A DNA stretch of 60,232 bases from a virus (lineage: Duplodnaviria > Caudoviricetes). The notes beneath the pieces are model-generated. The model was not told the origin of the DNA. It saw only the letters and a list, made by a program, of their open reading frames with translations, and did no database searches. Location: IMG/VR virus record IMGVR_UViG_3300044825_000282, positions 1-60,232 of that record; one strand, written 5' to 3'. The position numbers were made by a program, and so were the translations under genes. This document shows positions 1 through 60,232 of the stretch, piece after piece. Each line of letters begins with the position of its first letter. Within the stretch, counting starts at the first letter, position 1.

Positions 1-37
1 TCGCCTTTTCTTTGTACCTTTCTTTTCGGGGAGAGGC

Positions 38-268
38 ATGAAGGTGCTGCCGGACATCGAGCGCGGCTTTACATGGTCGGAGGAGTACCGCCACCAGTGT
101 GAAGTCCGCACCGTGATCCGTTGGCGCATGGAGGACCGCAACCGTGCATTGAACTACATGGAAGAGGTCAAGAAAAAACGTGGCAAGGAAGCCGGAGAGA
201 TGCTGGAGCGCGATGTGCGTGATCAGTGGACCAAAGGCAATCGAGGCAAGGAAGGAGATTGGCGATGA
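38..268 (+). CDS. hypothetical phage protein
   Basis: 76-aa ORF, GAGAGG RBS, ATGA overlap with next gene. Confidence 0.7.
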   Translation: MKVLPDIERGFTWSEEYRHQCEVRTVIRWRMEDRNRALNYMEEVKKKRGKEAGEMLERDVRDQWTKGNRGKEGDWR

Positions 269-432
269 ATCAAGTTCGCGTTCGCGAGGTCAAGCGGGTC
301 TGGTGGAACGGAATGCTCGGCACTGTGCTGGCAACAGGACGGTCCGAGTATCTGGTCGCCTTCGGGCAAGCCTGTCAGTACGTCCCCAAGGACAAATGTG
401 AATTGGTCTACGGCTACCTGAAGCCCGAATGA
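265..432 (+). CDS. hypothetical protein (MNQVRVREV...)
   Basis: AGGAG RBS before ATG 265; followed by a terminator. Confidence 0.65.
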   Translation: MNQVRVREVKRVWWNGMLGTVLATGRSEYLVAFGQACQYVPKDKCELVYGYLKPE

Positions 433-435
433 AAG

Positions 436-470
436 AACCCCGGCAGAGCGATCTGACCGGGGTTTTTTTT
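436..470 (+). terminator. Rho-independent terminator
   Basis: AACCCCGG...CCGGGGTT stem followed by T8. Confidence 0.85.
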
Positions 471-555
471 CGCCTATCTGAAATCCATCTGAAAGTCACC
501 GCAATTGCGGTAAGCGTTTAAACGCTGTGGTTGCCCACCGGTTTGCCCACCCCCC

Positions 556-2250
556 TCAGAAGGTATCGACGTTCTCGTTGTAGGTTCCAGTGACCTTATC
601 GTAGCCGAGCAGGACTTCACCCTGTGTGCCCACCCAGCGGTAGCGGCACTTCCAAACAGCCACCTCGACACCGTCCTGCGCCCGGTGAACGGTCAGGCCG
701 CAGTCGGCCTTGGCCCACCATGCCATCGATCCTGCGATGCTCATGCCGTCAGGACGGGGCAGATCGCTGCCAGAGCGTTGAACCTTGGAAGGGTGAGCCA
801 CGAACCAGACGTGGACCCCAAACGCCTTGGCGAAGGCTTGGACACGGGTCAGCATATCGCTGATCGCACCAGTCTCAGAGTCACCCCGGTTCTTCATGTC
901 GATGTAGTTGTAGGGGTCGATCACCATGCCCCGGACACCCAGTCGGGCAACCGCAGCCTGTGCGCGGTCGAGGATCGAGTCGATGGTTGCGGGTTCAACG
1001 TTCTCCGAGTCCATGAACAGGAAGTGATCGGTGACCCATTTAAACGCTCTGTCCTTCTCCTCGTCCGTCATGCGGTGGGAGCCTTCGAAGAATCGCTTGC
1101 CCTCGGCGATCTCCATGAAGCGGGTGATGTGGACTTCGGGTTGATTTTCGAATGAGCAGACAGCGAACTTCCACTGGTGCTGCTTGGCAAGGTTGACCAT
1201 CAACTGGTCAACGAAATTTGATTTGCCGTTGGATGGGTAGCCTGTGACGACAGTCAACTGCCCCGGTGCGACTGTGTAAATCTGATCGAGTGTCGCGTAC
1301 CCTGTTGAAACGCCCTTGCCTGTGCCCTTGGTCCAAAGGTCGTTGACTCGGTCGTAGAACTTGGAGGCTGAACTCAGACCCTCGACTGGGTAAGGTTCGG
1401 CTGCATCGATGATTTCTTTGACCCGCTGCGGGCCATCCTCCAGCAGCACCTCGTTTAAATCCTTCCTGTCGAACTTGGTCAGGCGGCACTTGTGTTTTCC
1501 GATTCGCCTTGCCAACTCTTCGGCGAGTGCTTGCCCGGGTCCATCGTTGTCTGTGGCGATGACGATGAAGGGAGCCTTGGAGAGTATCTCGTTTGCGTTC
1601 CAGACGAAAGCAAACTTCTTGTCCTCGCTGGCGGTGACCTTGCCATCAACCACCTTCATCGGCGCACCGGATGGAACAGAGACCACGTTCTCGATGCCGC
1701 ACTCGATGCCAGTCAGTGCATCGATCTCGCCCTCAACAATCACGATGGGTTTGTCTGCCATCACTTGATCGATGCCGAAGAAGTCGTGTGCCCCACCTGC
1801 GTCCTGCGTGAAGTCTTTGTCTTCGATGCTTCGATACTTCGCGGCAGTGATGGAGCCGTTGCGGTAGTAAGGGAAGCCAATCGCTGGTGCGTTGCGCCCG
1901 AGTCGTTGAAACCATTTCTCGGCAGCGAACAACTTCATCTTGTCAGCGGTCTCCCTGCTGATGCCGCGCTTCAACAAGAAGGCGTAGTGTGCGTCTTCCA
2001 ATGAAGACTGCGTGATATTTTGTTTTGGGACGACAGACAATTTTCTCTCCACATAGTGTGTTCTTTTTTCAAATGGGACGTTACCGCTCACCCCGCAGTG
2101 ATGGCAGTGGTACACCCACGCATCATCCTTGCGAGTCACAACCATCTCTTTGAGATTTTGTTTACGGCGTTGCGGTGAGCAACTGGGACAGGCTACACGT
2201 TCGGTGTCATCGACGTGCAGCGCAGATACGAATGCTTGAAGTTCATTCAA
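556..2250 (-). CDS. DNA primase-helicase (T7 gp4/Twinkle-like: Zn finger, TOPRIM, SF4 helicase)
   Basis: CPSC...CHHC Zn finger, EGEIDAL and DNDGPG TOPRIM motifs, Walker A GYPSNGKS, VIDPY Walker B, VAHP motif; TTG start with GGAGG RBS. Confidence 0.95.
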   Translation of the reverse strand: MNELQAFVSALHVDDTERVACPSCSPQRRKQNLKEMVVTRKDDAWVYHCHHCGVSGNVPFEKRTHYVERKLSVVPKQNITQSSLEDAHYAFLLKRGISRETADKMKLFAAEKWFQRLGRNAPAIGFPYYRNGSITAAKYRSIEDKDFTQDAGGAHDFFGIDQVMADKPIVIVEGEIDALTGIECGIENVVSVPSGAPMKVVDGKVTASEDKKFAFVWNANEILSKAPFIVIATDNDGPGQALAEELARRIGKHKCRLTKFDRKDLNEVLLEDGPQRVKEIIDAAEPYPVEGLSSASKFYDRVNDLWTKGTGKGVSTGYATLDQIYTVAPGQLTVVTGYPSNGKSNFVDQLMVNLAKQHQWKFAVCSFENQPEVHITRFMEIAEGKRFFEGSHRMTDEEKDRAFKWVTDHFLFMDSENVEPATIDSILDRAQAAVARLGVRGMVIDPYNYIDMKNRGDSETGAISDMLTRVQAFAKAFGVHVWFVAHPSKVQRSGSDLPRPDGMSIAGSMAWWAKADCGLTVHRAQDGVEVAVWKCRYRWVGTQGEVLLGYDKVTGTYNENVDTF

Positions 2251-2270
2251 TTGGATTAGCCTCCGATTGT

Positions 2271-2501
2271 TTACTTGTTGTCGCTCTTGTTCTTGGACCG
2301 TGAGCGCAACCTCAAATTTCCGGCAACGGTCTTGCCACCTTTGCTTATGGGCTTGACGTGGTCAATGTCCTTTCCTGCTCTGTCAATTCCATTCTTGTCG
2401 TACAGCCTTCGCGCCTTCTGGCGCTCAAGGAAACCTTGCACGTCACCGCGCTTTTTTTGTAACTGGTACTCGTGCTTGTAGTCTCGTTTCCTTGTCGCCA
2501 T
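2271..2501 (-). CDS. small HNH endonuclease
   Basis: DIDHVKPISKGG...NLRLRSRSKN HNH signature. Confidence 0.85.
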   Translation of the reverse strand: MATRKRDYKHEYQLQKKRGDVQGFLERQKARRLYDKNGIDRAGKDIDHVKPISKGGKTVAGNLRLRSRSKNKSDNK

Positions 2502-2510
2502 GTAGCCCTC

Positions 2511-2768
2511 TCAGTCGTACAGATCACTGCGCAGCAAGCAACCCTTGATTGCCTGTGCCGGTGTCCATCCTGTGGCGATTCGTCTTCCAAACACGGCAGT
2601 GAAACTGTCTCCGTGATCGGCGATGTCAACGACAAGGTTCCAATTGAATGCGTCTGGGTACGTCATGCACTTGGCAAAGTACACAACGATCTCGTTGTCA
2701 TCCTCTGGTGGTGGACACAAGTCCAAAATTGATTCAAGACACTCGTAGTCTTGTCTTTCGTATTCCAT
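2511..2768 (-). CDS. hypothetical protein (MEYERQD...)
   Basis: GGAGGCTAATC RBS directly before ATG 2768; the track's longer start runs through structured non-coding DNA. Confidence 0.7.
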   Translation of the reverse strand: MEYERQDYECLESILDLCPPPEDDNEIVVYFAKCMTYPDAFNWNLVVDIADHGDSFTAVFGRRIATGWTPAQAIKGCLLRSDLYD

Positions 2769-2779
2769 GATTAGCCTCC

Positions 2780-2990
2780 TGTTACACCTTGACTCAAGTT
2801 CTGCCCTTGGGAAGGGCAGACCTAGCCTTATCCTAGGACTGCCTTCACAACTGCCCCTCGGAGCCGGTTGACCCGCCAGCCTTTTCGATTCAGGGTGCTG
2901 GCTTCGCCGCCCTGTGTCCCGTTTCAAATCTATCCCGTGGTTGGACTATGCACACTTGCGCCCACCGTTGACCGTCACGCAAGCAGGTGA
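2780..2990 (-). ncRNA. candidate structured 5' leader RNA (H-type pseudoknot plus hairpins) of the primase operon
   Basis: CAGGG/CCCUG crossed with GCCAGC/GCUGGC (2875-2914); GGCAG-CCUAG/CUAGG-CUGCC hairpin; alternative CUGCCCUU/AAGGGCAG hairpin. Confidence 0.55.
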
Positions 2991-2992
2991 CC

Positions 2993-3022
2993 AGTTTACA
3001 GTGGGTCGATGAAATTTTTCAA
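2993..3022 (-). promoter_or_regulatory. possible sigma70 promoter for the primase operon
   Basis: TTGAAA-N18-TAAACT on minus strand. Confidence 0.4.
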
Positions 3023-3055
3023 GGCATAGATGCACGATTAGGGCAAGTCATAAGC

Positions 3056-3090
3056 AAAAAAAGGAGCGACTGCGTTTAAACAATCGCTCC
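3056..3090 (-). terminator. Rho-independent terminator with GTTTAAAC in its loop region
   Basis: GGAGCGA..TCGCTCC stem plus T7 on minus strand. Confidence 0.85.
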
Positions 3091-3135
3091 GTTCAAGCCT
3101 AATGGCAACTGCGCTTGGATGGAGAAGTTCCAAGC
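3056..3135 (-). ncRNA. candidate sRNA-B (~80 nt)
   Basis: promoter TTGACA(3169-3164)-N16-GAGAAT; 5' hairpin GCUUGGA/UCCAAGC begins at the predicted +1; ends in terminator GGAGCGA/UCGCUCC plus U7; no ORF. Confidence 0.65.
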
Positions 3136-3141
3136 AGGTTC

Positions 3142-3219
3142 ATTCTCGCGAAGCGGTGTTGCGTGTCAATCGAGAACAAACTGCGAACGCTTGACAAGGC
3201 TCATGCGACTTGTGACAAT
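3142..3219. promoter_or_regulatory. back-to-back divergent sigma70 promoters with GAAC-N7-GAAC between the two -35 boxes
   Basis: minus: TTGACA-N16-GAGAAT; plus: TTGACA(3191)-N17-GACAAT(3214) with extended TG; GAACaaactgcGAAC at 3174-3188. Confidence 0.7.
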
Positions 3220-3225
3220 GCGTTC

Positions 3226-3304
3226 ATTCCTTCGTGATTAGCCTCCGAGCGGATACCACTACCGGTGGGGTAAAGGGACTCTTCGTGAGTCCCTTTATTT
3301 TTTT
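3226..3304 (+). ncRNA. candidate sRNA-A (~79 nt) with anti-RBS seed GAUUAGCCUCCGA
   Basis: near-consensus promoter upstream, strong terminator downstream, no credible ORF; seed is the reverse complement of several phage RBSs. Confidence 0.7.
3272..3304 (+). terminator. Rho-independent terminator
   Basis: AAAGGGACTC-ttcgt-GAGTCCCTTT followed by A and T7 (long U tract only on plus strand). Confidence 0.85.
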
Positions 3305-3681
3305 CCGAGCGGTTCAACACGAATCTCGCACCTCGGGTTCTGCGGGTCGAGCGCCCAGTAGATGTGCTTCTCTTTCACCTGCCTGTCGTTCTTGTAGGCC
3401 ACGTCCTGCAACAGATCAAGGATCAGGCTCTCGTCCAGATCGGGGCGGCGGCTTGCGTACCAAATCTTGATGTGAACGGCGACATCCCCTTCGATCATTC
3501 GGCCTGCTCGTGCTTGCAGTTTAAACGCAGAGGCATACGACAACGCCTTCGCTGACTTGATCAACCGAGGCGAACCTCCGATGGTCACCATCTTCCGACT
3601 GTTGGCTTTTGACGCTGGCTCCCCAAGAATTTTGAATGCAAGTGCTTGTGGCGCGTTCGTGTTAGTGCTATCATCATCCAT
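3295..3681 (-). CDS. rusA: RusA-like Holliday junction resolvase
   Basis: GEPASKANS N-terminal motif, RRPDLD...ILDLLQ...KNDRQV acidic triad, PRCEI C-terminus. Confidence 0.85.
   Translation of the reverse strand: MDDDSTNTNAPQALAFKILGEPASKANSRKMVTIGGSPRLIKSAKALSYASAFKLQARAGRMIEGDVAVHIKIWYASRRPDLDESLILDLLQDVAYKNDRQVKEKHIYWALDPQNPRCEIRVEPLGKK
3646..3674 (+). promoter_or_regulatory. sigma70-like promoter of the recombination operon with a GTTCGTG half-site
   Basis: TTGTGG-N17-TATCAT with extended TG; spacer contains CGTTCGTG. Confidence 0.5.
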
Positions 3682-3710
3682 ATGTTCAATCCACTCTATG
3701 GAGGCTCCTT

Positions 3711-4589
3711 TTGAAAGTCACAAACAAACACAATGTTCCCGAAACATTGGTCGCTCTGGCATCCAGAGATTACTACACGAAAGGCAAGGCTGACTACAGC
3801 GTCACCGAGATCATCTCCCCGCCCCGCATCCAGCGCCTTCGTCGCGCACACCACGAACAGATGGAGCAGGACGTGAGCGATATGCTCTGGCAACTGCTTG
3901 GCTCTGCCCTGCACGTTGTCGCCGAGCGTGGCGCAGCGGACGGTCACATCACCGAGGAGCGCCTGTTCACCGAGATCGACGGCGTGAAACTCTCGGGAGC
4001 CATCGACATCCAGAAGGTGGAGTCGGATGGCACGATCATCACCGACTACAAGTTCACCAGCGCGTGGGCGTTGCGTCAGGACAAGTTCGAATGGGAAGCC
4101 CAGCAGAACATCTACGCATGGCTGGTCGAGCGTGAGAAAAAGCAGAAGGTCAAGGGCGTTCAAATCTGCGCCCTGATCCGCGACTGGAGCCGCCGTGAAG
4201 CGTCCGTCAAGCCCGACTACCCCCAAGCCCCCATCCAAGTTCTTGAACTGCCCCTGTGGCCCCTTGAGCGCACCGAGGCATATGTTCGTGAGCGCATCGA
4301 GGCACACCGCATGAGCAAGGTGCAAGCCGACTGGGGTGATGAACTGCCGCCCTGCTCAGACGATGAACGCTGGGTGCGCGAGACCAAGTTCGCCGTCAAG
4401 CGCGAGGGCAGGAAGACTGCCATCCGTGTGTTCGACACGCAGCAAGAGGCTGACGAACTGGCGGTCAAAGAGAGCGGCTACGTCGAAGTGCGCAAGGGAG
4501 AAGCCATCCGCTGCACTGGCAACTTCTGCGGCGTGGCTGAGTGGTGCAGTCAGTATCAGAAATCCCTGAAGGAGGCTACCGATGAGTGA
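3711..4589 (+). CDS. PD-(D/E)XK (Cas4/RecB-like) exonuclease
   Basis: GSALH, SGAID...ITDYKFT, QQNIYAWL, C-terminal Cys cluster (RC..FC....WC); upstream of the ERF gene. Confidence 0.85.
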   Translation: MKVTNKHNVPETLVALASRDYYTKGKADYSVTEIISPPRIQRLRRAHHEQMEQDVSDMLWQLLGSALHVVAERGAADGHITEERLFTEIDGVKLSGAIDIQKVESDGTIITDYKFTSAWALRQDKFEWEAQQNIYAWLVEREKKQKVKGVQICALIRDWSRREASVKPDYPQAPIQVLELPLWPLERTEAYVRERIEAHRMSKVQADWGDELPPCSDDERWVRETKFAVKREGRKTAIRVFDTQQEADELAVKESGYVEVRKGEAIRCTGNFCGVAEWCSQYQKSLKEATDE

Positions 4590-4827
4590 CCGGATGAGTG
4601 AAGAAAAGTTCTGGATCGTGATCTGGGGTCTGGCATCAATCTGCTTTTGCGTTTTGATTCTGTCGATCACGGCAACTATGTGGAGCAAGCGGTCCCATCT
4701 CAATGAGATGGTCGCAAAGGGTGCGGACCCAATCCGCGCTGCGTGTGCGTTGGATATGTATGACAACCAAACCGTGTGCGTCATACACAACGTGAGGTTT
4801 GACCAAGCATGGAAGGAAGGACAATGA
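4582..4827 (+). CDS. hypothetical membrane protein
   Basis: GGAGG RBS, one hydrophobic segment, overlaps with both neighbours. Confidence 0.7.
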   Translation: MSDRMSEEKFWIVIWGLASICFCVLILSITATMWSKRSHLNEMVAKGADPIRAACALDMYDNQTVCVIHNVRFDQAWKEGQ

Positions 4828-5462
4828 ACGTCTATCAGAAACTCAACGAAGCCCGGGACCAGTTCCATCAGGCTTCACTCAAAAAGAGCGGACACAACAA
4901 GTTCGCTGGCTACTCGTACTTTGAACTCGGTGACTTCGTTGTCCCTGCCCTTGAGATTTTCAAGCAGGTTGGGCTGACCTCCGTCATCTCGTTTAAACCG
5001 GACGAGGCAACCATGCAGATCATCAACACCGACAAGCCGGACGAGATGATCGTCATCTCTACCCCGATGAGCGAGGCATCCCTCAAGGGCTGTCACCCGG
5101 TCCAGAACCTAGGCGCTGTGCAAACCTACCTTCGGCGTTACCTGTGGGTGGCTGCGATGGAGATCGTCGAGCATGACGCGCTCGATTCCACCACCGGCAA
5201 CAAAGCGCAAGACCCTGCGCCAGCAGAACCCGCACCCAAGAAGATCGTTGCCAAACGCTACGAGGAGCAAGACCCGAAGAGCGAACTCTTCGTGCAGTCG
5301 ATGATCAACTGGGGCAACTCATGCACCTCGCTCACCGAACTCACCGACCTGTGGAAGACCAATCAACCGCAGATCGATGAACTGAAGAAGAACAGCAAAG
5401 AACTGTTCAAGCGTGTCCAAGAGCATTTCGCTCAACTCAAAGCCAACTTTAAAGAGGACTAA
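4824..5462 (+). CDS. erf: ERF-family single-strand annealing protein
   Basis: KKSGHNKFAGYSYFEL and GAVQTYLRRYLW...EHDALD ERF motifs. Confidence 0.9.
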   Translation: MNVYQKLNEARDQFHQASLKKSGHNKFAGYSYFELGDFVVPALEIFKQVGLTSVISFKPDEATMQIINTDKPDEMIVISTPMSEASLKGCHPVQNLGAVQTYLRRYLWVAAMEIVEHDALDSTTGNKAQDPAPAEPAPKKIVAKRYEEQDPKSELFVQSMINWGNSCTSLTELTDLWKTNQPQIDELKKNSKELFKRVQEHFAQLKANFKED

Positions 5463-5464
5463 TC

Positions 5465-5752
5465 ATGGCTGATCGTGAATACCTAAACAGCGGCACTCTG
5501 TTCCAGAACCGTGTCAAGAAAAACCCGAAGGCTCCCGACTACCAAGGCGACATGACGCTCGACCTTGCTGCTCTGGGCATTGGAACCGGCAAAGCCAAAC
5601 TGCGCATTGCTGGCTGGAAGAAGACCTCCAGCAAGGGCACAACGTTCCTTTCTCTGAACATCAGTGAATTCAAAGAACGCGAAGAGGGCGGCTACCCCCG
5701 CGCAGCAGCACCGCAGCCGCAGTACAGCAACGACGAAGACGAACCCTTTTAA
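5465..5752 (+). CDS. ssb: single-stranded DNA-binding protein (short OB-fold type)
   Basis: KNPKAPDYQG, IAGWKK, acidic C-tail DEDEPF; follows erf. Confidence 0.8.
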   Translation: MADREYLNSGTLFQNRVKKNPKAPDYQGDMTLDLAALGIGTGKAKLRIAGWKKTSSKGTTFLSLNISEFKEREEGGYPRAAAPQPQYSNDEDEPF

Positions 5753-5766
5753 ACACGGAGGCTAAC

Positions 5767-6111
5767 ATGGCAAAGAAAGTTTCACGGATTGGTTTCCTGC
5801 GCGAGAACCCGGATGCAACCTACGAGGAATTTTTTAAGGCAACCGGTGGTTCAAAGCAGAACTACCACAGCAACCGCTGGCTGATCGGCAAGGAAGTGAA
5901 AGGCGCTTCCAAGCCGCGCAAGACCATGACCGTCAAGGTCAAGGCTCACCGCCGTCATCCTGCTGGCACTGCACCAGCGGACCTGATTATTGCCAACGGC
6001 AAGGTGGTGAAACTTCAAAGCGAGATCGACAACCTGAAGCATCAGATCGTGGGCTTCCGTGCGGTCATCTCTTACCTTGAAGACTTGGCTGGGTTGAGGA
6101 ACTCGCAATGA
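5767..6111 (+). CDS. hypothetical protein with C-terminal coiled coil
   Basis: GGAGGCTAAC RBS; ATGA-coupled to next gene. Confidence 0.75.
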   Translation: MAKKVSRIGFLRENPDATYEEFFKATGGSKQNYHSNRWLIGKEVKGASKPRKTMTVKVKAHRRHPAGTAPADLIIANGKVVKLQSEIDNLKHQIVGFRAVISYLEDLAGLRNSQ

Positions 6112-6521
6112 GTGCCCTGCAATTTGAAGCGTTGAAGGTTGCGTTAAAGCAGGACGCAACCGGATACGTTCTCACGGTCAAGATTCATCCCGACGAGATA
6201 CCCGAGGAACTGCTGCGCGACTTTGTCGGTGCGAGATACGGCGTTGCGATGGTCCGTATAAACGACGACGAGTCGCCCATGATGGTCAAGAACCGAGTGC
6301 AGAAGGCCGGGATGCTATGCCGAAACAACTGGTTCCATCGTTTCCTTACCGAGCGTTACGAGATCGGTAGGGCAAACGAGGCGACTGCGACGCGCTTCAT
6401 TCATGACATCTGCGGCATCAAGTCGCGGACTGAACTCAATGGCAACGCTGCTGCGCAAGAAGCCTTCGACAAACTGGTGGAGGAATACGAAGAATGGAGC
6501 GAGAAAAATGACCCGTTTTAA
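6108..6521 (+). CDS. hypothetical phage protein
   Basis: 137-aa ORF in a translationally coupled operon. Confidence 0.75.
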   Translation: MSALQFEALKVALKQDATGYVLTVKIHPDEIPEELLRDFVGARYGVAMVRINDDESPMMVKNRVQKAGMLCRNNWFHRFLTERYEIGRANEATATRFIHDICGIKSRTELNGNAAAQEAFDKLVEEYEEWSEKNDPF

Positions 6522-6834
6522 AACAGTGGCTCCCCTCATGATCTATGTGCCACCGGCAGAACTTGCGGAACTCAAGAAGTTTGCGAAGTCCGCGAAGAAG
6601 CCCGTGTCCCACATAGCGCGTGAGGGAATCCGAATGCGACTTGCAGGAGAGAGTAACCCCTACAACAGCGGATTCGATGATGGCCTAAGTGCAGCAATGG
6701 ACGTTGCACAGAAAACCAAGGGTGCGCAGATGCGCTTCCCATCCGGCAAATCGTTTGGACAACTGGTGTGCGATGAGATTGAAAAGTTTAAACGCACACG
6801 GGAGATGCCGGAGGGTGGTGATGACGGCGAATGA
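6508..6834 (+). CDS. putative ribbon-helix-helix DNA-binding protein
   Basis: PLMIYVPPAELAELKKFAKSAKKPVSHIAREGI fits the RHH strand-helix-helix pattern. Confidence 0.6.
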   Translation: MTRFKTVAPLMIYVPPAELAELKKFAKSAKKPVSHIAREGIRMRLAGESNPYNSGFDDGLSAAMDVAQKTKGAQMRFPSGKSFGQLVCDEIEKFKRTREMPEGGDDGE

Positions 6835-7090
6835 CAAGCAGGTGGGCGGCAGTCATTACAAGGGAGGAGCAATCCAGCCTTGGGATTACATCGCCGCCAA
6901 CAACATTGGCTACTTCGAAGGCAACATCATCAAGTACGTTTCCCGATGGAAGCAGAAAGGTGGTTTGAACGACCTGAAGAAAGCGCAGCACTACCTTGAG
7001 AAACTGATTGAACTAACCGCACTGGAGGCTAACCGTGATGAGCGCGAACGAATGGACCGCACGAATGGAAGAAGAGAGAGTGAAGACTGA
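6821..7090 (+). CDS. DUF3310 (SaV-like / T7 gp1.7-like nucleotide kinase family) protein
   Basis: QVGGSHYK...GYFEGNIIKYVSRWKQKGGLNDLKKAQHYLE signature. Confidence 0.85.
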   Translation: MTANDKQVGGSHYKGGAIQPWDYIAANNIGYFEGNIIKYVSRWKQKGGLNDLKKAQHYLEKLIELTALEANRDERERMDRTNGRRESED

Positions 7091-7250
7091 GGTAAGCAGT
7101 CTTCCCATCGAGGCAAAGATTGCCATCGCTCTCAGGACAGCAGAGTGCATCGAGCAGAGTAAGGACGCTGACGTGGTCAAGGGTCTGAAGGTTTTGTTTC
7201 AGACCGTGATCCACGACTTGGTGACCATCAAGACCGAGCCGAGGCACTGA
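7035..7250 (+). CDS. hypothetical protein
   Basis: GGAGGCTAA RBS before GTG/ATG. Confidence 0.65.
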   Translation: MMSANEWTARMEEERVKTEVSSLPIEAKIAIALRTAECIEQSKDADVVKGLKVLFQTVIHDLVTIKTEPRH

Positions 7251-7251
7251 C

Positions 7252-7590
7252 ATGGACCAAGAAGACGTTATCCGCATGGCGCGTTCCGATGATTGGGCAG
7301 CCGATGTGTCTTTGAAGTGGGATGCTTTTTTTGTGCGTTTTGCCAACCTTGTCGCCGCTGCTGAACGCGAGAAGGTCGCTGCATGGATGATTCAGCGCGG
7401 CTACGCAACCGGGCACGGTGACACCACAGAAGACCTGCTCAATGAACTTAATTGGCAGATTGCGGAGCGCATCGCCGCCGAGCGTGAGGCGTGTGCGAGG
7501 GTGTGTGATGTGGTCATACCCGGCGACGAGTATTCGACTGCACTCATAAACAGTTACGCTGACGACATCCGCGCAAGGGGAGAGAAATGA
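7252..7590 (+). CDS. hypothetical phage protein (AAEREACA family)
   Basis: FANLVAAAERE / AEREACARVC motifs; resembles 51143..51427. Confidence 0.75.
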   Translation: MDQEDVIRMARSDDWAADVSLKWDAFFVRFANLVAAAEREKVAAWMIQRGYATGHGDTTEDLLNELNWQIAERIAAEREACARVCDVVIPGDEYSTALINSYADDIRARGEK

Positions 7591-7931
7591 ACAGAACATC
7601 CATTGAGGCGATCAACCTTGTACTGGCAACCTTGAATTTCGACGATGCCTATCCGGCCCAGCGTGAACTGCTGCGCGAAGCCTTGGAAGCGGCAAAGCGG
7701 AGTCAAGAACAAATCTCCGGGTTGAGCGCATTGTGTGAGACGTTGAACAAACTGCAAGAGACTGCCGTGCAGATGATCAAGCCTGCGGTGGAGGCCGCAG
7801 TGCTGAAAGAGCGTGAGGCCAACGCCCGTGTGCTGGATGAAATGGCTGACCAAATGGTTGCCGATATGGAGCCGAGTGCTGCCGTGGCGTGGGTGCGCAG
7901 TAAGGCAGAGGAAATCAGGAGACGGGCATGA
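7587..7931 (+). CDS. hypothetical protein
   Basis: ATGA overlaps at both ends. Confidence 0.7.
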   Translation: MNRTSIEAINLVLATLNFDDAYPAQRELLREALEAAKRSQEQISGLSALCETLNKLQETAVQMIKPAVEAAVLKEREANARVLDEMADQMVADMEPSAAVAWVRSKAEEIRRRA

Positions 7932-8734
7932 TCAAGGACATCCTTGAGGCATACGGCAAGCACCTTGAGCAGACCATCACCCACCAGCGGGGGATGATCG
8001 CCATCAAGCGGCTTGCCCCACTGCATGGCTGCACGGTCAGGAACGTCTCAAAGCAGATCGAGCGGTACATCAATGACCGCAAGGCATCGCCCGGGACCAT
8101 CAACCGGGAACTGGCGGTGCTGCAAGCGGCCCTGCGCTGGTCGTTTAAACGTGGAGAGATCGACTTCCTGCCCGCCATCCCGAGGTTGCCTTCACCTCCC
8201 CCTCGATCCAAGTTCCTGACGGACTCGCAGGTCGCCGCCCTGCTGGATGCCGCCAAACCATATCCACACGTTCACACGTTCATTCGGATTGCGCTCATGA
8301 CCGGGCAAAGGAAGGAAGCCATCCTGTCCCTGCGCTGGGATCAGGTGGATTTCCAGACCGGTCTGGTGGACTTCAATGACCCCTCTGGGACGCTTTCTCA
8401 CCGCAGGAAGGGTCGAGGTATTGTCCCGATGTCAGACGCGCTCAGAACCCTGCTGGAGGGCTTGCCAAAGGACCATATGCACGTCATCCACCACTACGGC
8501 AGACGGGTGCGGGACTTGCGCGGGGTCTGGTCCCGACTCATGAAGGAGACTGGGCTGGACATCACGCCCCACATCCTGCGCCATACAGTTGCCACCCAAC
8601 TGGCTCAGAAGAACGTGCCCATGCCCCAGATTTCCAGACTGCTGGGACACCGGCAGACCGCCATCACCGAACGGGTCTACGCCAAGTTCTCCCCGGAGTT
8701 CTGCCGCCAAGCCGTCACCCACCTCAACGTTTAA
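7928..8734 (+). CDS. tyrosine recombinase/integrase (short, no arm-binding domain)
   Basis: TINRELAVL core-binding motif; catalytic R (TGQRKE), HILRH, LGH, Y (RVYAK). Confidence 0.92.
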   Translation: MIKDILEAYGKHLEQTITHQRGMIAIKRLAPLHGCTVRNVSKQIERYINDRKASPGTINRELAVLQAALRWSFKRGEIDFLPAIPRLPSPPPRSKFLTDSQVAALLDAAKPYPHVHTFIRIALMTGQRKEAILSLRWDQVDFQTGLVDFNDPSGTLSHRRKGRGIVPMSDALRTLLEGLPKDHMHVIHHYGRRVRDLRGVWSRLMKETGLDITPHILRHTVATQLAQKNVPMPQISRLLGHRQTAITERVYAKFSPEFCRQAVTHLNV

Positions 8735-8736
8735 AC

Positions 8737-8997
8737 ATGGAACCAGCAAGTTTTCTCATCCTCATCCTGCTCAACGGTCGCGTGGTGGAGGAACACCCGG
8801 TGGAGACCTTGGAGTCCTGCATCGAGATGACCCGAGAGACCAATGACGATGGGAGCAAGCAAGCGGCTTGCGCCATCAACTACAGGAAGAACAATGACAC
8901 AGCCGATTGCAATCACCCTAAAGCCCAGCGAGTACGCAACTGCCGTCTACCTAACGTCAGTCCGGGAGTTCGTGAACCGAGACTACGGCGTGAGTGA
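8737..8997 (+). CDS. hypothetical protein
   Basis: starts 2 nt after the recombinase stop; overlaps next gene by ~100 nt. Confidence 0.45.
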   Translation: MEPASFLILILLNGRVVEEHPVETLESCIEMTRETNDDGSKQAACAINYRKNNDTADCNHPKAQRVRNCRLPNVSPGVREPRLRRE

Positions 8998-9376
8998 CAG
9001 ACAGATGGGGCGGGACGATGGGTTTCAGATCGGGATTGATGGACTGGTCGCTGAGATTGCTGTCTGCAAATACTTCAACGTCTACCCGGACCTGTCGTTC
9101 GAACCAAGGGCTGGTGGCGTGGACTGCGTCATCAAAGGCAGAAGGGTAGATGTCAAAAGCACAAAGCCCGGACGGGATCGCGTTTACATCCCTGAATGGA
9201 AATCCAGTCATGGGATCGACCGTTACGTCTATTGCTATGTGGACTTCAGGACCGTCGAGATACTCGGATGGTTCGCGCCGCAGGACATATTCCGCGAAGA
9301 CAACCTTGAACCATCACCGCGAGAGAACGTCAATCACCACGTCCTCTTTTTGGAAAACCTGAGAAAATTTGATTGA
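8894..9376 (+). CDS. putative PD-(D/E)XK endonuclease-fold protein
   Basis: GLVAEIAV...GGVD...VDVKST pattern. Confidence 0.65.
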   Translation: MTQPIAITLKPSEYATAVYLTSVREFVNRDYGVSDRQMGRDDGFQIGIDGLVAEIAVCKYFNVYPDLSFEPRAGGVDCVIKGRRVDVKSTKPGRDRVYIPEWKSSHGIDRYVYCYVDFRTVEILGWFAPQDIFREDNLEPSPRENVNHHVLFLENLRKFD

Positions 9377-9713
9377 TATGGCGACGAAAAAAGACAAGTG
9401 GTTTCAGGCGCTGCAAGACCTCGGGTGCATCGTTTGTTTAAACCACATGGGGGTCAAGAGCGACCCCGACATACATCACATCCTGAAGAATGGAAAACGG
9501 GTGGACGACTTCCACACCATCCCCTTGTGCCCAACACACCACCGCTTCGGGGTCAACAACGAGATTGCCGTCTCACGGCATCCGTGGAAGAGGGAGTTTG
9601 AAAGGCGCTATGGAACAGAATGGGAACTCTACGAACAAACAAAGCAGCGCGTCGAAGTATTGCTTCAAATGCGGCAGGGCATTTCCCGAAGCGATGATGA
9701 GACCGAAGTTTGA
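9369..9713 (+). CDS. Ref-like (RecA-dependent, HNH-fold) nuclease
   Basis: LGCIVC...DIHH...HTIPLCPTHHR...FERRYGTE motifs. Confidence 0.8.
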   Translation: MIDMATKKDKWFQALQDLGCIVCLNHMGVKSDPDIHHILKNGKRVDDFHTIPLCPTHHRFGVNNEIAVSRHPWKREFERRYGTEWELYEQTKQRVEVLLQMRQGISRSDDETEV

Positions 9714-9810
9714 TGTTCATGGAAGACGGATTGGCGCACAGTGCATTTACTGCCATGCACGTCAATCCGCTTCAATGATCAACGGTAAGCCTAGTCAATC
9801 GACTTCTTGA
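9610..9810 (+). CDS. possible small zinc-finger protein
   Basis: CFKC...CIYC; overlaps previous gene by ~100 nt. Confidence 0.35.
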   Translation: MEQNGNSTNKQSSASKYCFKCGRAFPEAMMRPKFDVHGRRIGAQCIYCHARQSASMINGKPSQSTS

Positions 9811-12800
9811 GGAACTGAATCCGAGAGGTCAATCCAACTTCCGCTTTGCGGATGTTGTCCAGCACATTACGCTTCTGGTCAGGGTCCATGTTAGACATCT
9901 GAACCGTGCGGCGCATCTCCCGCAGCATCGTCATGTCCTTGTCCAACGACTGGATGTAAGGCTTGACCGCTTGCAGTTTCGCTCCCTTGTCCACCATGTA
10001 CTCACGCAGGTCTTCCATGTTGCCCGTGCGCTCAAGGAAGTTGATGGTACGGGTGGACTCATCCACAGCCTTCTTCAGTTCGTAGTAGGACGTGACCGTG
10101 CCAGTGGACTCAGCGGACGCGAAGAACCGCTTGACCACAGGCAGTTGCTCTGCCTTCATCGTGGCCTTGGTCGGGTCTCCCTCGCCGCGCATGATCGCAT
10201 CCAGAGCCATCACCGCATAGGTTCCCAGCGTACCGGTGTACCCACGGATCAGGTTGTCGATCTTGACCGGCGATGAGTTGGTCGCCTCGCCGATCTGCTG
10301 CGCCAGCAGAGACGTTCCTGCCGATGCTTGGTACTTCGGAGCCACGTCCTCCAGACCCTTGCCAACGATGGGCTGGCCCGTAAAGAACGAGTAGTTCGCC
10401 ACGTTCTCCAGCACAGGCAGGAAGGCTTGAGGGATCGGGTTGATCGCCAGCGTCGAAGTGATGTTGCGGATCACAGAATCCTTCAGGTCTTTGGACGTGT
10501 CCTGACCCATGAAGTATTCCAAGATGCGCTCGGGGAACACTTTAAACACCGTGCCGATTTCGAACGGGATCGGAATGCGGACGTTGCCGATGATCCAGTA
10601 GTTGTCGCGCACCTCTTGCTCGGCGGTCTTGTACTCCTCAGTGTCGGAGGCAAGCATCCAGTACATCCACGACAGGCCCATCAGGGTGAGGGAGCGAGTC
10701 ATGAATGCCTTCTGCATACGCTCCTTGTTCTGAGTCGCAGCCTTGCCGAAGCCAGCGCGGTACAGAACGTCCAGACCTTGAATGCGGGCGTTCATGAACG
10801 GAACCACCGCAGTTAGGACTCGGATCAAAGCGGAGTTGCCCTTGCGGCTGAAGTTCAAAACCTCCATCGCTTGGTACAGAGCCTCGGCCTCGTTACCAGT
10901 CTCGGCGAGGGTGCGTTTATACACCTCGGCACGGGTCGCAACGTCGGATGCGCCAGAGGCTTTCTCCAGCATATCCCACATCTTGGAGATCGGCAGAAGC
11001 GCAATCTCTTTGCCGGTGCGAGTGCCGGTGCGCTTGCGCAGTTCGGCTTCCAGCGCACGAGCGGAAGACTTCGCGTCATCGCCAAAGTCGTACCCTGCAA
11101 ACAGACCTGCGTTGGCAAGAGACTGAGCCTCCTTGGACTTGCCTGCGAGCGCAGCGCCGTACTGTTTAAACGTATCGACGATGGGGGTGATGTTGGTCCC
11201 GGTCGTGACCCATGCCTGCAACGAGTCACGCATCAAGTTCGCCAGCATGAAGCCGGGGTCTTTGGTGACCAAGTTGCGCAGCAGGTTGGACGGAGCAGCC
11301 AGCACTTCAAGGAACGGCAACTGAGGCAGGTTCAGTCCCTTTAAGGCTTCGATCAACAGCGGGTCATCGACTTGGTAGTGCTTGGTCTGACCGTTCTCCT
11401 TGACCGTCACGATGTCTGCCCCACGGGCGAGCGCAGCAGGCACGAACTGGCCTTGGTTTAAACGAAGCACGTCACGCACCACACGTTGGGCGGCAACGTT
11501 CTTCATGCCAGCCTCGATGGCGGCACGGCTGTTGCGGACGATGGTCTCCATGAAGTCAGCCAGCGGAGCCTCGCCACCCTTGAGTTTGCGGGGCTTGGCG
11601 ACACCAGCAATCGAGGAGAAGATGTTGGGGCCAGCAATCTCTTCGCCTTCCAACTGACGGTAGAAGGGGATGTAGTCCCAGTTCTGCGTCCAGATTTCTG
11701 CTTCCTTCTCGGAGATCACACCCGTGTCACGCATGAACTCAACGAGACCCTTGTTGTACTTCTGGTACTCGTCGAAGACTTCCTTGAACTCAGGGTACTG
11801 CTGACCGATCAATTCACCGCGACGGATGTCTTGTGGTGTAAACAGTTGCTCCCTGCCCTCTGCGGTCAGGCGCTTGCCACGGCGAGTCGCTGCGTAGAAC
11901 TGGAAGGCTTGGAAGACGAACGGATCGTTGTACTTCATCAGCGGCTCAAGGATCGGGATCAGACCCTTGACCGTGCCATCTTTGTCCGAGACGGTGGTGA
12001 AGCCGTTCTTGAAGACAGGCACACCGTTCTGATAGGACGATGCAGCGATGCCCGCAGCGCGGTCAGAGAACAGCGTTGCAGCAATCGCGGACGTGTCAGC
12101 CAGCAATTCTGCTGAACCGAACTGCGCCGCCACCTCTTTCGAGAGACGCTCAATCGATTCGTACTTGTTGATGAAGGCTTGACGGAACTTGGTGAAGCCA
12201 GTCGGAGAGAGCGCCTCGCCCATGCGCTGGGCAAAGCCTTTCTCTTCTCGCTTGGTGGTGGTGCGCTCGATGGCATCGACAGTGTCCTGACCTAGAGAGT
12301 CACGCAGCGAATACTTGAACGCATCCTTGCGCAGGGAGAGAGTGCCCTCCTTGCGAGACGTTTGAACGGGTTGCGTTTCAACGTCTTTGATTTGCTCCGG
12401 GGTATAAACGCGCTTCGTTTGCACAGGCACTTCTGGGCGAGCAACGCGACCTTCGCGCTCAACAACCTCTGCGCCACGAACCGGTTGCAGGAACTCAGCA
12501 ACGCGAGGCGCACGACCATTCCACACCGGAGGACCGTAACGCTTCTGCGGGTTCTCCTGTGTAAACATGGTGATGATCGACATCTCGCCTTTCTCGGGCG
12601 AGAGGACCAGCGAGTTTTTACCGTCATACAGAACGAACTTGCCACCGTCACGGTAGATCGAGTTGTAGTTCTGAGCGGTGCGCTGCGCAGTGCGGACGAT
12701 CTTCTCAAGCAGTTCCTCTGCCCCGCCCGGGATACGGTTGGGATCATTCAGAACACGGTTGAGGATGTGGTTCGCACCATAACCCTTGCCGGTGATGTCA

Positions 12801-15800
12801 TCGTGCGTACCGATCAGCATACGGATGGGCTTGCCACCCAGACGCTCCGGGGTCAGGCCGAGGTTGCCATCGGGATTGCCGCCTTCGTTGGGGATGAGGG
12901 CAGAGTCAGGCTTCACGCCCTTCAGCGCCAGCGCGTAACGGATGTCGTTGTTGTCACGAGCGAACGTGCCAATGTTGCCGATGGCAGACTTGATCTGGTT
13001 GGGATCGTAGACGGCAAGGTTCTTCAGACCACCTTCCATCACATAGAAGCCATCGTGCCCAAGAGCCTTGATGGCATCTTGAACCCTCTCTGCCTCGATG
13101 GTTTTCCAACTGCCAGACTCAAGAAACTCTGCGTTCCTGTCGCCATACTTTTGCTCTGTCGGCTTAAGGAACTTGTTGTATTTTGGCTCGTTGAGTTTTT
13201 GAATCAGTGCCTGAACTTGTTCAGCATCCTCAAAGTCAAACGGGTTCTCAGCGCGGACAAACACCGGCATGATGTTCGCACGAGACTCCGCTTGATCGCG
13301 CAAGAGAGCCTGCAATTCATCCTGCGCAGAGGTTTGTTTTTGTCTTGCAAGTTTGGCGGCTTGGCTTTCGAGAGCCAACTTCTTGGAGTCCGGCATCTCT
13401 TTCCAGAGTTGCTGCGCTATGTAGTCCTCAGACATATCAGCGAAGCCCTCGGCAAAGCGAGGACGGTCCGTCACAAAGATGGCATTGGCTTGCTTCGGAC
13501 GGAACTCAGTGATGTCACGGGCAGTGCCGTGGTACATGACCTTGGGTTCACCAGCGCCACGAGAGCGGAAGTCGCTCATCAGTTTGTCGCGACCCTCTTG
13601 GGTCAGACCTCGCCAGTAAGAATCCTGCTCGTCCGCAGGGATGCCCATGAAGTCCATGACATCCTCACCGGACAGCGCCCCAGTATCGCGCTCCGCAACG
13701 ATCTTGGATTTGCCGAACCACTTCTTGAACTCAGGCGTGTCGGTCTGGCGCAGAGCGTAGCGACGATCACCGATCTGCACGGTCTCTTCTTCGGGCTTGC
13801 GGCTGATCTCATCACGAGTGCCACGATAGTCAACTGGCGTGTCGTTGTTGAGGATCACCATCATGCCCATGCTTGGGATGGCGTAGCCGTCATACCCAGC
13901 ATCGATCACGCCGGACTCAAAGTTGTTGGAGTCGCCGAATGCCTCGCGGCTGATGCGACCCATCTCTGGTCCGGGGCCAAGGATGTTGTTGAAACGCTGG
14001 ATGTAGACGTGACCACCCAAGCCCGACTCGGGCAGAGGCATCTTGCCGTCTTCTTTGGGAATGTAGAAGTAGACCCGATTCTTGATGCGCGGGTCGAATG
14101 CGTTTTCCAGACGGCGAGCCTCTGCGCCACGGATGCCAGTGCCGTACTTGCCGCCCGAAAGTTGATCTACCTTTTCTTTGCCGTAGTGAACAGCATCAAA
14201 GGTCATTGCTCCCGGCTGTCGATCTCCGAGACTGATTCCATTGCCTTCTGCGCCGGATCGAAGGCTAAACTTTCGAGGTTCAGACCATCCGTACTCTTTT
14301 CCGAACTGGTCGGCGATTCGTTCGTAATCCGCGCTCCAACCTTCAATGTACCGTCGTAGATTGGTGAGTTCGGCGGGGCTAAATCTTTCAAGGTAACCTT
14401 GCCCATTTGTGTTCTCCGTCCAGTCGTTAGAAATCCATCCTGATTTTGCTCGGAATGGTTCAACGTCAAAGTCAACATCCTTGTCGAAAGATTCCAGCGC
14501 ACCTTGCAGTTTATCAAGATACTGCTTGTCTGACATCATGTATGGCTTGCCGCTGTCAACATCGCGGAAGTTGATAAAGTCAAACGAGTTGCCCACGCGA
14601 GTAAAGCCGATGCCGGGAATCTTTTCGTTGAGATGTTTAAACAACCTCTCCTCAAAACCCGGGTTGGCTTCTGCGTTGGTTGCAGTGACTCGATAGCCCT
14701 TGCTTGCATCCTTGCCGCCAGCAGTCGGGTCAGCGCGATACCACGGCACAGCGTCTTGCTTGGTGACGTAGCCGATGATGGCTGCGTACTTGTTGGCAAC
14801 GTCCGTGAGGTAGTCGCCATCGTCCTTTTGCAGAACGAGTTTGGTGATCACGTTGGGCGCGATCAGGTTCTCGTATGCACCGATGGAGAACTGCGAGGAG
14901 TACAACTGTTGGTTGCCCAGCAGTTCAAAAATCTTGTCAGTACCCGTCTCAGGGTCGATGAAGATTTCGCGGACAGCCCGGTTAAACGCTTCCTGCTCTG
15001 CTCGCGAAGCCTTGTGGATGCCCGGGATGAGCGGCAACTTGGTGGACGGACGGCTCTCCCATGTGATGTTGGCAGTCGCACGGGTGATGTAGTCGCTGAA
15101 GTCAATGATGCTCGGCTCAAACGTGGCTTGCTTCTCAGGCGGGAGGCTGTTGTAGTCCGTGGTGTTCTTGACGTAGGTCCACAGAATCGCTTGCACCTGA
15201 CGGGGCTTGAGTGCTTCGCCAGTACGCGCCATGTTGGCTTCGCCGATGCGGCGAATCAGGTCTTTGGCGTAGGTGTACTGGGTGTTCGAAACACTCGATG
15301 CACCACCTGCTGCCTGATCCTCGGCATGAGGATAGCCAAACAGACGCATCATCCAGCGGTCAATCGTAGAAGCGTCTTGGAACGTATCCACACCGTAGGT
15401 TGCATCATGCAAGTTACGGTAGAAGTTCATCAACTTATCGTCCACACCGGGCACAGATGTGTCCATCGTGGGCGCTGCCAGCAATGCAGGGATACGCGCA
15501 GCCGTGGTGTTGGGGAAGCGACCAGCGAACGCCGTAGGCTCACCCGCTGCCATCTGGGCAATCGAGGAGATGGTGGCGGTGGTGTTGCCGCCAACGCCGT
15601 TGGCCTGAGAGTACAGCGCCATCAGACGCACGACACGCTCAGTCAGGACCGGGTCACCACGGGTGATCTCCATGATCGCCCTGCCGCTGTCCTCATACCA
15701 GTTCTTCGACTCATCGTAGAGCGAGTACGGGTGCGAGAGCAGGTTGGTCATCTGCTCGACCAGACGGGTGCGGTCTTCCTCGGTACTCATGCCCGGAGGA

Positions 15801-18800
15801 GCGCCGACGATCTTGCCGTTGCTCATGACTCGGGGCAGTTGGTACTTGGGTTCCTCGGGTACAGCCTCGCCGCCCGGACGGACGGTAGCCCGACCCGCAG
15901 CCGGAGCCTTCAGGCCACCGGCATCCAAGCGAGTGAAGATGCCCTCTGCGGACTGGAAGCCCATGCCACGCAGCCCATTCCCGAAGGCGGTCATGAACTG
16001 GCGAATCTTGTTGAACAGTGCCCCGATCATGCCGGGAGGAGCCTTGGTCTGGTCGAAGTCGGAGAAGGCATCTGCAATCGCCTCTTCGATCATGTCGGCC
16101 TGAGACATCCCCATGCCACGGTAGCGGTTGGCGATGTCGTACTTTGCCATCCACTCGGACTTGGCTTTGTTCTCCAGTACACGCCACTGCTCGGGTGTAA
16201 ACGCGCCGAGTTCCTTCAGGGCATGGATACCCTCGTGACGCAGGGTGCGGATCGGATTGTCCGCATCCATCGCAATTGCGATCAGTTTCTGAAGGTAGTA
16301 GCCATCTGCGGTCCGACCGTCCTTGGTCTTGATCGTCTTCAGGATGTTTAAACGCAGATCGCCGAGGCCCAACCGGTCCATCATCGGACGCAGTTTCTTC
16401 GCCAGTTCGTCGGCTGCTTTCTGGAACTCAGGGGTGAAGACACCGGCCTCGGCAAGACGTGCCTCTGCTGCGGCCTTATCGCCCGTGAATTCCACGCCAA
16501 AGCCCGCCGGTTGCTCACCACGGCGGCGGCGCAACTCAGCCTCTGCCATCTTGCCCAGACGCTTGGGCATCAACCCTTTCTGGGAGGGAGCCAGTTTGAC
16601 GATGCGCTCAAGGGTCTCGTCAGGCAGACGCAAGAGAGCGGCCTCTTCTGCCGCCTGTTGGGACGGGAAGGTGGCGACAGGCTGGCCCTGTTCAAACAGG
16701 GTGAAGCCATCGCGGGTCACAGGCTTCTCACCCTTCGGAGCAATCTCCAGCGGGGCGGTGTAGTTCTGGACCTTGGCCTTCAGTGCGTTGATCTCGTTCT
16801 GAAGGCGCTTGTTATGGGCTGCGACACCGGCAGCAATCTTCTTGTACTCAAGAGTGTCAGCCTTGCCGTCAGCCTCCATGCTCTCCAACTTGCGCTGGCT
16901 CTTTGCCATTTCGGCTTCTTTCTTGGCGATGTCGCCAAGGTAGCCGTTGGCCTTTTGGGCGCGGAGTTGTTGCAGGCGTTCAGCCTTGGCATCCGCTTCC
17001 TCTTGGGAAGGAGCAGTTTGCAGGACAGCGTCGGGGCTGCGGATTTCAAAGCCCGCAGGCGCAACACCTTGTTTAAACGTTCCCTGACGGATGTCTGGCC
17101 CGCCGGGGAGTTGGGCTGCGGTTCCGGGGATCGCTACGTCCTGATGGGTGCGCTCACGAACCTCCAAACCAAGACGTGCAGCGGCGTTTTCAGCCGCTTC
17201 GCGGGTGGTATAGCGACGAACCGGGGGCGAAGTCATGTCGCCCGGGATGCCCAATTCAAAGACCGTGCGATTGGTGGTGGTCAGGTCACCATTACGGATG
17301 GCAGTTTGCAGCAATGACTCAGCGTCACGGTCGCTTTCCAGACCAGAGAACTCCTTGATCTCCTGAACTGCCTTGTCCCGAGACATCATGTTGTTCTTCG
17401 GGAAAAGAGCGGTCAGGTTCTTCAGAGAACGGTTGTACTGGTCATCGCTGAAGCGAGTGGCGTTCGTGCCGGGAGGAAGAATCTGGGTCTTGTCGCTCGG
17501 CGAGAGTCCGTCCAGTGCTTTAAACGCAGAGAACAGTTGAGGCTGCGACATGGTCGTCACATCCTCAGAGCCGGTGGCTCGGCGCAGGAAGTCCATGAAG
17601 CCGACCGTCGAGGTATCGACGTTCTTCTCGGCTGCAAGGTTCATCACATCTTCAGCGGACAATTTGGTCGCGCCGTCATAGCCGGTCTTGTAGGTCAGCA
17701 GACGGTCGATCTCTGCCTGTGGAGCGCCAGCGTCAGCCAAGTCCTCAATCGAAAACTGCTGGATGCCACGCTTGCCCTCGGTCTTGCGGATGTTGTTGAC
17801 TGCCCGGAGGTATGCCGGGGTAAGTTCTTCAGCGTTGAAGAAGCCCACCGGGTTCATCAAAGGATCGCGAGCCTCCTCCTTCTCCACCTTCGGAGCCGGG
17901 GCTGGCAGCGCCAGCATATTGGAGTCGGGCACACCCAAATTGCGGCGGGTGGTCTCGATTTGCTGATCCTTCTCACGTTGCAACTGATCGAGTTGCTCGT
18001 TGAGTTGAGTCTGACGATCTTGATTGAGTTTGGCCTGATACGCACGACCGATGTCTTTGCGCAGCAGGAAGTCCAGACCAGTCTGGGCAATGAAGCCCAC
18101 ACCGCCGCCCAACGCAGCATCACCAAGGATGGACTGCCCCACCTCAAGGTTGGGGTTGTAGATGCCCTTGGCAGAGAGGTCTTGCAGCAGACCGGAGGCG
18201 GCTTCCTGTGCGCCCTCGATACCGCCTTGCGCCAGACCGCGCTTGATGTAGTTGGCGATGTCGAGTTTGACCGCGCCAGACAAAGTCTTATCCAGACCAC
18301 GGAAGAGTTTCTCGACCGGCAGCAGTTCGGTCAAACCGATGGGCACACCGACAGACAGGGCAGAGAGTTCTTCGCCCGGAGTAACGGTCTTGCCTTCGCC
18401 TCGCGCAATCTCGACCCGCTGACGGGCTTCTTCCGCGCCCAGACCAGCAGTCTGAGCCACCGCCACCGGAGCGGCTGCGCGAGGAGCCATGCCAGCAAAG
18501 CGACCGGCAGTTCCCACGCCGCGAAGCAGAACCTGCGGACCAAGGATGGAAGCGAACGAACCCAAGCCACCCGCCAGTTGGGTGACTACACCTTCGTCGC
18601 TTGGAGCCAGATACCGCTCTGCGCCCGTGATTGCCTGACCAAAGCCCGTCTGCTCAAACGGCTTGAGTTCCGGCATAAAGTATCGAGCGCCTGCGTAAGG
18701 GAGCGCACCAAGACCACCAAAAGACTGAACGATGCCGGACGCTGCGCCCTTAACAAATTCTTTGGGCACAGAAAGCAGTTGACTCCCAATGCCGGGAGTC

Positions 18801-18928
18801 TCTGCCTTGATCTGACCAGCACCAATCTGCTGCTGAAGGATTTGATATGCCTGTTGAGGTGTCGATCCTTCAGGTCCGTTGATGATGTATTTTTTGCCGT
18901 CCGGTGACGTGAACTCAAATGCTGGCAT
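9791..18928 (-). CDS. giant ejected/internal virion polyvalent protein (3045 aa)
   Basis: last gene of the ejection cluster; HEGIH zincin motif, two ADP-ribosyltransferase-like segments (HYG...GYDGY; MYHGT...GHDGF...QIKSA), GYGANHI BECR-nuclease-like motif, LPD38-like C-terminus. Confidence 0.85.
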
Positions 18929-18937
18929 TTCCTATCC

Positions 18938-20836
18938 TCAACGCGCAGGTTGCACTTGTACAGACCAGCCGGGGGGCAACCCACCCGGTGCTGCCGCATT
19001 GCTCGCAGGCGGTTGGTAATTGATGCCAGCGCCCCGGCGTTGCAGTTCCTCCGCATAGTATTGGTTGTACAGAGCCTGATATTCAGCCGAGCCAAACGGC
19101 TTGCCCGACATCAGGGCGCGAGTGCGAGCGGCTTCCTCTGCTTTGTTCTGATCTGCATCAGACAGGCGGTTTGCACCAGCAGCACCACCATACGCATTCG
19201 GCATACGGCTATAGTAACCCGCTTGCTCACGAAGAACACCCAGTTCGTAGGGCAGTTTCGCTGCCTCGCGTTGAGCATTTAGACCAGCAATGCCAGCGTT
19301 GAACTGGGCAACCTGACCCTGTTGATTCAACTGAGCCACCTGCGCCGCTTGGGTCTGGTTGCGAGCCAGAATCGCGCTCTCGGTGTTTAGACGGGTCAGT
19401 CCGCGCTCGTACTGCTTGTTGGCCTTTTCTTCGGCCCTCTCGCCAGCGGTGAACTTGCCCTGATCGTAGAGCGTCTGAGCATTGGCAAACGCAGTCTTCG
19501 ATTGCAGGATGTCGCGCTCGCCTTCGCGGATGTCCTTCAAGCCCTGACGGTATGCGTTTAAACCAGCAGTTCCAGCCTCGCCCGCAGCCTGTAGGAAACG
19601 AGGAGACTTAGACCCCATGATGCCCAGTCCGGTCTGGATCAGGGCTTCGTTGATGTTGGATGCGCGGCGACCCTCGATGTCCTTTTCACGCTTGGCAATG
19701 TCCTTCTCAAGAAAGCCGTAACGGAAAGGAACCTTCTCACCGTAACGAGTTTCTTCTGCGGCCCTTGCTCGCTCAAGTTCTTGGGCGGTAGGCTCTTTAA
19801 ACGCACGGAACGCAGCCAAGTTTGCCTGCGCATCAGCGGCATACGGGTCCACAAAGGGTGAAATTTTCAACTCTGGGACCGGACCGAGTTTGACTTGCGG
19901 AACCTCGACACGAGGGTTGCCAGCGCCGGGGGCGGCGGCTGGGCCACGCGCAGCAGGAGCCGCAGCCGGTGCAGGAGGTTGTTGCTGACCGTTCAGATTG
20001 ACTTGAGCGGCGCGTAGGTGCTGGGCAACGACCGGATCGCGCTGGGCCAGTTCCGCTGCGGCAGCAGGGTTGGAAACAGCCATGTTGACCGCAGCCTGCG
20101 GGCTGGCACGGACGGTGTTTTCCACAATCGCCTTGGCAACAGGCGCTGCCGCTTCAGCACGAGCGGCTTCCTGACGGCGCAAAAACTCACCAAGGTAAAT
20201 GGGTTCGTTCGTGTAGGGGTCAACCCGCTGACCCGGGCGTGTAAACATATTGCCGAATAACTCCCCCATCGAACTGGCGGGAGGGGTACGGTACTCAGGC
20301 AGTTCCTCAAAGCGCATACCGTACCGGGGGACCATGCCTTGGTTCTGGAACAGAACAGCGCCACGGCTGTCGTACTTGGGCATACCGCCCTCGGCGAACG
20401 CCACCATGCCACCACCAGCCATACGGCGGGGTTCTTGTGCGCCCATCACGTCTTGTGCAGCCAAAGCCTGCGCGGCCTGCGGTGCAGCCATGATGCCCGG
20501 AGCGTTTAAACGTTGAGCCGGGAGGCTCATGCCTTGAGCCTGTCGCGGCATTTGAGCGGGCATACCGACCGGCATCTCGGGAGGCTGTTCAGCGCCCATC
20601 ATTCGCTGGGTTCCCGCCATCGCAGCCATGAGTTGCTCTCGGCTGGGCTGGGAGAGGTCTTGAGCCACGGTCGTGGTCGGAGCCTCCTTTGCGGCCTGAT
20701 CGCGCATACGCTTGCGGCGGCTCATCTCAGTGACCACCAGATAGGCAGGGTATGCGCCGCTTGGAGCCTGTACCTCCTTCATCAGCAACTGGTCAGGCAC
20801 ATCCTTCAGTTGCTCGGAAATTTCGATCAGATTCAT
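18938..20836 (-). CDS. internal virion/ejection protein
   Basis: Ala/Gln-rich helical protein, MAGGG/FAEGG motifs, position in the ejection cluster. Confidence 0.75.
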   Translation of the reverse strand: MNLIEISEQLKDVPDQLLMKEVQAPSGAYPAYLVVTEMSRRKRMRDQAAKEAPTTTVAQDLSQPSREQLMAAMAGTQRMMGAEQPPEMPVGMPAQMPRQAQGMSLPAQRLNAPGIMAAPQAAQALAAQDVMGAQEPRRMAGGGMVAFAEGGMPKYDSRGAVLFQNQGMVPRYGMRFEELPEYRTPPASSMGELFGNMFTRPGQRVDPYTNEPIYLGEFLRRQEAARAEAAAPVAKAIVENTVRASPQAAVNMAVSNPAAAAELAQRDPVVAQHLRAAQVNLNGQQQPPAPAAAPAARGPAAAPGAGNPRVEVPQVKLGPVPELKISPFVDPYAADAQANLAAFRAFKEPTAQELERARAAEETRYGEKVPFRYGFLEKDIAKREKDIEGRRASNINEALIQTGLGIMGSKSPRFLQAAGEAGTAGLNAYRQGLKDIREGERDILQSKTAFANAQTLYDQGKFTAGERAEEKANKQYERGLTRLNTESAILARNQTQAAQVAQLNQQGQVAQFNAGIAGLNAQREAAKLPYELGVLREQAGYYSRMPNAYGGAAGANRLSDADQNKAEEAARTRALMSGKPFGSAEYQALYNQYYAEELQRRGAGINYQPPASNAAAPGGLPPGWSVQVQPAR

Positions 20837-20845
20837 ACCTGCCCC

Positions 20846-21850
20846 TTAACTCTTCATGAACTCTCGGTAGATACCGAGACCCAAGAGACCCGGACCCACA
20901 ATCTGTGACAACTGGCTGGGCGGCGCTTCGTACACCGTCTTGCCGCCAGTACCAGCAAGGTTGGCACTACCGCGCATCAGGTCGGACATGAAACCAATCT
21001 GTTTATACGGGTACTGCTGCTGCGCCAAGAAGTCTTGGTAAGCCAAGTCCAGCGCACGTTGTTTCTCGCCCTGCTCCAGACCACCAAAGGTTTCCTGCGC
21101 ACGAGCCAGATCAAGACCAGTCTGCTGCTGTGCAGTACCCAGTTGACCCAGAGTCTGAGCGCCTTGGATGCCGGTTGCAGCGCCACGCAGACCAGCCTCA
21201 GTGCCGAACTGCATATTCTTCAGGGCTTGCTCGTATGCGGCCTGTGTGCCACGGCCTTGGATGTCTGCCAGTTGGCTACCCAGCGCACGTTCGCGCTCAG
21301 TGGTTGCCAGCAGTTGACGCGCACCGCCGTAAGAGCCTTGACGTGCAGCACCCAAATCAGCACCTAGTTGAGCCTTCTGTGCATCACGAATGGCTGCTGC
21401 CTTTTGCAGTTCCACCACGTTCTGCATATAAGGCGACATGAACGCACGGGTGATGTTGGGATCAGTCACGGCCCCGAGGTAGCGATCCCCTGCGTTTAAA
21501 GCAGCCAGACCACCGGTCTCAGCCATGCTGGTTCCAGTGCCAAACTGACCGGGTAACTCCATGCCAGCCACATCACCACGAGCCTCTCGTTGCAGATCAG
21601 AGATACCTGCAATCCGCTCGCCCTTGTAGGTCTGATAGGGGCTGTCAGTTAATGCCTCTGCCTTGCCAAGCAGTCGCTCCATGTACGGCTTGGCGTACTC
21701 AGGGATAGTGACCTGAGTCGTGTTGGCTGGGGGCGCAGGGCTTCCACCGCCGCCGCCATCACCATAAAGGATTCGCCCGCCTTCTTTGCGGGTGACGGAT
21801 TCACCGAGCGGCTCGCCCAGTGCTTCAAGTTGTCGGCGTGAATATCTCAT
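20846..21850 (-). CDS. internal virion/DNA pilot protein
   Basis: Gly/Ala/Gln-rich, IPEYAKPY and FMSPYMQNV motifs, position. Confidence 0.75.
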   Translation of the reverse strand: MRYSRRQLEALGEPLGESVTRKEGGRILYGDGGGGGSPAPPANTTQVTIPEYAKPYMERLLGKAEALTDSPYQTYKGERIAGISDLQREARGDVAGMELPGQFGTGTSMAETGGLAALNAGDRYLGAVTDPNITRAFMSPYMQNVVELQKAAAIRDAQKAQLGADLGAARQGSYGGARQLLATTERERALGSQLADIQGRGTQAAYEQALKNMQFGTEAGLRGAATGIQGAQTLGQLGTAQQQTGLDLARAQETFGGLEQGEKQRALDLAYQDFLAQQQYPYKQIGFMSDLMRGSANLAGTGGKTVYEAPPSQLSQIVGPGLLGLGIYREFMKS

Positions 21851-22278
21851 GTGCGTTCCTCAAAAAACTTTTGGAACATGACGCTTTGTACGTCATATCC
21901 GTATTTCTTCATCGACTTCGTCCAGCCGGGTCTGCCAACGAACTCGATGCCAGCACAACCAATCTTTCTCGCGTAGGCTTCTGCAAACTCCTGCATCTGA
22001 TCTTCCACAGACGCAAGGATGTGAGGCTCCATCGCGCAATACTGAACCACAAACATCTTGCAGCGCGGGTAGTCTTTGACCTCTGTGATCAGATGACCAT
22101 GAATTTGCTGGTCCTCCAACACCACCCACAACTGCATCCTGCCCGACAAAATGAAGTTCAGGATGTCATCTACGTTGGACCTGCCCCGTGTCCACTCTTC
22201 GGACACTTTCAAGTACGGAATGACCTGCGGCAGTGCCGTGTGGATCACCCCGTGCGGGACAAGCGACAACTGCATCAT
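21847..22278 (-). CDS. GNAT-fold virion assembly protein
   Basis: ARKIGCAGIEFVGRPGW motif; usual position among podovirus tail and ejection genes. Confidence 0.65.
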   Translation of the reverse strand: MMQLSLVPHGVIHTALPQVIPYLKVSEEWTRGRSNVDDILNFILSGRMQLWVVLEDQQIHGHLITEVKDYPRCKMFVVQYCAMEPHILASVEDQMQEFAEAYARKIGCAGIEFVGRPGWTKSMKKYGYDVQSVMFQKFFEERT

Positions 22279-24005
22279 GCGGGCATCATCTTCTTGGGAT
22301 TGACCGCAGGTGCTTGCTTCTTCTTGCCGGTGCGCTTGCTACGCACACGGTCCATCATGTCGTACAACTGCTTGGCTCCTGCCTTGCTGGAACCATTGCC
22401 AAGGTGACTCACCACATCAGCGGGGATCACGAACTCGCCATCTGCCAGACGGGCAGGTTGACGGTCGTTGATCGTGGCAGGAATCGAATCACTCATGCCA
22501 TCGCCACCACCGGAGAGGAAGCGAGGCACGTTGCTCAGACCGCCGCCAGCAAAGTTCTGCATGGCTGCATCGTACAAACCGCGACCGCTCTGGTAGGCGG
22601 CAAAGGAGTACGGGTCTTCCATGCGGTTGATCTTCTTGCGCACATCACGGTACTTGGGCTGACCACCTTCAGCGTAGCCTTGAGGAACGCCCATCACCGG
22701 AATCGAGCGCATTGCGTTTAAACGCTCCTCACTCAAAGGCGGCAGTTGCATATCGTCTTGCAACCGGCGAAGGGTGGGGTTGGTCATGATTTCCTGACCG
22801 TCCGTCGTGTTCCCCCCTTGCGCAAAAGCAATGATGCCGCCCTGCGCAGCCTGATACGGAGTGCCTGCGGTGTAGCGATAGCGCAGACGCTCGTCCTCGC
22901 GACCCACGGGAGAGGCGGGTCGGTCAGAGAGATTCTCAATGTCTAAAGAGTACGGACGAATCATTGCGTCCGATTCTGGAGCGCCCTCGTACTTAGGCTC
23001 TGCCAGCAACGCCGGGGCGGCAGACATCGCCAAGTTCATCTTGTTGCTGTCCAAGAATTTGCCAGCCGCATCCATTGAGCCAAATGCCTGCTTACCGCCC
23101 TCCAAAACCTGTTTGGAATAAGACCCAGCCGTGGGGGCTGGGGGCAGTTGAGAAAGTGAATAATTGGTTGCGTCAGGGTAGCGACCTGCCAGTTGAGGGC
23201 CGAGTGCCTTGTCAAAATCCAGCGGACGTGCTTGGCTCAAATCGACTGTAGAGAACCCCACGCCACGAGCGCCCACAAGATTGGACTGCGGAGGCATTTG
23301 ATAAGCCGATGCATTGATCGGGTTCTGCATATAGAACTGCGAGTTTGCGCTGATTGCCGGGTTGTATCCCGGGCTGCTCGTGATTGCTGCGTTCTGCGCG
23401 GCAGTGATATTGCCTCCGCTCAAATCCACCGGAACACGCGCAGCCTGCAAACCACCTTGCGGTAGGCCGCTGGCAAACCCATAGTTTGTGGTCATGGGGG
23501 CCGTATTGGCTGCGATCTGAGGCGCTAATGGTTGCGCGAAATCAATCGGGGGGGGCGAAGGAGGCAACGGAACCGGGGCTGGCATGGCAGTCAAACCGCT
23601 TCCACCCAGCGCACCACCGGCAGGTGCAGCAGCCGTCGCAGCAGGCGCGGCAAGGTTTGCCATCGAGCCAGCCAATCCAGCGCCGCCAGCGGCCCCCAGA
23701 CCCATCATGAGACCCTCTTTGAGGCTTCCAGTAGCCAAGGCTCCCAGACCGCCCGTCATCAGGCCCACAGTCAGCGGAGACAGCGTACCGCCCGATAGCA
23801 TCGTCAGGCCAGCGCCAGCCACCATAGGCAGTAACCTGCCGAGATTAAAGGCTTCGGGTAAACCCGTACTGGGGTTGATCGTCAGACTCGTGCCATTGTT
23901 ACGGGCAAGCGCCTGAAGCCCACGCACTTCCTGCGGGGACATATGCACCAGAGTCGTGTCGCCATACCGGCCTTGACTGGCTAAATGTTGAGCGGTTTGG
24001 TTCAT
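22275..24005 (-). CDS. internal virion protein
   Basis: GRYGDTTLVHM...INPSTGLPEAF N-terminus; GDGMSDSIPA...LADGEFVIPADVV C-terminus; AxGG motifs. Confidence 0.75.
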   Translation of the reverse strand: MNQTAQHLASQGRYGDTTLVHMSPQEVRGLQALARNNGTSLTINPSTGLPEAFNLGRLLPMVAGAGLTMLSGGTLSPLTVGLMTGGLGALATGSLKEGLMMGLGAAGGAGLAGSMANLAAPAATAAAPAGGALGGSGLTAMPAPVPLPPSPPPIDFAQPLAPQIAANTAPMTTNYGFASGLPQGGLQAARVPVDLSGGNITAAQNAAITSSPGYNPAISANSQFYMQNPINASAYQMPPQSNLVGARGVGFSTVDLSQARPLDFDKALGPQLAGRYPDATNYSLSQLPPAPTAGSYSKQVLEGGKQAFGSMDAAGKFLDSNKMNLAMSAAPALLAEPKYEGAPESDAMIRPYSLDIENLSDRPASPVGREDERLRYRYTAGTPYQAAQGGIIAFAQGGNTTDGQEIMTNPTLRRLQDDMQLPPLSEERLNAMRSIPVMGVPQGYAEGGQPKYRDVRKKINRMEDPYSFAAYQSGRGLYDAAMQNFAGGGLSNVPRFLSGGGDGMSDSIPATINDRQPARLADGEFVIPADVVSHLGNGSSKAGAKQLYDMMDRVRSKRTGKKKQAPAVNPKKMMPA

Positions 24006-24011
24006 GTTGAC

Positions 24012-24039
24012 ATTATCCTTGTTCGTGTTTAAACGTCAA
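24012..24039 (-). promoter_or_regulatory. sigma70 promoter likely giving a leaderless mRNA; contains GTTTAAAC and CACGAAC
   Basis: TTGACG-N16-GATAAT, 6 nt, then ATG; no SD. Confidence 0.6.
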
Positions 24040-25376
24040 TCAGTTAGGTCGAAGTACGACATCGATCCGATGATGTCGTCCGAACCCGAAATCGTTCTTG
24101 CCGCCAGCGTATAAATGTCGCTTGTGCCGCTGAGACTGACCCCTAGTTGCAGGTCAAAGTTGTAGTCGCTGCCTTCGCTCACTACCCCGCTGCCTTGATT
24201 GCTGCCGGAGACGTAGTCCAGATCAACAATCGAACCGCCGGTCAATGCGGTGGCGGTCACATCCAGTTCCACGTTCGTGGAGTTGCTGGTAAATGAAGCG
24301 CCGGTCAGTGTTGGGTTTTTGATAAGCACAACCTCGTAGTCCAAGGTCGATCCAATAGGAATGGCATGGAACACGGAGGGAATCACAACCGCGCCAAGAG
24401 AAGTGCTTTTGAGTCGGATTGAAACGATTGGCACGAACGTGGTAGTTACGCCCGTCAAGACAGTGGTGCGTCTTGCCCACTGCGGGATGGCCTTCTGGTC
24501 GTAGCCACCTTCGGAAATCACCGAAGAGCAGATTTGCGTCATGGTCGAAGCGGACGCAGTTGCTGCCGTGTTCTCGATCTCATAGCGAACAGGCAGAATT
24601 GCCGTGGTCATGTAGACCTTGTCAATTTCGTTGGCGTTGTTGAATGTGTGGCAGACATAGAACTTGCCGCCAATCACAAACCCGCAACGAACTGAGCCAA
24701 CGCCTAGCCACTCAAAATCCATGTACAGAATCTGCGCTTTGGTGGTGTCCAGAACAATCCCGGACGCGCCCGTTCCGTCTAGTTTGTCGCCGTTCCAGTT
24801 GGCTTGATTAACGGTCCTAACATCACTTGGAGTGCCGGATGTATTTGTGCGCAAGACAAACGACTTGGTCGTGCCGTTAACTTGGAAGAATACGCCGTTG
24901 TCGGCATTAAAGTAGCCCACCCGCTGGCGCAGGTTTTCCTTGCCCTCGTTCATGACGAAGGTCGCAAGCACCATCAGGCTTTTACCCGGCTGGTATGGGA
25001 AAGAGCGGAACGACTGACGAACCGCCTTGCTGCCAGACGAGGTGGTGACATTCAAGTCAACGCTGGACTCGTTAGCGACATAAGTTGCCGTACCGCCAGT
25101 GACCAGTTCTTCGCTGAATTGCGGGTCTTTCTGGTAGCGGTTTTGACTGTCGAAGAGGGTGTAAGGCTGGGCAATACGGAGCCTTCCAAACGCATCGAGC
25201 GATGTTGCGGAGAAAGGTTCCATAAATCCGTTTACCTCGTTTGTCAGTGAGTTGAGATAGTCATCCAGTAGGTTGAAGTACAGACGCAGCGCCCGGATGA
25301 GATCGGTCTGCTCCGTCTGGTCGTACTCCCGCTTCGGTATGGGAAGCGCGGGTGCTTTGAATTTCTTGATGATCAC
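24036..25376 (-). CDS. virion structural protein (tail-associated)
   Basis: DAFGRLRIAQPYTLFD motif, beta-rich, position. Confidence 0.7.
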   Translation of the reverse strand: MIIKKFKAPALPIPKREYDQTEQTDLIRALRLYFNLLDDYLNSLTNEVNGFMEPFSATSLDAFGRLRIAQPYTLFDSQNRYQKDPQFSEELVTGGTATYVANESSVDLNVTTSSGSKAVRQSFRSFPYQPGKSLMVLATFVMNEGKENLRQRVGYFNADNGVFFQVNGTTKSFVLRTNTSGTPSDVRTVNQANWNGDKLDGTGASGIVLDTTKAQILYMDFEWLGVGSVRCGFVIGGKFYVCHTFNNANEIDKVYMTTAILPVRYEIENTAATASASTMTQICSSVISEGGYDQKAIPQWARRTTVLTGVTTTFVPIVSIRLKSTSLGAVVIPSVFHAIPIGSTLDYEVVLIKNPTLTGASFTSNSTNVELDVTATALTGGSIVDLDYVSGSNQGSGVVSEGSDYNFDLQLGVSLSGTSDIYTLAARTISGSDDIIGSMSYFDLTD

Positions 25377-27238
25377 CGCTTGCCATCCTTACGTCCGTCC
25401 AGTCTTGGCAGACCCATCTGCCACATCACACCCAACTCATCCGAGTAAATCTTCAAGCCCATCTGGCGAGCGCGAGCGCGAATAAAAATCTGCTCCGTGT
25501 ACTGCTCAACCGGCACAGTGGTGGACAACTCCACCAAAGGCTGGTTGGTGTTCATGTAGTTCGAACCCGGGAAGTTGCGCGGCTTGACCGTCAGCAAAAC
25601 CCGAGGGGTTGCAGCAGTTGATCCATTGAAGTTGATGTCAGGGATCATTCGCTTGATCAACAGGAACTCATCACCATCGACGATGTCAAAGTCAGAGGTG
25701 ATGATGTACGAGGTCATCGCAGCGCCATCAGCGTCAATGCCGTTCTCGTGTTCGTACAGATACTGACCGTTGATGGCTTGCGGGTACGGGCGCAGAGGCG
25801 AATCCAGCCACGCCGTGCGCTCTAGAGTTCCGTAGTACCAAATCTGCTCGGCGTAGTTGTAGATCACATAGGAGTCCGGGGTGGTGTTGTTACCTGTCGG
25901 GTAAATCCACCAAACCTCGTTCCAACGTTCGTTTGTGCCAGAGATGATCTGGTTCTTCTGTTCGTAGTTCAGGTTGTTGAAAACCAGATTACGCAAAGTA
26001 CAGGGCAGCGTCTCCACACGACCGGAGTACATATAGAACTTGTCCTGCCCCATCCAGTACGCCACGTTGTTGGCAACAGAAATCGAGCGGGGGCTGGCAA
26101 TCGAGATGTGATCTGCCATCTCTTGGAAGACAAACACATCCGTTGTGCCGGTGAACTGCATTGAGTACAGAGTGGAGTCCGTCAACACCAAAATCTCTTG
26201 GCGCGTCGGAATGGCGCGAATAATCTTTGAGCCACGAGACACCCGATAAAAGCCAGCCGAATTGGTAACAGAAGGTGTCCAGTTCAAAGGCTCGCCTTGA
26301 TCTGCCCAGCGAATCAGCATTGGGTCAAAGGTGGCAGAGCCGAACTGCGTTGCTCCAAAAGCGCACAAGTGTCGGTCGTTTTGCGACACCATCAACTGCA
26401 TAACTTGAGCGGGAACATCGCCACCGACAAAGCCAGCATTTGTTGCTGCCGTAGCCATCGGGATCGCACGAACAGAAATGGTGGTCTCATACGCCCAGTA
26501 GTACGGCGTACCATTTCGAATGTTCATGACTGAGTCATTGTCGAAATTGTCGTACCACCAGTCACGCTGCTCGATAACCAACGGGGTCACCGTACCCGTA
26601 CCCCAGCCCAAACGGCTCCAAGGACCAGCACTCCAGCCGTAGCCGTACAGATCGATGTCATTTCCCGGGATGATCGGGAATACCGCTGTGATGCCAGTGC
26701 CGCCTTGGTTGCTGACGGTACTGGTTGCCGCAGTGGTCATCTCAATCTGGAAGTTATCCGCATTGACGATGGCATAGACCTGAAACTCGGCATTAAATTC
26801 GGCTTGCGGAATGCCGCCAATCGGACCCACAACGCCAGAAAAGGTCACGAACTGACCCGTGGCAGTCACACCATGCCCAACGATGTTGACGTTGACGATC
26901 TTTGATCCGTTGGTCGTGTCGAAACAGTTGTCTGTTGCAGGTGATGTAAACGTTGCGCGGGCCGGGGTCAGGTCTTGCAGGTTGCCGCCCACCTCCGCAT
27001 AGAGATGATTGGTCGTTCCGATCCAAAGAATGTTGTCACTGTTGCTGGTGACGTAGTTGAACATCTGGCGGCAGATGCCCTTGATTGAAACGGTGTCGGC
27101 ACTCACCCACCCGCCTAGTTTCTGCGGGTAGCCTGAGAGAAAGCGAATCTTCTCGGACTCGTAGTAACCACCCTCGTTGGCGTAGTTAGTCGTGTCTCGA
27201 TTGACTCCCGGCTTGATCTTGACTTTGGTGAATGCCAT
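25373..27238 (-). CDS. tail tubular/DNA-stabilisation protein (P22 gp10 / T7 gp12-like)
   Basis: 621 aa, beta-propeller-like composition, IRWADQ and YWMGQDKFY motifs, position. Confidence 0.75.
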   Translation of the reverse strand: MAFTKVKIKPGVNRDTTNYANEGGYYESEKIRFLSGYPQKLGGWVSADTVSIKGICRQMFNYVTSNSDNILWIGTTNHLYAEVGGNLQDLTPARATFTSPATDNCFDTTNGSKIVNVNIVGHGVTATGQFVTFSGVVGPIGGIPQAEFNAEFQVYAIVNADNFQIEMTTAATSTVSNQGGTGITAVFPIIPGNDIDLYGYGWSAGPWSRLGWGTGTVTPLVIEQRDWWYDNFDNDSVMNIRNGTPYYWAYETTISVRAIPMATAATNAGFVGGDVPAQVMQLMVSQNDRHLCAFGATQFGSATFDPMLIRWADQGEPLNWTPSVTNSAGFYRVSRGSKIIRAIPTRQEILVLTDSTLYSMQFTGTTDVFVFQEMADHISIASPRSISVANNVAYWMGQDKFYMYSGRVETLPCTLRNLVFNNLNYEQKNQIISGTNERWNEVWWIYPTGNNTTPDSYVIYNYAEQIWYYGTLERTAWLDSPLRPYPQAINGQYLYEHENGIDADGAAMTSYIITSDFDIVDGDEFLLIKRMIPDINFNGSTAATPRVLLTVKPRNFPGSNYMNTNQPLVELSTTVPVEQYTEQIFIRARARQMGLKIYSDELGVMWQMGLPRLDGRKDGKR

Positions 27239-27243
27239 TGCGT

Positions 27244-27699
27244 TTAAACAACCATTTCAAAGTGCGGGCCGTCGATGAACGGGCGCTTGTTTTGTTTGCG
27301 GCGCTCATCGATGTAGTAGTTCATTGCCTCCTCCATCGTGCCGCGCCAAAGACGAATGTCGGGCACGTTCCAAGCAGCACCCCAGCGGACAGCCACATTC
27401 TTCTCAATCGCAGCCTGCTTCATGGCATCGGCGATGTTGTCGTAGACATTCAATTCCCACGACACCTGACCATCGATGTATGCCATCAAGTCAACCGCAT
27501 CTCCGGTGAGATGCTTTGAATCCATTGTCTGGCTTTTGCCTGTCTCGACGTAACGCTTCTGAGTCTCCAAAGTGCGCAGTCCTTCGGTGACACCAAAGTC
27601 AATCGTTGAAATTTCAATGGCTCGTTTGACGACCTCGACCAGTTCTGGCTTTACGCCCTTCAATCGGTCAAGGCTGCGCTGAGAAAGTTGAAATGGCAT
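27244..27699 (-). CDS. endolysin, peptidase M15 family
   Basis: EGLRT, SKHLTGDAVD, DGPHFE Zn motifs. Confidence 0.9.
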   Translation of the reverse strand: MPFQLSQRSLDRLKGVKPELVEVVKRAIEISTIDFGVTEGLRTLETQKRYVETGKSQTMDSKHLTGDAVDLMAYIDGQVSWELNVYDNIADAMKQAAIEKNVAVRWGAAWNVPDIRLWRGTMEEAMNYYIDERRKQNKRPFIDGPHFEMVV

Positions 27700-27711
27700 G
27701 GTGACTCCCTG

Positions 27712-28212
27712 TCATTTGATTGGCGAGGCTTTGGAAAGCATTTCAGTTTTGGCTTGCGAACCAGCAGACGACCCGAAGTAGTAGGCGATGATCCCGGTCC
27801 ACGCCGTGCCCAGAGAACCCAGCATCATGGTCAGAGCAGTGTTGTCTGCCACGGACATCTTGCCGAACATCATGCCGCCAAGAATCGCAAAGAATCCAAC
27901 CGTGACAGAAGCGGCGAGAAGGGGAGGAACCCACGAACGGGTTGCGGCCTGCATCTCGCGGGCGCTCTTGCGGTCATCGACTGCCAACTTCTCAAAGTTC
28001 AGCCCCAGTTCTTGGGCTTGCTTCTGAAGTTCAATCTCGGCAATCTTGATCTGAGCCACCTGCTCGGCGGTCAGTTTGTTGTTGGAGATAAGGTCATCGA
28101 CCTTCTCGGGGTCAACACCCAACGCCTTAGAAACAGCAGAGACCGCCATCCCGGCGAGAGGCCCACCAAGAGCGGTGGCAATCGTTGGTGCAATCTGTTT
28201 GAGCCAATCCAT
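27712..28212 (-). CDS. holin-like membrane protein
   Basis: APTIATALGGPLAG N-terminus, DRKSAREM, two TM segments, YYFGSS; adjacent to the endolysin. Confidence 0.75.
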   Translation of the reverse strand: MDWLKQIAPTIATALGGPLAGMAVSAVSKALGVDPEKVDDLISNNKLTAEQVAQIKIAEIELQKQAQELGLNFEKLAVDDRKSAREMQAATRSWVPPLLAASVTVGFFAILGGMMFGKMSVADNTALTMMLGSLGTAWTGIIAYYFGSSAGSQAKTEMLSKASPIK

Positions 28213-28214
28213 CT

Positions 28215-28628
28215 TTACCCCCTTGTACTGGTGAATTGCTCATCGCCTTTCTTGACGATGACCTTGTCTCCATCTACAGCCACGCTGATCGGATCGCGAT
28301 CTGCCATACGGTCCAGACGCTCGATCAGTTGTTTCATCACCTCAAACTCAGGCTTCTCCTGCTTGGGAGTTGCGCCAGCGATACCGTTGATCATTTGGAT
28401 TAGGGCGGTCAGCGCGGCAGAGACAAGACCAATCACCGCAGCAATCTTGCCTTCATCAAGCATGATGCTTGCGATCACACCGATCAGAACAATCAGGGTG
28501 ATGGCAAGCAGACCCCATTTGCCGATGGCTTTGCCAGCGACTTCTTTGGCAGTCGATGCAGCCTCAAGGCGCATCATCTCTGCCCGGACATCGAGTTTTG
28601 CTTTGGTTAGGTCTTTGTCCCCAAACAT
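28215..28628 (-). CDS. membrane protein of the lysis module
   Basis: two hydrophobic segments; GGAGG RBS. Confidence 0.65.
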   Translation of the reverse strand: MFGDKDLTKAKLDVRAEMMRLEAASTAKEVAGKAIGKWGLLAITLIVLIGVIASIMLDEGKIAAVIGLVSAALTALIQMINGIAGATPKQEKPEFEVMKQLIERLDRMADRDPISVAVDGDKVIVKKGDEQFTSTRG

Positions 28629-28630
28629 GA

Positions 28631-28798
28631 TTAACCTCCTTGCGGATCGTCAGCAGGCTCCGGCGTGTTGCCTTCTTCAAGCCACTTCTGAAACTCTGGA
28701 TAGTCAGCGGTGCAAGTCAAGCGGCACAGGCCATCGTCATCAATACGGGCGTAGACAACTTGTCCATCCAAGTTTGTTGAGTGAATTTTGTAGATCAT
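28631..28798 (-). CDS. small tail-fibre partner protein (55 aa, MIYKIHST...; not in ORF track)
   Basis: read manually; ATGA overlap; DYPEFQKWLEEGNTPEPAD motif. Confidence 0.75.
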   Translation of the reverse strand: MIYKIHSTNLDGQVVYARIDDDGLCRLTCTADYPEFQKWLEEGNTPEPADDPQGG

Positions 28799-30003
28799 AG
28801 TTCAGCACTCCAACCTAAATAGCCACTTGTGTTAGCAATATTACCCATCGCGCCTTGCCCAGCGACCAATGTGGCCCCTGTAGCAAAAGCAACAACAGAA
28901 AAAGTATCGCCCGCAGAGTTCAAGGTTGGAACTCCGTTACAAGTCGTAACAACGCCACCAGCCAATACGTTGTAATGTGCTGCTGTTCCACTTTGCTCAA
29001 GAGCAGTTGGATTGGTTCGCATGGTTACGGGGAATCTAGTAGTCGCCAAGACAAGTGACGTTGACCAGACAGTTCCAGAACATGGCGTTTGAGTGCCATA
29101 GACTCGATAGTAATACCTCTGACACAACTGCAACTCCGTACCATACGAACGGAAATCAAAAGATGTAGCGGTAGAGCCGCGCTCTAGTTGTACGCCGGTG
29201 ATGTAGAAGGTGGCTCCGTTGGTGCCGACTATATTGGTTGCGCCAGTCGGTGCGTATTTACTTCCCGTTGTCCATGTGTTTGCGGTTGCTTGTAGGCTCG
29301 TGCCACAACCCATAGAAAACACCAACTGAATACCAATGCTGTTGGAATTGTTGTTCCACGCACCAGCGGTTTGTGCCGGAATCGTGATGGTCTTGGTTTC
29401 CCAAGTGTTCGCAGCGTTGATGGTGTAACTGAACGGGAAGGTGTAGGTTTCAGCGGAATTAATCAAACAGCCACCGAAAGTACCCGTCAAAGAACTGCGA
29501 ACCAAGAACGACAGTGTAACGGGCTGCGCCCCAGCCGTTCCCCAGCCAATATCGGTTTGATTGAAGCCTTCGACCTTCTGGATGAGAAAGAAGACTTCAG
29601 AGGCTCCAACGGAATAAGCGGAAGACGATGTGATTTTTGCACATGTAGCAAAACCGTTTGCCGTAGGTGCGTCCGCCGTGTTTTGCTGGATCGTGAACTT
29701 TGACGCCTGAGAACCAACAACAAGCCAACGGTCAAGGCAATAGGTGTTGCTTGTTCCTTGGGTCACACTCGCACCAGCATTGCGCTGGTCTATAACCATC
29801 CCTCCGTTGATTAGCCGATTTTTGAAGCCGAACGTGTTGGGCAAGTTTGCGCCGTTGTTGAACGTCACCTGCTGAGAGGCATTGACCGACATGGCAGTGC
29901 TGCCATTGGTCTGGATGTTCAGCAGGCCATCATTCCCGCCCGTGGTCTTAAGACCAGAAGTGCCGGAGACTACGCCGTCATCCGAGTTGATAAGTGATGG
30001 CAT
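28795..30003 (-). CDS. tail fibre/receptor-binding module A
   Basis: FKNRLINGGMVIDQRNAG and GVQLERGSTATSF...ELQLCQRYY motifs. Confidence 0.8.
   Translation of the reverse strand: MPSLINSDDGVVSGTSGLKTTGGNDGLLNIQTNGSTAMSVNASQQVTFNNGANLPNTFGFKNRLINGGMVIDQRNAGASVTQGTSNTYCLDRWLVVGSQASKFTIQQNTADAPTANGFATCAKITSSSAYSVGASEVFFLIQKVEGFNQTDIGWGTAGAQPVTLSFLVRSSLTGTFGGCLINSAETYTFPFSYTINAANTWETKTITIPAQTAGAWNNNSNSIGIQLVFSMGCGTSLQATANTWTTGSKYAPTGATNIVGTNGATFYITGVQLERGSTATSFDFRSYGTELQLCQRYYYRVYGTQTPCSGTVWSTSLVLATTRFPVTMRTNPTALEQSGTAAHYNVLAGGVVTTCNGVPTLNSAGDTFSVVAFATGATLVAGQGAMGNIANTSGYLGWSAEL
29761..29802. repeat. 42-bp exact direct repeat, copy 1 (copy 2 at 32078-32119)
   Basis: GGTCACACTCGCACCAGCATTGCGCTGGTCTATAACCATCCC is identical at both sites. 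Confidence 0.9.
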
Positions 30004-30005
30004 CT

Positions 30006-30266
30006 TTAGCCTCCCATCTTGGTTTGTTGCTCTGCGACTGCGGCTTGATAAGCAGCAATAACTTCAGGTGTCCATGCGGCTTGAGCGATAGCCTGCACAT
30101 TTGCTGGCATGGCACTCACATCATCGCCCGGTGCAAACGACCAACGGTGGTATGTTTTTGCAACCTGCTCTTCACCTCGCATGATGGTCGTTGCTTCGCG
30201 AACCTGAAGGTGGCCGAGGCCAACAACTTCAATTTTGTCGATTGCTTTTGTTTCAGTGAGTGCCAT
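30006..30266 (-). CDS. small tail-fibre partner protein
   Basis: DKIEVV..LQVREAT...AWTPEVIAAY; follows a fibre module. Confidence 0.75.
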   Translation of the reverse strand: MALTETKAIDKIEVVGLGHLQVREATTIMRGEEQVAKTYHRWSFAPGDDVSAMPANVQAIAQAAWTPEVIAAYQAAVAEQQTKMGG

Positions 30267-30284
30267 GATTTTTTCCTTGCTTAA

Positions 30285-30911
30285 TTAGTCTGTCCAATAT
30301 GTGGCTGTGAAAATAAAATTTTGTTGTTCATTGGTCATATTTTGACCAGCCCAAGCACCGTCATCAGTCATGGTATATGGGACTAAATAAGTTCTTGCCT
30401 GCCCCATATATAACTGCATATACGAACCACCAGACCAGTTGTATTGCTCTACCATGCAAGGTGTTGCTCCCTGAAAAGTTGCGCCGGAGGTAAAAGGCAA
30501 ACCACCAATTCGCAGTTGACCAGTGCCAGTTGTGGAAGAAGCGGCTAAATCACAGGTGACATGAACAACTTTGCCAATCTTCACATACGATGCGGCTTGC
30601 GAGGTATATGTAGTCGTACCGCCTGTTGTTCCACCTTGAATTGTTGGTGTCCAACTACCTTCCTCATAATCATCTAGCGTGTTTGCGTCAGATGATGCCG
30701 ATTGGGTTGCGGGGAAAGTGATGCCTGCGCCAGTGGTTGCAGGAGTCGCACCACCGACACCAATGGTGGTCGCAAAGGACGGCGTTTGCAAAAGCGCCAT
30801 CGTCCCCGTTGAGGTCGGCAGTGTCAGCGTGTAGTTAGAGTTTGAATTAGGCGAGGCAATCGTGAACGTACCTGTTCCGCTTGCGTCACCTGAGAGTGCA
30901 ATTTTGCTCAT
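30285..30911 (-). CDS. tail fibre module B
   Basis: DANTLDDYEEGSWTPT and YVKIGKVV...GGLPF motifs. Confidence 0.8.
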   Translation of the reverse strand: MSKIALSGDASGTGTFTIASPNSNSNYTLTLPTSTGTMALLQTPSFATTIGVGGATPATTGAGITFPATQSASSDANTLDDYEEGSWTPTIQGGTTGGTTTYTSQAASYVKIGKVVHVTCDLAASSTTGTGQLRIGGLPFTSGATFQGATPCMVEQYNWSGGSYMQLYMGQARTYLVPYTMTDDGAWAGQNMTNEQQNFIFTATYWTD

Positions 30912-31111
30912 GGCAGAGTCCTCACATAATCTTTAGCCGCTTCAGGCGACATGACGTTACCGTCAGCGTCTTCCAGTTGCGCTTCGTCAGCCAGAATCTG
31001 GGCCTTGAACTGTTGGTAGTCCGTGTTGGCGGGGTCAAATGGAATAATGGCGCCATCAGACATCCTTTGGACGCTATTTATTTCGTTTAAATTTTTAATC
31101 AGTTTGTACAT
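30908..31111 (-). CDS. small tail-fibre partner protein
   Basis: IPFDPANTDYQQF motif. Confidence 0.75.
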   Translation of the reverse strand: MYKLIKNLNEINSVQRMSDGAIIPFDPANTDYQQFKAQILADEAQLEDADGNVMSPEAAKDYVRTLP

Positions 31112-31114
31112 AAT

Positions 31115-32215
31115 TTACAACTCCGAGGACGCAATCCATTGCCCATATACGCCACCAACAACCCAAGCGGCTCCAATATCAATATATATTCTGCAAGCAT
31201 TTTGTCCTATGTCTGCAAAATTTACGGTTGCTGTTCCAGACGCACCGTTTCGAAAGTAATCCCATACGGCCACTGTGGTTGGGCTTTGCCTATAGGCAGT
31301 CATTGTTGGAGCGGCTCTTTTTGAGACACAAAATTTTATTGGCAACGATAAATTATTGCCAGAATCAGATGATCCGCTTTGATGAATCATTCCGTTTGTT
31401 GTGGCGGTAGGCACGGCAACATCGATGTTATAAGACTTCTCGTAATACCGCTGGCACAAAGCCAATTCAGTTCCATACGAACGAAAATCAAAACTCGTTG
31501 CTGTGCTGCCTTTTTCGAATTGAACTCCGGTGACTTGCCATGTAGCGTTGAGTGTTCCGATGACTGAAACTGCGCCAGATACAGAATTTAAATCTCCAGC
31601 AGACCAAGCACCCGCAGTTGCCACAAAGTTAGAGCCTACCCCTAAACCAAAAGTAATTTGAACGCCTAGGCCATTCGTTGTATCCCAAGTGCCAGAGGTG
31701 TCCCCAGAAATTGTTACGGTTTTGTATTCCCATGTGTTTGCTGCTGAAATTGTGTATGAAAAACCATATGAGCGACTTAAGTTGGTTAAAGCGCCGCCAA
31801 ATGTACCTGTAAGAGAAGACCGCACCCAAAATGACAAAGTAACAGTTTGAGCATTTGCTGTTCCCCATCCAAAATCAGCGATGTTAAACCCCTCAACACG
31901 CTGAACAAAAACAGCCCGTTGACTTGCAGAAAGCGAAGAATCTGCGGTAGTGGTTGTGGCAATAACAGAATAAGAAAAGCCCGGTGGCGCATTGGTGCTT
32001 CTTTGAAAAGTCATTACGCCATCAGAATCTTCAAAACTAGCCCAACGATCTACAGGGAACACAAGCGTGTTTGTTCCGGTCACACTCGCACCAGCATTGC
32101 GCTGGTCTATAACCATCCCCGGATTGATAATCCGATTTTTGAAGCCGAAGGTGCTGTCGGAATCAAACTCTCCCGACTGCGTAATTCCGGTATCTCCGTT
32201 AATAACTACAGGCAT
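31115..32215 (-). CDS. tail fibre/receptor-binding module C (paralogue of 28795..30003)
   Basis: same FKNRIIN..DQRNAG and GVQFEKGSTATSF..LCQRYY motifs; visibly AT-richer DNA. Confidence 0.8.
   Translation of the reverse strand: MPVVINGDTGITQSGEFDSDSTFGFKNRIINPGMVIDQRNAGASVTGTNTLVFPVDRWASFEDSDGVMTFQRSTNAPPGFSYSVIATTTTADSSLSASQRAVFVQRVEGFNIADFGWGTANAQTVTLSFWVRSSLTGTFGGALTNLSRSYGFSYTISAANTWEYKTVTISGDTSGTWDTTNGLGVQITFGLGVGSNFVATAGAWSAGDLNSVSGAVSVIGTLNATWQVTGVQFEKGSTATSFDFRSYGTELALCQRYYEKSYNIDVAVPTATTNGMIHQSGSSDSGNNLSLPIKFCVSKRAAPTMTAYRQSPTTVAVWDYFRNGASGTATVNFADIGQNACRIYIDIGAAWVVGGVYGQWIASSEL
32078..32119. repeat. 42-bp exact direct repeat, copy 2
   Basis: identical to 29761-29802. Confidence 0.9.
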
Positions 32216-32225
32216 CTTTTTCTCC

Positions 32226-33005
32226 TTACAGAATCAGCCAACGCTGGTTCGTTGCAACTGTGATTGTCACGCCCGAATCAACAGTGATCGGACCCACGCT
32301 TAGACCATTCTCGCCACTGGCGATGGTGTAACTGACCGAGGCAACATCCTTGTTGGTCATGATTGCGCCACCAGCCTGTGCGCCACCAATACCGCCCCAC
32401 TGCCCAGAACCATAGCCTTCAAACTGACTGAGGCTGCTGTTGTAGCGGATCATGCCGTTAACAGGCGAACCGCTACGCTGCCCCGTGGTTCCTGCCGGGA
32501 GTTTGACCTGCCCGGTTCCGCTGAAGGTTGCATCACCAGTGAAGGTAGCGGTCGTGCCAGTCAGTGCGCCAGTCAGGTCCAGTGCGCCAGCGTGGTCGAA
32601 TTGGTAGGTAATGTCCGTGCCATCGTTGTAGATCAGCGCAGTCTTGCCGTTAGGGATGGTGACACCCACACCAGCAACAATCACCCGAATGCTTTGATTG
32701 CCTGTCGTGCCGTTTTTGACGATGTAGTTCTTGGTGACCGCCGGGACAATCAGGTCTCTGGTTGCCGTCAGACTGCCGCTTGAGGTCAGGTTCAGGAAGA
32801 AGGCCCGAGCATCCTGCGCGGCGTTTGTGTTAGACAGCGTGATGGTCTTGTTCGCATCCGAAGCAAAGTTCACGGTCACAAAGCCAACAACCGCCTGCTC
32901 CAACGCCGTGCCAAGGTTGGTGTTGGTTGTCGTACCCCAAGTACCAACCTGCTCACCAAGTGCGATGAGTTCAATCTTTAGGTTGGTTGAGTATGTGGAT
33001 GGCAT
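32226..33005 (-). CDS. tail fibre proximal/adaptor protein
   Basis: MPSTYSTNLKIEL..GTWGTTTNTN N-terminus, PAGTTGQR..GMIRYNS motif. Confidence 0.75.
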   Translation of the reverse strand: MPSTYSTNLKIELIALGEQVGTWGTTTNTNLGTALEQAVVGFVTVNFASDANKTITLSNTNAAQDARAFFLNLTSSGSLTATRDLIVPAVTKNYIVKNGTTGNQSIRVIVAGVGVTIPNGKTALIYNDGTDITYQFDHAGALDLTGALTGTTATFTGDATFSGTGQVKLPAGTTGQRSGSPVNGMIRYNSSLSQFEGYGSGQWGGIGGAQAGGAIMTNKDVASVSYTIASGENGLSVGPITVDSGVTITVATNQRWLIL

Positions 33006-33028
33006 ATTCTTTTCCTCTTGTCAAATGA

Positions 33029-33499
33029 TTACACAACCAGCCATCTTTGACCAGACGCGACTGTTACCGATACTCCGCTGGCGACAGTAATCGGACCCAC
33101 AGATTGCGCGTTCGTACCAGACTCGACCGTGTAGTTTTCGGTCACGGTTGTGTTGTTCACGACCAGTGCGCCAATACCGCCACCGCCACCGGTCAACGTT
33201 CTGCCAGCGGGGTAGGTGACGAACACATCCTTAGTTCCTGCGGAGAAGTTGGTCTTCGATCCGCTGTTCGAAGAAGCCAGCACCGTATCCCGCGATAGCG
33301 TTGTACCGCTGGAGGTGTACGTCCCAATCCCCACCTCCCATTCGCTGGTTCCCTGACCTGCGATGGTGTAGAAGGTCGTGTTGCCGTTCCCGATTGCCGA
33401 GAACGACTGGAATCCCGTCACTGCTCCTGCAAGCGTGACTGTCCCCGTACCTGTAGTGGTCGTGGTTTCTCGGACGCGATCTTTAACGACAAGTGCCAT
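33029..33499 (-). CDS. virion/tail adaptor protein
   Basis: KDRVRETTTTTGTGT motif; C-terminus similar to that of 32226..33005. Confidence 0.75.
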   Translation of the reverse strand: MALVVKDRVRETTTTTGTGTVTLAGAVTGFQSFSAIGNGNTTFYTIAGQGTSEWEVGIGTYTSSGTTLSRDTVLASSNSGSKTNFSAGTKDVFVTYPAGRTLTGGGGGIGALVVNNTTVTENYTVESGTNAQSVGPITVASGVSVTVASGQRWLVV

Positions 33500-33500
33500 A

Positions 33501-34583
33501 TCAGTTCGATGTCTTTATGACATTCCAAGTGGTTGAGTCAGCCGTGTTGATCACGGACCATGTGCCACCGTTTTGCGCGTTGATCACATTCCATGTCACC
33601 GACTGACTGTCGTTAATCAATTCCCAAAGCAGTCGTCCCAAAACGCTGTCCGATGCTCTTGCCAGTTCTGCCACCGACACAGAATAGATGGGTAGAGTGG
33701 TAGTGACATCCGATCCAGTTGCGCCCTCATGCACCGCAACGCCAAAGTCAATTGCACCACTGACCAAGTCAGAGATAACGGCAGACTCATCTACACTGAC
33801 AATGAAGATCACGCCGCCAGAAATCGTGTCGGTAGCGGTGACGCTTTCAATAACGCTGGCGGGGAATGCGAAGGAAGCGGAGACGGTTTCAGACGCTGTT
33901 GCGCTTTCGGCTGCGGTCGAAACAAAGGTGGCAATCGCGGAAACCAATTCGGAGACGGTTGAAAACTCGGTGATCAAGCCACCAAAGTCCACAGCGCCAA
34001 TGACTTGCTCGGAACCAGATGCCGACTCAGCAATACTGGAGTTGAACGTCACGGCTCCGAATGCAGCGTCTGATCCTGTTGCTTGCTCTGCGGCTGCTGC
34101 GTTGAAGACAGCGCCAGCAAAGGCTGCATCGGCTGCGGTTGCCGTCTCACTGACCGTTGAAACGAAGACCACGCGAGCCACAACCGTTTCGGATGCAGTT
34201 GCGGATTCAGAGACAAGCGGTGTAAACGTTGCGCTGGCGCTGATTGCGTCTGACCCTGTGGCGCTTTCAAGAACGCTTGCGCCAAAGTCAAGCCTTGCGG
34301 AAGTCGAGTCGGATGCGGTTGCCAGTTCGATGACGGTCACCACATAGGTGACGCTGGCAGCAATCGAGTCCGAAGCAGTCGCGGACTCAGAGACCGTGGT
34401 TTGGAAAACTACCCGTGCGGAGATGGAGTCTGCCCCTGTCGCCGACTCATTGATTTGAGTGGCGAACGTAGCCAGTGCGCTCAGAGTGTCTGAGGCATTG
34501 GCAGATTCTGCGACCGTGGCAGCATAAACAGCACCGGAAAGCGATGAGTATGGCGCGGTCGAGTAGGGCAGTAGTCCGTACAT
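33501..34583 (-). CDS. repetitive Ala/Ser/Thr-rich virion protein
   Basis: many tandem ~21-aa units containing ESATA/GSD. Confidence 0.75.
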   Translation of the reverse strand: MYGLLPYSTAPYSSLSGAVYAATVAESANASDTLSALATFATQINESATGADSISARVVFQTTVSESATASDSIAASVTYVVTVIELATASDSTSARLDFGASVLESATGSDAISASATFTPLVSESATASETVVARVVFVSTVSETATAADAAFAGAVFNAAAAEQATGSDAAFGAVTFNSSIAESASGSEQVIGAVDFGGLITEFSTVSELVSAIATFVSTAAESATASETVSASFAFPASVIESVTATDTISGGVIFIVSVDESAVISDLVSGAIDFGVAVHEGATGSDVTTTLPIYSVSVAELARASDSVLGRLLWELINDSQSVTWNVINAQNGGTWSVINTADSTTWNVIKTSN

Positions 34584-34585
34584 CC

Positions 34586-34765
34586 TTAAGCAACGGCCAG
34601 TTGGGATTCCTCAAACCAGCGTTGCTGCTTGGTTCCACTTTCGTCGGTCCACTCCACCAGATAGAAGAACGTGCCGTTCTCATCCATGCGAAGTGCAATG
34701 ACCGGACCCTGCGGAACCACAGAGACCAGTTTTACGGTTTGACCCTTGGTGTATTTCGTAGCCAT
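34586..34765 (-). CDS. hypothetical protein (59 aa, MATKYTKGQTV...; not in ORF track)
   Basis: read manually; AAGGAG RBS; fills the gap in the operon. Confidence 0.75.
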   Translation of the reverse strand: MATKYTKGQTVKLVSVVPQGPVIALRMDENGTFFYLVEWTDESGTKQQRWFEESQLAVA

Positions 34766-34774
34766 GTTTGCTCC

Positions 34775-35359
34775 TTATGCTGCGTCAAGGCTGAACTGGT
34801 AGGTGACGTTCAGCGTGTCACCCGAAACGACAGCACGGTCACCCGGCGACTGGAAGTCAGATGCCGAGAACAGAATGCCGGTCGTGCCGCCCTTGGTGTT
34901 ATTGCTTGCCAAGAATGCGCCAGCAATCGTGGTCGTGCCGTTGATGGAGAAAACAGCCACTGAAGCGGAGTTGCTGATCACAGAAGGATCAGCAGTGGTT
35001 GCTGCGCCAAACGTGCAGGCAGGACGAGTAGATTGGCTGTAAGCCGTGTCCTCAGTCCAGCCCGCATGAGACGACATCGTGTCACCAGCAGCGATGGTTG
35101 TGCCAGCGCCCGGGCCAGTAATCAGACCAAGATACCAAGTGGCGGTGTAGGACGAACCAGAGAAATACTTGTCGTTCATGTCCTTCAAGCCGACATTGAC
35201 CACAAGGTTCTTGGACTCCTCTTTCCACTTGAGATTTCCATCTTTGTCGTAGCACTCAAAGAAATACACGCCGCCTGCGCGAGCGCCTTCTTGAGATGCA
35301 CCACCGGCAGCGGCTTCTGCGAAGACCTTGTCGGTGGATTTTGCTTTGTTGTTGATCAT
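34775..35359 (-). CDS. virion structural protein
   Basis: KNLVVNVG...GDTLNVTYQ motifs, beta-rich. Confidence 0.7.
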   Translation of the reverse strand: MINNKAKSTDKVFAEAAAGGASQEGARAGGVYFFECYDKDGNLKWKEESKNLVVNVGLKDMNDKYFSGSSYTATWYLGLITGPGAGTTIAAGDTMSSHAGWTEDTAYSQSTRPACTFGAATTADPSVISNSASVAVFSINGTTTIAGAFLASNNTKGGTTGILFSASDFQSPGDRAVVSGDTLNVTYQFSLDAA

Positions 35360-35369
35360 TTCATGCTCC

Positions 35370-35786
35370 TTAAGAAATCCGAATCAAAGCCGAACTGCTG
35401 GTGTTGGCGGGGAACTGGACCTGAAACGTAGAGGTCGATGTCCTGTCAGCACCAAAGTCCAAAACACAAATTGCCGCTCCACCATCCTTGTAGATCAGCG
35501 CCCCACGGGCAGTGAATGCCCCGCTCCAAGACACATCGCCAAAGTCAATGAACGACACGCCATCAGAGATGGAAACGGATGGGGTCAGTGCTTCGCCTCC
35601 AGCCGTGTAACCGGTTGCCGACACCTCGCCGTCCGTGGTGTATGCCGCAGTCGATGCGTCCAAGGTTGCAGCATTGGTGTACAGAGCAATCTTGAATACA
35701 TCGGTCGTGCCAGTGGCGAAATCAAAGTCCGCACTGGCAAGACCCAGTTTAAACGTGTTGCAGGTGTAGTTGCCGGTGAAAGCCAT
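35370..35786 (-). CDS. virion structural protein
   Basis: FKIALYT...GYTAGG...ARGALIY...VLDFG motifs. Confidence 0.7.
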   Translation of the reverse strand: MAFTGNYTCNTFKLGLASADFDFATGTTDVFKIALYTNAATLDASTAAYTTDGEVSATGYTAGGEALTPSVSISDGVSFIDFGDVSWSGAFTARGALIYKDGGAAICVLDFGADRTSTSTFQVQFPANTSSSALIRIS

Positions 35787-36493
35787 CACTTGACCTCCAT
35801 GCGGAACTGACCGGACCTGTACGCATCCTGACGCTCCATGCCATCACCCAGACGCTTGGCAAGCATCAGGGCTTCGTTGTAGCGACCGATGTACATATCC
35901 ACGATGTCCTTCTCGGACTTCATGAATGCGGCGGCTTCCATCATTGCGCCGTACAGCAGCACAGAATCCATGTTGTCGCCCAGCCAAGTCTGACCGCTGG
36001 CAGCGGTGGTGATCGACTCGGGGTAGTAGTAGTAGTGCAACTCAACGCTGTATGCCGCATCCGGGGTCGGACCCAAGATGAACGTCAACTCATTGGTGAT
36101 GACCGGCGGCGTGTTGTTGGTCGTTGTCGGACCAAAGAGCGCGTAGTAGTAAGGCTTGCCGGTATCTGTCGGGCTGGGGAACGACTCACGGATGAAGTTC
36201 ACATCCTTGTTGAGCAAGTACAAGTATTCGCCAGACGTAGGATCAATGACGGCAATCGAGTAGACGGCAAGGAAATCGCCCGGGGAAGACAAGTATTTGT
36301 TGTTGCTGGTGGTTGTTCCAGTAACGTTCTTGCGCAGCGAAGGGAACTGAACTGAGTTGTAGATGCGCTGCTCTGCCTGCTGGACAAAGGTCGCAATCTG
36401 TTCATCCGAGGTCAAGCCCCCAGCGCCAACCGCCTGCGGGAAATCGTTCTCGCAGTAAGCCTTGATTCGCGCTTTCAGTTCAGTGTAATTCAC
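35786..36493 (-). CDS. head-tail adaptor/tail tubular protein A-like
   Basis: FVQQAEQRI, GKPYYY, GPTPD, LLYGA motifs. Confidence 0.7.
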   Translation of the reverse strand: MNYTELKARIKAYCENDFPQAVGAGGLTSDEQIATFVQQAEQRIYNSVQFPSLRKNVTGTTTSNNKYLSSPGDFLAVYSIAVIDPTSGEYLYLLNKDVNFIRESFPSPTDTGKPYYYALFGPTTTNNTPPVITNELTFILGPTPDAAYSVELHYYYYPESITTAASGQTWLGDNMDSVLLYGAMMEAAAFMKSEKDIVDMYIGRYNEALMLAKRLGDGMERQDAYRSGQFRMEVK

Positions 36494-36496
36494 CGA

Positions 36497-36691
36497 TTAC
36501 CCCATCTTTTTGCTGTGCCCAAAACCACGGGTGGTGTTCTTCGTGCCACGAGTGCGCTCAGTCTGAGTGTTAGGCGTGGCGTTCGGATAGCCCGTGTTAG
36601 GGGTTGGTTGTGTGTACGGCTTTGGCTGGACGTACTTCTCGCACGGTTCCTTAGTGTCAGCCGGGAAGTATTCGAATTTGTCGGTGTTCAT
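36497..36691 (-). CDS. small hypothetical protein (MNTDKFEY...)
   Basis: TAATG coupling to upstream gene. Confidence 0.6.
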   Translation of the reverse strand: MNTDKFEYFPADTKEPCEKYVQPKPYTQPTPNTGYPNATPNTQTERTRGTKNTTRGFGHSKKMG

Positions 36692-36861
36692 TAGCGCCCC
36701 CGAGATACAGAACGTTGATTCATCATGCGAGCGACATTGCGCCCGTACTTCTTCATCGACTCGGAAGTCACGCCGCCCTTTGCATAGCCTTTGCCATGCA
36801 TGGACTTCTCGTGCTTTTTGACTTCTTCCTTGGCGACCTTCTTCATCTTTGCTGTTTCCAT
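36691..36861 (-). CDS. small basic protein (56 aa, METAKMKK...; not in ORF track)
   Basis: AGGAG RBS; HEKSMH, YAKGG motif. Confidence 0.7.
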   Translation of the reverse strand: METAKMKKVAKEEVKKHEKSMHGKGYAKGGVTSESMKKYGRNVARMMNQRSVSRGR

Positions 36862-36870
36862 TTATCGCTC

Positions 36871-37299
36871 CTATGCGGTTACCACGTTTACTGTCCCCAA
36901 CTGAATACCGAGAATCAGATTGTTGGGTGTCAACCCAGTGTCGTCTGCTCTCGCCCCACCAACAGGGGCATACCCCCACTGGAAAATCCTACTACCACCT
37001 TCGGGTGTACCAGTCTGGTCCTGATTGGGGCCAGTCGTGTTCACCAACTGCAAACCACTCAAACCTGACGTGATGTAACTCAGGTCAGGTCTCGGATTGC
37101 GCAGCGCCTGCGGGTCATCCACCGGGTACATACCCAACTGCAACTGCGGCTGATCGGGTTCCCAGCACTCCGGGCAGACCAAGATGTTGACATTCTTGGT
37201 CTTGATGATCAGTCGCTTCAGTTGCTTTAACTTGAAGCGGAACCCACAGCGATCACACTCCGAGATCGCATTCTTACCAGAGGCAAACTTGTTCCCCAT
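36871..37299 (-). CDS. Zn-ribbon conserved phage protein
   Basis: CDRCGF...VCPECWEPDQPQL. Confidence 0.75.
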   Translation of the reverse strand: MGNKFASGKNAISECDRCGFRFKLKQLKRLIIKTKNVNILVCPECWEPDQPQLQLGMYPVDDPQALRNPRPDLSYITSGLSGLQLVNTTGPNQDQTGTPEGGSRIFQWGYAPVGGARADDTGLTPNNLILGIQLGTVNVVTA

Positions 37300-37302
37300 C
37301 TC

Positions 37303-38040
37303 TTACTCGATGAAGTATCGACGTGGAACAAAACGGACTGCGGACTTGTCGCGGTCCTCCTCGGTTGCATACTTCCATTGCTCGTCGTACTGCCCCTTGA
37401 GCATTTGCATACGATCAGGAGCAATCTTTGCTGACAGGTAATACGCCAGACCAGAGATCAGGCAGTTCAGGAATCTGAACGGGATGTCTTGGGTCTGCAC
37501 ACCGTTGCCAGCGTCCTGAATGCGGCGCAAGCGCCAGTACACGAACGTGTAGTAATTGCTCTGATCTGGCGCGGGCCAGACGTAAATCTGAGGGTGATCA
37601 ACACCCGTTGTCGGGTTGGTTCCTTCTGGCCTACCACCTGCCGGATAGGTTGCGCCAGACTGGCGATCCACCCACACCTGAATCGGGCGACCGGTTGCGT
37701 TCTTGTTTGGGATCGTGGCGTAGGTTGAGACGCTGATCCGAGTGATCGCAAGGTCTTGCTGGTTCTGACCAGTGCCCGTGCGCGTGACGTGTTCCAGCAG
37801 ATCGATGGTATCGACAGGCAGGGGATAGATGGCCTGATTCTCGTTCAGAGCAATCGATCCCTGTTCGATGGTCCAGAGGTTTACGCCACGGTTCGACCAT
37901 TCAACCGTCAGCAGGTTGAGGCTGCGCCGAGCGGTACGCAAGTCGTAGCCGCTTCGCAACTCCTTCCCGCAACGCTCGAAAGCCTCTTCAACGATGTTGT
38001 TGAGGTCGAGGTTGAATGATGCTGTTCCTGACGTTGTCAT
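37303..38040 (-). CDS. head-tail connector/tail tubular protein
   Basis: IVEEAFERCG, WSNRGVNLWT, YVWPAPD, GLAYYLS motifs. Confidence 0.7.
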   Translation of the reverse strand: MTTSGTASFNLDLNNIVEEAFERCGKELRSGYDLRTARRSLNLLTVEWSNRGVNLWTIEQGSIALNENQAIYPLPVDTIDLLEHVTRTGTGQNQQDLAITRISVSTYATIPNKNATGRPIQVWVDRQSGATYPAGGRPEGTNPTTGVDHPQIYVWPAPDQSNYYTFVYWRLRRIQDAGNGVQTQDIPFRFLNCLISGLAYYLSAKIAPDRMQMLKGQYDEQWKYATEEDRDKSAVRFVPRRYFIE

Positions 38041-38297
38041 TTCACCTTCCTGTGTCTAGCCACCTTTTTGGCGACCTTGGGAGGCTGCGGCACAAACTGC
38101 TTGCCTGCGGCCTTTCCTGCCCGCTTTGCGCGTGTCGTGGCGGCGTATTCGGAAGGCGAGAGGGACTTGATGGCCTTCTCTGGCAGATACCTTTCACCGG
38201 TCGCTTTCGCCCCCTGCGTAGATGGCTTACCACTCTTGGTACGCCACTTCTGCGCAGTCCAAGCCTTAAGGCTCTTCTGGGGCTTGGCGAGGGTCAT
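38037..38297 (-). CDS. small basic phage protein (MTLAKPQKSL...)
   Basis: QKWRTKSGK..GERYLP motif; ATGA coupling. Confidence 0.7.
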   Translation of the reverse strand: MTLAKPQKSLKAWTAQKWRTKSGKPSTQGAKATGERYLPEKAIKSLSPSEYAATTRAKRAGKAAGKQFVPQPPKVAKKVARHRKVK

Positions 38298-38563
38298 TTG
38301 TACCCGCCTCCAGCCTTCTTGTACTGGGAAGCAAGCATCTGTGCTTTCCGGGCGCTCCATTGCCCCGGCGCACCGCCTTTGCCGCCCGCCTTGATCTGCT
38401 CAAAGAGACGCTTGCGCATCCCGGGGTTGGTGTAGTTCCCGGCTTCGTTCACCCGGCTTTCACCACCCTGTTTAAACAGTTTGACAGGCTCGTCCCCATC
38501 CCGCTTTTTGATCGTTCTGACCTTAGCGGGATTGATGGCTCCCATGCCGCGACTTGGCATCAT
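38294..38563 (-). CDS. small basic phage protein
   Basis: NYTNP..GQWSARKAQMLA..YKKAGGGY motif. Confidence 0.75.
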   Translation of the reverse strand: MMPSRGMGAINPAKVRTIKKRDGDEPVKLFKQGGESRVNEAGNYTNPGMRKRLFEQIKAGGKGGAPGQWSARKAQMLASQYKKAGGGYK

Positions 38564-38564
38564 C

Positions 38565-38975
38565 TCAGCAGTACCCGCCTTTTTTCATCTTCGTCATGCC
38601 ACCCTTCTTCATGACGACTTCTTTGCCTTTGGTCTTGCCCTTGATGGCAACGCCGTCAGCAGACTTGTGACCAGCAGCCAGACCGCCGCTTGCCATCTTC
38701 TTGACCTTGCCGCCCTTTTTCATACCGGCTTCAGCCATCTCGTGCTTGACCATCGATTTGGGAGCGCCCTTCTTTTTCATGAACGACACTTCCTTCTTCA
38801 TCATTTCTTTGGACTCTTTCATGTGACCACCTTCTTTCATTTTGGGTTTGGATTTGCCTGCCTCACTCAACGCAATCGCAATTGCTTGCTTTGGGTTAGT
38901 GACCTTTTTGCCGGAAGACGACTTGAGGTCTCCAGACTTGAACTCGCGCATGACGGTTTGAACCTTATTTTTCAT
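38565..38975 (-). CDS. Lys/Met-rich basic protein
   Basis: VMREFKSG.L.SSSG.KV..PKQAIAIALSEA; repeated MKKGG. Confidence 0.75.
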   Translation of the reverse strand: MKNKVQTVMREFKSGDLKSSSGKKVTNPKQAIAIALSEAGKSKPKMKEGGHMKESKEMMKKEVSFMKKKGAPKSMVKHEMAEAGMKKGGKVKKMASGGLAAGHKSADGVAIKGKTKGKEVVMKKGGMTKMKKGGYC

Positions 38976-39232
38976 ACGATTCGCCCCTTGGTTTTGCCAC
39001 GAATGGCGATACCGTCAGCGCGTTTCGAAGCGGACGATACCTTGCCACCCTTCTTCATCTTCTTTTCGCCAGAAGCAGCCTCTTGACGCTGACGCTCTTC
39101 TTCAGCGTTTTTGTAAGCGTCACGAGAAATTGCGGCTGGAGCAAAACCCATCGCGCCACTGCGAGCCAGTTCACCCATCATGCCTTTGCCGGACATGATC
39201 CCGGCGAGGGGAGAGAAGTCTTCGAATTTCAT
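38972..39232 (-). CDS. small basic protein
   Basis: MKKGGKV..RADGIAIRGKTKGRIV. Confidence 0.7.
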   Translation of the reverse strand: MKFEDFSPLAGIMSGKGMMGELARSGAMGFAPAAISRDAYKNAEEERQRQEAASGEKKMKKGGKVSSASKRADGIAIRGKTKGRIV

Positions 39233-39279
39233 ACGGACCGTCCTTTCGTTTTGGCGACCTTGTCAAGCATCTTGCCCAT
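39229..39279 (-). CDS. 16-aa micropeptide MGKMLDKVAKTKGRSV
   Basis: GAAAGG RBS, ATGA coupling, KTKGR.V tail shared with neighbours. Confidence 0.5.
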   Translation of the reverse strand: MGKMLDKVAKTKGRSV

Positions 39280-39281
39280 GA

Positions 39282-39539
39282 TCAGCCTTTCTGCTCTTTG
39301 CGGAGGTCGTCAATCTTTGCCTCCAGCCGAGCAATACCAGCATCAAAACGCTCCATGATTTTCTCCATGTCGCGGTGAACTTCTGCACGAGTGATGTGTT
39401 CACGAGCAACCTCCTCTCTGGTTTTGTTGAGAAGAATGCTGATCCTGTTCAGTTCTTCAAATTTTTCTTTCACGATGAACCCCAACAATGCGACGATTGC
39501 TGTAAGGATCACGTTCCATACCATCATCTCCATTACCAT
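39282..39539 (-). CDS. membrane-anchored coiled-coil protein
   Basis: N-terminal TM segment, LLNKTREEVA..RLEAKID. Confidence 0.7.
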   Translation of the reverse strand: MVMEMMVWNVILTAIVALLGFIVKEKFEELNRISILLNKTREEVAREHITRAEVHRDMEKIMERFDAGIARLEAKIDDLRKEQKG

Positions 39540-39826
39540 TTCACCTTATCAGCCCAATACGCCGCGCTCATCTTGCCCTTGGCAATGTTCTTTGCGTGAC
39601 GTGCTTTAAACGATTTGCGCTTTGCCTTCATGCGGTCAGACTCGCCCGCCTTGGGCGCTCCTGCCGTACCAGACACAGTGCCGACTTTTTTGCCTTGCTG
39701 CCCGAAACGGATCACCTTCTCCTTGCCGCCCTCGCAAGCCTTCACAACGTGAGACTTCTTTGGATGCGTGGGGGTGGATCGAGGCGAGTTGCAGGGCATC
39801 GCCGATTTCTTGACTGGCTTAACCAT
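39533..39826 (-). CDS. small basic conserved phage protein (MVKPVKK...)
   Basis: KVIRFGQQG..RKSFKARH..SAAYWA motif. Confidence 0.75.
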   Translation of the reverse strand: MVKPVKKSAMPCNSPRSTPTHPKKSHVVKACEGGKEKVIRFGQQGKKVGTVSGTAGAPKAGESDRMKAKRKSFKARHAKNIAKGKMSAAYWADKVKW

Positions 39827-40562
39827 TGGCGACCTTCCTTTCTTCCTCAATCGGTTTGAGGAGCGGGTACAGGAAGTCTTCGCCAAACGCGCCTTCGAAC
39901 TCGTGGACACCCATGTGCCCGAGTTTGATGGTGGGGTCTACCCATGCGGTGAATCCATGCTGATGGGCGCGGTCACAGAAGACGTAGTCTTCGCCGATGT
40001 AACCGTCCGGGGTTGACTGGAAGTCAAAGAAAGACTGAAGCACCTTGCCGGTGTTCTGGTCCATGTACTTCCACTCGGGGTGTGCGTCTCGCAAGGTCTC
40101 AAAGACTTGGCGCTGGATCATGATGAACCCAGTGCCAACACGCTTGACCTTGACCAGCCCCATCTTGTCCATGAAGATGTTGCCGTTTTCATCTTGGTCG
40201 AGCGAGGAGAAGTAGACCTTCTCTTTCTTGCGAGCGGCTCCGACACCTGCAACGATTGGCTTGGTCTGACTCCATGCCAGAAGACGGATCACGTCATCGG
40301 CTTGGAAAGTCATGTCCGAGTCAACCATCAGAAGATGATCGGCATCGGACTCAAGGAATTCGTTGGCAATGATGTTCCTCACCCGGGACACTACAGAGCA
40401 TCCCGAGACGTTCGACATCTGAATCTGAATACCGTGCTGCTGCGCTTTGACGCAGAACTCGGCAAGCGCAATCGCTAACTTGACCGAGACCTTGAAGTCA
40501 TACGCTGGCAACCCGATGAACAGTTTCTTGCCATGCAGGTTGAAGGAAGCCTCTGATTGCAT
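39819..40562 (-). CDS. GT-A fold glycosyltransferase-like protein
   Basis: RVRN..FL, VDSD (DxD), VGTGFIMI, GEDYVFC, LGHMG motifs. Confidence 0.75.
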   Translation of the reverse strand: MQSEASFNLHGKKLFIGLPAYDFKVSVKLAIALAEFCVKAQQHGIQIQMSNVSGCSVVSRVRNIIANEFLESDADHLLMVDSDMTFQADDVIRLLAWSQTKPIVAGVGAARKKEKVYFSSLDQDENGNIFMDKMGLVKVKRVGTGFIMIQRQVFETLRDAHPEWKYMDQNTGKVLQSFFDFQSTPDGYIGEDYVFCDRAHQHGFTAWVDPTIKLGHMGVHEFEGAFGEDFLYPLLKPIEEERKVANG

Positions 40563-40566
40563 GACA

Positions 40567-40878
40567 TCACCCGTAGATCACCATGATGGACGCAACGTCC
40601 GTCAGGTCAACGTAAAGGTTTGTCTCAACCAGAATGCCTTCACCCGGCATCGGAAGCCAGAAAGTTCCAGAAGCAGCGGCTGCTGGGGAGTTCATGGTCA
40701 TCAGGATAGGACCGCCGGAACCGCCATCTCGAAAGACGACAGAGCCAGCAGCAGCACCCGATACACCATAGACAGCCTTGATCCGACAACGAAGCAAGTC
40801 GTTGTCGTTCTGGTCTTTCATCTGCCCATCGGTAGTTCGCGGTTTTGACGCTAGTACGTCATATTGCATGGAAGCCAT
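40567..40878 (-). CDS. virion protein (putative capsid-associated)
   Basis: GGAGG RBS; PGEGIL motif; position. Confidence 0.65.
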   Translation of the reverse strand: MASMQYDVLASKPRTTDGQMKDQNDNDLLRCRIKAVYGVSGAAAGSVVFRDGGSGGPILMTMNSPAAAASGTFWLPMPGEGILVETNLYVDLTDVASIMVIYG

Positions 40879-40890
40879 GTCAGCCTCCTA

Positions 40891-41430
40891 TTACGAGTTC
40901 GCGAACGGCGTAGCAGGAGAGCCAGTGCAGACGATAACGCCATTGACCATGTACTTGTTGGTGGTCAACGAGGTGATGGTGATGCAAGTGCCGACCACAC
41001 CGCCAGTGTCAGAGCCGTTCAGATTGATGAAGTCGTTGGCGGCGGCGGGAATAAAGCCAGCCATTGCGCCAGACGTATCAGAGTCAATCGACAGAACCGA
41101 GCCAATGAACTTGTCAGTGCCGTTCGTGCCGATCTTGACCGAAGAGGTCGCAATCGTCGCGTCCACCCAAATGGTGAAGGTCGCACTTTGGTTGTTCTGG
41201 GTGTTGGGATCAGCGCCCGGGCCAGCCGCAGGGGCGTTTGCCGTGGTGTTGATTGCCGGGAGAGTGATCGTCAGGTTGGAGGCCAGAGTGCCACCCACCT
41301 TGAGAATCTTGCCAGCGTGTGCTGCCACCGTCAGGGTGGTGCTGGAGGTCAGAGAGACCACATTGCCTGCGCCCTGCGAATAGAAGCCATTCAGCGAGCG
41401 AACCGGGCCGTCGAGAGTAGTAATTGCCAT
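40891..41430 (-). CDS. capsid decoration/fibre-like protein (MAITTLDGPVRS...)
   Basis: GAAAGG RBS before ATG 41430; beta-rich; follows the capsid gene. Confidence 0.7.
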   Translation of the reverse strand: MAITTLDGPVRSLNGFYSQGAGNVVSLTSSTTLTVAAHAGKILKVGGTLASNLTITLPAINTTANAPAAGPGADPNTQNNQSATFTIWVDATIATSSVKIGTNGTDKFIGSVLSIDSDTSGAMAGFIPAAANDFINLNGSDTGGVVGTCITITSLTTNKYMVNGVIVCTGSPATPFANS

Positions 41431-41445
41431 GATCAACCTTTCGTG

Positions 41446-41517
41446 TTGTAGCACATCCTCTTATCGTCTCTACAAAGTCTGCTAGGTCAGTCGATAAGAG
41501 TCGGATTCCTAGATGTG
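41446..41517 (-). ncRNA. candidate double-pseudoknot cis-RNA
   Basis: four complementary pairs, two of them crossing, in 72 nt of intergenic DNA. Confidence 0.55.
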
Positions 41518-41538
41518 AACATCATACTGCGTTTAAAC

Positions 41539-41571
41539 AAAAAAGGGGAGGGTTTTACCCCCCCCCCTCTT
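41539..41571 (-). terminator. terminator after major capsid gene
   Basis: G-rich/C-rich stem followed by T6 on minus strand. Confidence 0.8.
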
Positions 41572-41573
41572 CT

Positions 41574-42482
41574 TTAAGCGCCGGGAGAGCCAAACACGCC
41601 CAGCGGGTCAGACCAGCCGAACGAGTAACGCTCACGAGCCTTGTAACGCACGTTGCCGGTATCGAAGTCGCCGTCCATCGAGGTGGCGAGCGGGGTACGG
41701 ACAAAGTGCTTCAGGCCGTTAGGCACATCAGTGGACAAGAACCATGCGTTGTTGTCGGTCAGGAAGTTATTGACGGTATAACCACCCGGGATCGACCCAT
41801 TGTTCTTGATTGCGTTGATGTCGTTGTTGTTGGTCGCGACACGGAGTTCGGTTTCCAACAGGCGGGTAGCCACGAACATCAGGCTCGGAGGAACAATCAG
41901 TTTGCGAGGCTTTGCAGCGATCAGCAAACCACGTTCGTCGGTCCACGCTGCGATCTGGATAACGGCGGCTTCCAGAGAAGTCTCGTTCAGATCGGCAGGG
42001 GTGGCAGGCTCGTTGGAGTTCGTTCCACCGGAGACCAGAGGGTGAGCAGTCGAGAACAGTTCGACACCATCGCCACCGGTATAGGTAGACGAGAAGCCGT
42101 TGTTCAGGATGTTCGCCGCTTTGACCTGCTTGGTGTACGACATCGCACGGGCCAGAGCCTTGGTGTAGCGAGCCGAGAGAGAGTCATAGAGGTTGTCCTC
42201 AATGGCTTCTTCCGTCAGGCTGAAACCAAGAGCAATGGTTTCGTGCTGGTAACGAGCAGTCCATGCTTCCTGCGCGTTGTCATAAGCGATGGCAGAGCCT
42301 TCGTTTTTGACCGGCGCGGCAGAGAAGCCCGACAGTTTGGTTTCTTCTTCGAACGAACGCTCAGAGGTTTCGGTTTCGAAAATCTCTTTGTGCTGTTCAC
42401 CGTAGGTTTCATACTCCAGACCGAACAATGCGTTCAGACCGGGCAGAAGTTCCTTAAGTAGTTGTGCGCGGGAGATAGCCAT
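41574..42482 (-). CDS. major capsid protein
   Basis: MAISRAQLLKELLPGLNALFG, EEAIEDNLY, DFDTGNVRYKARERYSFG; position after scaffold; terminator downstream. Confidence 0.9.
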   Translation of the reverse strand: MAISRAQLLKELLPGLNALFGLEYETYGEQHKEIFETETSERSFEEETKLSGFSAAPVKNEGSAIAYDNAQEAWTARYQHETIALGFSLTEEAIEDNLYDSLSARYTKALARAMSYTKQVKAANILNNGFSSTYTGGDGVELFSTAHPLVSGGTNSNEPATPADLNETSLEAAVIQIAAWTDERGLLIAAKPRKLIVPPSLMFVATRLLETELRVATNNNDINAIKNNGSIPGGYTVNNFLTDNNAWFLSTDVPNGLKHFVRTPLATSMDGDFDTGNVRYKARERYSFGWSDPLGVFGSPGA

Positions 42483-42485
42483 TTA

Positions 42486-43091
42486 TTAACTCCTTCCAGT
42501 TGCATTCTCATACAGGGAGATGCCGAAGTTAAATCGGACAATCACCTCTGTGTAAGAACCCGGATAGCCAGCAATGGCGGTCTCGGGGACAACGTCCACC
42601 ACGCGAATCGGGAGAGTGGTCTCCGTATCGGTCGTGTTCAGGACTGCGTTTTTGGAATTGCCATTGGTGGTGCTGCCAGTGTTTTGTACCAGCGACACGT
42701 TTTTGCCAACAGCAGCCTGAGTGAGGTAACCAATGGTAGTACCAGTGGAAACCACAGCGACTTTGTACAACTGATCGGGATCATCTTGTACATAAGCCTG
42801 AATACCCGCCACGTTCACAGCGCCGGGGTAGTATTGCTTGTACACCGGTTGCGAAGTGTTGGGGTCAACGTAGGTGCATCCGAGGAAAACACCAATGGTG
42901 GTCGCGGTAGCCGTGGTCTCAACCTTGGTGATGTTACCGCTGGCGTTCAACGTAACCACGTCGCCATAAAAAATGGCGGTGGTTTCGTTTTGACCAATCG
43001 GTAGTTCACGGGTTTGACCTGCGTACACCTGACCGCCCAGCAGGTTCACAGGAACCATGCCGTAGGGGGCAGAGACTTCAGGATAAGCCAT
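42486..43091 (-). CDS. minor capsid/cement protein
   Basis: IFYGDVV, GVFLGCTY, DDPDQLY motifs; directly upstream of the capsid gene. Confidence 0.7.
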   Translation of the reverse strand: MAYPEVSAPYGMVPVNLLGGQVYAGQTRELPIGQNETTAIFYGDVVTLNASGNITKVETTATATTIGVFLGCTYVDPNTSQPVYKQYYPGAVNVAGIQAYVQDDPDQLYKVAVVSTGTTIGYLTQAAVGKNVSLVQNTGSTTNGNSKNAVLNTTDTETTLPIRVVDVVPETAIAGYPGSYTEVIVRFNFGISLYENATGRS

Positions 43092-43101
43092 GTCTTACTC
43101 C

Positions 43102-43536
43102 TTATGCCCGTCTACCTCTGCTCATGGTCGATTTACGTTCGCTGAACAGTGGCATCCGAGGATCGTTTTCTTTCATCAGATTGGCATCTACGGCTCGCGT
43201 TTGGGCATCTGTCTGATTGCGCACATATTCTGTACGCTGCTCGACGAATTCCTCCGGCGTTTTGCAGAGAACCAATCCACCAATCTCGACAAGGCCAGTG
43301 GTCTTGCCGGGATATTGCAGTTCTGAGTGATCTTCCCGTTTGACCGGAACCCATCCCTCATCCTGCTTGGACATCATGTTGCGGTCATCCGCTTGCCCCA
43401 GAATCGATTTACGAATCCAGCGGTACGAATAACCTTCTTCCCTATTCGGGTTCGGCAAAAGCGAAGGCGGTGTCCAAGCCTTTTTCCTAATGCCTTGTTC
43501 GCGAGTCTCTTGATCTCGTGGGGTGCGATCAGCCAT
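43102..43536 (-). CDS. conserved head-module protein
   Basis: WTPPSLLP..GYSYRWIR..EGWVPV..IGGLVLCK. Confidence 0.75.
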   Translation of the reverse strand: MADRTPRDQETREQGIRKKAWTPPSLLPNPNREEGYSYRWIRKSILGQADDRNMMSKQDEGWVPVKREDHSELQYPGKTTGLVEIGGLVLCKTPEEFVEQRTEYVRNQTDAQTRAVDANLMKENDPRMPLFSERKSTMSRGRRA

Positions 43537-44416
43537 TTGTCATCTCCTTTGCGACTTGTTCAGCGTATTTTTCCAAGGGCACTCCAAGTCGCTTTGCAAT
43601 GGCGACCTGAGTTTTGGTCAGGGTGATCTTCTTTGATCCCGCTGCGCCTCTGGAGGCAGGAGCGACAACGTTCGCGGCAGGTTTTGAAGACCTGAATTTC
43701 TGTGGGAATGAATCCCGAATGCGAGCATCGAGTTGCTCGAAATAGGCGTCCGATCCGGCGACATATCCACTCTGGACGAGTTGATCGTGGATACCAAAGG
43801 CAGCACCTCTCATAACTGGGTCTTCGTCAAACCAACGGTTTTCCGTTACCCACTGACGGGTGCGTTCGTCAGGAACAACTTGAGGTTGTTGTCTAGTTTC
43901 TACTGGAATTTCTGGCTGTTGTAAAGGGGCTTGGTATCGATGTTGATAATTGTCGATTTCCCTTTTGCCAACAACCGACTCCGCGAGTTTCTTCTGGGCG
44001 GCGATCATCTTCTCGGTGTCGCCCGCCTCATAAGCCTCCTTGTACTCACGCTCTGCCTGAGAAAGGATGGCCTCATGCTTTTCTTTGCTGGTCTCAACCA
44101 ACACCCGCTCGCCCTGAGACAGTCGCTCCTGAAGCATCCGGTTTTGCTCTGCCACGCGCTGGGCGTAGGTCAGGGCTTCCTGCTGCTCGCGGGCAAGACG
44201 CTCTTTCTCGCGGCGCTCCTCGTGGTAACCGGCGCGGAGTTGGCGAATGCGCTTTTGGACGTTCTCGGAATACTGCGAGATTTCGTCGTCGGTGACCTCG
44301 ATAGTGCCCTTCGGTTCGGGTTTACCCCTATCCGGTGCTGGCGTATCGTCTACGATCTCGATCTGGGCATCGCCCTCGATCTCAATCTCGACATTTGGGT
44401 TGTTGTTCTCAGACAT
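43529..44416 (-). CDS. capsid scaffolding protein
   Basis: acidic N-terminus, long coiled coil, C-terminal IAKRLGVPLEKYA. Confidence 0.75.
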   Translation of the reverse strand: MSENNNPNVEIEIEGDAQIEIVDDTPAPDRGKPEPKGTIEVTDDEISQYSENVQKRIRQLRAGYHEERREKERLAREQQEALTYAQRVAEQNRMLQERLSQGERVLVETSKEKHEAILSQAEREYKEAYEAGDTEKMIAAQKKLAESVVGKREIDNYQHRYQAPLQQPEIPVETRQQPQVVPDERTRQWVTENRWFDEDPVMRGAAFGIHDQLVQSGYVAGSDAYFEQLDARIRDSFPQKFRSSKPAANVVAPASRGAAGSKKITLTKTQVAIAKRLGVPLEKYAEQVAKEMTNG

Positions 44417-44425
44417 GAATGCTCC

Positions 44426-44779
44426 TTATAGGCGGGTGACTACCCGGGGATCGGCAACGACAGCCTCAACGGTGTCGTCGTTTATGAGGCGAAACTCTTG
44501 ATCACCCTCGGGGGTGGTGATCTTGAATCTCGTTCCAGAGTACGACCGCATGATGATGTAGTCGCCCTCTTTGCACCAAGGCCCGTCCGGGAACTTGTCC
44601 GGGTCTTGATAGGCTTGCGGACCCAGTTTCACAACTAAGCCCACGATAGACGCGATCTCTTCCTTCTGACGGACAGATTCAGCGATCACGATTTTCGAAT
44701 CCTTGAAGGTCTCCTCCTTCTTCGGAATCGCAATAAGAATGCGGTAGCCCTGCGGCTCCGGTAGTTCCAGTTTACTCAT
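44426..44779 (-). CDS. groES: GroES-like co-chaperonin
   Basis: PQGYRILI, VVKLGPQAY, PWCKEGD, RYSG-like segment, RLINDDTV. Confidence 0.85.
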   Translation of the reverse strand: MSKLELPEPQGYRILIAIPKKEETFKDSKIVIAESVRQKEEIASIVGLVVKLGPQAYQDPDKFPDGPWCKEGDYIIMRSYSGTRFKITTPEGDQEFRLINDDTVEAVVADPRVVTRL

Positions 44780-44942
44780 CAGGTAAGTCCTCAATTATTC
44801 TTATGAGACGTTGAAAAGCGCGGATTTGGCCCACTACCTCGCGGTAGGTGGCGTAGTCCTCGACAGGGTTGAAGGCGATACTTTCCTTCAACGATTCCTG
44901 TTCTTTCTGGAGTTCACTGAGGAGGTAGTCCCTTAGTGCCAA
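44772..44942 (-). CDS. hypothetical protein (56 aa, TTG start; not in ORF track)
   Basis: AGGAG RBS; DYATYREVVGQI; fills the gap between portal and groES. Confidence 0.7.
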   Translation of the reverse strand: MALRDYLLSELQKEQESLKESIAFNPVEDYATYREVVGQIRAFQRLIRIIEDLPDE

Positions 44943-47304
44943 GGTTGGCTCCTATCTTTAGACCCTCAATGCTCTGCTTCGAATCGATGGTCTTGTCCAA
45001 GTCCATCGTCTTCGCTCCAATTTGCGCCCCTGCGATGCGTTCCATCGAGGCGATGCGCTCGCGTTCGCGCTGATCTTTGGTGGTGAGGTCTGCCACCCGA
45101 AGTTGCACGTCCGCTTCGTCTTTTGCTTTCTTGCGCAGAAGTTCTGCTTCTTTGATTTCCAACTCGCGCTGCTGGTTCTGGATCACCGGGTCTTTCGCTG
45201 CTTCTTGCGCAGCCTTTTGAGCAGCCTCTGCCTGATCTTTCGCCAGCAGTTTTTCGGATGCCGCAGCCACGGCGCGGGACAGTTCGACTTCGATGTCCTC
45301 GGGCAGTTGTTCGTCCGGGGGAGGAAGCGCCACACCCAGCATCTTCTCGATCTCGACGCGATACTGGAAGCCAACGTGTTCGTTGATGTGCGCCATCATC
45401 GCAGCCTGAATGAACTGAGCGCGAGGGTTCTGACCTACGATCTGCTGAATCTTCGGGTCGTTCATCGCGTTCATGTGAACCTTGATGTGCGCCTCGTGAT
45501 CCTGATACAGGAATGCTTTGACCGGTTTTCCAGCGATGACTGCCATGTTTTCCGAGACTGGGTTCATGGGCTTTTGGTCATCTTCAATTGGAATGATCTT
45601 GGCAACGTTCTTGATCCCCAAGACTTCCAGCATCTGACGGTGCAGTTGCGGCAGGTCGTAAATCTGGGGAGCGCCTTGCGCAAGTTGCAGTGCGGCTTGG
45701 TACTGCACCACGCGCTGGGCCATCGTCGAAGCGTTCGGGTCAGACACGGGGATGATGTCCACCATGTCGTAGTCGGTCTTCTTGGCTTTCTTCGGTGCGT
45801 CTACTTCGTAAGAGTAGGTGTCGGGCGTGTAGTCGCGGACGATGCCAGCAATGAGTTTAAACTCGTGCTTCATTGCGGCGTGGACACGCGCCTGCACCGC
45901 ACTCATAACCTTGAGGGTGCGCTCCAGAATCGCAAGCGTTGTACCCACTGGCGCTTGGTTAGACATATCGCCAACCTTCAGGTCTGCCACGGAAGCAAAC
46001 TTGCGGCCCTCTTCAACGATGGTGTTGAGCAGGTTGTACAGTGTGGCGCTCGGCTCTTTGTACGGCAGCGGGACAATCGAGTCCTTGATTGTCATGCCGG
46101 TCACGTCCACGTCACGCCATTCGCCCGGAGCAATCGGAGTGTCGTCGCCCTTGACGCGCAAATCTTTGGACTTGAAACCCCCGGGGAGGTTTGACAGAGT
46201 GCCCGAGTCAACAAGTTGACGGAGGATAGATGTCGCACTCTTTGCAAAACCACCAACGAGGTGAATCAAGCCAAAGCCGTAGAAACCAAAACCGGGGATG
46301 TAGATGTAGTGCGTGAAGTGCATCCGCTTTTGGCGAGTCTCATCGTCTTCAAGGTAGTTGCGACGAATGGACAGCACTTCCCCGGTTGAGGAAATTGTGA
46401 TGACGTAAGGAAGAGCGATACCGTCCGGGTCTTCATACCCCGGCAGGTCGTAGTCCACATGGACTTCGTAGAGCATATAGCGGTCATCGTCAACGATGTT
46501 GACACCCGCCTCTTCGTCCTTCTTCTTCTGAATCTCAGTGATGTTGCGCTGCGGCTCGGTCAGTTCGATGTCCCGATAAAAACCAGCGACTTGGAGTTTC
46601 TTGATCTGGTTCTCGGTCTTGCGCATCCGGTGCGTGACGCGAGGCGAAGACTGTAGGTCTGATGCGCCGTAGGGGACGATGATGTCCTCTGCCGGTATAA
46701 ACATCGCGACCTGACGGTTGATGCTGGGATCGAAGTAGACCTTCTTGAATGCGCTGCCCGTGATCGGCAGGTTCCACAGAAGGCGCTCGTGTTCGTTGCG
46801 GTACTCAACCATGACCTCAGTGAGTTCATAGTTCATGTCATCCTGCACACGCGCTGCGGCTTCTTCCTTCTCGCGGGTGATCTTGCCAATGATCTTGGTT
46901 TTGACTGGCCCCGATGCAGGGAAGGTCTCAAGGATGGTTTCAGACTGGAACTTGACGACAGACTCTGACAGGATGGGGTGGTAGACACCACAGGCTCCAT
47001 CCCAAGGCTCGGTGCGCTCATCGATGCGCAGACCCAGCAGGTCCAGACCTTCCTTGTAGGTGCGCTCCCAGTCTTTGCGGGAGGTTATGTCGTCTTGAAT
47101 GAATTGAAGAAGTTCCTCGGCGATCAGTTGAAGGTCTCCCTCCGACATTTTCTCGGCAAGGTTTTCATCGAAGGACGGCAAGGTCACCTCGATTTCTACC
47201 GCAGGCTCGTCGCCACCCTCCATCTCGATTTCAATCTCGACCTCTGGGGTGACTTGTGCTTCGACTTCAATGCCTGTCGGAAGCGAATACAGTGATTTTT
47301 CCAT
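44914..47304 (-). CDS. portal protein
   Basis: 796 aa directly after TerL; GSAFKKVYFD, GFYGFGLIH, coiled-coil C-terminal barrel. Confidence 0.9.
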   Translation of the reverse strand: MEKSLYSLPTGIEVEAQVTPEVEIEIEMEGGDEPAVEIEVTLPSFDENLAEKMSEGDLQLIAEELLQFIQDDITSRKDWERTYKEGLDLLGLRIDERTEPWDGACGVYHPILSESVVKFQSETILETFPASGPVKTKIIGKITREKEEAAARVQDDMNYELTEVMVEYRNEHERLLWNLPITGSAFKKVYFDPSINRQVAMFIPAEDIIVPYGASDLQSSPRVTHRMRKTENQIKKLQVAGFYRDIELTEPQRNITEIQKKKDEEAGVNIVDDDRYMLYEVHVDYDLPGYEDPDGIALPYVITISSTGEVLSIRRNYLEDDETRQKRMHFTHYIYIPGFGFYGFGLIHLVGGFAKSATSILRQLVDSGTLSNLPGGFKSKDLRVKGDDTPIAPGEWRDVDVTGMTIKDSIVPLPYKEPSATLYNLLNTIVEEGRKFASVADLKVGDMSNQAPVGTTLAILERTLKVMSAVQARVHAAMKHEFKLIAGIVRDYTPDTYSYEVDAPKKAKKTDYDMVDIIPVSDPNASTMAQRVVQYQAALQLAQGAPQIYDLPQLHRQMLEVLGIKNVAKIIPIEDDQKPMNPVSENMAVIAGKPVKAFLYQDHEAHIKVHMNAMNDPKIQQIVGQNPRAQFIQAAMMAHINEHVGFQYRVEIEKMLGVALPPPDEQLPEDIEVELSRAVAAASEKLLAKDQAEAAQKAAQEAAKDPVIQNQQRELEIKEAELLRKKAKDEADVQLRVADLTTKDQRERERIASMERIAGAQIGAKTMDLDKTIDSKQSIEGLKIGANLGTKGLPPQ

Positions 47305-47312
47305 AGCAGTCC

Positions 47313-48815
47313 TCAGTAATATGCCGCCTTGCGGGGCATAAACGAACCCTCAACTTCGTCTGAGTCAAGTTGGATAAAGCCACCCTGCCTGAAGCGAAGC
47401 AATGCTTGGGTCGTTGAGTCCACCAAGTCATCGTGGTCGCCGTTAGGAAATGAGGCGAGTTCCTCCACCAATTCATCAGCCCAGCGCGTTTCGGGTCTCC
47501 AAACCATGCCCGACGCAAAAAGATCAGACACGGCGTTTACACGGGCTATCTTATCTGACCCTTTGCTCGGTGTGTACTCCGCGATGGGGATGCCCATCCT
47601 TCTCATTTCGTAGATGAGTGGCGCTCCAGCCGCCTTTTTCTCCACAATGAGCGTGTCTGGGTTCCACTCTTTCCAGAATTCGAAGGCGGTTCTTTTGAGT
47701 TCGGGGAACTCCATGCGCTCTTTAAACGCATCCAGAACAATGATGTTGGCGACTTCGTTTCCTTCGACATCGCGATAGAACACTCCCCATGTGGTACAGG
47801 CCGAGTAGTCAGCCCTGTTGCTCTTTTCGAAAGCCGTATCCCACGACTGGATGATGTAATCGACCTGCGGAGGACGTTCTCCCTCCCAAATCTTCCACAT
47901 CTCCCGCTTGATGATGGCCCCTTCTTCGGAGGTGGGGTTCTGCTGGTACTGTGCTTCCCACTTTCCCACGGGGAGTTCGGCCTTGATGGCTTCCAATTCC
48001 TCTTGCCGCCAGAATTCTTGCCATAGGGGTTTACCCGAAGGCAGCAAAGCGGGCAGTTCGATGACCTCCCAGTCCTCCAAATCCTTCTTGGCGGCAGCAT
48101 TGAGAATCTGACCGGTCAAATCGCGCTTGGACCAGCGGGTCATGACGATCACAATCGCCCCTCCCGGCTGTAAACGCTGACGTGGACCGGAGGAATACCA
48201 CTCATAGACCCGGTCATACACTGCCGGATTGCCTTGCATGGCCTCTTGTTCGCTGTGCGGGTCGTCAATGATCAGCACATCCGCGCCTTTACCGGTCACT
48301 GCACCCCCAACACCGATGGCGAAGTAGTCGCCGCCCTTGGAAGTGTTCCACCGACCGGCGGCTTTCGAGTCTGCCGACATCTTGGTGGGGAAAATCTCTT
48401 GGTAGTCGGGCGATCCGACCAGATTTCGCACCTTTCGACCGAAACCGACCGCCAATTCAGCGGTGTGGGCGGTCTGAATGATCTTCTTTTCGGGGAACAT
48501 ACCCAGAAACCACGCCGGAAACAGGTAGGAGGCGAACTCCGACTTGGTGTGCCGGGGTGGCATATTGATGATCAGGCGTTTTAACTCACCCCGAGCCACC
48601 CGCTCAAAGGCATCTGCCATGATTTGGTGGTGTTTTCCGGGGATGAAGGCCGACCACATCTGCCGCACGAAGGGCATGAAGTTCTGTCGGCAGCGTTCGC
48701 GCTTGTCTGCTTGCAGCAGGGTGTTGATTTTCTCGATCTCGGGAGAGCCTTCTGGCAGCGTATCGAGCAGTGCCAGATATTGCTTGACCTCTTCCCGGGT
48801 GAGTAGATCGCTCAT
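47313..48815 (-). CDS. terL: terminase large subunit
   Basis: PPRHTKSE Walker A, LIIDDPH Walker B, VMTRW, SWDTA and HDDLVDS nuclease motifs. Confidence 0.95.
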   Translation of the reverse strand: MSDLLTREEVKQYLALLDTLPEGSPEIEKINTLLQADKRERCRQNFMPFVRQMWSAFIPGKHHQIMADAFERVARGELKRLIINMPPRHTKSEFASYLFPAWFLGMFPEKKIIQTAHTAELAVGFGRKVRNLVGSPDYQEIFPTKMSADSKAAGRWNTSKGGDYFAIGVGGAVTGKGADVLIIDDPHSEQEAMQGNPAVYDRVYEWYSSGPRQRLQPGGAIVIVMTRWSKRDLTGQILNAAAKKDLEDWEVIELPALLPSGKPLWQEFWRQEELEAIKAELPVGKWEAQYQQNPTSEEGAIIKREMWKIWEGERPPQVDYIIQSWDTAFEKSNRADYSACTTWGVFYRDVEGNEVANIIVLDAFKERMEFPELKRTAFEFWKEWNPDTLIVEKKAAGAPLIYEMRRMGIPIAEYTPSKGSDKIARVNAVSDLFASGMVWRPETRWADELVEELASFPNGDHDDLVDSTTQALLRFRQGGFIQLDSDEVEGSFMPRKAAYY

Positions 48816-49042
48816 AGAGTCAGCATCTTCTCAACGGAGCGGTCGCGCAGTTTCATGGTGCGCACCTTATGGGGAGTGGTTACCAGCAGCCCCTTTTCCT
48901 CAAGGCTGTGGATAATCCTGTGGATATTTGAGCGCGACTTCAGTCCCATCCCCGAGGCGATGTCCTGCATAGAAGGCGCGAATCCCTTCATTTTGATGTA
49001 GGTCTGGATAAATTCCAGAACCGCTCGCTGGCGCTCAGTCAC
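48812..49042 (-). CDS. LexA-type winged-HTH protein, DNA-binding domain only
   Basis: MTERQ..VLEFI..G.APS..DIA..GLKSRSNIHRII.SLEEKG; 76 aa, no S24 peptidase domain. Confidence 0.88.
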   Translation of the reverse strand: MTERQRAVLEFIQTYIKMKGFAPSMQDIASGMGLKSRSNIHRIIHSLEEKGLLVTTPHKVRTMKLRDRSVEKMLTL

Positions 49043-49072
49043 ATCCGCTCCTCGGTTTAAACGATTAAGCGG

Positions 49073-49101
49073 AGTTTAAACACGAACAAGCGTTCGTGCA
49101 A
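49073..49101 (-). promoter_or_regulatory. sigma70 promoter with palindromic operator CACGAAC-N4-GTTCGTG
   Basis: TTGCAC-N17-TAAACT; operator 49081-49098 fills the spacer; GTTTAAAC at 49074 and 49055. Confidence 0.8.
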
Positions 49102-49118
49102 GTGTTTTTTTGGAAACG

Positions 49119-50081
49119 TTACTTGAACTGCTGCGCGAACTGGAGCAGATGGGGGTGGCGGTCGAGTTCGCCTTGGTCGTACAGGTTGGCTGTTTCAATG
49201 CAGCGCATCAGGAAAAGGTCTTGCTCGGACAGCGGCGAACCGTCCTTCAAGTCGTCCGGCCTATTTAAACGCGCAAACAAGCGAACGATCCGATCTACTT
49301 CATCCCCGAAGGAATCCTTGACTAAGGTGCTTTCCCACGGGAGACAAGCATCTTTGTAGGCGTTCGTGCCGAAGACGGAGTGAAGTCCCCCTGCCACCGC
49401 GAGGATGTCTCCGATTCCTACCGACTTCATGAGGTGAAAGACCCGAAGCAGATGGTCAGCCAGACTGCCGCCCTTGTGGGGCTTTTGGTGTGCGCCGATG
49501 TTGAGCAGAAATGCCTTGAGGAGGATTTCCGATGTGTAGGCTTCCTTGGGATCGATGGCGAACTTGAACATCAAGGTCAGCCGTGCCTTGTTGCAGATGC
49601 GACTGACGGGCTTGGCACAGTGCGGAATCGCGCCCGGGAAGACCACAAGTCTGCCGATCTTGGGGATGACGCTCAATAGGACTGCCGAGCGGTCGTGGTT
49701 GTAGAAAGAGGTCTCTCCACCCCAGTTCGCGTCCCACTCCCGGTTCATGTAGATGACGCAGGTCTGGTCTTCTGCCCGGTCAGTGTCGGTGTGTATGTAG
49801 CCCTCGGTCCCGAAGGTGTGCTGGTTTGCGTAGCAACGAACGAGCGTTGCCCCGGGAAACTCGGCGAGGAGTTTCTTCCAGACGTAGCGGAAAGGCTTGG
49901 GCAATCTGGAAGAGACATCTACGGTGTTTTTGACTCCACCGCGACCGATGTCTACGTTCCAGTGCCCAAAAGAAATGTCCTTGTCGGACTTCCAGCCATA
50001 CGTCCACGGCGCTTTGTGCAGCCAGTCGATGCAGGGCTGGAGTTCCTCTGGGGAGAGGATGTCCTCACGAACAAAGATCAT
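49119..50081 (-). CDS. 2OG-Fe(II) oxygenase fused to an HD-like (DUF6817-like) domain
   Basis: HTD..WGGET..PHCA..RLTL; C-terminal H.GGSLADHL..AGGLHSVFGT. Confidence 0.8.
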   Translation of the reverse strand: MIFVREDILSPEELQPCIDWLHKAPWTYGWKSDKDISFGHWNVDIGRGGVKNTVDVSSRLPKPFRYVWKKLLAEFPGATLVRCYANQHTFGTEGYIHTDTDRAEDQTCVIYMNREWDANWGGETSFYNHDRSAVLLSVIPKIGRLVVFPGAIPHCAKPVSRICNKARLTLMFKFAIDPKEAYTSEILLKAFLLNIGAHQKPHKGGSLADHLLRVFHLMKSVGIGDILAVAGGLHSVFGTNAYKDACLPWESTLVKDSFGDEVDRIVRLFARLNRPDDLKDGSPLSEQDLFLMRCIETANLYDQGELDRHPHLLQFAQQFK

Positions 50082-50287
50082 GCAAGGTCGAGGTCCGATT
50101 GTTCGGGGGCTTTGTAGTTCTCGATCTTGATGCCCATCTCCATCGCGTTGACGAGGTCATCTTGAGTCGCCACGCGCACGGTCAGCAGTTGATTGGCTGC
50201 GTGAGAGAGGGCTTGCTGGCGCACGGTAGCACGAACAAGACGGACACCGTTAGGTGTGCCTACGAGGTAGATACGGGTTTGGGCCAT
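50078..50287 (-). CDS. hypothetical protein (MAQTRIYLV...)
   Basis: AAGGA RBS; RLVRA..QALSHAA motif. Confidence 0.7.
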   Translation of the reverse strand: MAQTRIYLVGTPNGVRLVRATVRQQALSHAANQLLTVRVATQDDLVNAMEMGIKIENYKAPEQSDLDLA

Positions 50288-50322
50288 TTGCAGTTCCTTC
50301 AGGCTTGTTTTTTGTGCCCTCA

Positions 50323-50351
50323 ATGATACTGCGAACGTTCGTGCTTGTCAT
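50323..50351 (-). promoter_or_regulatory. sigma70-like promoter with CGAACGTTCG palindrome in the spacer
   Basis: ATGACA-N17-TATCAT. Confidence 0.65.
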
Positions 50352-50830
50352 GTGCTTTTTGCATCTTTCTGGACGATAGGGCGCATCTTCTTGGCGCGGT
50401 ATTCTTTTTCGACCAGATTGATGGCTTGGTCCAAATCCTTGACTGTGATTACTTCCAGTTGCGCGTCATGCAACTCGCAGATGACGTTCAGGGCGTTCAT
50501 CTCATCTGCCTTCAGGATGAAGCGGTTGGTGTCTTTCCCCCGGACTGCCACCGCATGGAGGGCATCCAGACCGTTCTTGACTTCTTCGGCATACTCCTTA
50601 CCGAACCCCAGCCGGTACAGGGCTTCGACAATGTTGACCATGCTGATCAAGGTGTCGATGTCTTGCCGGGTGGCTTTGCCCTGAGTCAGGTTGGACAGGG
50701 CGAGATGGTTTCTGATCTTCAGGTTCAGGGCGTGGGAGCCATGCGAGCGGACCGGCTCCATGCCTTCCAAGACGTAGCCAATTGGGTTTTGCAGGATTGG
50801 TTTGGGGCGGTACTTACTTCTCTTGCGCAT
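50348..50830 (-). CDS. hypothetical phage protein
   Basis: 160-aa ORF MRKRSKYRPK... Confidence 0.75.
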   Translation of the reverse strand: MRKRSKYRPKPILQNPIGYVLEGMEPVRSHGSHALNLKIRNHLALSNLTQGKATRQDIDTLISMVNIVEALYRLGFGKEYAEEVKNGLDALHAVAVRGKDTNRFILKADEMNALNVICELHDAQLEVITVKDLDQAINLVEKEYRAKKMRPIVQKDAKST

Positions 50831-50948
50831 ATTTCAGGTAGACGTACAGCGCCAGTGCGAGAACTGCCATCATGAGACCGGCCCCCATCAGGACCAACCC
50901 AACCTCGGAGAGCAGGATGCCAAGTTCGTACCACTGAAAATTAGTCAT
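50814..50948 (-). CDS. small membrane protein (44 aa, MTNFQWYE...; not in ORF track)
   Basis: GGAGGC RBS; single long hydrophobic helix. Confidence 0.6.
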   Translation of the reverse strand: MTNFQWYELGILLSEVGLVLMGAGLMMAVLALALYVYLKYAQEK

Positions 50949-51165
50949 TGTCTCTGCCTCCATTCATGGTCCAGTCTTCTGCCCTTTTGACCATGAACAA
51001 GCCCTCTGCCCGGGTCATCCGAGAGGATCGCACAAAAAGGTCGCCGTCCTGATCGTAGCCAATGATCATCACGTCAGTCAGGTCTGCCTTCAGCGCGGAG
51101 TTCAATGCTTGCTCGGCGCTGTAGTTGGTGCTGGCGGGCAGATCAATTACCTTGTTGTTGTTCAC
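50941..51165 (-). CDS. hypothetical protein
   Basis: DVMIIGYDQDGDL motif; operon packing. Confidence 0.65.
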   Translation of the reverse strand: MNNNKVIDLPASTNYSAEQALNSALKADLTDVMIIGYDQDGDLFVRSSRMTRAEGLFMVKRAEDWTMNGGRDND

Positions 51166-51427
51166 TTCTCGCCCTTACAAATTGTTCGATGTGCCACAGG
51201 GCAAGATCGTACCCCTCCGAGAACATCGGGTGTCGGTCTTCCTCGTTGCCGGTCAGTGCTTCAAGAGTGTCCAGCAGTGCTTGCCGGTCGGCTGCGGTGA
51301 TCAAATCAGCAAAGGCTTTCAAGTCCTCCGGGCAGGTGAAGAGCCAGTAGTTCTTGCCCATCAGGGGTCTGAACTCTTCCAGTGCCCCAGCCTCTTGAGC
51401 CATGCGGATGATGCTGTCTTGAGTCAT
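51143..51427 (-). CDS. hypothetical protein
   Basis: IIRMAQEAG..FADLI; ATGA coupling. Confidence 0.7.
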   Translation of the reverse strand: MTQDSIIRMAQEAGALEEFRPLMGKNYWLFTCPEDLKAFADLITAADRQALLDTLEALTGNEEDRHPMFSEGYDLALWHIEQFVRARSEQQQGN

Positions 51428-51609
51428 GCGTTGTAGTCCTGACTTGATCCCTCAAGGGTAACGCGCCAGACGATGAAGTTCTGTTCTTTGCTGCGGTCGA
51501 TCAGCCACTCCTGAAACTGCTTGATCAAAAGGTCATTCTGCAACGGTGTAAACGATGCCACCTTGGCGGTGAACTGGATGTCTTGTGTCACTGCTTGTAC
51601 GCTGCTCAT
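51424..51609 (-). CDS. hypothetical protein (MSSVQAV...)
   Basis: AAGGAG RBS; ATGA coupling. Confidence 0.65.
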   Translation of the reverse strand: MSSVQAVTQDIQFTAKVASFTPLQNDLLIKQFQEWLIDRSKEQNFIVWRVTLEGSSQDYNA

Positions 51610-51974
51610 GTGTTCTTCTCCTTCAGTTTGGCTTCGATGGCGCGGGCGAACTCCCACCAATCATCGTCCTTCACAAATTCAGGATGCACAGGCGGCGCGT
51701 GCTTTAATTCCAACATCTCAAGTTCATCATCCGTCAGCCCCACCCACTCGCGGCGCGGCGTGTGCCACGGCTCCCATCCGCAGTCAGGCCCGCGCTTCAT
51801 CCTGCGCTCAACAAGTACGTTGTCCTTGTAGATTTCTTCCCACTGCCAAACATCCTGCTCCGGCTGCGCCAGCCTCTCGCGCAGGGCGGTGATGAGTATT
51901 CTGGTGGTGTTCGCATCCACCGGCACGATGGCTCCGGGTTGCAGCCACTGCTTCACAAGTTCTTGCTCAGTCAT
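51606..51974 (-). CDS. hypothetical protein (MTEQELV...)
   Basis: WVGLTDDE..FARAIEAKLKEKN motif common in proteobacterial phages. Confidence 0.7.
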   Translation of the reverse strand: MTEQELVKQWLQPGAIVPVDANTTRILITALRERLAQPEQDVWQWEEIYKDNVLVERRMKRGPDCGWEPWHTPRREWVGLTDDELEMLELKHAPPVHPEFVKDDDWWEFARAIEAKLKEKNT

Positions 51975-52150
51975 TTCTCTGCCCCATGAATCCACTTCCT
52001 CGGTGGGTAAGCCATGCCTCCAAGGAAGGCTGCTGCCAGCATCCACCAGCCGCTGTGATCAAGCACGAACACTGCATACCCGGCTCCCCCGAAGATCAGC
52101 CCCTCCCAGAGGATGATGTAGATCAGGTACGTCCAGTAGGCACTGCTCAT
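51971..52150 (-). CDS. small membrane protein (MSSAYW...)
   Basis: two hydrophobic segments; ATGA coupling. Confidence 0.65.
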   Translation of the reverse strand: MSSAYWTYLIYIILWEGLIFGGAGYAVFVLDHSGWWMLAAAFLGGMAYPPRKWIHGAEK

Positions 52151-52485
52151 ACCATCACCCTTTCTGGTGTCCGAATGTCCCAGCCTATGGGCCTCCACAG
52201 GTGCAGACAGTTCGGGTGGTTGTTCACATACTCTGCCTTGGGCGGGTGGAACTGGACCACACAGTCCTCATCGTCCCAAAACAGGTCTTTGATCTGGCAC
52301 ATCTCGTCCCAAGTCGGGACTCGGTCCTTCCGGCTGACACTGACGTGTTCCCAGCCGCCCCCTGCCGAAGCAATGACCCGGACCATCTGGTTGTGCTTCA
52401 GGGTGACGATAAACGCCCCACAGGTCTCATCTCCCGGTGGGTAGCCATCAAGGTGTATCCGAAATTTTTCAGGCATTTTGAACAT
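52147..52485 (-). CDS. conserved phage protein (MFKMPEK...)
   Basis: GWEHVSVS..PTWDEMC.IKDLF..YVNNHPNCLHLW. Confidence 0.8.
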   Translation of the reverse strand: MFKMPEKFRIHLDGYPPGDETCGAFIVTLKHNQMVRVIASAGGGWEHVSVSRKDRVPTWDEMCQIKDLFWDDEDCVVQFHPPKAEYVNNHPNCLHLWRPIGWDIRTPERVMV

Positions 52486-52519
52486 CGCAACTCCATGCTT
52501 GCCTTTTGTGTAGGAGTCA

Positions 52520-52548
52520 ATGATAGTGCGAACGTGTGTTCGCATCAA
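52520..52548 (-). promoter_or_regulatory. sigma70 promoter with operator TGCGAAC-N4-GTTCGCA
   Basis: TTGATG-N17-TATCAT; palindrome at 52527-52544. Confidence 0.75.
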
Positions 52549-52797
52549 GTATTTTTATGCAAAGTACCCCCCGGGGGTGACGAAATGTAAACGCTGGATG
52601 TTTATACAGAAGTTAGGGGGTTTAGCCTGACCCGATAACTCTCTAGAAAGGGGTGGGGGGTGCGAACGTCTGCACTCCGTGCAGATACAGCCTGTCGGCT
52701 TTCTGGTGTGTATATGCGAACGTTCGTATTGGAAAGGGGAAGTGGTGGAATGTGTGGATTAGAGCGTATAGGGTGGAGGGGTGGCCTTGCGCGTACA

Positions 52798-52828
52798 GGG
52801 GGGTCGGGGGCGGGTGGGGGTCGCGGGG
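52798..52828 (+). other. G-quadruplex-capable G-tract cluster in non-coding DNA
   Basis: G6-TC-G5-C-G3-T-G5-TCGC-G4. Confidence 0.7.
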
Positions 52829-52957
52829 AGGCCCACATAACGAGCCATGCCCCCATCGCACCGGCATAACGGAGCAGTCAGCGCCGCTCTGATCTGCACT
52901 CACGCGCCCAGCGCCACGCACTGCATGAGCACTGCCCCTCCCCCAGCACTGCCTAGG

Positions 52958-53599
52958 TTAGGCACTGCGTTTCTCAGTCTGCTTAACACTCTCAAGCACA
53001 CGGAGATGCCCACGCAGTTCGTCCTTCAGTTGCTGGACATTCACCTGCTGGACCTTCTGGTCCACATTGTCAGTGAACATTGCCACCGCTCTGCCCATGA
53101 GTTCCAGCGCCTTGAGTTCTGCCGACTCGGTCTTGGCGTTGAGCACCCTGTCGTGTAAACGCTCCATCACGAATCGACGGGTCTTGACTGCGTCTTCGAT
53201 CACCTTTTCTTTGAGCGCCTCATCGAGAGACCCCAGAAGCGCAGTGATCCTCGCATCCTTCAGGAGTTTGTTCGCATTGGCAATGATCGATGCATCGTTC
53301 TCTGTTCGTGAGTTGTACGCCGAGCGATACGCTTCCACCTTGGTCTTCCCTGACAGGATGGCGTTGACGAACAACTGCATCTGAGGCGTGAGTCTTCTTC
53401 CCTTCTGTTCTACGGGAACTCCCCACACCTTGCCTGTCTTTGTCTTCTTCTCTCGTATCTTTGCCACTGCCGCCTGTACGCCTTCGGCAGGGTTCCCCGG
53501 CTCGTTCGTGCTTGCGTGAGGATCGTCCTCGGTGATCGCATCACTCTCCAGCAGTTCGATCAGTTTGTCTCGCTTGGTCATTCGTGCCCCTTTCAACAC
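52958..53599 (-). CDS. terminase small subunit-like protein
   Basis: LTPQMQLFV..GKTKVEAYRSAY..ANKLLKDARI..KALELMGR..MFTD pattern; true start may be ATG 53581. Confidence 0.75.
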   Translation of the reverse strand: MLKGARMTKRDKLIELLESDAITEDDPHASTNEPGNPAEGVQAAVAKIREKKTKTGKVWGVPVEQKGRRLTPQMQLFVNAILSGKTKVEAYRSAYNSRTENDASIIANANKLLKDARITALLGSLDEALKEKVIEDAVKTRRFVMERLHDRVLNAKTESAELKALELMGRAVAMFTDNVDQKVQQVNVQQLKDELRGHLRVLESVKQTEKRSA

Positions 53600-53890
53600 T
53601 CAAACACCCGTTCGTGCTCTCATTCGCACTCGGGTTCATGCAACCAACCTTCGCTTCGTTTACACGGCCTGTCAAGAGTTGTTCGCGCCTCTGGCATCCC
53701 CAAGCACTCCCTCTGGCTACCCAAAGCACCTGCCCTGCACTCCCTGACGGTCTTCCCTCTGGTCTCCCTCTGACGCATCCGACTGCCGCCCTTCGGGCAT
53801 CTGGACCCGGCTTGGAACAACCCCACGGATTAGTCGGGATTGGTTCTCCCTCGTGGATTCCCCTCTGTAGACCGATGCTTGCACGGGGGG

Positions 53891-53919
53891 TTGCGTTCGT
53901 GCTTGTATCCGTTTAAACT
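53891..53919 (+). promoter_or_regulatory. sigma70 promoter of the early arm; -10 lies within GTTTAAACT, GTTCGTG half-site at -35
   Basis: TTGCGT-N17-TAAACT. Confidence 0.6.
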
Positions 53920-54007
53920 TGCGTTTCGTTGGACGGCTTTGATGAGTGACTCGCAACCACTCTATGCCCGAGCAGGACAGCCGGTGAGGTACACGGCTTC
54001 CGACTGG

Positions 54008-54122
54008 TCACCCACCTACACACTCAGGGGACCGACAGGAAGCAACCAGCCCTCATCACCTAGTGAGACACCTACCACGGTGCAAGCACCTCTCACGCTC
54101 ACCCACCTACACCTTCAGGGGA
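54008..54122 (+). repeat. 24-bp imperfect direct repeat TCACCCACCTACAC-NN-TCAGGGGA (54008 and 54099)
   Basis: 22/24 identical by eye. Confidence 0.75.
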
Positions 54123-54286
54123 GCAAGCACAGTGCAACGCACCGCGCCTGACCGGCGCACAGATGGCAAGGCTCTCACCCCATGCATCGCCCTCGTGGAT
54201 AAGGGCGGCAAGGGATTTCCCTTCAAGCACATTCGCTGAGTGTGCTTGTGGATGCAATCCCGCATCACTCACCGGAGGCTATCACC

Positions 54287-54484
54287 ATGAACACATTCGA
54301 CGCTGTAGGCATTGCAGAGGGCTGGATCGAGGCCGACTCGCAGGAGCAACTCATCGAGGCTTGGCAACTGCTCGTTGACACCGGCCTGTGCTGGCAACTG
54401 CAAGGCTGGTTCGGACGCACTGCCCAGCACCTCATTGCAGAGGGTGTCATCTCCCCTGCCAACCGTTCAACTCAGGAGGCTTGA
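54287..54484 (+). CDS. conserved small phage protein (MNTFDAVG...)
   Basis: GGAGGCT RBS; [20 protein letters not shown] motif. Confidence 0.8.
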
Positions 54485-54487
54485 ATC

Positions 54488-54718
54488 ATGACCATCCGCA
54501 ACACTGACGCTTTCATCCTGTCCTGCTTCGCAGAGGACGTTCGTGCCATCCCCGATCTGCACAAGCAGACGATCCCCGCAGGACAGATGCTGGTGGACAT
54601 CGCCAGCCGCTACCTCACCCGACTCACCAACGCTGGTCACTCCAGCGCGGACGCCCTCTCCCTGCTCAACGCAGTGGTGAACGACATCCGCTCCAACCAT
54701 GCAACTCAGGAGGCTTAA
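54488..54718 (+). CDS. hypothetical protein
   Basis: AGGAGG RBS. Confidence 0.75.
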   Translation: MTIRNTDAFILSCFAEDVRAIPDLHKQTIPAGQMLVDIASRYLTRLTNAGHSSADALSLLNAVVNDIRSNHATQEA

Positions 54719-54721
54719 ACA

Positions 54722-55288
54722 ATGCACACCAACCGTGAAGAGTGGCTCAACGCCGCCGTCGAGGAACTCCGTCCGATCTTCGACTCGATCAACTACGCCC
54801 TGCCGGATCGCATTCGTGTGACCTGCGGATTCCCCTCCAGCCGTGCCCGTGCGAACAACGCCTTCATCGGTGAGCACTGGTCCCCTGCGGCATCGAACGA
54901 CAACCACCACGAGATTCTGATCTCGCCTGTCGTTGACGATCCCCTGCAAGTGTTCGCCACGCTGGTCCACGAACTGGCCCACGCCGCCACTGACGGTGAC
55001 GGTCACGGCAAGCGGTTCACCAAGTGCGTCCGCTCCCTCTGGCTGGAAGGCAAGCCCACCGCCACGGTGGCGGGTGACACCTTCAAGCAGAACTTCGCCA
55101 ACCTGCTCCAGTCGCTCGGCGCTTACCCCCATGCCCGTTTAAACATCGAGGCAGTGCGGAAGAAGCAAAGCACCCGGATGCTCAAGGCTTGCTGCCCGTC
55201 CTGCGGGTACACCGTTCGCCTGTCTCAGTATTGGGCGAACCAAGGGCTACCTACCTGCCCGAATGATCGCAACACCCTGTCCCTGTAA
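54722..55288 (+). CDS. SprT-like zinc metalloprotease
   Basis: TLVHELAH..GHGKRF; C-terminal CPSCGY..C Zn ribbon. Confidence 0.85.
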   Translation: MHTNREEWLNAAVEELRPIFDSINYALPDRIRVTCGFPSSRARANNAFIGEHWSPAASNDNHHEILISPVVDDPLQVFATLVHELAHAATDGDGHGKRFTKCVRSLWLEGKPTATVAGDTFKQNFANLLQSLGAYPHARLNIEAVRKKQSTRMLKACCPSCGYTVRLSQYWANQGLPTCPNDRNTLSL

Positions 55289-55309
55289 CACTTCATCGGA
55301 GGCTAAACC

Positions 55310-56770
55310 ATGAACTACGAACAAAAACTCGCACTGCTCTCGCTCGTGCAACTCAACACCGTCCTCGTGCAGCAGGGTCTCGTGCCCCTCGACGACAAGC
55401 GGTCTGCCCGTGATCAGGTGCGCCGCCTGATCGACAACGGCACGGTCGAATGGGACTCGGTCCTGAACGTCCAGCCCCAGACCATCATCACCGGCAAGAA
55501 CGCCGCCCTCGACGATGACCTGCGCGACAAGGTCAACACGTCCAACGCGAAGGCACTCGATGCCGTGAAGAACAGCGAGATCGCCCTGCGTGAGATCAGT
55601 CGCATCAGCAGTGACGTTCGTGCCAACACGACTGCGATCCGTGATGAGTTCAAGACCCTCGCCGAGTCGCTGGTCTCCCGGGTGGACTCGATCACCCGCC
55701 CTGACCCCGCACGGATCAGCAACGAGATCGCGCAGCAGGTCAACAACCTGTTCGACTCCTTCCGTGAGCAGGTGACCCCGCAGCAGATCAAGCAGGTTGC
55801 CAACGCGCTGCCGTCCTTCGAACTGATCCCGGCCCGTGACGTTTTCGGCCCCGAGGCTTGCCGCTACGGGTTCGACGTGGACTTCGGTGACCTGCCCGTT
55901 GCAGTGTGGAACGATCCTGATGCCCCGGCTCTGGTCGATGACTACATCTTCAACCCCGAGCATCTGCACCAGTCGCTGATCGCGCTCGACGATCCTCTGC
56001 CTGACAACGTCTGGCTGGCGGGTGAGCGTGGCACTGGCAAGTCGGAGTTCGTGACGCAGGTGGCTGCTCGACTCAAGCGCCGCCTGTATCGCATCAACTT
56101 CGACGAGGCGCTGGAACGTGCCGACTTCATCGGCGGCAACAGCATCGAGTCCGGCTCGGTTGTGTGGAAGGCTGGCATCGTGACTCAGGCGATCCGTCAC
56201 CCCGGTGCAATCGTGCTGCTCGATGAGATCGGCTTCGCTCGTGCGCAGTCACTCGCTGCCCTTCACGCTCTGTGCGAACGCTCTCCGCACCGCGCCATCA
56301 CCATCAGCGAGACGGGTGAGCGCATCGGTGTCGCGTCTCACGTTGCGTTCTTCTGCGCCGACAACAGCAACGGGCACGGCGACAGCAGCGGCAACTTCGC
56401 AGGGGTGCGTGAGCAGAACAGCGCGTTCATTGATCGCTTCTCGTACACCCTGTACTTCGACTACCTGCCGCAGGACGATGAGATCAACCTGATCGTCAAC
56501 CGCACAGGCATCACGCTCGACGCTGCGAAGATCATCGTCGGCTTCGCGAACGTGGCCCGTGAGAAGGCTCGTGCAGGTCTGCTGACTCAGCCTCCCTCGC
56601 TGCGCCAACTGTTTGCGTGGGCGCGGTCGGTGAAGAAGGGTCTGCCTGTCAACACGGCGTTCAAGAACGCGATCATCAACAAGTTCCCTGCGGACTGCGC
56701 GGTCGAACTGCACGGCGTTTACACGTCACACATCAACGAGAGCGAATTCAAACTCGCCCTCACCAAGTAA
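55310..56770 (+). CDS. MoxR/CbbQ/CobS-like AAA+ ATPase
   Basis: GERGTGKS Walker A, LLDEI Walker B, ADNSNG, NSAFIDRF Arg finger, SLRQL sensor 2. Confidence 0.9.
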   Translation: MNYEQKLALLSLVQLNTVLVQQGLVPLDDKRSARDQVRRLIDNGTVEWDSVLNVQPQTIITGKNAALDDDLRDKVNTSNAKALDAVKNSEIALREISRISSDVRANTTAIRDEFKTLAESLVSRVDSITRPDPARISNEIAQQVNNLFDSFREQVTPQQIKQVANALPSFELIPARDVFGPEACRYGFDVDFGDLPVAVWNDPDAPALVDDYIFNPEHLHQSLIALDDPLPDNVWLAGERGTGKSEFVTQVAARLKRRLYRINFDEALERADFIGGNSIESGSVVWKAGIVTQAIRHPGAIVLLDEIGFARAQSLAALHALCERSPHRAITISETGERIGVASHVAFFCADNSNGHGDSSGNFAGVREQNSAFIDRFSYTLYFDYLPQDDEINLIVNRTGITLDAAKIIVGFANVAREKARAGLLTQPPSLRQLFAWARSVKKGLPVNTAFKNAIINKFPADCAVELHGVYTSHINESEFKLALTK

Positions 56771-56780
56771 CGGAGGCATC

Positions 56781-57803
56781 ATGATTGCACTGGAAGCAAA
56801 GCGCGGAGTCGAAGCGACTCTGGAGCGCGTGTTCAAAGCGACTGGCAACGAGTTCGAAAAACTGGTTGTCGCATGGACCGGCACAACGGCTGGCATCAAG
56901 ACCGAGGGCAGCACGACTTACATCATGTTCCCCGGCATCGATGAGACCAAGCCTGTCGAGCAGACCATGTTCAACGAACTCATCGGCTACGCCCTGCACG
57001 AACTCGGTCACAAGTGGTTCACGCAGGATCGCCCGTGGGACAACGCACGAAAGCAGCACGGCGCGTATGTGTCGGCCCTGATCAACGGTCTGGAAGACCC
57101 GCGCATCGAAGAGTGTGTCGTCAAGTCTGGCTACGCACCGAATGCTCGGGTGCTGTTTGAGTTCCTCGTCAATCAGGTGCTGCGCAAGAACGGCTACGTC
57201 GAGCCGGATGACTTCAAGAACATCCCGTTCATGCTCGCCATCGAGGGTCGTCGTTTAAACGGCTACACGATCTGCTTCGACTCCATCGTCGATGCGTCCC
57301 CGTACAAGGTCGAACTGCGCTGGGCACTCAGAGCAGCGAAGAAGGCGCAGGACACGAAGACCATCGCGAAGATCGCCGTCGAACTGTACGCCCGACTCAA
57401 GCAGCGCCGCGACGAACTCCAGCAACAGCAGCAGGAGCAGCAGCAGCAGGACCAGCCCGGTGACAAGTCGCAGCCCGGTGATCAGCCGGGGCAGGATGCG
57501 AACGGGTCTGAGGCTTCTCAGAACGGCGCAGGAGACGCGAACGCAGACGGCGAAGGGGAAGGTGAGGGTGAGCAGGGATCGCAGCCCGGAGATCAACCCG
57601 GCGACGAACCCGGTGACCAGCCGAGTGACCAGCCCGGTGAGGGTGGCGGTCACGGCGAAGGCGGCGAAGAGCCTGTCGGTCGCAACCCCGAGCCGACTGA
57701 CTTCATCAATGACCGGTGCGGTGAGATCAAGTCGGATGCGGACGAACACCGTCCCCGTCCGCACGTTGGCAAGCCGGTCGTTCTCAACTTTGAACTCGTG
57801 TAA
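56781..57803 (+). CDS. CobT-N-like zincin-motif protein with acidic Gln/Gly/Pro linker
   Basis: ALHELGH..NGLEDPRIE; QPGD repeats. Confidence 0.8.
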   Translation: MIALEAKRGVEATLERVFKATGNEFEKLVVAWTGTTAGIKTEGSTTYIMFPGIDETKPVEQTMFNELIGYALHELGHKWFTQDRPWDNARKQHGAYVSALINGLEDPRIEECVVKSGYAPNARVLFEFLVNQVLRKNGYVEPDDFKNIPFMLAIEGRRLNGYTICFDSIVDASPYKVELRWALRAAKKAQDTKTIAKIAVELYARLKQRRDELQQQQQEQQQQDQPGDKSQPGDQPGQDANGSEASQNGAGDANADGEGEGEGEQGSQPGDQPGDEPGDQPSDQPGEGGGHGEGGEEPVGRNPEPTDFINDRCGEIKSDADEHRPRPHVGKPVVLNFELV

Positions 57804-57812
57804 GGAGGCATC

Positions 57813-58619
57813 ATGCCAACCATCCGCAAAGCAGACGGCGAACAACGCTTCGCCCTTGACCTCGCCAACGCCCCGCAGGGTGTCGGCGCAACCCGCACCA
57901 ACCTGCAACGCTTGCTGCACTCGCTGGACTTCATCGGCTGGAGCAAGTCGGAAGAGTCGGGCCGACTGGACCGCCGCGCACTGACCAAGTTCGCGACTGG
58001 CTCGGTCAACGTGTTCAGCCGCCGTCAGCACATTCAGGCCGAGACCTCTGCGGTGTCGGTGCTGATCGACTGCTCTGGCTCGATGAACGATGACCAGCGT
58101 GGCAGCAGCCGCATTCAGGTTGCGCAGCAGGTCACGGTCCACCTGACGAAGATGCTTCAGCAAGCGCGTGTCCCGTTCGCGGTGACCGGGTTCCGCAACG
58201 GCAAGGTCGATTACCTCGACAACGGCGGCAGGACCGAGCGCCCTCACTTCCTCCCGTTTAAACCGTGGGGCAAGACCTTGCAGCAGTCGCTGGCAACCAT
58301 CGGCTCGATCAGCCTCTGCGCAAGCGGCGGCACTCCCGACTATACCGCGCTGGCGAATGCCATCGATGAACTGGCGCAGCGTCCCGAGCATCGTCGCATC
58401 CTCTTCATCATCACTGACGCAGAGGGCTACCAGCGTGAGCATATGCAGCATCTGCAACGCATCGCAGACAAGGTCGGCGTGACCATCGTCGCCATCGGCA
58501 TCCAGTCGAGCAGCGTGGTCCGGTGCTTCGTCAATGCGGTGTCCGTCAGCAGTCTGTCCGACTTGGGTGCGACTGCGTTCAATCAACTTCTCAAGGCTGT
58601 TCAGCGAAAGGTCCACTGA
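57813..58619 (+). CDS. von Willebrand factor A (CobT-C-like) domain protein
   Basis: SGRLD, LIDCSGSM MIDAS, GGTPD, IITD, VAIGI. Confidence 0.88.
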   Translation: MPTIRKADGEQRFALDLANAPQGVGATRTNLQRLLHSLDFIGWSKSEESGRLDRRALTKFATGSVNVFSRRQHIQAETSAVSVLIDCSGSMNDDQRGSSRIQVAQQVTVHLTKMLQQARVPFAVTGFRNGKVDYLDNGGRTERPHFLPFKPWGKTLQQSLATIGSISLCASGGTPDYTALANAIDELAQRPEHRRILFIITDAEGYQREHMQHLQRIADKVGVTIVAIGIQSSSVVRCFVNAVSVSSLSDLGATAFNQLLKAVQRKVH

Positions 58620-58620
58620 T

Positions 58621-58812
58621 ATGCAACTCATCAACGCTCAAGGCAAGCCCGTGCAAACGGGCGACATCCTGCACGGCAAGCGCGGCAGGTATGTGTTCCT
58701 CGGTCACGACGACAAACTCATCAACGTCCAAACCGCAGACGAGCGCCGGGTCTACTCATGGGTGGACCCCGCTCGATTCAATCTTCAATTCGTTCAACAG
58801 GAGGCAGCATGA
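58621..58812 (+). CDS. hypothetical protein (MQLINAQG...)
   Basis: starts 1 nt after the vWA stop; ATGA coupling downstream. Confidence 0.7.
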   Translation: MQLINAQGKPVQTGDILHGKRGRYVFLGHDDKLINVQTADERRVYSWVDPARFNLQFVQQEAA

Positions 58813-58979
58813 AACAGTTTCTCATTCAAGGCTTCATCGGTCTTTTCCTTATGGCTCTGCTGGCGGTCGGTTTGCTCGACTGGTTCGGCGGCTGCGGCGA
58901 GTCGTGGGTGCAAGCAGACGGCACTCGCATCATGGGTGAGTGCATGGGGCGCGAACTCTTCTTCAGTCTTTTCAAGTGA
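58809..58979 (+). CDS. small membrane protein (MKQFLIQG...)
   Basis: AGGAGG RBS; TM helix then GCGE..GEC. Confidence 0.7.
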   Translation: MKQFLIQGFIGLFLMALLAVGLLDWFGGCGESWVQADGTRIMGECMGRELFFSLFK

Positions 58980-58986
58980 GGCATCA

Positions 58987-59229
58987 ATGGCATACAACAA
59001 AAAAAGCGCGAAGGTCGGATCGGATCATCCTGTCCATCGTCTGTTTCTCGCCGCCGATTCAATCATCGACGCAGCCAACGCAGCAGCAACCGAGAGCGGA
59101 ACTCAAGTGCGCAACCGGCAACTGATCATCCCCGTATGGATGGAGTCGCACCCTGTCATCAAGATCACCATCGAGTGCGGTCCTGAGACAGAGGCAGAGT
59201 ACGCAATCTTCAAAGCACAAACCAAGTGA
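58987..59229 (+). CDS. hypothetical protein (MAYNKKS...)
   Basis: GAGG RBS. Confidence 0.65.
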   Translation: MAYNKKSAKVGSDHPVHRLFLAADSIIDAANAAATESGTQVRNRQLIIPVWMESHPVIKITIECGPETEAEYAIFKAQTK

Positions 59230-59236
59230 GGCAATC

Positions 59237-59314
59237 ATGCAAAAGAAAATTCACATCATCTGGCTATACCTGTTCACGCTGGCAATCGCTGCCATCGTTT
59301 CGTATCCCTACTAA
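59237..59314 (+). CDS. 25-aa hydrophobic peptide MQKKIHIIWLYLFTLAIAAIVSYPY
   Basis: GAGGCAATC RBS; fills the operon gap. Confidence 0.6.
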   Translation: MQKKIHIIWLYLFTLAIAAIVSYPY

Positions 59315-59329
59315 CCATCGGAGGCAATC

Positions 59330-59755
59330 ATGGGAAATCGTGCAGTCATCACCGCAAGCAAAGTCAAGGACAGCGGCCTTGGCATCTACTTACACTGGAA
59401 CGGCGGCATCGAGTCGGTCGTCGCGTTCCTCGACGTGGCCCGTCAACTGGGCTACCGAGACCCCACTACCGACGAGTCGTATGGCATGGCACGTCTGTGT
59501 GGCCTCATCTGTGTGTTCGCTGGCATCAGGGGCGACACCGGGGTCGGCATCAATGACCTATCCAAACTCGACTGCGACAACTACGACAACGGTGTGTTCG
59601 TCATCGGTTCGAAGTGGGAGATCGAGGATCGCTGGGGTCACGGCAGCAAACCGTTTAAACGCGAAGACATCGAGGCGGCTCGTGCGTCCCAGTCCTACAC
59701 GCAGGTGGTCGATCATCTGATTGCAGAACTGGAGCGCGTCGAGTCGGTCGCGTGA
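59330..59755 (+). CDS. conserved phage early protein
   Basis: MGNRAVI..GIYLHWNG..DNGVF motif; GGAGG RBS. Confidence 0.8.
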   Translation: MGNRAVITASKVKDSGLGIYLHWNGGIESVVAFLDVARQLGYRDPTTDESYGMARLCGLICVFAGIRGDTGVGINDLSKLDCDNYDNGVFVIGSKWEIEDRWGHGSKPFKREDIEAARASQSYTQVVDHLIAELERVESVA

Positions 59756-59865
59756 AGCCTCGCAACCATGTCGCCCGTGCCCATCAGTCGGGGGCTGGGC
59801 GGCATTCAACCCCAACCGACTATCAACGCAACCCCAAACACCGTTTAACTCAGGAGGCTTTTCAA

Positions 59866-60144
59866 ATGAAACTCAAAGACACACTCATCGACGCATTCGA
59901 AGAACTGTTCGACATCGACTCCGACTACGATCCCTTGAAGTACCGGGTGATCGAAGTCACCGAGTCGTACCGTTTACACGTCACGGTCAAACCGACGATC
60001 CCAGATGGTCACTACCACCTGAAGATCGAGTCGCAGTGGATGGGTGCGAAAGACCCGGATGGTCTTCAAACGCGCTATCAGGTAACCTTGTCAAAGAAGC
60101 ACCTACTGGAACTGACCGAAACCCTCTTGGAGGCTACGCGATGA
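59866..60144 (+). CDS. hypothetical protein (MKLKDTL...); in frame with an upstream basic segment from GTG 59752
   Basis: AGGAGG RBS before ATG 59866. Confidence 0.65.
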   Translation: MKLKDTLIDAFEELFDIDSDYDPLKYRVIEVTESYRLHVTVKPTIPDGHYHLKIESQWMGAKDPDGLQTRYQVTLSKKHLLELTETLLEATR

Positions 60145-60232
60145 ACTACCCAAACATTGGACTGTGCATGAACGCAGAGAGATACGCAGGGCCGGACCAC
60201 CCAGTCTGGTTCCTGCTCTTCTGTTTGATACT
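60141..60232 (+). CDS. partial small membrane protein running off the window end
   Basis: GGAGGCT RBS, ATGA coupling, hydrophobic VWFLLFCLI at the edge. Confidence 0.55.
   Translation, partial: MNYPNIGLCMNAERYAGPDHPVWFLLFCLI

Follow-up and report, generated by a model that had tools for sequence, protein, structure and literature searches.

A palindrome iterated across the genomes of an uncultured freshwater phage clade and its candidate protein readers

The palindromic octamer GTTTAAAC is a lineage trait of a clade of uncultured freshwater podovirus-like phages, represented here by the window, the whole stretch of 60,232 nucleotides that was analysed (IMG/VR record IMGVR_UViG_3300044825_000282). 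That the copies form a genome-wide mark selected at the level of the DNA, as an earlier note on this stretch had supposed, is well supported by a codon-preserving null model, a bias in codon pairs, presence across the diverged clade and conservation at aligned sites. The copies may best be read as scattered binding sites of a symmetric dimer that the phage itself encodes, likeliest the ribbon-helix-helix (RHH) protein encoded at 6508–6834, an inferred reading given a probability of roughly 0.4.

An exact search of the window returns 29 copies of GTTTAAAC, all at the coordinates given earlier and none elsewhere, and no other 8-mer of the window is as common. The zero-order expectation is 0.56 copies, in line with the ~0.5 of the earlier note, at a window GC of 55.6% and not the ~57% stated there; in 100 dinucleotide-preserving shuffles the mean is 0.28 and the largest count 2, with none reaching 29. 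The flank preference was recovered with the same counts (pyrimidine 5′ at 22/29 sites, purine 3′ at 23/29), and the many one-mismatch copies remarked upon previously number 41 across 24 variants against a summed expectation of ~14.6, including seven of GTGTAAAC, five of CTTTAAAC and two of ATTTAAAC. As 34 of the 64 palindromic hexamers are absent from the window, GTTTAAAC is retained against a general trend. Contigs from four independent studies cover 30/30 bins of window positions 1–20000, a measure of bins and not of individual sites, and the DNA is thus not the artefact of a single assembly; the comparison listed 40 of ~2,740 differences.

Twenty copies lie within called ORFs, two fall across stop codons and seven are intergenic. 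The intra-ORF copies are confined to two frames, Phe-Lys or Leu-Asn, both of which had been described. They are located in the genes for RusA (3519–3526; motif at the same position in 5/5 relatives compared), an ERF recombinase (4991–4998; Phe-Lys frame), the RHH protein (6786–6793; Phe-Lys frame), a tyrosine integrase (8143–8150), a 3045-aa virion protein (11164–11171, 11456–11463, 14635–14642, 16346–16353 and 17071–17078, the last kept in 2/4 aligned relatives), the portal (45855–45862), a SprT-like protein (55137–55144; kept in 3/5 relatives) and a CobT/VWA-like protein (58256–58263), as well as in ORFs 9369–9713 (9436–9443; Leu-Asn frame), 18938–20836 (19556–19563 and 20504–20511), 22275–24005 (22716–22723), 35370–35786 (35747–35754), 38294–38563 (38470–38477), 56781–57803 (57253–57260; kept in 4/5 relatives) and 59330–59755 (59653–59660). 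The TAA of the motif does serve as the stop codon of the two genes named in the earlier note, the recombinase, that is, the integrase (8729–8736), and the likely endolysin, an M15 peptidase (27242–27249). The excess stays under the codon-preserving null that had been proposed as a check: shuffling synonymous codons within genes (n = 300) gives a mean of 1.01 coding copies and a maximum of 5 against the 20 observed, and shuffling codons across genes a mean of 0.71 and a maximum of 4. Phe-Lys pairs of the window are written TTTAAA in 20/51 cases where codon usage predicts ~5.5, and in eight pooled genomes the same holds for Phe-Lys as TTTAAA (220/389 vs 117.5 expected) and for Leu-Asn as TTAAAC (197/583 vs 63.4).

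The further proposed comparison, with related phages and candidate hosts, places the excess in the phages. Pooled over eight related genomes, the count reaches 298 where 7.9 would be expected; complete or large relatives carry 40, 43, 39 and 49, and at least one copy is present in 76/80 terL-centred relatives; the motif-rich members span a GC of 40–56% and have differing restriction-avoidance patterns. The marine relatives HTVC023P and 023Pt_psg01, with two and three copies, show no excess, nor do the 277 bacterial genomes sampled, namely 121 Burkholderiaceae, 151 Actinomycetota and five candidate-host MAGs that carry related terL contigs. The highest bacterial counts are 103 copies in 2.4 Mb and 58 in 1.5 Mb, and most of the Burkholderiaceae lie at or below the reversed control. 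One complete relative keeps the loci and avoids the full palindrome, as if in escape from an 8-base-cutting restriction enzyme.

Across ordered genome pairs, aligned GTTTAAAC sites are conserved in 195/754 cases, against 31.1 expected from all 8-mers, a sixfold excess in conservation, yet most positions turn over, which suggests purifying selection with turnover. The eight pooled genomes hold 369 one-mismatch copies across the 24 variants, with an excess at positions 1/8 (obs/exp 2.8) and 3/6 (2.75, mainly T to G) and a depletion at positions 2/7 (0.73), the pattern of a recognition code rather than of decay. GTTTA by itself occurs at 1.4–1.9 times expectation and GTTTAAA at 15–17 times, and the inner hexamer TTTAAA is still enriched 2.9–6 times where the outer G has been lost; the fuller form is Y-G-T-(T/G)-T-A-A-A-C-R around this TTTAAA core. 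The two outer bases are chosen independently of each other, as in one genome (G017) where GG sites number 49 and independence predicts 45.9; a symmetric dimer that contacts each half-site additively would produce this. The asymmetric variants have no strand bias, either relative to genes or along genomes. Overall density is ~0.5–1.3 per kb (about one copy per 1–2 kb), in coding and non-coding DNA alike and with Poisson-like spacing.

Two positional hubs stand out from this dispersed background. One lies 3′ of the gene for a T7 gp4-like primase-helicase (556–2250, minus strand; zinc ribbon, Toprim and DnaB_C), where the copy at 516–523 sits 32 nt past the stop codon and relatives carry arrays of one to six copies; at least one copy falls within 600 bp downstream of the stop in 46/52 distinct regions, 36 of which, counted from the list, have one within 70 bp. 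The other lies upstream of a LexA-like gene (48812–49042, minus strand) that adjoins terL. Here one intergenic copy (49055–49062) adjoins the ribosome-binding site and a second (49074–49081; minus strand, TTGCAC, 17 nt, TAAACT) overlaps the putative −10 element of the LexA-like/terL promoter, and a copy occurs in 57/116 distinct regions, often in the fixed form TTGCnn-17 nt-TAAACT. Two more intergenic copies on the plus strand, at 24027–24034 (TTGACA, 17 nt, TAAACG) and at 53911–53918 (TTGCGT, 17 nt, TAAACT; putative promoter of a rightward operon), likewise sit 17 nt past a TTGnnn hexamer. The promoter contexts attributed to these three copies (24027, 49074 and 53911) are read by eye from the TTGnnn-17 nt-TAAAC(T/G) arrangement; in a tool-based promoter scan all three stay below threshold and are not called. 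Both terminator contexts were borne out, with the copy at 3074–3081 in the loop of a minus-strand terminator hairpin and the intergenic copy at 41531–41538 beginning in the T-tail of a tool-called terminator 3′ of the capsid gene. Among 147 distinct clustered pairs (≤80 bp apart), gaps peak near 17–19, 30, 40, 49, 58, 68 and 78 bp, and the best period of 9.9 bp is reached by 0/5000 nulls; these pairs include homologous arrays and are not independent observations, and with each gap length counted once 351/5000 nulls reach the period and significance is lost. A within-cluster period near 10 bp is suggested.

Of the readers proposed, the RHH protein is the leading candidate and a core gene product of the clade. 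This 108-aa protein (6508–6834, plus strand) combines an N-terminal RHH domain with a conserved C-terminal domain (MRFPSGKSF). It has no match in Pfam; its earlier assignment as an RHH protein is confirmed by its Atlas clusters (RHH_3, RHH_5 and RHH_1; scores 0.90–0.95), by an AF2 model (mean pLDDT 77) and by a fold search in which eight of the ten best PDB matches are RHH DNA-binding domains (target-normalised TM-score 0.64–0.76, with weak E-values of 0.8–4). A homologue is found in 10/10 relatives and in 0/2 marine phages without the motif; the gene is also kept in motif-poor genomes, and its presence or absence therefore does not discriminate. Its β-strand shows no covariation with the motif variants: a genome that has lost the outer G (G014) and one with half-sites (G015) share the identical strand KFKPFMAYL, and the strand of a phage with 0 copies in 12.9 kb (L262) is close to those of motif-rich phages. 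The tyrosine recombinase, another reader put forward in the earlier note, is excluded in that general role by its lack of a homologue in 10/10 related genomes, seven motif-rich and three motif-poor. The integrase is found only in this window, and the 30–50 intragenic sites in a clade that looks lytic are a point against the dimer reading.

The array beside the primase-helicase gene raises the alternative of a replication signal read by that enzyme for helicase loading or priming, with the array as origin and the dispersed copies serving lagging-strand priming or restart. Such a role would suit the density of the sites, the absence of a DNA polymerase gene among the scanned ORFs of the clade, a replication module that is clade-specific and missing from the marine relatives just as the motif is, and an N-terminal CPSC...CHHC zinc-ribbon-type element, which we take to resemble the sequence-reading domain of T7 gp4. 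It is nevertheless unlikely, as at least seven motif positions are read, whereas known primases read 3–5 nt; the asymmetric variants show neither strand bias nor an orientation switch along genomes, some sites lie across promoters or in the loops of terminators, and spacing in multiples of ~10 bp suits one face of a duplex and not single-strand priming. Distinctly unlikely is a HIP1-like mutation or repair bias, in which methylation of TTTAAA or GTTTAAAC by a methyltransferase of that specificity, coupled to methyl-dependent repair, would create the palindrome and keep it in place without its serving as a binding site. The exact 8-bp palindrome, its dispersal and density, the surviving core enrichment and the common outer-position deviations are what such a bias would offer to explain, but no DNA methyltransferase domain was detected among ~60 window ORFs scanned, variants are enriched rather than depleted at positions 1 and 3, and the hubs, fixed promoter geometry and ~10-bp phasing are left unaccounted for. 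A host-borne drive should also mark the host, so the absence of an excess from all 277 sampled bacterial genomes counts against it. Within these candidate hosts, that same absence also weakens a reading of comparably low probability in which the phage exploits a site for a conserved host factor, either a nucleoid-associated protein or a Chi-like nuclease recognition sequence. A conserved host protein could explain a motif common to phages whose GC and restriction avoidance imply different hosts, and no covariation of the motif with either phage DNA-binding protein was found; however, Chi-type signals are asymmetric and host-enriched, and GTTTAAAC is without strand bias.

A second candidate reader, missing from the earlier note, is the 76-aa LexA-like protein itself, which consists of a LexA-type winged-helix domain only (PF01726, E 1e-17). 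Its gene is core to the clade, two copies lie in the 75 bp directly upstream of it, and sub-lineages that have lost the outer G (G014 type and G018 type) carry HRIVMR in the recognition-helix region where motif-rich phages mostly carry HRIVHR. That it, and not the RHH protein, reads the motif is improbable, however, since the replacement of His by Met amounts in essence to a single event in evolution, near-identical proteins accompany different variants (ATTTAAA in L074, GTGTAAAC in L131-133, no copy in L134), and 8 bp of palindrome cannot accommodate a pair of winged-helix domains on the same face, LexA sites spanning ~16 bp. The protein would moreover be better suited by a separate motif class, CGAAC-N0/4-GTTCG, whose four occurrences are all intergenic and in what we read as promoter regions, two of which the tool also called: CGAAC-N4-GTTCG in the spacer of the putative LexA-like/terL promoter (49083–49096), where it is likely the operator of this protein, and in that of a tool-called promoter (52529–52542), and CGAACGTTCG in the spacer of another tool-called promoter (50332–50341) and in an intergenic region (52717–52726). 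This class matches GAAC, the half-site of Gram-positive LexA boxes. Least credible of all is that the copies are merely transcription signals, −10 elements or terminator parts. The arrangement 17 nt past TTGnnn is fixed in many relatives, two copies lie in or beside terminators, and non-coding DNA holds 29% of sites in 6–10% of the sequence; yet 211/298 pooled sites are intragenic and in either orientation, the T that completes TAAACT is disfavoured at sites in general (9% at +1), a −35-like TTG accompanies only 7 of the 17 intergenic sites flanked by T, and the promoter-read copies escaped the scan.

In the dimer reading, a phage-encoded protein of two-fold symmetry would bind the GTTTAAAC copies, most likely the RHH dimer, since one such dimer reads ~8 bp by inserting a β-ribbon into the major groove. 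The two hubs would be where binding starts, the array 3′ of the primase-helicase gene as a putative origin or control region and the promoter regions as places of overlap between the motif and the presumed −10. The 30–50 further copies, encoded by synonymous codon choice, would then spread the same protein across the phage chromosome, which it may mark or organise for replication, transcription timing or packaging. The enrichment, its DNA-level selection, its confinement to the clade, the hubs, the lack of strand bias and one lineage's avoidance of the full palindrome are shown by the data; the existence of a reading protein, its identity and the effect of its binding are what we infer.

A phage purged of most short palindromes yet keeping dozens of GTTTAAAC, like its relatives, points to a phage-specific DNA mark. 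In its exactness (298 perfect vs 369 one-mismatch copies), this mark is nearer to enzyme targets and uptake signals than to typical operators, which counts against the dimer reading, and in its density, core enrichment and outer deviations it agrees with the pattern of HIP1 and the model of repair set out for it by Elhai (2015; PMC4390886), a point in favour of the HIP1-like rival.

The palindrome GTTTAAAC is the most frequent 8-mer in the window. The earlier note had counted 29 perfect copies by hand, and an exact search returns exactly 29, position for position, against a zero-order expectation of 0.56 (GC 55.6%) and a mean of 0.28 in dinucleotide-preserving shuffles (n = 100; largest 2). 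Copies differing by a single base number 41 where ~14.6 would be expected (summed over variants), and the flank preference reported with the original count is reproduced, a pyrimidine standing before 22 and a purine after 23 of the 29 sites. The record is rated a 97% complete virus of 60,232 bases; positions 1-20000 are covered in full by contigs of four independent studies, contigs of other studies show ~2,740 differences over this stretch, and near-identical DNA is found in runs of 10 studies (24 runs found).

Within the window, 20 copies lie inside ORFs, two run across stop codons and seven are intergenic. A codon-preserving null, suggested earlier as a check on the excess, gives a mean of 1.0 and a maximum of 5 coding copies in 300 shuffles against the 20 observed, and this shuffle is conservative because the TTT, AAA and TTA codons contributed by the motif were kept. 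Phe-Lys is written TTTAAA at 20 of 51 occurrences in the window and TTTAAG once; in eight motif-rich genomes taken together, 220 of the 389 Phe-Lys pairs use TTTAAA, where 117.5 would be expected, and 197 of the 583 Leu-Asn pairs use TTAAAC, where 63.4 would be. Together, the codon shuffle and the codon-pair bias support the selection at the DNA level that had been proposed for the motif, as the excess is due to neither protein nor composition. The pooled genomes, which extend the count to related phages as the earlier note had recommended, hold 298 copies against 7.9 expected; 211 of these (~70%) are within genes, and 29% fall in non-coding DNA, which makes up 6-10% of the sequence.

The excess is real, strongly non-random and selected at the DNA level, and it is characteristic of a large uncultured phage clade. 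A related large terminase is encoded by at least 597 IMG/VR contigs, and among the best 80 of these (74-95% large-terminase identity) 76 carry the motif, at a density of 2-14 copies per 10 kb. For the window this density is 4.8 per 10 kb, and among relatives it rises to ~14 per 10 kb. Counts in whole or large related genomes are 40 (G001), 43 (G002), 39 (G016), 49 (G017), 40 (G011), 42 (G013) and 16 (G009) copies, with 0-3 copies of the reversed control word, and the GC content of motif-bearing relatives ranges from 40 to 56%. The nearest named phages by large terminase are 023Pt_psg01 and the Pelagibacter phages HTVC027P and HTVC023P (52-58% identity); the marine relatives HTVC023P and 023Pt_psg01 have 2-3 copies, and their TTTAAA is at merely 1.4-1.5 times expectation. 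A near-identity search of window positions 1-25000 against 50,697 phage records gave no match. Two contigs of the clade, L043 and L051, contain a further family of frequent words besides GTTTAAAC (ATGCATTG, GCATTGCA and CAATTGC; up to 11 copies in 8.8 kb).

The window phage is podovirus-like, with a large terminase (47313-48815), portal (44914-47304), capsid (41574-42482), two paralogous SU10-adaptor-like proteins on the minus strand (35786-36493 and 37303-38040; PF24175) and an annotated ejection protein. The 3045-aa ORF at 9791-18928 (minus strand), which carries five motif copies and matches only PHROGs of unknown function, probably encodes an internal virion or ejection protein. The small terminase was located by PHROGs at 52958-53581, which rules out that role for the 76-aa LexA-like protein (48812-49042, minus strand); tblastn detected no homologues of the small terminase of HTVC023P or 023Pt_psg01. 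A replication and recombination module comprises a T7 gp4-like primase-helicase with an N-terminal zinc ribbon, a small HNH protein, RusA, a PD-(D/E)XK nuclease, ERF and an SSB-like protein, and CobS/CobT-like and SprT-like genes are also annotated. Two small core proteins of this module (5465-5752 and 6108-6521) end in acidic tails, ...DEDEPF and ...EKNDPF, which we take to resemble the C-terminal tip of bacterial SSB; an Atlas search with the second returned unnamed viral clusters only. The block at 7038-8734, consisting of a tyrosine integrase (7928-8734) and three neighbouring ORFs, lacks homologues in all 10 related genomes compared, and part of it varies in natural populations, since contigs of other studies join 7249 or 7586 straight to 7928. 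The tyrosine recombinase had been put forward as a candidate reader of the motif, but a gene present in the window and in none of the 10 relatives cannot encode a general one. There are no tRNA genes in the window and so no hint of the host from that side.

Conservation of individual sites is well above background. Aligned genes share 54-63% nucleotide identity across the genomes compared (76% for the pair G000 and G009), and of 754 aligned sites 195 have been conserved, where the rate for all 8-mers would predict 31.1. A site in rusA is kept in five of five relatives and that at 57253 in four of five; most positions nevertheless differ between genomes, so that density is held through turnover. 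Core genes carry 4.4 and accessory genes 2.1-2.3 copies per 10 kb, on small numbers, and whole-genome spacing (coefficient of variation 0.81-1.25) is not distinguishable from random placement. Among 147 distinct close pairs, gaps lie near 17-19, 30, 40, 49, 58, 68 and 78 bp, with a best period of 9.9 bp that none of 5000 nulls reached; when each gap length is counted once the period is not significant (351 of 5000 nulls), and helical phasing of the clustered sites is suggestive only.

Over 210 sites, the information outside the 8-mer is limited to the Y/R flank. Sub-words are enriched to different degrees, GTTTA at 1.4-1.9, GTTTACA at 3-6 and GTTTAAA at 15-17 times expectation, and GTTTAAC, GTTTAAG and GTTTAAT are fewer than expected. 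Position 1 (A 70, C 51, T 28) and position 3 (T to G, 86) tolerate one-mismatch variants, which are scarcer than expected at position 2, and the outer two bases of the sites are picked independently of each other. Such a pattern resembles what a symmetric reader with an additive code would leave, and not random decay. Asymmetric variants occur in either direction relative to genes and do not switch along genomes, which argues against a signal tied to one strand, to transcription or to the direction of replication.

Phage genomes are known to lose palindromes under restriction pressure. In the window, 34 of the 64 palindromic hexamers are absent (first-order Markov simulations: mean 1.5, maximum 5), AGCT and CCWGG are missing altogether (229 copies expected for AGCT), and GGCC is reduced to 110 against 359. 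Under-representation, the mark of restriction avoidance, does not extend to GTTTAAAC, with 29 copies observed and 0.56 expected. Relatives likewise avoid palindromes, but different sets, G011 being without AGCT, CCWGG, GGCC and GATC. No methyltransferase domain was found in the ~60 ORFs scanned with Pfam or PHROGs, small ORFs being only partly covered. The clade escapes restriction through site loss, yet holds one palindrome at about 40-50 times expectation.

The complete relative G015 (the record behind contig L181) departs from this rule. It retains 73 TTTAAA loci, a number comparable to the 81 of G016 and the 85 of G017, and has only two full copies of GTTTAAAC against 12.3 expected from its outer-base usage (arithmetic on counts). 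Half-sites with G on one side only make up 56 loci (AG 34, CG 16, GT 6), in both orientations, and align to full sites of G016 or G017 at 7-8 orthologous positions. Because the TTTAAA core is kept, where random destruction would mostly have removed it, the full palindrome seems to have been counter-selected in G015 and the locus retained, from which we infer that this lineage has evaded a GTTTAAAC-specific restriction enzyme, an 8-base cutter. Restriction systems of this specificity plausibly exist in Burkholderiaceae, since some members of that family are almost without the word: five genomes (G110, G113, G126, G099 and G066) have 2, 0, 1, 1 and 1 copies against 19-76 of the reversed control (for instance 2 against 76 and 0 against 32). 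In two further relatives, G014 and G018, the preference for outer G is lost, and TTTAAA is still at 4.4 and 2.9 times expectation.

The reading that we favour, at a probability of roughly 0.4 and thus tentatively, is that the copies of GTTTAAAC are dispersed binding sites of a phage-encoded symmetric dimer, probably the 108-aa protein encoded at 6508-6834 (plus strand). Judged by its predicted structure, this protein is a ribbon-helix-helix (RHH) protein: the AF2 model (mean pLDDT 77) has an extended N-terminus followed by helices at residues 16-28 and 33-49, its Atlas clusters carry RHH_3, RHH_5 and RHH_1, and eight of its best 10 PDB fold matches, CopG and Arc among them, are RHH domains, although with weak E-values of 0.8-1.8. 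Pfam gave no match to it, and one homologue bears the source name 'plasmid stability protein'. One RHH dimer reads ~8 bp, a unit that fits both the size and the symmetry of GTTTAAAC. The gene is core to the clade and absent from the marine relatives. The earlier note had already named this protein as a candidate; its fold is borne out, but motif variants showed no clean association with the RHH beta-strand, nor with the recognition helix of the LexA-like protein, apart from a single His-to-Met coincidence at clade level. When mosaic phages with this gene and not the rest of the clade were sought in a scan centred on the RHH gene, same-clade members alone were found (153 relatives, 80 kept), and tblastn of the protein against cultured phages gave no match. 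A rather unlikely extension of the favoured reading is that binding of the RHH protein to ~30-80 TTTAAA-centred in-gene sites would constitute a viral 'self' mark, by which the replication or packaging machinery might tell phage from host DNA, as a phage counterpart of uptake sequences, Chi and matS. That such a mark would be in open conflict with restriction, as the stripping of almost all other palindromes by the clade and the one-sided breakage of sites in G015 might indicate, is similarly speculative.

Copies gather at two hubs. In 46 of 52 distinct regions, one or more copies are found no further than 600 bp past the stop codon of the primase-helicase gene (556..2250, minus strand), in 36 of them within 70 bp (hand count), and arrays of 2-6 copies are common; this array is absent in G014, G015 and G018. 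Recognition of GTTTAAAC by the primase-helicase itself is improbable. The window copy at 516 sits in the corresponding gap among other small repeats. The gap, 433-555, also contains a terminator, ATCTGAAA twice, the palindrome CCGCAATTGCGG, GCGTTTAAACGC and TTGCCCACC twice, and as a repeat-rich region could be an origin. At the other hub, upstream of the LexA-like gene that abuts terL, GTTTAAAC is found in 57 of 116 distinct regions, a placement that would suit the LexA-like protein as reader. This protein matches PF01726 (64.1 bits against a cut-off of 23.7, E 1e-17) and LexA structures (E 2e-6), but over its 76 residues the match is to the DNA-binding domain alone, with no C-terminal S24 peptidase/dimerisation domain. 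A second palindrome, CGAAC-N4-GTTCG or CGAACGTTCG, occurs at 49083-49096, 50332-50341, 52529-52542 and 52717-52726, all four in intergenic regions read as minus-strand promoter regions, two of them tool-called promoters. The form CGAAC-N0/4-GTTCG fits a LexA-type half-site and, by motif comparison, appears a better match for the LexA-like protein than GTTTAAAC; the protein and these boxes probably make up a small regulon of the phage, separate from the GTTTAAAC copies, and a LexA-like reader of GTTTAAAC itself is very doubtful. Among cultured phages, the closest one to carry a LexA-like homologue is Ssp-JY39 (40% identity), which lacks GTTTAAAC throughout its 50 kb and is uninformative. In regions L071, L143 and L149 upstream of this gene, DnaA-box-like words (TGTGGATAA, TGTGGACAA) adjoin GTTTAAAC between two motif copies, and in two close relatives, L005 and L006, a sequence like the 3' end of a tRNA gene (GGTTCGA...CCA) stands just before the promoter.

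The same hub bears on whether the copies are plain transcription signals. Its recurring layout is a terminator, GTTTAAAC, TTGCGA or TTGCAC, 17 nt, and a second GTTTAAAC whose following T completes TAAACT; in the window this layout is found at 49074, with similar arrangements at 53911 and 24027. The earlier note had placed these three copies in promoters, and the layout is indeed there, although the promoters are putative, the promoter scan having called none of them. At general sites the T that completes TAAACT is disfavoured (9%), and with variants unoriented and most copies inside genes, transcription signalling as the general role is highly improbable. A repair drive of the HIP1 type, which would produce GTTTAAAC by a mutational route, could account for one-mismatch variants biased to the outer bases, and when this bias was examined observed/expected was 2.8 at positions 1/8 and 2.75 at positions 3/6; given the hubs, we regard such a drive as distinctly unlikely. 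A host factor as reader is equally doubtful, as no excess of GTTTAAAC was seen in 277 sampled bacterial genomes (5 MAGs, 121 Burkholderiaceae and 151 Actinomycetota), a sample outside which the true host may lie. Counts in the five MAGs, which contain contigs with a related terL, are 28-48 per 1.2-3.8 Mb, none above the reversed control, and the maxima are 103 per 2.4 Mb among the Burkholderiaceae and 58 per 1.5 Mb among the Actinomycetota.

Together, these results describe a widespread and abundant uncultured freshwater clade in which palindrome loss is extreme and one 8-bp palindrome is maintained over long divergence. The motif defines a function at the DNA level strong enough to override codon preference and restriction risk. 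If the sites are bound genome-wide, chromosome-wide site systems would extend to a small lytic-type phage; if they arise by biased repair, viruses would have their first known example of a HIP-like process. G015, with its half-sites, and the near-zero counts in some Burkholderiaceae constitute a natural experiment that sets a required motif against restriction.

Several known systems resemble this one in part. The stoperators of Cluster A mycobacteriophages, sites of the L5 gp71 repressor, are 13-14 bp long, asymmetric, oriented with transcription and mostly located at gene boundaries of temperate phages. The two have in common that a short site recurs tens of times across a phage genome (29-49 here), that some copies sit at promoters as operators (here putative), and that a single phage-encoded protein is the presumed reader. 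Unlike stoperators, GTTTAAAC is palindromic and 8 bp long, its flanks show no more than a Y/R preference, and its variants are unoriented; 20 of 29 sites in the window and 211 of 298 pooled sites lie within ORFs and not mainly in intergenic DNA or at gene ends, and an integrase is absent from 10 of 10 relatives, only the window having one. The sites of MatP (matS; itself an RHH protein), SlmA and Noc are 12-16 bp long and belong to bacterial chromosomes, where they are confined to macrodomains. They share with GTTTAAAC the scattering of 20-70 short palindromes over a replicon and a single dimeric protein, here proposed, that organises DNA and does not control individual genes; to our knowledge no comparable system has been described for a 60-kb phage, and literature searches found none. 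Short-unit RHH operators include the 8-bp metbox of MetJ, the 7-bp heptads of the omega repressor, and those of CopG and Arc. Their ~7-8-bp unit likewise fits one RHH dimer, and regularly spaced arrays at regulatory regions are found in both, but these operators serve few promoters, usually as contiguous repeats, whereas most copies of GTTTAAAC are solitary and intragenic.

The uptake sequences DUS/USS and Chi are 'self' signals for DNA-handling machinery; they lack symmetry, belong to the genome of the host and often favour one strand. As with GTTTAAAC, an exact short word occurs about once per kb through synonymous choice within genes, but GTTTAAAC is palindromic, phage-only and without strand bias, and shows no excess in the 277 sampled bacteria, from which the true host may differ. 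HIP1 (GCGATCGC) of cyanobacteria (Elhai 2015; PMC4390886) is a property of cellular genomes tied to orphan methyltransferases. It is, like GTTTAAAC, an exact 8-bp palindrome present roughly once per kb in coding and non-coding DNA, with an inner hexamer that has a life of its own, outer-base variants, and lineages that lose or replace the motif. Unlike HIP1, GTTTAAAC is confined to a phage clade and has positional hubs, with no methyltransferase among the ~60 ORFs and no excess in the sampled bacteria. The texts returned by full-text literature searches, and the passages of the HTVC023P-type paper (PMC9599517) reached by term search, contain no description of the motif. From stoperators, HIP1, matS-type systems and short-unit RHH operators alike, GTTTAAAC departs in at least one defining feature each.

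Follow-up and report, generated by a model that had tools for sequence, protein, structure and literature searches.

A segment of about 79 nt on the plus strand of a phage genome (3226-3304 of the window, by which we mean the whole 60,232-nt stretch of DNA that was analysed) probably encodes a trans-acting antisense small RNA that would repress translation of the replication genes and of other early genes. Comparison with related phages shows that the gene is conserved, that its RNA structure is under selection and that its loop and the target sites evolve together. From the same sequence data we infer that the small RNA is transcribed, that it represses rather than activates, and which biological role it may play. 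The small RNA is a new RNA family. Its features and its predicted target sites in the window are summarized in Table 1.

The small RNA gene and its predicted targets

The first-pass annotation of this DNA had described a near-consensus promoter and a terminator that bracket about 79 nt without a credible open reading frame, and all of these features were found in place. In the promoter scan, 10 of 12 positions matched the sigma-70 consensus (TTGACA 3191-3196, N17, GACAAT 3214-3219) and a TG extension was present. Close relatives have kept the promoter hexamers and differ in the spacer and the flanks. Inverted GAAC..GTTC repeats were also seen near promoters. When the 81 nt starting at 3226 were folded, three hairpins were predicted (-31.3 kcal/mol; z-score -3.76), and none of 200 shuffled sequences folded as well. 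The terminator hairpin overlaps the stop codon (3295-3297) of a convergent RusA gene, and the overlap of the two genes is limited to the last few bases of RusA (3295-3304), stop codon included. This hairpin was absent from the list of the consensus terminator scan of the window, and we think that the G-U extension of its stem into the T-run caused the miss.

The only plus-strand reading frame through the region (3234-3470, GTG start, 78 aa) crosses the terminator, runs antisense to RusA and carries 1- and 2-base indels in relatives, so that no credible plus-strand reading frame is left; a conserved reading frame was found on neither strand of the locus. When the region 2780-3320 was searched with cmscan, the only significant match was RF02932 on the other strand (2871-2986), and no entry of Rfam 15, C4 (RF01695) included, matched 3226-3304 (+) at the gathering score or at E<=10. 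Four public sequencing runs, each as assembled contigs, were compared with the locus. One short contig from a metatranscriptome (X10) spans the small RNA and differs from it at two positions (3270 G>A and 3293 C>T); this contig may stem from DNA carry-over and is not taken as a sign of expression.

Table 1. Positions of the small RNA gene, its neighbour and its predicted target sites in the window
Feature	Positions	Strand	Details
Small RNA (predicted)	3226-3304	+	about 79 nt; 5' end placed from the -10 position, 3' end from the U-tract
Sigma-70-type promoter of the small RNA	3191-3219	+	TTGACA, 17-nt spacer, TG, GACAAT
Hairpin 1, seed-presenting	3228-3253	+	MFE fold
Seed / recognition loop	3233-3249	+	CGUGAUUAGCCUCCGAG; core A..GCCUCC
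Hairpin 2 (CCACU/GGUGG)	3256-3268	+	fold
Terminator hairpin and U-tract	3269-3304	+	fold; hairpin 3269-3299, then U run
Convergent RusA-like resolvase gene	3295-3681	-	Pfam RusA, 3.7e-9
Primase-helicase, ribosome site and TTG start (primary predicted target)	2248-2266	-	13 contiguous complementary bases, 2254-2266, TCGGAGGCTAATC
85-aa first gene of the primase operon, ribosome site and AUG (predicted target)	2766-2779	-	GGAGGCTAATCATG; 12 Watson-Crick pairs, 14 with one G-U; -27.6 kcal/mol
AAA (MoxR/CbbQ-like) ATPase gene, ribosome site (predicted target)	55296-55312	+	TCGGAGGCTAA; 11 nt; -25.0 kcal/mol
114-aa gene, ribosome site (predicted target)	5756-5769	+	CGGAGGCTAA; 10 nt
71-aa gene, ribosome site (predicted target)	7024-7037	+	GGAGGCTAA; 9 nt
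65-aa DUF7417 gene, ribosome site (predicted target)	54273-54289	+	9 nt
141-aa gene, ribosome site and AUG (predicted target with one bulge)	59318-59332	+	TCGGAGGC-AATCATG; -25.4 kcal/mol
137-aa gene beside the lysis genes, ribosome site and AUG (predicted target with one G-U)	28626-28639	-	GGAGGTTAATCATG; -22.8 kcal/mol

The matches between the seed and gene starts that had been listed earlier are all present, and their number is above chance. At least nine contiguous complementary bases were found at 8 of 181 candidate starts, which were called heuristically from a reading frame plus a Shine-Dalgarno (SD)-like word. The expectation for shuffled seeds, in which CCUCC was kept and the flanks were shuffled, was 0.89 +/- 1.34, and eight such sites were reached in 0 of 200 shuffles. 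Similarly, GGAGGCTAATC with at most one mismatch occurs six times in the window (0.60 expected; six reached in 0 of 100 shuffles), and duplexes of -22 kcal/mol or stronger were predicted for 10 starts, compared with 1.73 for shuffled flanks (0 of 200). At looser energies there was no excess: at -14 kcal/mol we counted 74 starts versus 63 (70 of 300 shuffles), and cut-offs from -12 to -16 kcal/mol fail to distinguish the real seed from seeds with shuffled flanks. For the primase-helicase site, which lies about 1 kb from the small RNA on the other strand, the predicted duplex with the small RNA amounts to -24.3 kcal/mol, compared with -13.6 kcal/mol for the 16S tail.

The matched word separates gene classes. 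With early and late gene sets that were picked by hand, GGAGGC was found in the window at 15 of 27 early starts and at 1 of 24 late starts (Fisher 6.5e-5), and the mean predicted duplex with the small RNA was -17.0 kcal/mol for the early and -11.0 kcal/mol for the late genes (Mann-Whitney 1.9e-4). The duplex with the 16S tail was alike in both classes (early -9.2, late -8.7 kcal/mol). The 16S 3' end reads GGATCACCTCCTTT in three genomes from the family to which the host probably belongs, so ribosome pairing does not account for the C after GGAGG, as had been argued before; the 16S-complementary extension is UGAUC and not CUAAUC.

Conservation and co-variation in related phages

With a covariance model built in this analysis (R2), 56 full-length matches (E<=0.01) were obtained in 85 sources (743 kb, both strands); the structure counts given below were taken from the alignment fitted to this model. 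Within the window, R2 matched 3226-3303 at 92.4 bits and no other place. All 56 matches lie divergently to the primase operon, one per locus, and in 54 of 54 loci a convergent RusA gene abuts the 3' end of the small RNA (tblastn). A promoter match of at least 9/12 in register was present in 41 of 45 distinct upstream regions, compared with 1.3% of random 61-nt windows, and 40 of 44 members end with a run of at least five T. Conservation of the arrangement of promoter, seed and terminator had been proposed as a check on the small RNA, and we found it kept in 56 of the 85 sources, with co-varying stems. An assignment of the small RNA as leader of the exonuclease operon was dropped, since the convergent RusA gene is positioned between the small RNA and the exonuclease gene in all 54 loci.

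Compensatory changes were detected in 17 of 21 stem pairs of the model-based alignment (44 distinct members). In hairpin 1, all six modelled stem pairs showed changes on both sides. Four of five pairs were compensatory in hairpin 2 (for instance CCAC/GUGG, which is CCGC/GCGG in locus L007) and seven of ten in the terminator hairpin, where 95.4% of the cells are paired. For the stems of the whole family, 87.8% of the cells are paired versus 64.7% after shuffling, cells with changes on both sides number 206 versus 66.5, and the covariation score was 0.574 compared with 0.18 for shuffled alignments and at most 0.126 for slid partners. The counts of G-U and A-C (39 vs 22) mildly favour the plus strand. 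MAFFT combined with RNAalifold (36 sequences) recovered only five terminator pairs, as indels misaligned the stems, and the covariance-model alignment was used instead.

Overall sequence identity of the family is only 47%; nonetheless, T..(A)GCCTCC does not vary. The only invariant part is the loop core A..GCC(U/C)CC: A16, G22, C23, C24, C26 and C27 do not vary, and column 25 is U in 37 members and C in 7. Just 5' of GCC, 42 of 44 members carry a YUNR motif, a U-turn that speeds antisense pairing. The mean unpaired probability was 0.64 for the seed and 0.41 for the remainder of the small RNA. Against accessibility counts that the 3' half of CCUCC sits within a stem in the MFE fold of the window's RNA; the seed of L007 is mostly paired (unpaired probability 0.26).

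The second comparison proposed for relatives, co-variation of the seed with the ribosome-binding sites, also came out in favour of the small RNA. Each phage's own seed fits its own primase site over 10.9 contiguous nt, compared with 8.31 nt for the seeds of other phages (30 distinct pairs). None of 20000 permutations reached 10.9 nt, and in 19 of the 30 pairs no foreign seed was better. When all starts were considered, 107 had a match of 9 nt or more to the seed of the same phage, and 34.7 were expected from the seeds of other clades. Several loci, however, have an own seed that is no better than others at this 9-nt threshold, and in L028, L032 and L062 the own seed is outdone at the primase site by 9 to 11 foreign ones.

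On the primase tree, UUAGCC occurs with GGCUA(A/U) in 20 of 20 loci (4/4 independent contrasts), UGAGCC with GGCUCA in 5 of 5 (2/2) and GCCCCC with GGGGC in 7 of 7 (1/1). The co-varying loop/site pairs comprise UUAG/CUAA, UUAAG/CUUAA, UUGAG/CUCAA, GGCC/GGCC and GCCCCC with GGGGC; in L007 the seed reads GGCCUCC and the gene starts read GGAGGCC. The seed class changed 12 times on the tree of 55. These relatives share ancestry, and the number of phylogenetically independent contrasts is small (a total of 8 on the 3' side of the SD); in a sign test no single trait was significant. On the 5' side of the SD, co-variation was weak (1/4 and 1/5 contrasts).

The change of the SD core itself can be followed in the GCCCCC clade, where GGGGCT was found at 20 of 101 starts and GGAGGCT at none; in GCCUCC loci, GGGGCT was present at 9 and GGAGGCT at 114 of 767 starts. 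In this clade, the starts of the primase, exonuclease and Erf-like genes have changed, and the AAGGAG-type starts of their neighbours have not. Presence of the small RNA is also associated with the word. Among loci with at least 1400 nt upstream, to which this comparison was limited, G[GA][AG]GGC[TC] was seen at the primase start in 43 of 51 RNA-bearing loci (the other eight read GAGGGGCT or AAGAGGCT) and in only 2 of 21 loci without the small RNA.

Taken together, this comparative evidence supports the earlier suggestion of a trans-acting small RNA whose seed is directed against the phage's own extended ribosome motif. The further suggestion of a genome-wide master switch was overstated. Several early starts are indeed matched, but only the primase-helicase start is kept in all relatives; beyond it, a lineage-specific handful of early starts is found, and in the window 8 sites match over at least 9 nt.

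The search of deposited phage genomes at the DNA level gave four short matches, and the best primase match was 33% identical; by these comparisons, no annotated or cultured counterpart exists among deposited phages. When R2 was run on 151 genomes of the family of genome G002, no prophage copies were found: the three weak matches were all plain terminators without the loop. A search with a degenerate DNA pattern returned mostly unrelated coding matches, and in addition phage contigs L093-L095, in which the same word is a real gene start. The non-coding RNAs of PAK_P3 are reportedly aimed, possibly, at ribosome sites. The portions of PMC12197685 and PMC10914365 available to us do not confirm such targeting, and our literature search, which covered the same portions, yielded no phage RNA of this kind; the supplements may list further phage non-coding RNAs.

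Alternative explanations

A real small RNA might pair with the same sites and help its targets, either by shielding them from a nuclease (an SD-cutting host defence or a RegB-like enzyme would be examples), by stabilizing the mRNA or by opening an inhibitory fold. The pairing evidence is silent on the sign of the effect, and the strong, constitutive-looking promoter would fit a factor that is needed from the start of infection. We nevertheless consider a helping role improbable, because the predicted duplex extends over SD and spacer and, at several targets, over the start codon as well, and RBS-occluding small RNAs with such coverage exclude the 30S subunit. Moreover, no nuclease partner was recognized among the proteins scanned.

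It is somewhat less probable still that the transcript acts mainly in cis, as antisense to RusA read-through, or on host mRNAs, and that its fit to phage starts is secondary. RusA converges on the terminator and overlaps it in 54 of 54 loci, no T-run follows the terminator hairpin on the minus strand, which would make any RusA read-through complementary to the small RNA over its full length, and any CCUCC RNA can touch host SDs. However, a role in cis does not need a seed that tracks a primase site 1 kb away, and host sites, with their UGAUC-type extension, would match the 5-nt core only.

That the word functions as DNA or is bound by a protein, with an accidental position at several gene starts and, inverted, once beside RusA, and that the co-variation reflects a shifting protein specificity rather than RNA-RNA pairing, appears very unlikely to us. 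The sites of one protein would also change together, and the inverted repeats near promoters suggest some DNA-binding regulator. On the other hand, the word at gene starts keeps an exact spacing from SD to start codon, inside operons too, and at the small RNA locus it sits in the loop of a co-varying hairpin between a conserved promoter and a terminator, where the transcribed form is the complement and not the same strand.

Finally, the first-pass annotation had named a decayed minus-strand gene start as one finding that would count against the small RNA, and such a relic or live start (GGAGGCTAATC followed by a lost ATG, with no RNA gene) is refuted as far as sequence can show. The word does resemble a ribosome site and is followed by ATG in L019, L020, L045, L054 and L076, but in 26 of 45 distinct relatives no start codon lies 4-14 nt downstream, and only 5 of 45 have a reading frame of at least 30 codons, which is not conserved and differs in length between near-identical phages (55 vs 30). 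The median reading-frame length in the set is 0. In a relic, moreover, the promoter, the three co-varying hairpins and the U-tract of the opposite strand would have been lost.

Proposed mechanism, known systems and significance

According to the preferred reading, repression by pairing in trans, host RNA polymerase would start at the near-consensus promoter and stop at the intrinsic terminator. The 5' hairpin of the transcript would expose the loop (G)AUUAGCCUCC, which resembles the 3' tail of 16S rRNA. Owing to one extra G and an A/U-rich extension, this loop should fit the site dialect of the phage, GGAGGCUAAUC, far better than the ribosome does. It would pair with the SD, the spacer and the start codon of the primase-helicase mRNA and with a set of other early mRNAs, the 30S subunit would be kept off and translation of the paired mRNAs would be lowered. 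Late genes with AAGGAG-type sites would be spared. As biological role, we prefer control of dosage or timing of the replication module. A near-consensus promoter would fire early, which makes an awkward fit with a simple late shut-off model.

The small RNA could also be an immunity or incompatibility determinant, which is conceivable because the phage has an integrase gene. In its specific form this idea is tentative, and we would rather bet against it: the replication and early genes would share a private SD dialect, and a small RNA mimicking the 16S tail would determine immunity or incompatibility, replacing a protein repressor or acting beside it. A resident or replicating genome would supply it constitutively, and at each dialect site it would win against ribosomes, whether the mRNA came from the phage itself or from a superinfecting relative. 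Heteroimmune groups would arise by joint diversification of loop and dialect (CUAA, CUUAA, CUCAA, CCAA, with the SD core going from GGAGG to GGGGG), much like the incompatibility groups made by plasmid antisense RNAs. Consistent with this scenario are the 12 seed-class changes, the integrase and the finding that no repressor-like domain was seen among the phage proteins scanned, which comprised part of the reading frames.

The known cases of antisense control in phages are few and concern one target each, and the CI RNA of P4 is an RNA immunity factor. The loops of c4 (P1/P7) pair with phage mRNA around the ribosome-binding site, according to PMC12197685. Like the RNA described here, c4 and CI are small structured phage RNAs in which small loop differences set the specificity between related phages. 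They are, however, released by processing from the leader of the very operon that they regulate, in which they act on one or two sites, CI by transcription termination. In contrast, our small RNA has its own promoter and terminator, its main target is located 1 kb off on the other strand, and a single loop with an anti-SD core is complementary to several gene starts that are not linked.

In Firmicutes, RsaE/RoxS, RNAIII and other Rsa RNAs with UCCC motifs use a C-rich loop to block many SDs, so that one RNA governs a regulon. These RNAs are chromosomal host regulators with a generic 4-nt motif, whereas the small RNA described here is phage-borne, extends a full CCUCC core by 5-8 nt and would target the phage's own genes through a private extended site that co-evolves with it. 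The antisense RNAs CopA/CopT (R1), Inc RNA (ColIb-P9), RNAI and P22 sar are constitutive, carry YUNR loops and block translation of replication initiators, and loop changes create new specificity groups. They are encoded opposite their targets and are fully complementary to them; here, the RNA is trans-encoded and complementarity extends over 9-14 nt. A cis-encoded type such as sar, OOP or CopA does not describe the locus, since the co-varying primase target (2248-2266) is about 1 kb away and pairs over 13 nt. Its own promoter and terminator, the absence of coding capacity and a seed that co-varies with a distant initiation region are instead those of trans-encoded small RNAs. T4 encodes the RegB nuclease and the RegA repressor, phage factors that recognize, as a class, the ribosome sites on early mRNAs of the phage itself and shut off their translation, but these are proteins, and they are unrelated in sequence.

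An RNA that reads the sites of a whole gene class is a variation on a known regulatory principle. If our reading is true, the phage labels the genes of one class by an extended ribosome-binding word, and a single small RNA of its own recognizes this word. That the whole set of sites, SD core included, shifts with the RNA would be natural evidence for competition between an RNA and the anti-SD tail, and the seed/site classes would offer a ready-made set of orthogonal pairs. The orphan Rfam motif Betaproteobacteria-1 would be placed as leader of the operon that the small RNA targets, and a function would be assigned to a non-coding gene that is conserved across a large group of freshwater phages, uncultured and probably infecting Burkholderiaceae.

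A conserved small transcription unit between the early operons

The window spans the entire IMG/VR virus record (60,232 bp), for which a completeness of 97% was estimated. No close deposited phage was found, the top primase match being 33% identical, and the metagenome bins holding primase relatives carry the titles beta proteobacterium and Burkholderiaceae. The primase and exonuclease operons are separated by a region without credible ORFs, in which a promoter precedes 81 nt that fold into three hairpins (-31.3 kcal/mol, z -3.76), and a U-tract follows the last hairpin.

Features of the window, ordered by position
Feature	Position	Strand	Details
Leftward early operon	556-2250 and upstream	minus	primase-helicase is the last gene
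Segment missing in a 60.7-kb relative	2502-2782		12 other letters instead
Region between early operons	2771-3294		524 bp
RF02932	2871-2986	minus	orphan Rfam motif Betaproteobacteria-1, 76.9 bits
Promoter-like sequence	3022-2993	minus	9/12 match
Second small transcription unit	3055-3169	minus	back to back with small-RNA gene
Second unit, terminator	3090-3063	minus	with T-run
Second unit, transcript		minus	~80 nt; fold -32.1 kcal/mol, z -4.9
Second unit, promoter	3169-3142	minus	10/12 match
Inverted GAAC..GTTC repeats	3150-3215		beside/inside small-RNA promoter
Small-RNA promoter	3191-3219	plus	10/12 match, extended -10
Small RNA	3226-3304	plus	candidate gene
Rightward early operon	3711-8734	plus	
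Exonuclease	3711-4589	plus	
Erf	4809-5462	plus	
SSB-like	5465-5752	plus	
Tyrosine integrase	7928-8734	plus	PHROG 1, 3e-48
Structural and lysis block	about 9.8-53.6 kb	minus	polyvalent protein, ejection protein, tail fibres, endolysin, major head protein, portal, terminase
3045-aa polyvalent protein	9791-18928	minus	LPD38, ART-PolyVal (ADP-ribosyltransferase), DUF7178
Terminase ORF	47313-48152	minus	positions 447-708 of 760 of the large terminase profile
Second rightward arm	about 53.6 kb to record end	plus	AAA ATPase
Repeated word AACTCAGGAGGCTT	54460-54480, 54695-54715, 59840-59860	plus	upstream of three start codons

A primase search yielded 80 related loci from viral contigs. A crude pattern (anti-Shine-Dalgarno (anti-SD) word, hairpin, T-run) alone caught 35 distinct variants of the element. 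Among the nearest relatives, spacer and flanks vary freely, in contrast to the preserved -35 and -10 hexamers and transcribed part. R1, a covariance model derived from the close group, was rebuilt from 19 matches as R2, which gave 56 matches (E <= 0.01) in 85 sources: the window itself, 53 primase loci out of 80, and two further sources, L083 and L097. All matches were full-length (family lengths 72-94 nt), lay on the strand running divergently from primase and occurred once per locus. Among the 27 primase loci without an R2 match, 6 had too little upstream sequence and 21 had at least 1400 nt; one of the latter (L030) carries a recognisable copy that scored poorly. A promoter match of at least 9/12 was present in 41 of 45 distinct upstream regions, compared with 1.3% of random windows, and its -10 element ends about 6 nt ahead of model position 1. 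Since a RusA-like gene converges onto the 3' end of the small RNA in 54/54 loci, the terminator is probably shared by both. No family of Rfam 15 matches the small RNA. Comparison among these relatives shows it to be a conserved transcription unit.

Sequence identity within the family is 47%, and the only invariant stretch is T..(A)GCCTCC. On a model-based alignment of 44 distinct rows, which was itself fitted to the structure, 87.8% of the cells were paired (64.7% when shuffled), both sides had changed in 206 cells (control 66.5), 17 of 21 pairs carried compensatory changes and the covariation score was 0.574, compared with 0.18 after shuffling and no more than 0.126 when partners were slid. 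Most members, when folded singly and without the model, again formed the three hairpins, and the unpaired probability was 0.64 for the seed versus 0.41 for the remainder. The loop consensus reads A-U-U-(A)-A/G-G-C-C-U/C-C-C and a YUNR motif adjoins the loop core in 42 of 44 members. As judged by comparison, the fold is shown to be under selection.

Co-variation of the RNA loop and early translation starts

The first-pass annotation had claimed that the seed is antisense to the phage's own extended ribosome-binding motif, and every complementary site it listed is present in the window. At least 9 contiguous complementary bases were found at 8 of 181 candidate starts, compared with 0.89 +/- 1.34 for flank-shuffled seeds (0/200), and the excess over chance persists with the anti-SD core taken into account; weak duplex-energy thresholds gave no excess over shuffled seeds. 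Co-variation of seed and ribosome-binding motif in relatives, which the annotation had put forward as a check, was found at the primase start and at other early starts. At the primase start, the own seed matched over 10.9 contiguous nt versus 8.31 for the seeds of other phages (30 distinct pairs), and 0/20000 permutations reached this advantage. Across the relatives, the classes of seed and primase site are discrete and concordant: UUAGCC occurs with GGCUA(A/U) (20/20), UGAGCC with GGCUCA (5/5) and GCCCCC with GGGGC (7/7), and the independent contrasts were 4/4, 2/2 and 1/1, respectively, each trait by itself occurring too seldom for significance in a sign test. Seed class changed 12 times on a tree of 55.

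In the relative L007 the loop carries G instead of A, and primase, exonuclease and two more starts read GGAGGCC in place of GGAGGCU. In the GCCCCC clade the SD core itself is shifted: GGGGCU was found at 20/101 starts and GGAGGCU at 0/101, whereas loci outside this clade gave 9/767 and 114/767. Comparison of orthologs indicated that the primase, exonuclease and Erf-like starts of this clade had turned G-rich while adjoining AAGGAG-type starts were unchanged, and thus the shift is neither drift of all ribosome sites nor the consequence of an altered host ribosome. When all loci were pooled, own-seed matches of at least 9 nt were present at 107 starts, compared with an expectation of 34.7 based on foreign seeds. 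Co-variation with the seed was weak on the SD's 5' side, and in a few phages foreign seeds fit equally well or better. At the level of sequence comparison, the loop is shown to be linked to the start sites for translation of primase-helicase and of further early genes, and this co-evolution of loop and ribosome sites is the decisive result.

Loci without the small RNA fall into three groups when placed on the primase tree (clades of 14 and 6 rows, plus L018), and their primase starts are mostly of other kinds. With a strict pattern, the GGAGGC-type motif was detected in 2/21 of them versus 43/51 RNA-bearing loci, the remaining 8/51 reading GAGGGGCU or AAGAGGCU. Nine RNA-less loci (L027, L051, L053, L056, L063, L068, L070, L071, L074) share a different, conserved primase leader, ..TTTAAACG..GGCAGCATGAAATGATTG.., without GGAGGC, and another RNA-less clade (L066, L067, L077, L081) has coupled starts of the AAGAAGTAA(G)CATG type.

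Within the window, GGAGGC marks 15/27 early versus 1/24 late starts (Fisher 6.5e-5), both gene sets being hand-picked. The predicted duplex with the small RNA averages -17.0 kcal/mol for early and -11.0 for late starts, and pairing with the 16S tail is alike in both classes (-9.2 and -8.7). The 16S 3' end of three genomes from the probable host family is GGATCACCTCCTTT, and the ribosome would therefore favour GGAGGUGAUC. The C after GGAGG in the phage sites is a mismatch to the ribosome and fits the additional G in the RNA loop. Apart from one insertion, the loop GAUUAGCCUCC resembles the 16S tail GAUCACCUCC, which is a likeness only.

A pattern search identified TCGGAGGCTAATC as a real gene start (then C/A-ATG) in the viral contigs L093, L094 and L095. 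The longer repeated word AACTCAGGAGGCTT may be a repeated promoter/leader module or a second class of sites. The deletion in the 60.7-kb relative, which was assembled in two public sequencing runs (X1 and X4), removes an 85-aa gene, the start of which ranks second among the seed matches, and this target is thus dispensable.

Neighbouring elements and other phage genes

RF02932 has the small-RNA gene on one side and the first gene of the primase operon on the other, shares the strand of that operon and is directly downstream of the promoter-like sequence. It was seen in 10 of the 15 related loci that were scanned, each time some 400-550 nt ahead of primase, and L066, which is without the small RNA, carries it too; this placement and occurrence suggest a leader or ncRNA that the phage carries for the primase operon. 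The second small transcription unit is kept in L002, L083, L003, L005 and L008 but not in L007. Its hairpin 1 exhibits compensated variation and a CU-rich loop (UCUCC-like), followed by the conserved GCAGUUGCCAUYAGGCUU, and the unit is possibly another anti-SD-type small RNA. GAAC..GTTC repeats are also found near the small-RNA promoter of L004, L008, L019, L036, L041, L075 and others, the exact palindrome GAACGTTC is present in many relatives and several loci carry a second copy about 600-700 nt off, near the exonuclease gene. These repeats are a candidate operator for some DNA-binding regulator.

The polyvalent protein is probably an ejected virion protein. The terminase ORF covers only the C-terminal part of the profile, so the N-terminal part must sit in a separate upstream frame; the gene is either split, interrupted or miscalled by the ORF finder used. 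The integrase closes the recombination operon, and since it is kept in contigs of close relatives (L047, L083, L004), the phage group is probably temperate.

Mode of action and role

The loop would pair with SD, spacer and AUG of early mRNAs and, going by established knowledge of small RNAs that occlude ribosome-binding sites, such pairing would exclude the 30S subunit and reduce translation. Alternatively, the small RNA may activate or protect its targets, or it may act in cis against RusA read-through. That the shared word is a DNA site or a protein-binding word is unlikely, as it sits in a hairpin loop and keeps SD spacing. The reading as a gene start on the minus strand, whether live or decayed, was rejected: the intact minus-strand gene that the first-pass annotation had named as counter-evidence was looked for in relatives, 26/45 of which have no start codon, and ORFs of at least 30 codons were rare (5/45) and not conserved. 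A leader of the exonuclease operon was rejected because RusA intervenes in 54/54 loci.

The small RNA resembles the c4 and CI phage immunity RNAs and plasmid copy-control RNAs in its loop-presented antisense sequence, of which few bases set specificity, and the Firmicutes C-rich-loop small RNAs in its anti-SD loop and many targets; the many seed-class changes bring to mind the incompatibility groups that plasmid antisense RNAs create. It nevertheless belongs to none of these groups: it is trans-encoded, with its own promoter and terminator, and has no Rfam match. No comparable phage RNA was found in the literature searched, including PMC12197685 and PMC10914365, supplements aside. No repressor-like domain was detected among the 49 proteins scanned, a set outside which many small ORFs lie. 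Because of the strong promoter, the position heading the replication module and the integrase, dosage or copy control and immunity fit the features of the small RNA as well as an early-to-late switch does.

Follow-up and report, generated by a model that had tools for sequence, protein, structure and literature searches.

A phage-encoded LexA head translationally coupled to terL and its candidate operators in a family of freshwater phages

Introduction

In the literature searched, the only stand-alone LexA DNA-binding domain to have been studied is gp6 of GIL01. This gp6 is a truncated LexA whose binding site is a palindrome at -43.5 and which switches on the late promoter; the GIL01 promoters are also under host LexA control (PMC6182141). 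The boxes read by LexA in different bacteria share a half-site in different arrangements: CGAAC-N4-GTTCG is the SOS box of B. subtilis and S. aureus, and GTTC-N7-GTTC that of Caulobacter and other alphaproteobacteria (PMC9578287, PMC8565304).

Stand-alone LexA DNA-binding domains are very common among known sequences. Among 14,360 cluster representatives that match the profile of the family described here at E<=0.001, 116 of the best 150 are at most 140 aa long. Bacillus phage Sato gp08 (66 aa), which bears the annotation "LexA family transcriptional regulator", shares 38.5% identity over 65 aa with the protein that is the subject of this study. Term searches of two pelagiphage papers (PMC9599517 and bioRxiv 10.1101/2019.12.14.876532) returned no mention of either LexA or promoters. 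A cut-down LexA is already known from one Bacillus phage, and the freshwater phage family examined here adds a variant. We analysed a virus contig of 60,232 nucleotides (IMG/VR record IMGVR_UViG_3300044825_000282; the whole stretch is referred to below as the window) and its relatives, starting from a sequence-only reading in which a protease-less "mini-LexA" gene was proposed to control a set of phage promoters.

Results

The mini-LexA gene (48812..49042, minus strand) encodes 76 aa from a GTG start preceded, 5 nt upstream, by GGAG. Residues 1-65 make up a LexA winged-helix DNA-binding domain and residues 67-75 a conserved C-terminal helix. The description of the protein as a LexA N-domain devoid of the autocleavage/dimerisation domain held up: in the profile search suggested with it, Pfam LexA_DNA_bind (PF01726) matched residues 1-62 at 64.1 bits (E=1e-17; cut-off 23.7), peptidase S24 was absent among the 8 Pfam families listed for the protein, and the chain stops at residue 76. 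Alignment to LexA chains ends at about residue 66, no Ala-Gly cleavage site is present in the last 10 residues, and a word-index search (weak evidence) found no longer forms. From the missing protease/dimerisation domain it is reasonable to suppose that mini-LexA is monomer-like and RecA-insensitive. AF2 models the protein as a winged helix-turn-helix with a short C-terminal helix, and the best Foldseek matches of this model are the E. coli LexA-DNA complexes 3jsp and 3jso (TMq 0.79-0.80), which superpose on it with an rmsd of 1.3-1.4 A over 65-66 columns. After the wing the model contains the 9-residue C-terminal helix alone, at a pLDDT of ~55. D67 and L76 of this helix are nearly or fully invariant in the family, and the tail is missing in some members, which stop at 66 aa.

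The likeness of the recognition region to that of alphaproteobacterial LexA, also proposed from the sequence, was upheld against real LexA sequences of Rhodospirillaceae, Pelagibacteraceae and Maricaulis, which read LKSKSGIHRLI..LEERG where mini-LexA has LKSRSNIHRIIHSLEEKG. Within the family (K/R)S(K/R)SNIHR is near-invariant even though overall identity drops to 39%. The family profile scores alphaproteobacterial LexA proteins at 52.0, 50.5 and 40.5 bits and a Burkholderiaceae LexA at 24.8.

Four exact palindromes were found in the window, CGAAC-N4-GTTCG at 49083 and 52529 and CGAACGTTCG (the inverted N0 form) at 50332 and 52717. All four are intergenic, in a window of which 5.4% is intergenic, and three of them lie in the -35/-10 spacers of sigma-70-like promoters; the promoter hexamers and transcription starts given here and below are predictions. 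Box A (49081..49098), CACGAACaagcGTTCGTG or CACGAAC-N4-GTTCGTG, fills the 17-nt spacer of mini-LexA's own promoter, promoter A (49073..49101, minus strand; -35 TTGCAC at 49101-49096, -10 TAAACT at 49078-49073), with its centre, as judged from the hexamers, at about -23.5. These hexamers were read by eye and score under the promoter-scan threshold, and the architecture recurs in relatives. Promoter B (50323..50351, minus strand; ATGACA-N17-TATCAT, 10/12 matches), upstream of a small ORF and a 2OG-Fe(II) oxygenase gene, carries box B (50332..50341, CGAACGTTCG) in its spacer, centred at about -20.5, and promoter C (52520..52548, minus strand; TTGATG-N17-TATCAT), upstream of a DUF7694 gene, carries box C (52527..52544), which is TGCGAACgtgtGTTCGCA or TGCGAAC-N4-GTTCGCA. 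The box-bearing promoters at 50351-50323 and 52548-52520 are the sole two sigma-70-like scan matches in 48700-54400. Box D (52717..52726), again CGAACGTTCG, is part of a non-coding element, ATCCACACAT...CCAATA-CGAACGTTC. The palindromes had been reported at 52527, 50332 and ~52717 and in the spacer of mini-LexA's own promoter; all are present, and their positions support the idea of a small phage regulon of box-bearing promoters which includes that of mini-LexA itself. The exact forms are above shuffled expectation, with 2 N0 boxes in the window vs 0.13 in shuffles (2 reached by 1/100) and 2 N4 boxes vs 0.06 (2 reached by 0/100). With one mismatch allowed, the counts come out at chance level or close to it (N0 4 vs 3.04, N4 7 vs 2.91, direct N6 11 vs 5.87), for which reason the analysis was based on exact boxes and on the comparison with relatives.

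The large terminase gene, terL (47313..48815, minus strand; phrog_38, E=1.1e-109), starts with an ATG at 48815-48813 that overlaps the mini-LexA stop codon TGA (48814-48812), and the coordinates agree with the ATGA overlap first noticed in the sequence. Mini-LexA directly precedes terL in 68 of 78 related viral contigs, and 9 of the other 10 have, from their coordinates, no room upstream; wherever the gene was found (68/68 loci) it adjoins terL, mostly overlapping it. A megablast of positions 46000-54000 against isolated phages gave no match. We also considered a general link between LexA-domain and terminase genes and rejected it, because the LexA-domain protein gp13 of Mycobacteriophage Wildcat is not encoded beside the terminase of that phage.

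The constancy of this arrangement, and the conservation of D67 and L76, could also point to a packaging accessory which is made 1:1 with TerL, recognises box D when packaging is initiated and touches TerL through its C-terminal helix. Winged helices are common in small terminases, and the conserved non-coding block that holds box D lies by terS, downstream of it, in 5/6 whole genomes, the sixth (G008) having GAAC-N4-GTTC in that place. Yet mini-LexA matches no small-terminase family in Pfam or PHROGs (its best match, phrog_3502, is of unknown function), and a separate small terminase homologue, terS (52958..53599, minus strand; phrog_51, E=2.3e-12), is kept in relatives with and without mini-LexA. 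This terS is the first gene of a long minus-strand operon and has homologues in the relatives G006-G010. In addition, the family members that end at 66 aa have no tail with which to make such a contact, and packaging leaves unexplained why most boxes sit in a promoter spacer or beside a -35. A packaging role of this kind is in our view quite unlikely.

The promoter of terS (53647..53685, minus strand) has a different layout from the three above. A CGAAC at 53685-53681 is followed after 5 nt by the -35 TTGACA (53675-53670), and the -10, GAAGGT (53652-53647), is weak. This placement of CGAAC recurs in relatives, where it precedes a -35-like hexamer by 3-6 nt in 18/37 distinct regions upstream of terS; shuffles give a mean of 0.12 and a maximum of 2; the window has one copy of the site and some relatives have 2-3 copies phased 11 bp apart. 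A wider criterion, a half-site beside a -35-like hexamer anywhere in the locus, was too loose, because 9 of its 10 matches in the window fall inside genes, and that count was not used.

The spacer of the terS promoter holds GTGTAAAC at 53665-53658, which brings in a second sequence that might be the true target of mini-LexA, the CGAAC boxes then belonging to another factor. The dispersed octamer GTTTAAAC is ~50-fold over-represented (29 copies in the window vs 0.56 expected from base composition) and is present in 16-43 copies in five relatives. No other 8-mer is as frequent in the family, whose 640 kb contain 383 sites; 77/78 loci have one or more. Five whole phages without the mini-LexA family have 0-3 copies, the octamer or a one-base variant of it stands in the terS promoter spacer of 14/37 relatives, and the interval from box A to the mini-LexA start holds two copies of the octamer. 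Its sites are nevertheless unlike operators, in that they have no flanking context and 19/29 are inside genes, and the recognition helix fits LexA proteins that read GTTC and not GTTT (PMC8565304). A SprT-like gene co-occurs with GTTTAAAC equally well, and since the scan for that gene gave 9 close relatives only, it cannot be separated from mini-LexA as the reader. We regard the octamer as a very unlikely target.

Lone half-sites fared less well than the palindromes. CGAAC/GTTCG occurs 214 times in the whole window; the 16 intergenic copies compare with 11.6 expected, and 8 of these belong to the four palindromes. The proposal that single half-sites mark promoters thus finds no support from enrichment within the window, where the comparison of intergenic with coding sequence puts lone copies near expectation, and the half-site at ~3655 falls inside a predicted RusA ORF. 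The single sites which relatives do back are that of the terS promoter and a box at 3174-3188. The latter is a direct repeat, GTTCG-N6-GTTC (3188-3174), 4 nt upstream of the -35 of the promoter of a candidate small RNA of ~80 nt (3142..3188, minus strand; -35 TTGACA at 3169-3164, -10 GAGAAT at 3147-3142), and it is kept, with a variable spacer, in the relatives L159-L162. A second direct repeat, GAAC-N7-GAAC (3127..3141, minus strand), starts right after the -10 and, in a comparison with the 14 of 80 retrieved relatives whose downstream region was inspected, is found in the window alone. The suggested control over recombination and early promoters has one conserved box behind it, that before the candidate small RNA.

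A census of 78 related viral loci (640 kb) gave a much clearer picture of the half-site in its several geometries than did the window, where this had first been claimed. Exact paired boxes number 16 for inverted N0, 9 for inverted N4 and 13 for direct N6, with no other spacing above 4; particular box geometries are strongly selected in the mini-LexA family. At least one exact paired box is present in 28 of the 68 loci with the gene (control geometries, 2 loci; shuffle mean 1.78) and in 14/29 protein clusters, and is absent from the other 40 loci. The whole relatives G006 and G007 lack one, the homologous places holding just degenerate GAACGTT(T/C). Eight more distant terL relatives, in which hmmsearch at E<=1 detected no mini-LexA homologue, carry 1 paired box in all in ~85 kb. 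Gene and boxes occur together, which answers a check suggested in the sequence-only reading, with the reservation that their co-occurrence is phylogenetically confounded because both are common to one clade.

The arms of the boxes are constant across relatives and the N4 spacers vary, which bears on the alternative that the palindromes, rather than being protein operators, fold into hairpins in RNA or DNA and serve as terminators, attenuators or processing sites. By score, boxes A and C do resemble terminator stems when read on the plus strand, and the mini-LexA 5' leader of several relatives has a C-run/G-run hairpin with an N0 palindrome in its loop. These genes, though, are encoded on the minus strand, where no T-run follows the stem; variation is confined to loops and flanks and never reaches the arms, so that compensatory change is absent; and the direct repeats, including 11-bp-phased triplets among relatives, and the lone half-sites at a fixed distance from the -35 cannot pair. 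It is highly improbable that hairpins account for the boxes.

A host LexA deserves more attention as a reader, since the boxes match the SOS-box types of B. subtilis/S. aureus and of alphaproteobacteria cited above. Phage promoters would then be tied to the SOS response, as in GIL01 with its host-controlled promoters, and mini-LexA would do something else, such as compete with host LexA or displace it. GTTC-N7-GTTC occurs 8 times in the window vs 2.56 expected (8 reached by 1/100 shuffles), two of the eight flank one promoter, and among cultured phages the nearest relatives by terL have Pelagibacter, an alphaproteobacterium, as their host. Against this, inverted N0, inverted N4 and direct N7 boxes are not known to be read by any one type of LexA, neither the boxes nor the recognition helix change among relatives that range over 40-56% GC and probably have different hosts, and the eight relatives without mini-LexA are almost devoid of boxes. 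A Betaproteobacteria-1 RNA (76.9 bits) hints at a betaproteobacterial host, whereas the helix of the one betaproteobacterial LexA sampled (Burkholderiaceae MAG) differs and is like that of E. coli, and the CTGT-N8-ACAG box is found 0 times in the window vs 1.17 expected. Other routes to the host were less informative. A terL search of 401 Burkholderiales genomes found no close prophage and yields no clue, because its sole close match is the same 1.9-kb MAG contig found before, and the MAG labels of close terL contigs (Saprospiraceae and Burkholderiaceae; 1.5-1.9 kb) were judged unreliable. Overall, we think it unlikely that host LexA is the reader.

Discussion

The evidence presented here leads us to favour, with moderate confidence, the view that mini-LexA is a phage-encoded truncated LexA homologue and the phage's own predicted transcription factor, of the type of GIL01 gp6. 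It would read a half-site with a GAAC/GTTC core, usually CGAAC, the core found in the LexA boxes of Bacillus and of alphaproteobacteria. At the terS promoter, the candidate site or sites just upstream of the -35 would be in an activator-type position, as for GIL01 gp6; at three internal promoters, its own among them, the palindrome fills the -35/-10 spacer, a repressor-type position that would lead to autoregulation. Translational coupling to terL would tie the dose of mini-LexA to that of the packaging enzyme. The sequences themselves show what the domain is, how it is coupled to terL, and where the boxes lie and are conserved; which protein reads them, with what sign of regulation and in what oligomeric state, we infer. 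Most sites in the window are at repressor-type positions, and the GIL01 gp6 precedent, which the sequence-only reading did not mention, suggests that activation at a packaging or late promoter is as likely as repression.

Several features fit this scheme less comfortably. It would be an unusual circuit for an activator to have its gene inside its own target operon. The half-site centres of the N0 box are ~4 bp apart, so that two winged helices cannot occupy both at once and, consequently, the real recognition unit may differ from the half-site assumed here. The reader could also be another conserved protein without a recognisable DNA-binding domain; a Pfam scan of 49 proteins, most of them outside the structural module, revealed no further HTH.

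A more ambitious version can be imagined, in which the LexA head, as a monomer or loose oligomer, reads a 5-bp half-site in four geometries (inverted N0, inverted N4, direct repeats in 11-bp phase, and a single site by a -35) and, made in a fixed ratio with the packaging ATPase, turns the terS/late promoter on and internal promoters, its own among them, off according to position. With the recognition helix of alphaproteobacterial LexA, it might in such hosts also occupy SOS boxes, where, being uncleavable, it would dampen the SOS response during infection. Taken as a whole we find this unlikely, and for the clamp on the host SOS regulon that the sequence-only reading had put forward we obtained no support, the record being a stand-alone virus contig.

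The mini-LexA family would represent a second, independent case of a phage LexA head, in abundant freshwater relatives of HTVC023P-type pelagiphages. It offers natural variants of a candidate operator, with one half-site in four geometries at both activator- and repressor-type positions, and these could serve to study the working of a LexA head that has no dimerisation domain. Through its strict coupling to terL, the gene may connect the timing of transcription with packaging.

Several known systems can be set beside mini-LexA. Like TerS, it is a small protein with a DNA-binding domain, and its gene directly precedes terL, with which it is coupled in translation, but it has no TerS-family match and apparently no oligomerisation core, and a separate TerS homologue is encoded 4 kb upstream. 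It resembles the N-terminal fragment left after RecA-stimulated cleavage of LexA, a stand-alone DNA-binding head of similar length, although mini-LexA is made from a gene of its own, ends in a conserved C-terminal helix and is no degradation intermediate. Alphaproteobacterial LexA shares with it the fold, a very similar recognition helix, the GTTC/GAAC core and the 11-bp phase of direct repeats; in contrast, mini-LexA has neither the S24 protease/dimerisation domain nor the cleavage site, its identity to three alphaproteobacterial N-domains amounts to only 20-25 of 66 residues, and the phage family also has inverted N0, inverted N4 and lone candidate sites. The closest parallel is GIL01 gp6 with its betatectivirus homologues, which is likewise phage-encoded, essentially the LexA winged-helix domain, and specified just ahead of the late/packaging genes, with a site, here a candidate one, that abuts the late-promoter -35 (at -43.5 in GIL01; the candidate site here would be at about -43). 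The differences are as follows: GIL01 is a tectivirus of Bacillus with the half-site GaCACA, while here a tailed, HTVC023P-like freshwater phage has the candidate half-site CGAAC in several geometries, mostly at repressor-type positions including its own promoter. Neither a gp7-like partner nor host LexA boxes were identified in the mini-LexA phage, and, unlike gp6, mini-LexA comes from a gene translationally coupled to terL.

Results

By gene content (PHROGs and Pfam scans of the window), the record, whose full 60,232 bases make up the window and which is of linear class with an estimated completeness of 97%, is a tailed phage; the stretch is present in freshwater metagenomes and has a GC content of 55.6%. 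A single long minus-strand operon begins with a small-terminase homologue (terS, 52958..53599) and ends with a 3045-aa protein, with terL, portal, GroES, head, tail-fibre, endolysin and ejection genes in between; the window also encodes primase/helicase, RusA, exonuclease, Erf, a tyrosine recombinase and a Ref-like RecA-dependent nuclease (9369-9713, plus strand; PF16786, E=6.6e-15), the last carried by the same phage as a LexA head and with homologues in three whole relative genomes (G006, G007, G009). The nearest isolated phages by terL (52-59% identity) are 023Pt_psg01, the Pelagibacter phages HTVC027P and HTVC023P, and DSL-LC04. The sole clue to the host group, a possible hint, is a full-length Rfam match to Betaproteobacteria-1 RNA (RF02932; 2871-2986, minus strand; 76.9 bits, gathering score 49.4), whose sequence is also visible downstream of RusA in relatives L159, L160 and L163. 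Upstream of the terS promoter, CCAGAGGGA-like words are repeated at 53700-53800 (minus strand), and several TGTGGATAA words resembling DnaA boxes occupy the equivalent place in the lineages L061, L067, L070, L073-L075 and L079; this region may be a replication origin.

Directly before terL lies mini-LexA (48812..49042, minus strand; GTG start, GGAG 5 nt upstream). The sequence-only reading had described a 76-aa LexA N-domain that lacks the autocleavage/dimerisation domain and overlaps terL, and all of this was borne out: Pfam LexA_DNA_bind covers residues 1-62 (E=1e-17) with no peptidase S24 domain among the Pfam matches, an AF2 model built on a 33-sequence alignment (mean pLDDT 78) shows three helices and a two-stranded wing, and the mini-LexA stop and the terL start share an ATGA. 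The model adds a helix at residues 67-75 (pLDDT about 55). In a structure search with it, MntR/DtxR-type regulators rank after LexA chains; alignments to these regulators span 72-75 columns, and those to LexA span 65-66.

Scanning viral contigs for terL gave at least 78 related loci (74-95% terL identity); in 68 of the 78, mini-LexA immediately precedes terL. Judging from coordinates, eight of the ten loci without a detected mini-LexA start inside terL, L031 has only 246 nt upstream, and in L052 the gene would fall off the contig end if the terL insertion of its kin is present. In the relatives L044, L050, L051 and L069 the terL match is restricted to residues 218-500 and lies about 1.55 kb past the mini-LexA stop, not 0.65 kb, coordinates that suggest an insertion of ~0.9 kb in terL (intron, intein or homing-endonuclease gene). 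Overall identity of mini-LexA drops as low as 39% among relatives, yet two segments are conserved: (K/R)S(K/R)SNIHR in the recognition helix and D(K/R)S(V/A)..(M/V)..L in the tail. Some relatives (cluster representatives P0074, P0079, P0081, P0085) carry a tandem pair of LexA-type winged-helix domains in chains of 156-312 aa, and are natural "pseudo-dimers" of the head domain.

The CGAAC/GTTCG pentamer occurs 214 times in the window, of which 16 copies are intergenic vs 11.6 expected (8 of the 16 sitting in four palindromes), so single copies are uninformative alone; the sequence-only observation is right except for these single half-sites. The paired boxes behave differently from shuffles: CGAACGTTCG, with no spacer (N0), has 2 copies vs 0.13, and CGAAC-N4-GTTCG has 2 vs 0.06. 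All four exact palindromes are intergenic (5.4% of the genome is called intergenic) and lie at most 3.7 kb upstream of mini-LexA. Boxes B (50332) and C (52529) occupy the 17-nt spacers of two sigma-70-like promoters, the only two in a scan of 48.7-54.4 kb, and box A (49081..49098) fills the spacer of TTGCAC-N17-TAAACT before mini-LexA, hexamers identified by eye. With centres near -20 to -24, the three boxes A-C would be in a repressor-type position, all box positions relative to the start being deduced from predicted hexamers.

Box D (52717) lies inside 460 nt of non-coding DNA on the downstream side of terS (52498-52957), with the block ATCCACACAT...CCAATA-CGAACGTTC, which is common to five of six whole genomes; G008 has GAAC-N4-GTTC there. 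The stretch also carries C-run/G-run hairpins followed by TATATA, and could be a regulatory region or packaging site. The genes between terS and mini-LexA (49119-52548) encode a DUF7694 protein, 160-aa and 81-aa ORFs and a 2OG-Fe(II) oxygenase fused to DUF6817. A tblastn comparison with the five whole relatives G006-G010 matched none of them, and the corresponding gap in G006 and G007 is only about 0.5 kb. This segment is a variable insert, two sub-units of which begin with the box-bearing promoters B and C.

Across 640 kb of relatives, inverted CGAAC-Nx-GTTCG is found 16 times at N0 and 9 times at N4, with at most one at each other spacing from 0 to 12, and the everted control geometry at most twice at any spacing; direct CGAAC-Nx-CGAAC peaks at N6 (13, against no more than 4 elsewhere). 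At least one exact paired box is present in 28/68 mini-LexA loci (38 boxes altogether), vs 2 loci for control geometries and a shuffle mean of 1.78 loci, and in 14 of 29 protein clusters (single linkage, at least 75% identity). The other 40 loci have no exact paired box, nor do the whole relatives G006 and G007, where the homologous places hold only GAACGTT(T/C). The N4 boxes have constant arms around differing spacers (GTCT, GATT, GGTT, TGAT, ATAG), and other lineages place an N0 palindrome in a TTGCGA-N17-TAAACT spacer or within the 5' leader that immediately precedes mini-LexA. Three CGAAC copies at 11-bp phase occur in L020, L021 and L034.

A second arrangement appears upstream of terS. 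Among 37 distinct 150-nt upstream regions, window included, 18 have sense CGAAC 3-6 nt before a -35-like hexamer (e.g. TTGACA, TTGCAA, TTTACT), against a shuffle mean of 0.12 and maximum of 2; sense CGAAC is present in 23/37 regions and the antisense word in 5/37. In some lineages this site is where the 2-3 phased direct repeats lie, with centres near -42, -53 and -64. In the window, CGAAC (53685-53681) is followed after 5 nt by TTGACA, a spacer with GTGTAAAC and a weak -10 (GAAGGT). From the predicted hexamers, CGAAC at the terS promoter would be in an activator-type position.

A small RNA with a length of about 80 nt (3054-3169, minus strand) is a candidate product predicted from a promoter (TTGACA 3169-3164, N16, GAGAAT 3147-3142) and a terminator hairpin (GGAGCGA...TCGCTCC, then a T-run). 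Its -35 is preceded, at a distance of 4 nt, by GTTCG-N6-GTTC, and its -10 is directly followed by GAAC-N7-GAAC. Promoter, terminator and upstream box are kept in the close relatives L159-L162, with a varying box spacer; L163 and L164 retain a single GTTC at the upstream box.

Discussion

One question is which protein reads the boxes. Against the family profile, the LexA N-domains from three alphaproteobacteria reach 52.0, 50.5 and 40.5 bits, and other LexAs 44.4 (Solirubrobacterales), 43.9 (Limnocylindrales), 39.5 and 31.0 (Planctomycetes) and 24.8 (Burkholderiaceae). The helix LKSRSNIHRIIHSLEEKG of mini-LexA aligns to LKSKSGIHRLI..LEERG of the alphaproteobacterial proteins. GTTC-N7-GTTC is bound by alphaproteobacterial LexA and CGAAC-N4-GTTCG by Bacillus LexA (PMC8565304, PMC9578287). 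Given this alpha-like helix and these known boxes, it is a reasonable inference that the phage protein would read the GAAC/GTTC core. Host LexA could be the reader instead, but three further points favour the phage protein: the set of geometries matches no single known LexA, boxes and helix are constant over relatives of 40-56% GC, and eight more distant terL relatives without a homologue have just a single paired box across about 85 kb. The co-occurrence of gene and boxes is confounded by common descent. No other helix-turn-helix protein was recognised among 49 window proteins by Pfam, structural-module proteins being mostly covered by PHROGs only. The terS-to-mini-LexA genes are absent from G006, G007, G009 and G010, and therefore are not a conserved reader.

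The half-site centres in CGAACGTTCG are about 4 bp apart, too near for two winged helices; either one molecule would bind in either orientation, or the recognition unit is other than assumed. A rival choice of target is the dispersed octamer GTTTAAAC, the commonest 8-mer in the 640 kb of relatives (383 sites), with 29 copies in the window vs 0.56 expected from base composition (e.g. 516, 3074, 24027, 41531, 49055, 49074, 53911), 19 of them inside genes, and 16-43 copies in five relatives. Its flanks share no context except Y..R. In 14/37 relatives the spacer of the terS promoter contains the octamer or a variant differing by one base, as does the loop of a terminator-like hairpin at 3074. Five whole phages outside the clade almost lack the octamer, and in the genomes checked it co-occurs with both mini-LexA and a SprT-like gene (54722..55288), the two candidates. 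For the CGAAC/GTTCG boxes, the sequence-only interpretation is partly right: the comparative evidence in relatives gives good support to a phage regulator whose operators come in several geometries, and a repressor-only role, a monomeric reader and a clamp on the host SOS regulon would be more speculative.

Stand-alone LexA heads are common but almost unstudied. The family profile found 14,360 cluster representatives at E<=0.001, and short lengths prevail among the best 150 of these (42 of at most 90 aa, 74 of 91-140, 14 of 141-179 and 20 of at least 180). A full-text literature search for experimental studies of them gave the GIL01 work only, and a term search found no mention of LexA in the portions of the pelagiphage literature it covered. 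Over 65 aa, mini-LexA shares 38.5% identity with a 66-aa Bacillus phage protein, Sato gp08, whose annotation reads "LexA family transcriptional regulator". GIL01 gp6 is described as a truncated LexA homologue that binds a palindrome centred at -43.5, overlapping the -35 of late promoter P3, and activates late genes (PMC6182141). We file mini-LexA as a variant of the gp6-type truncated LexA. Relative to gp6, its translational coupling to terL and the alpha-type half-site are new, as is the presence of activator-type and repressor-type box positions together in one system.
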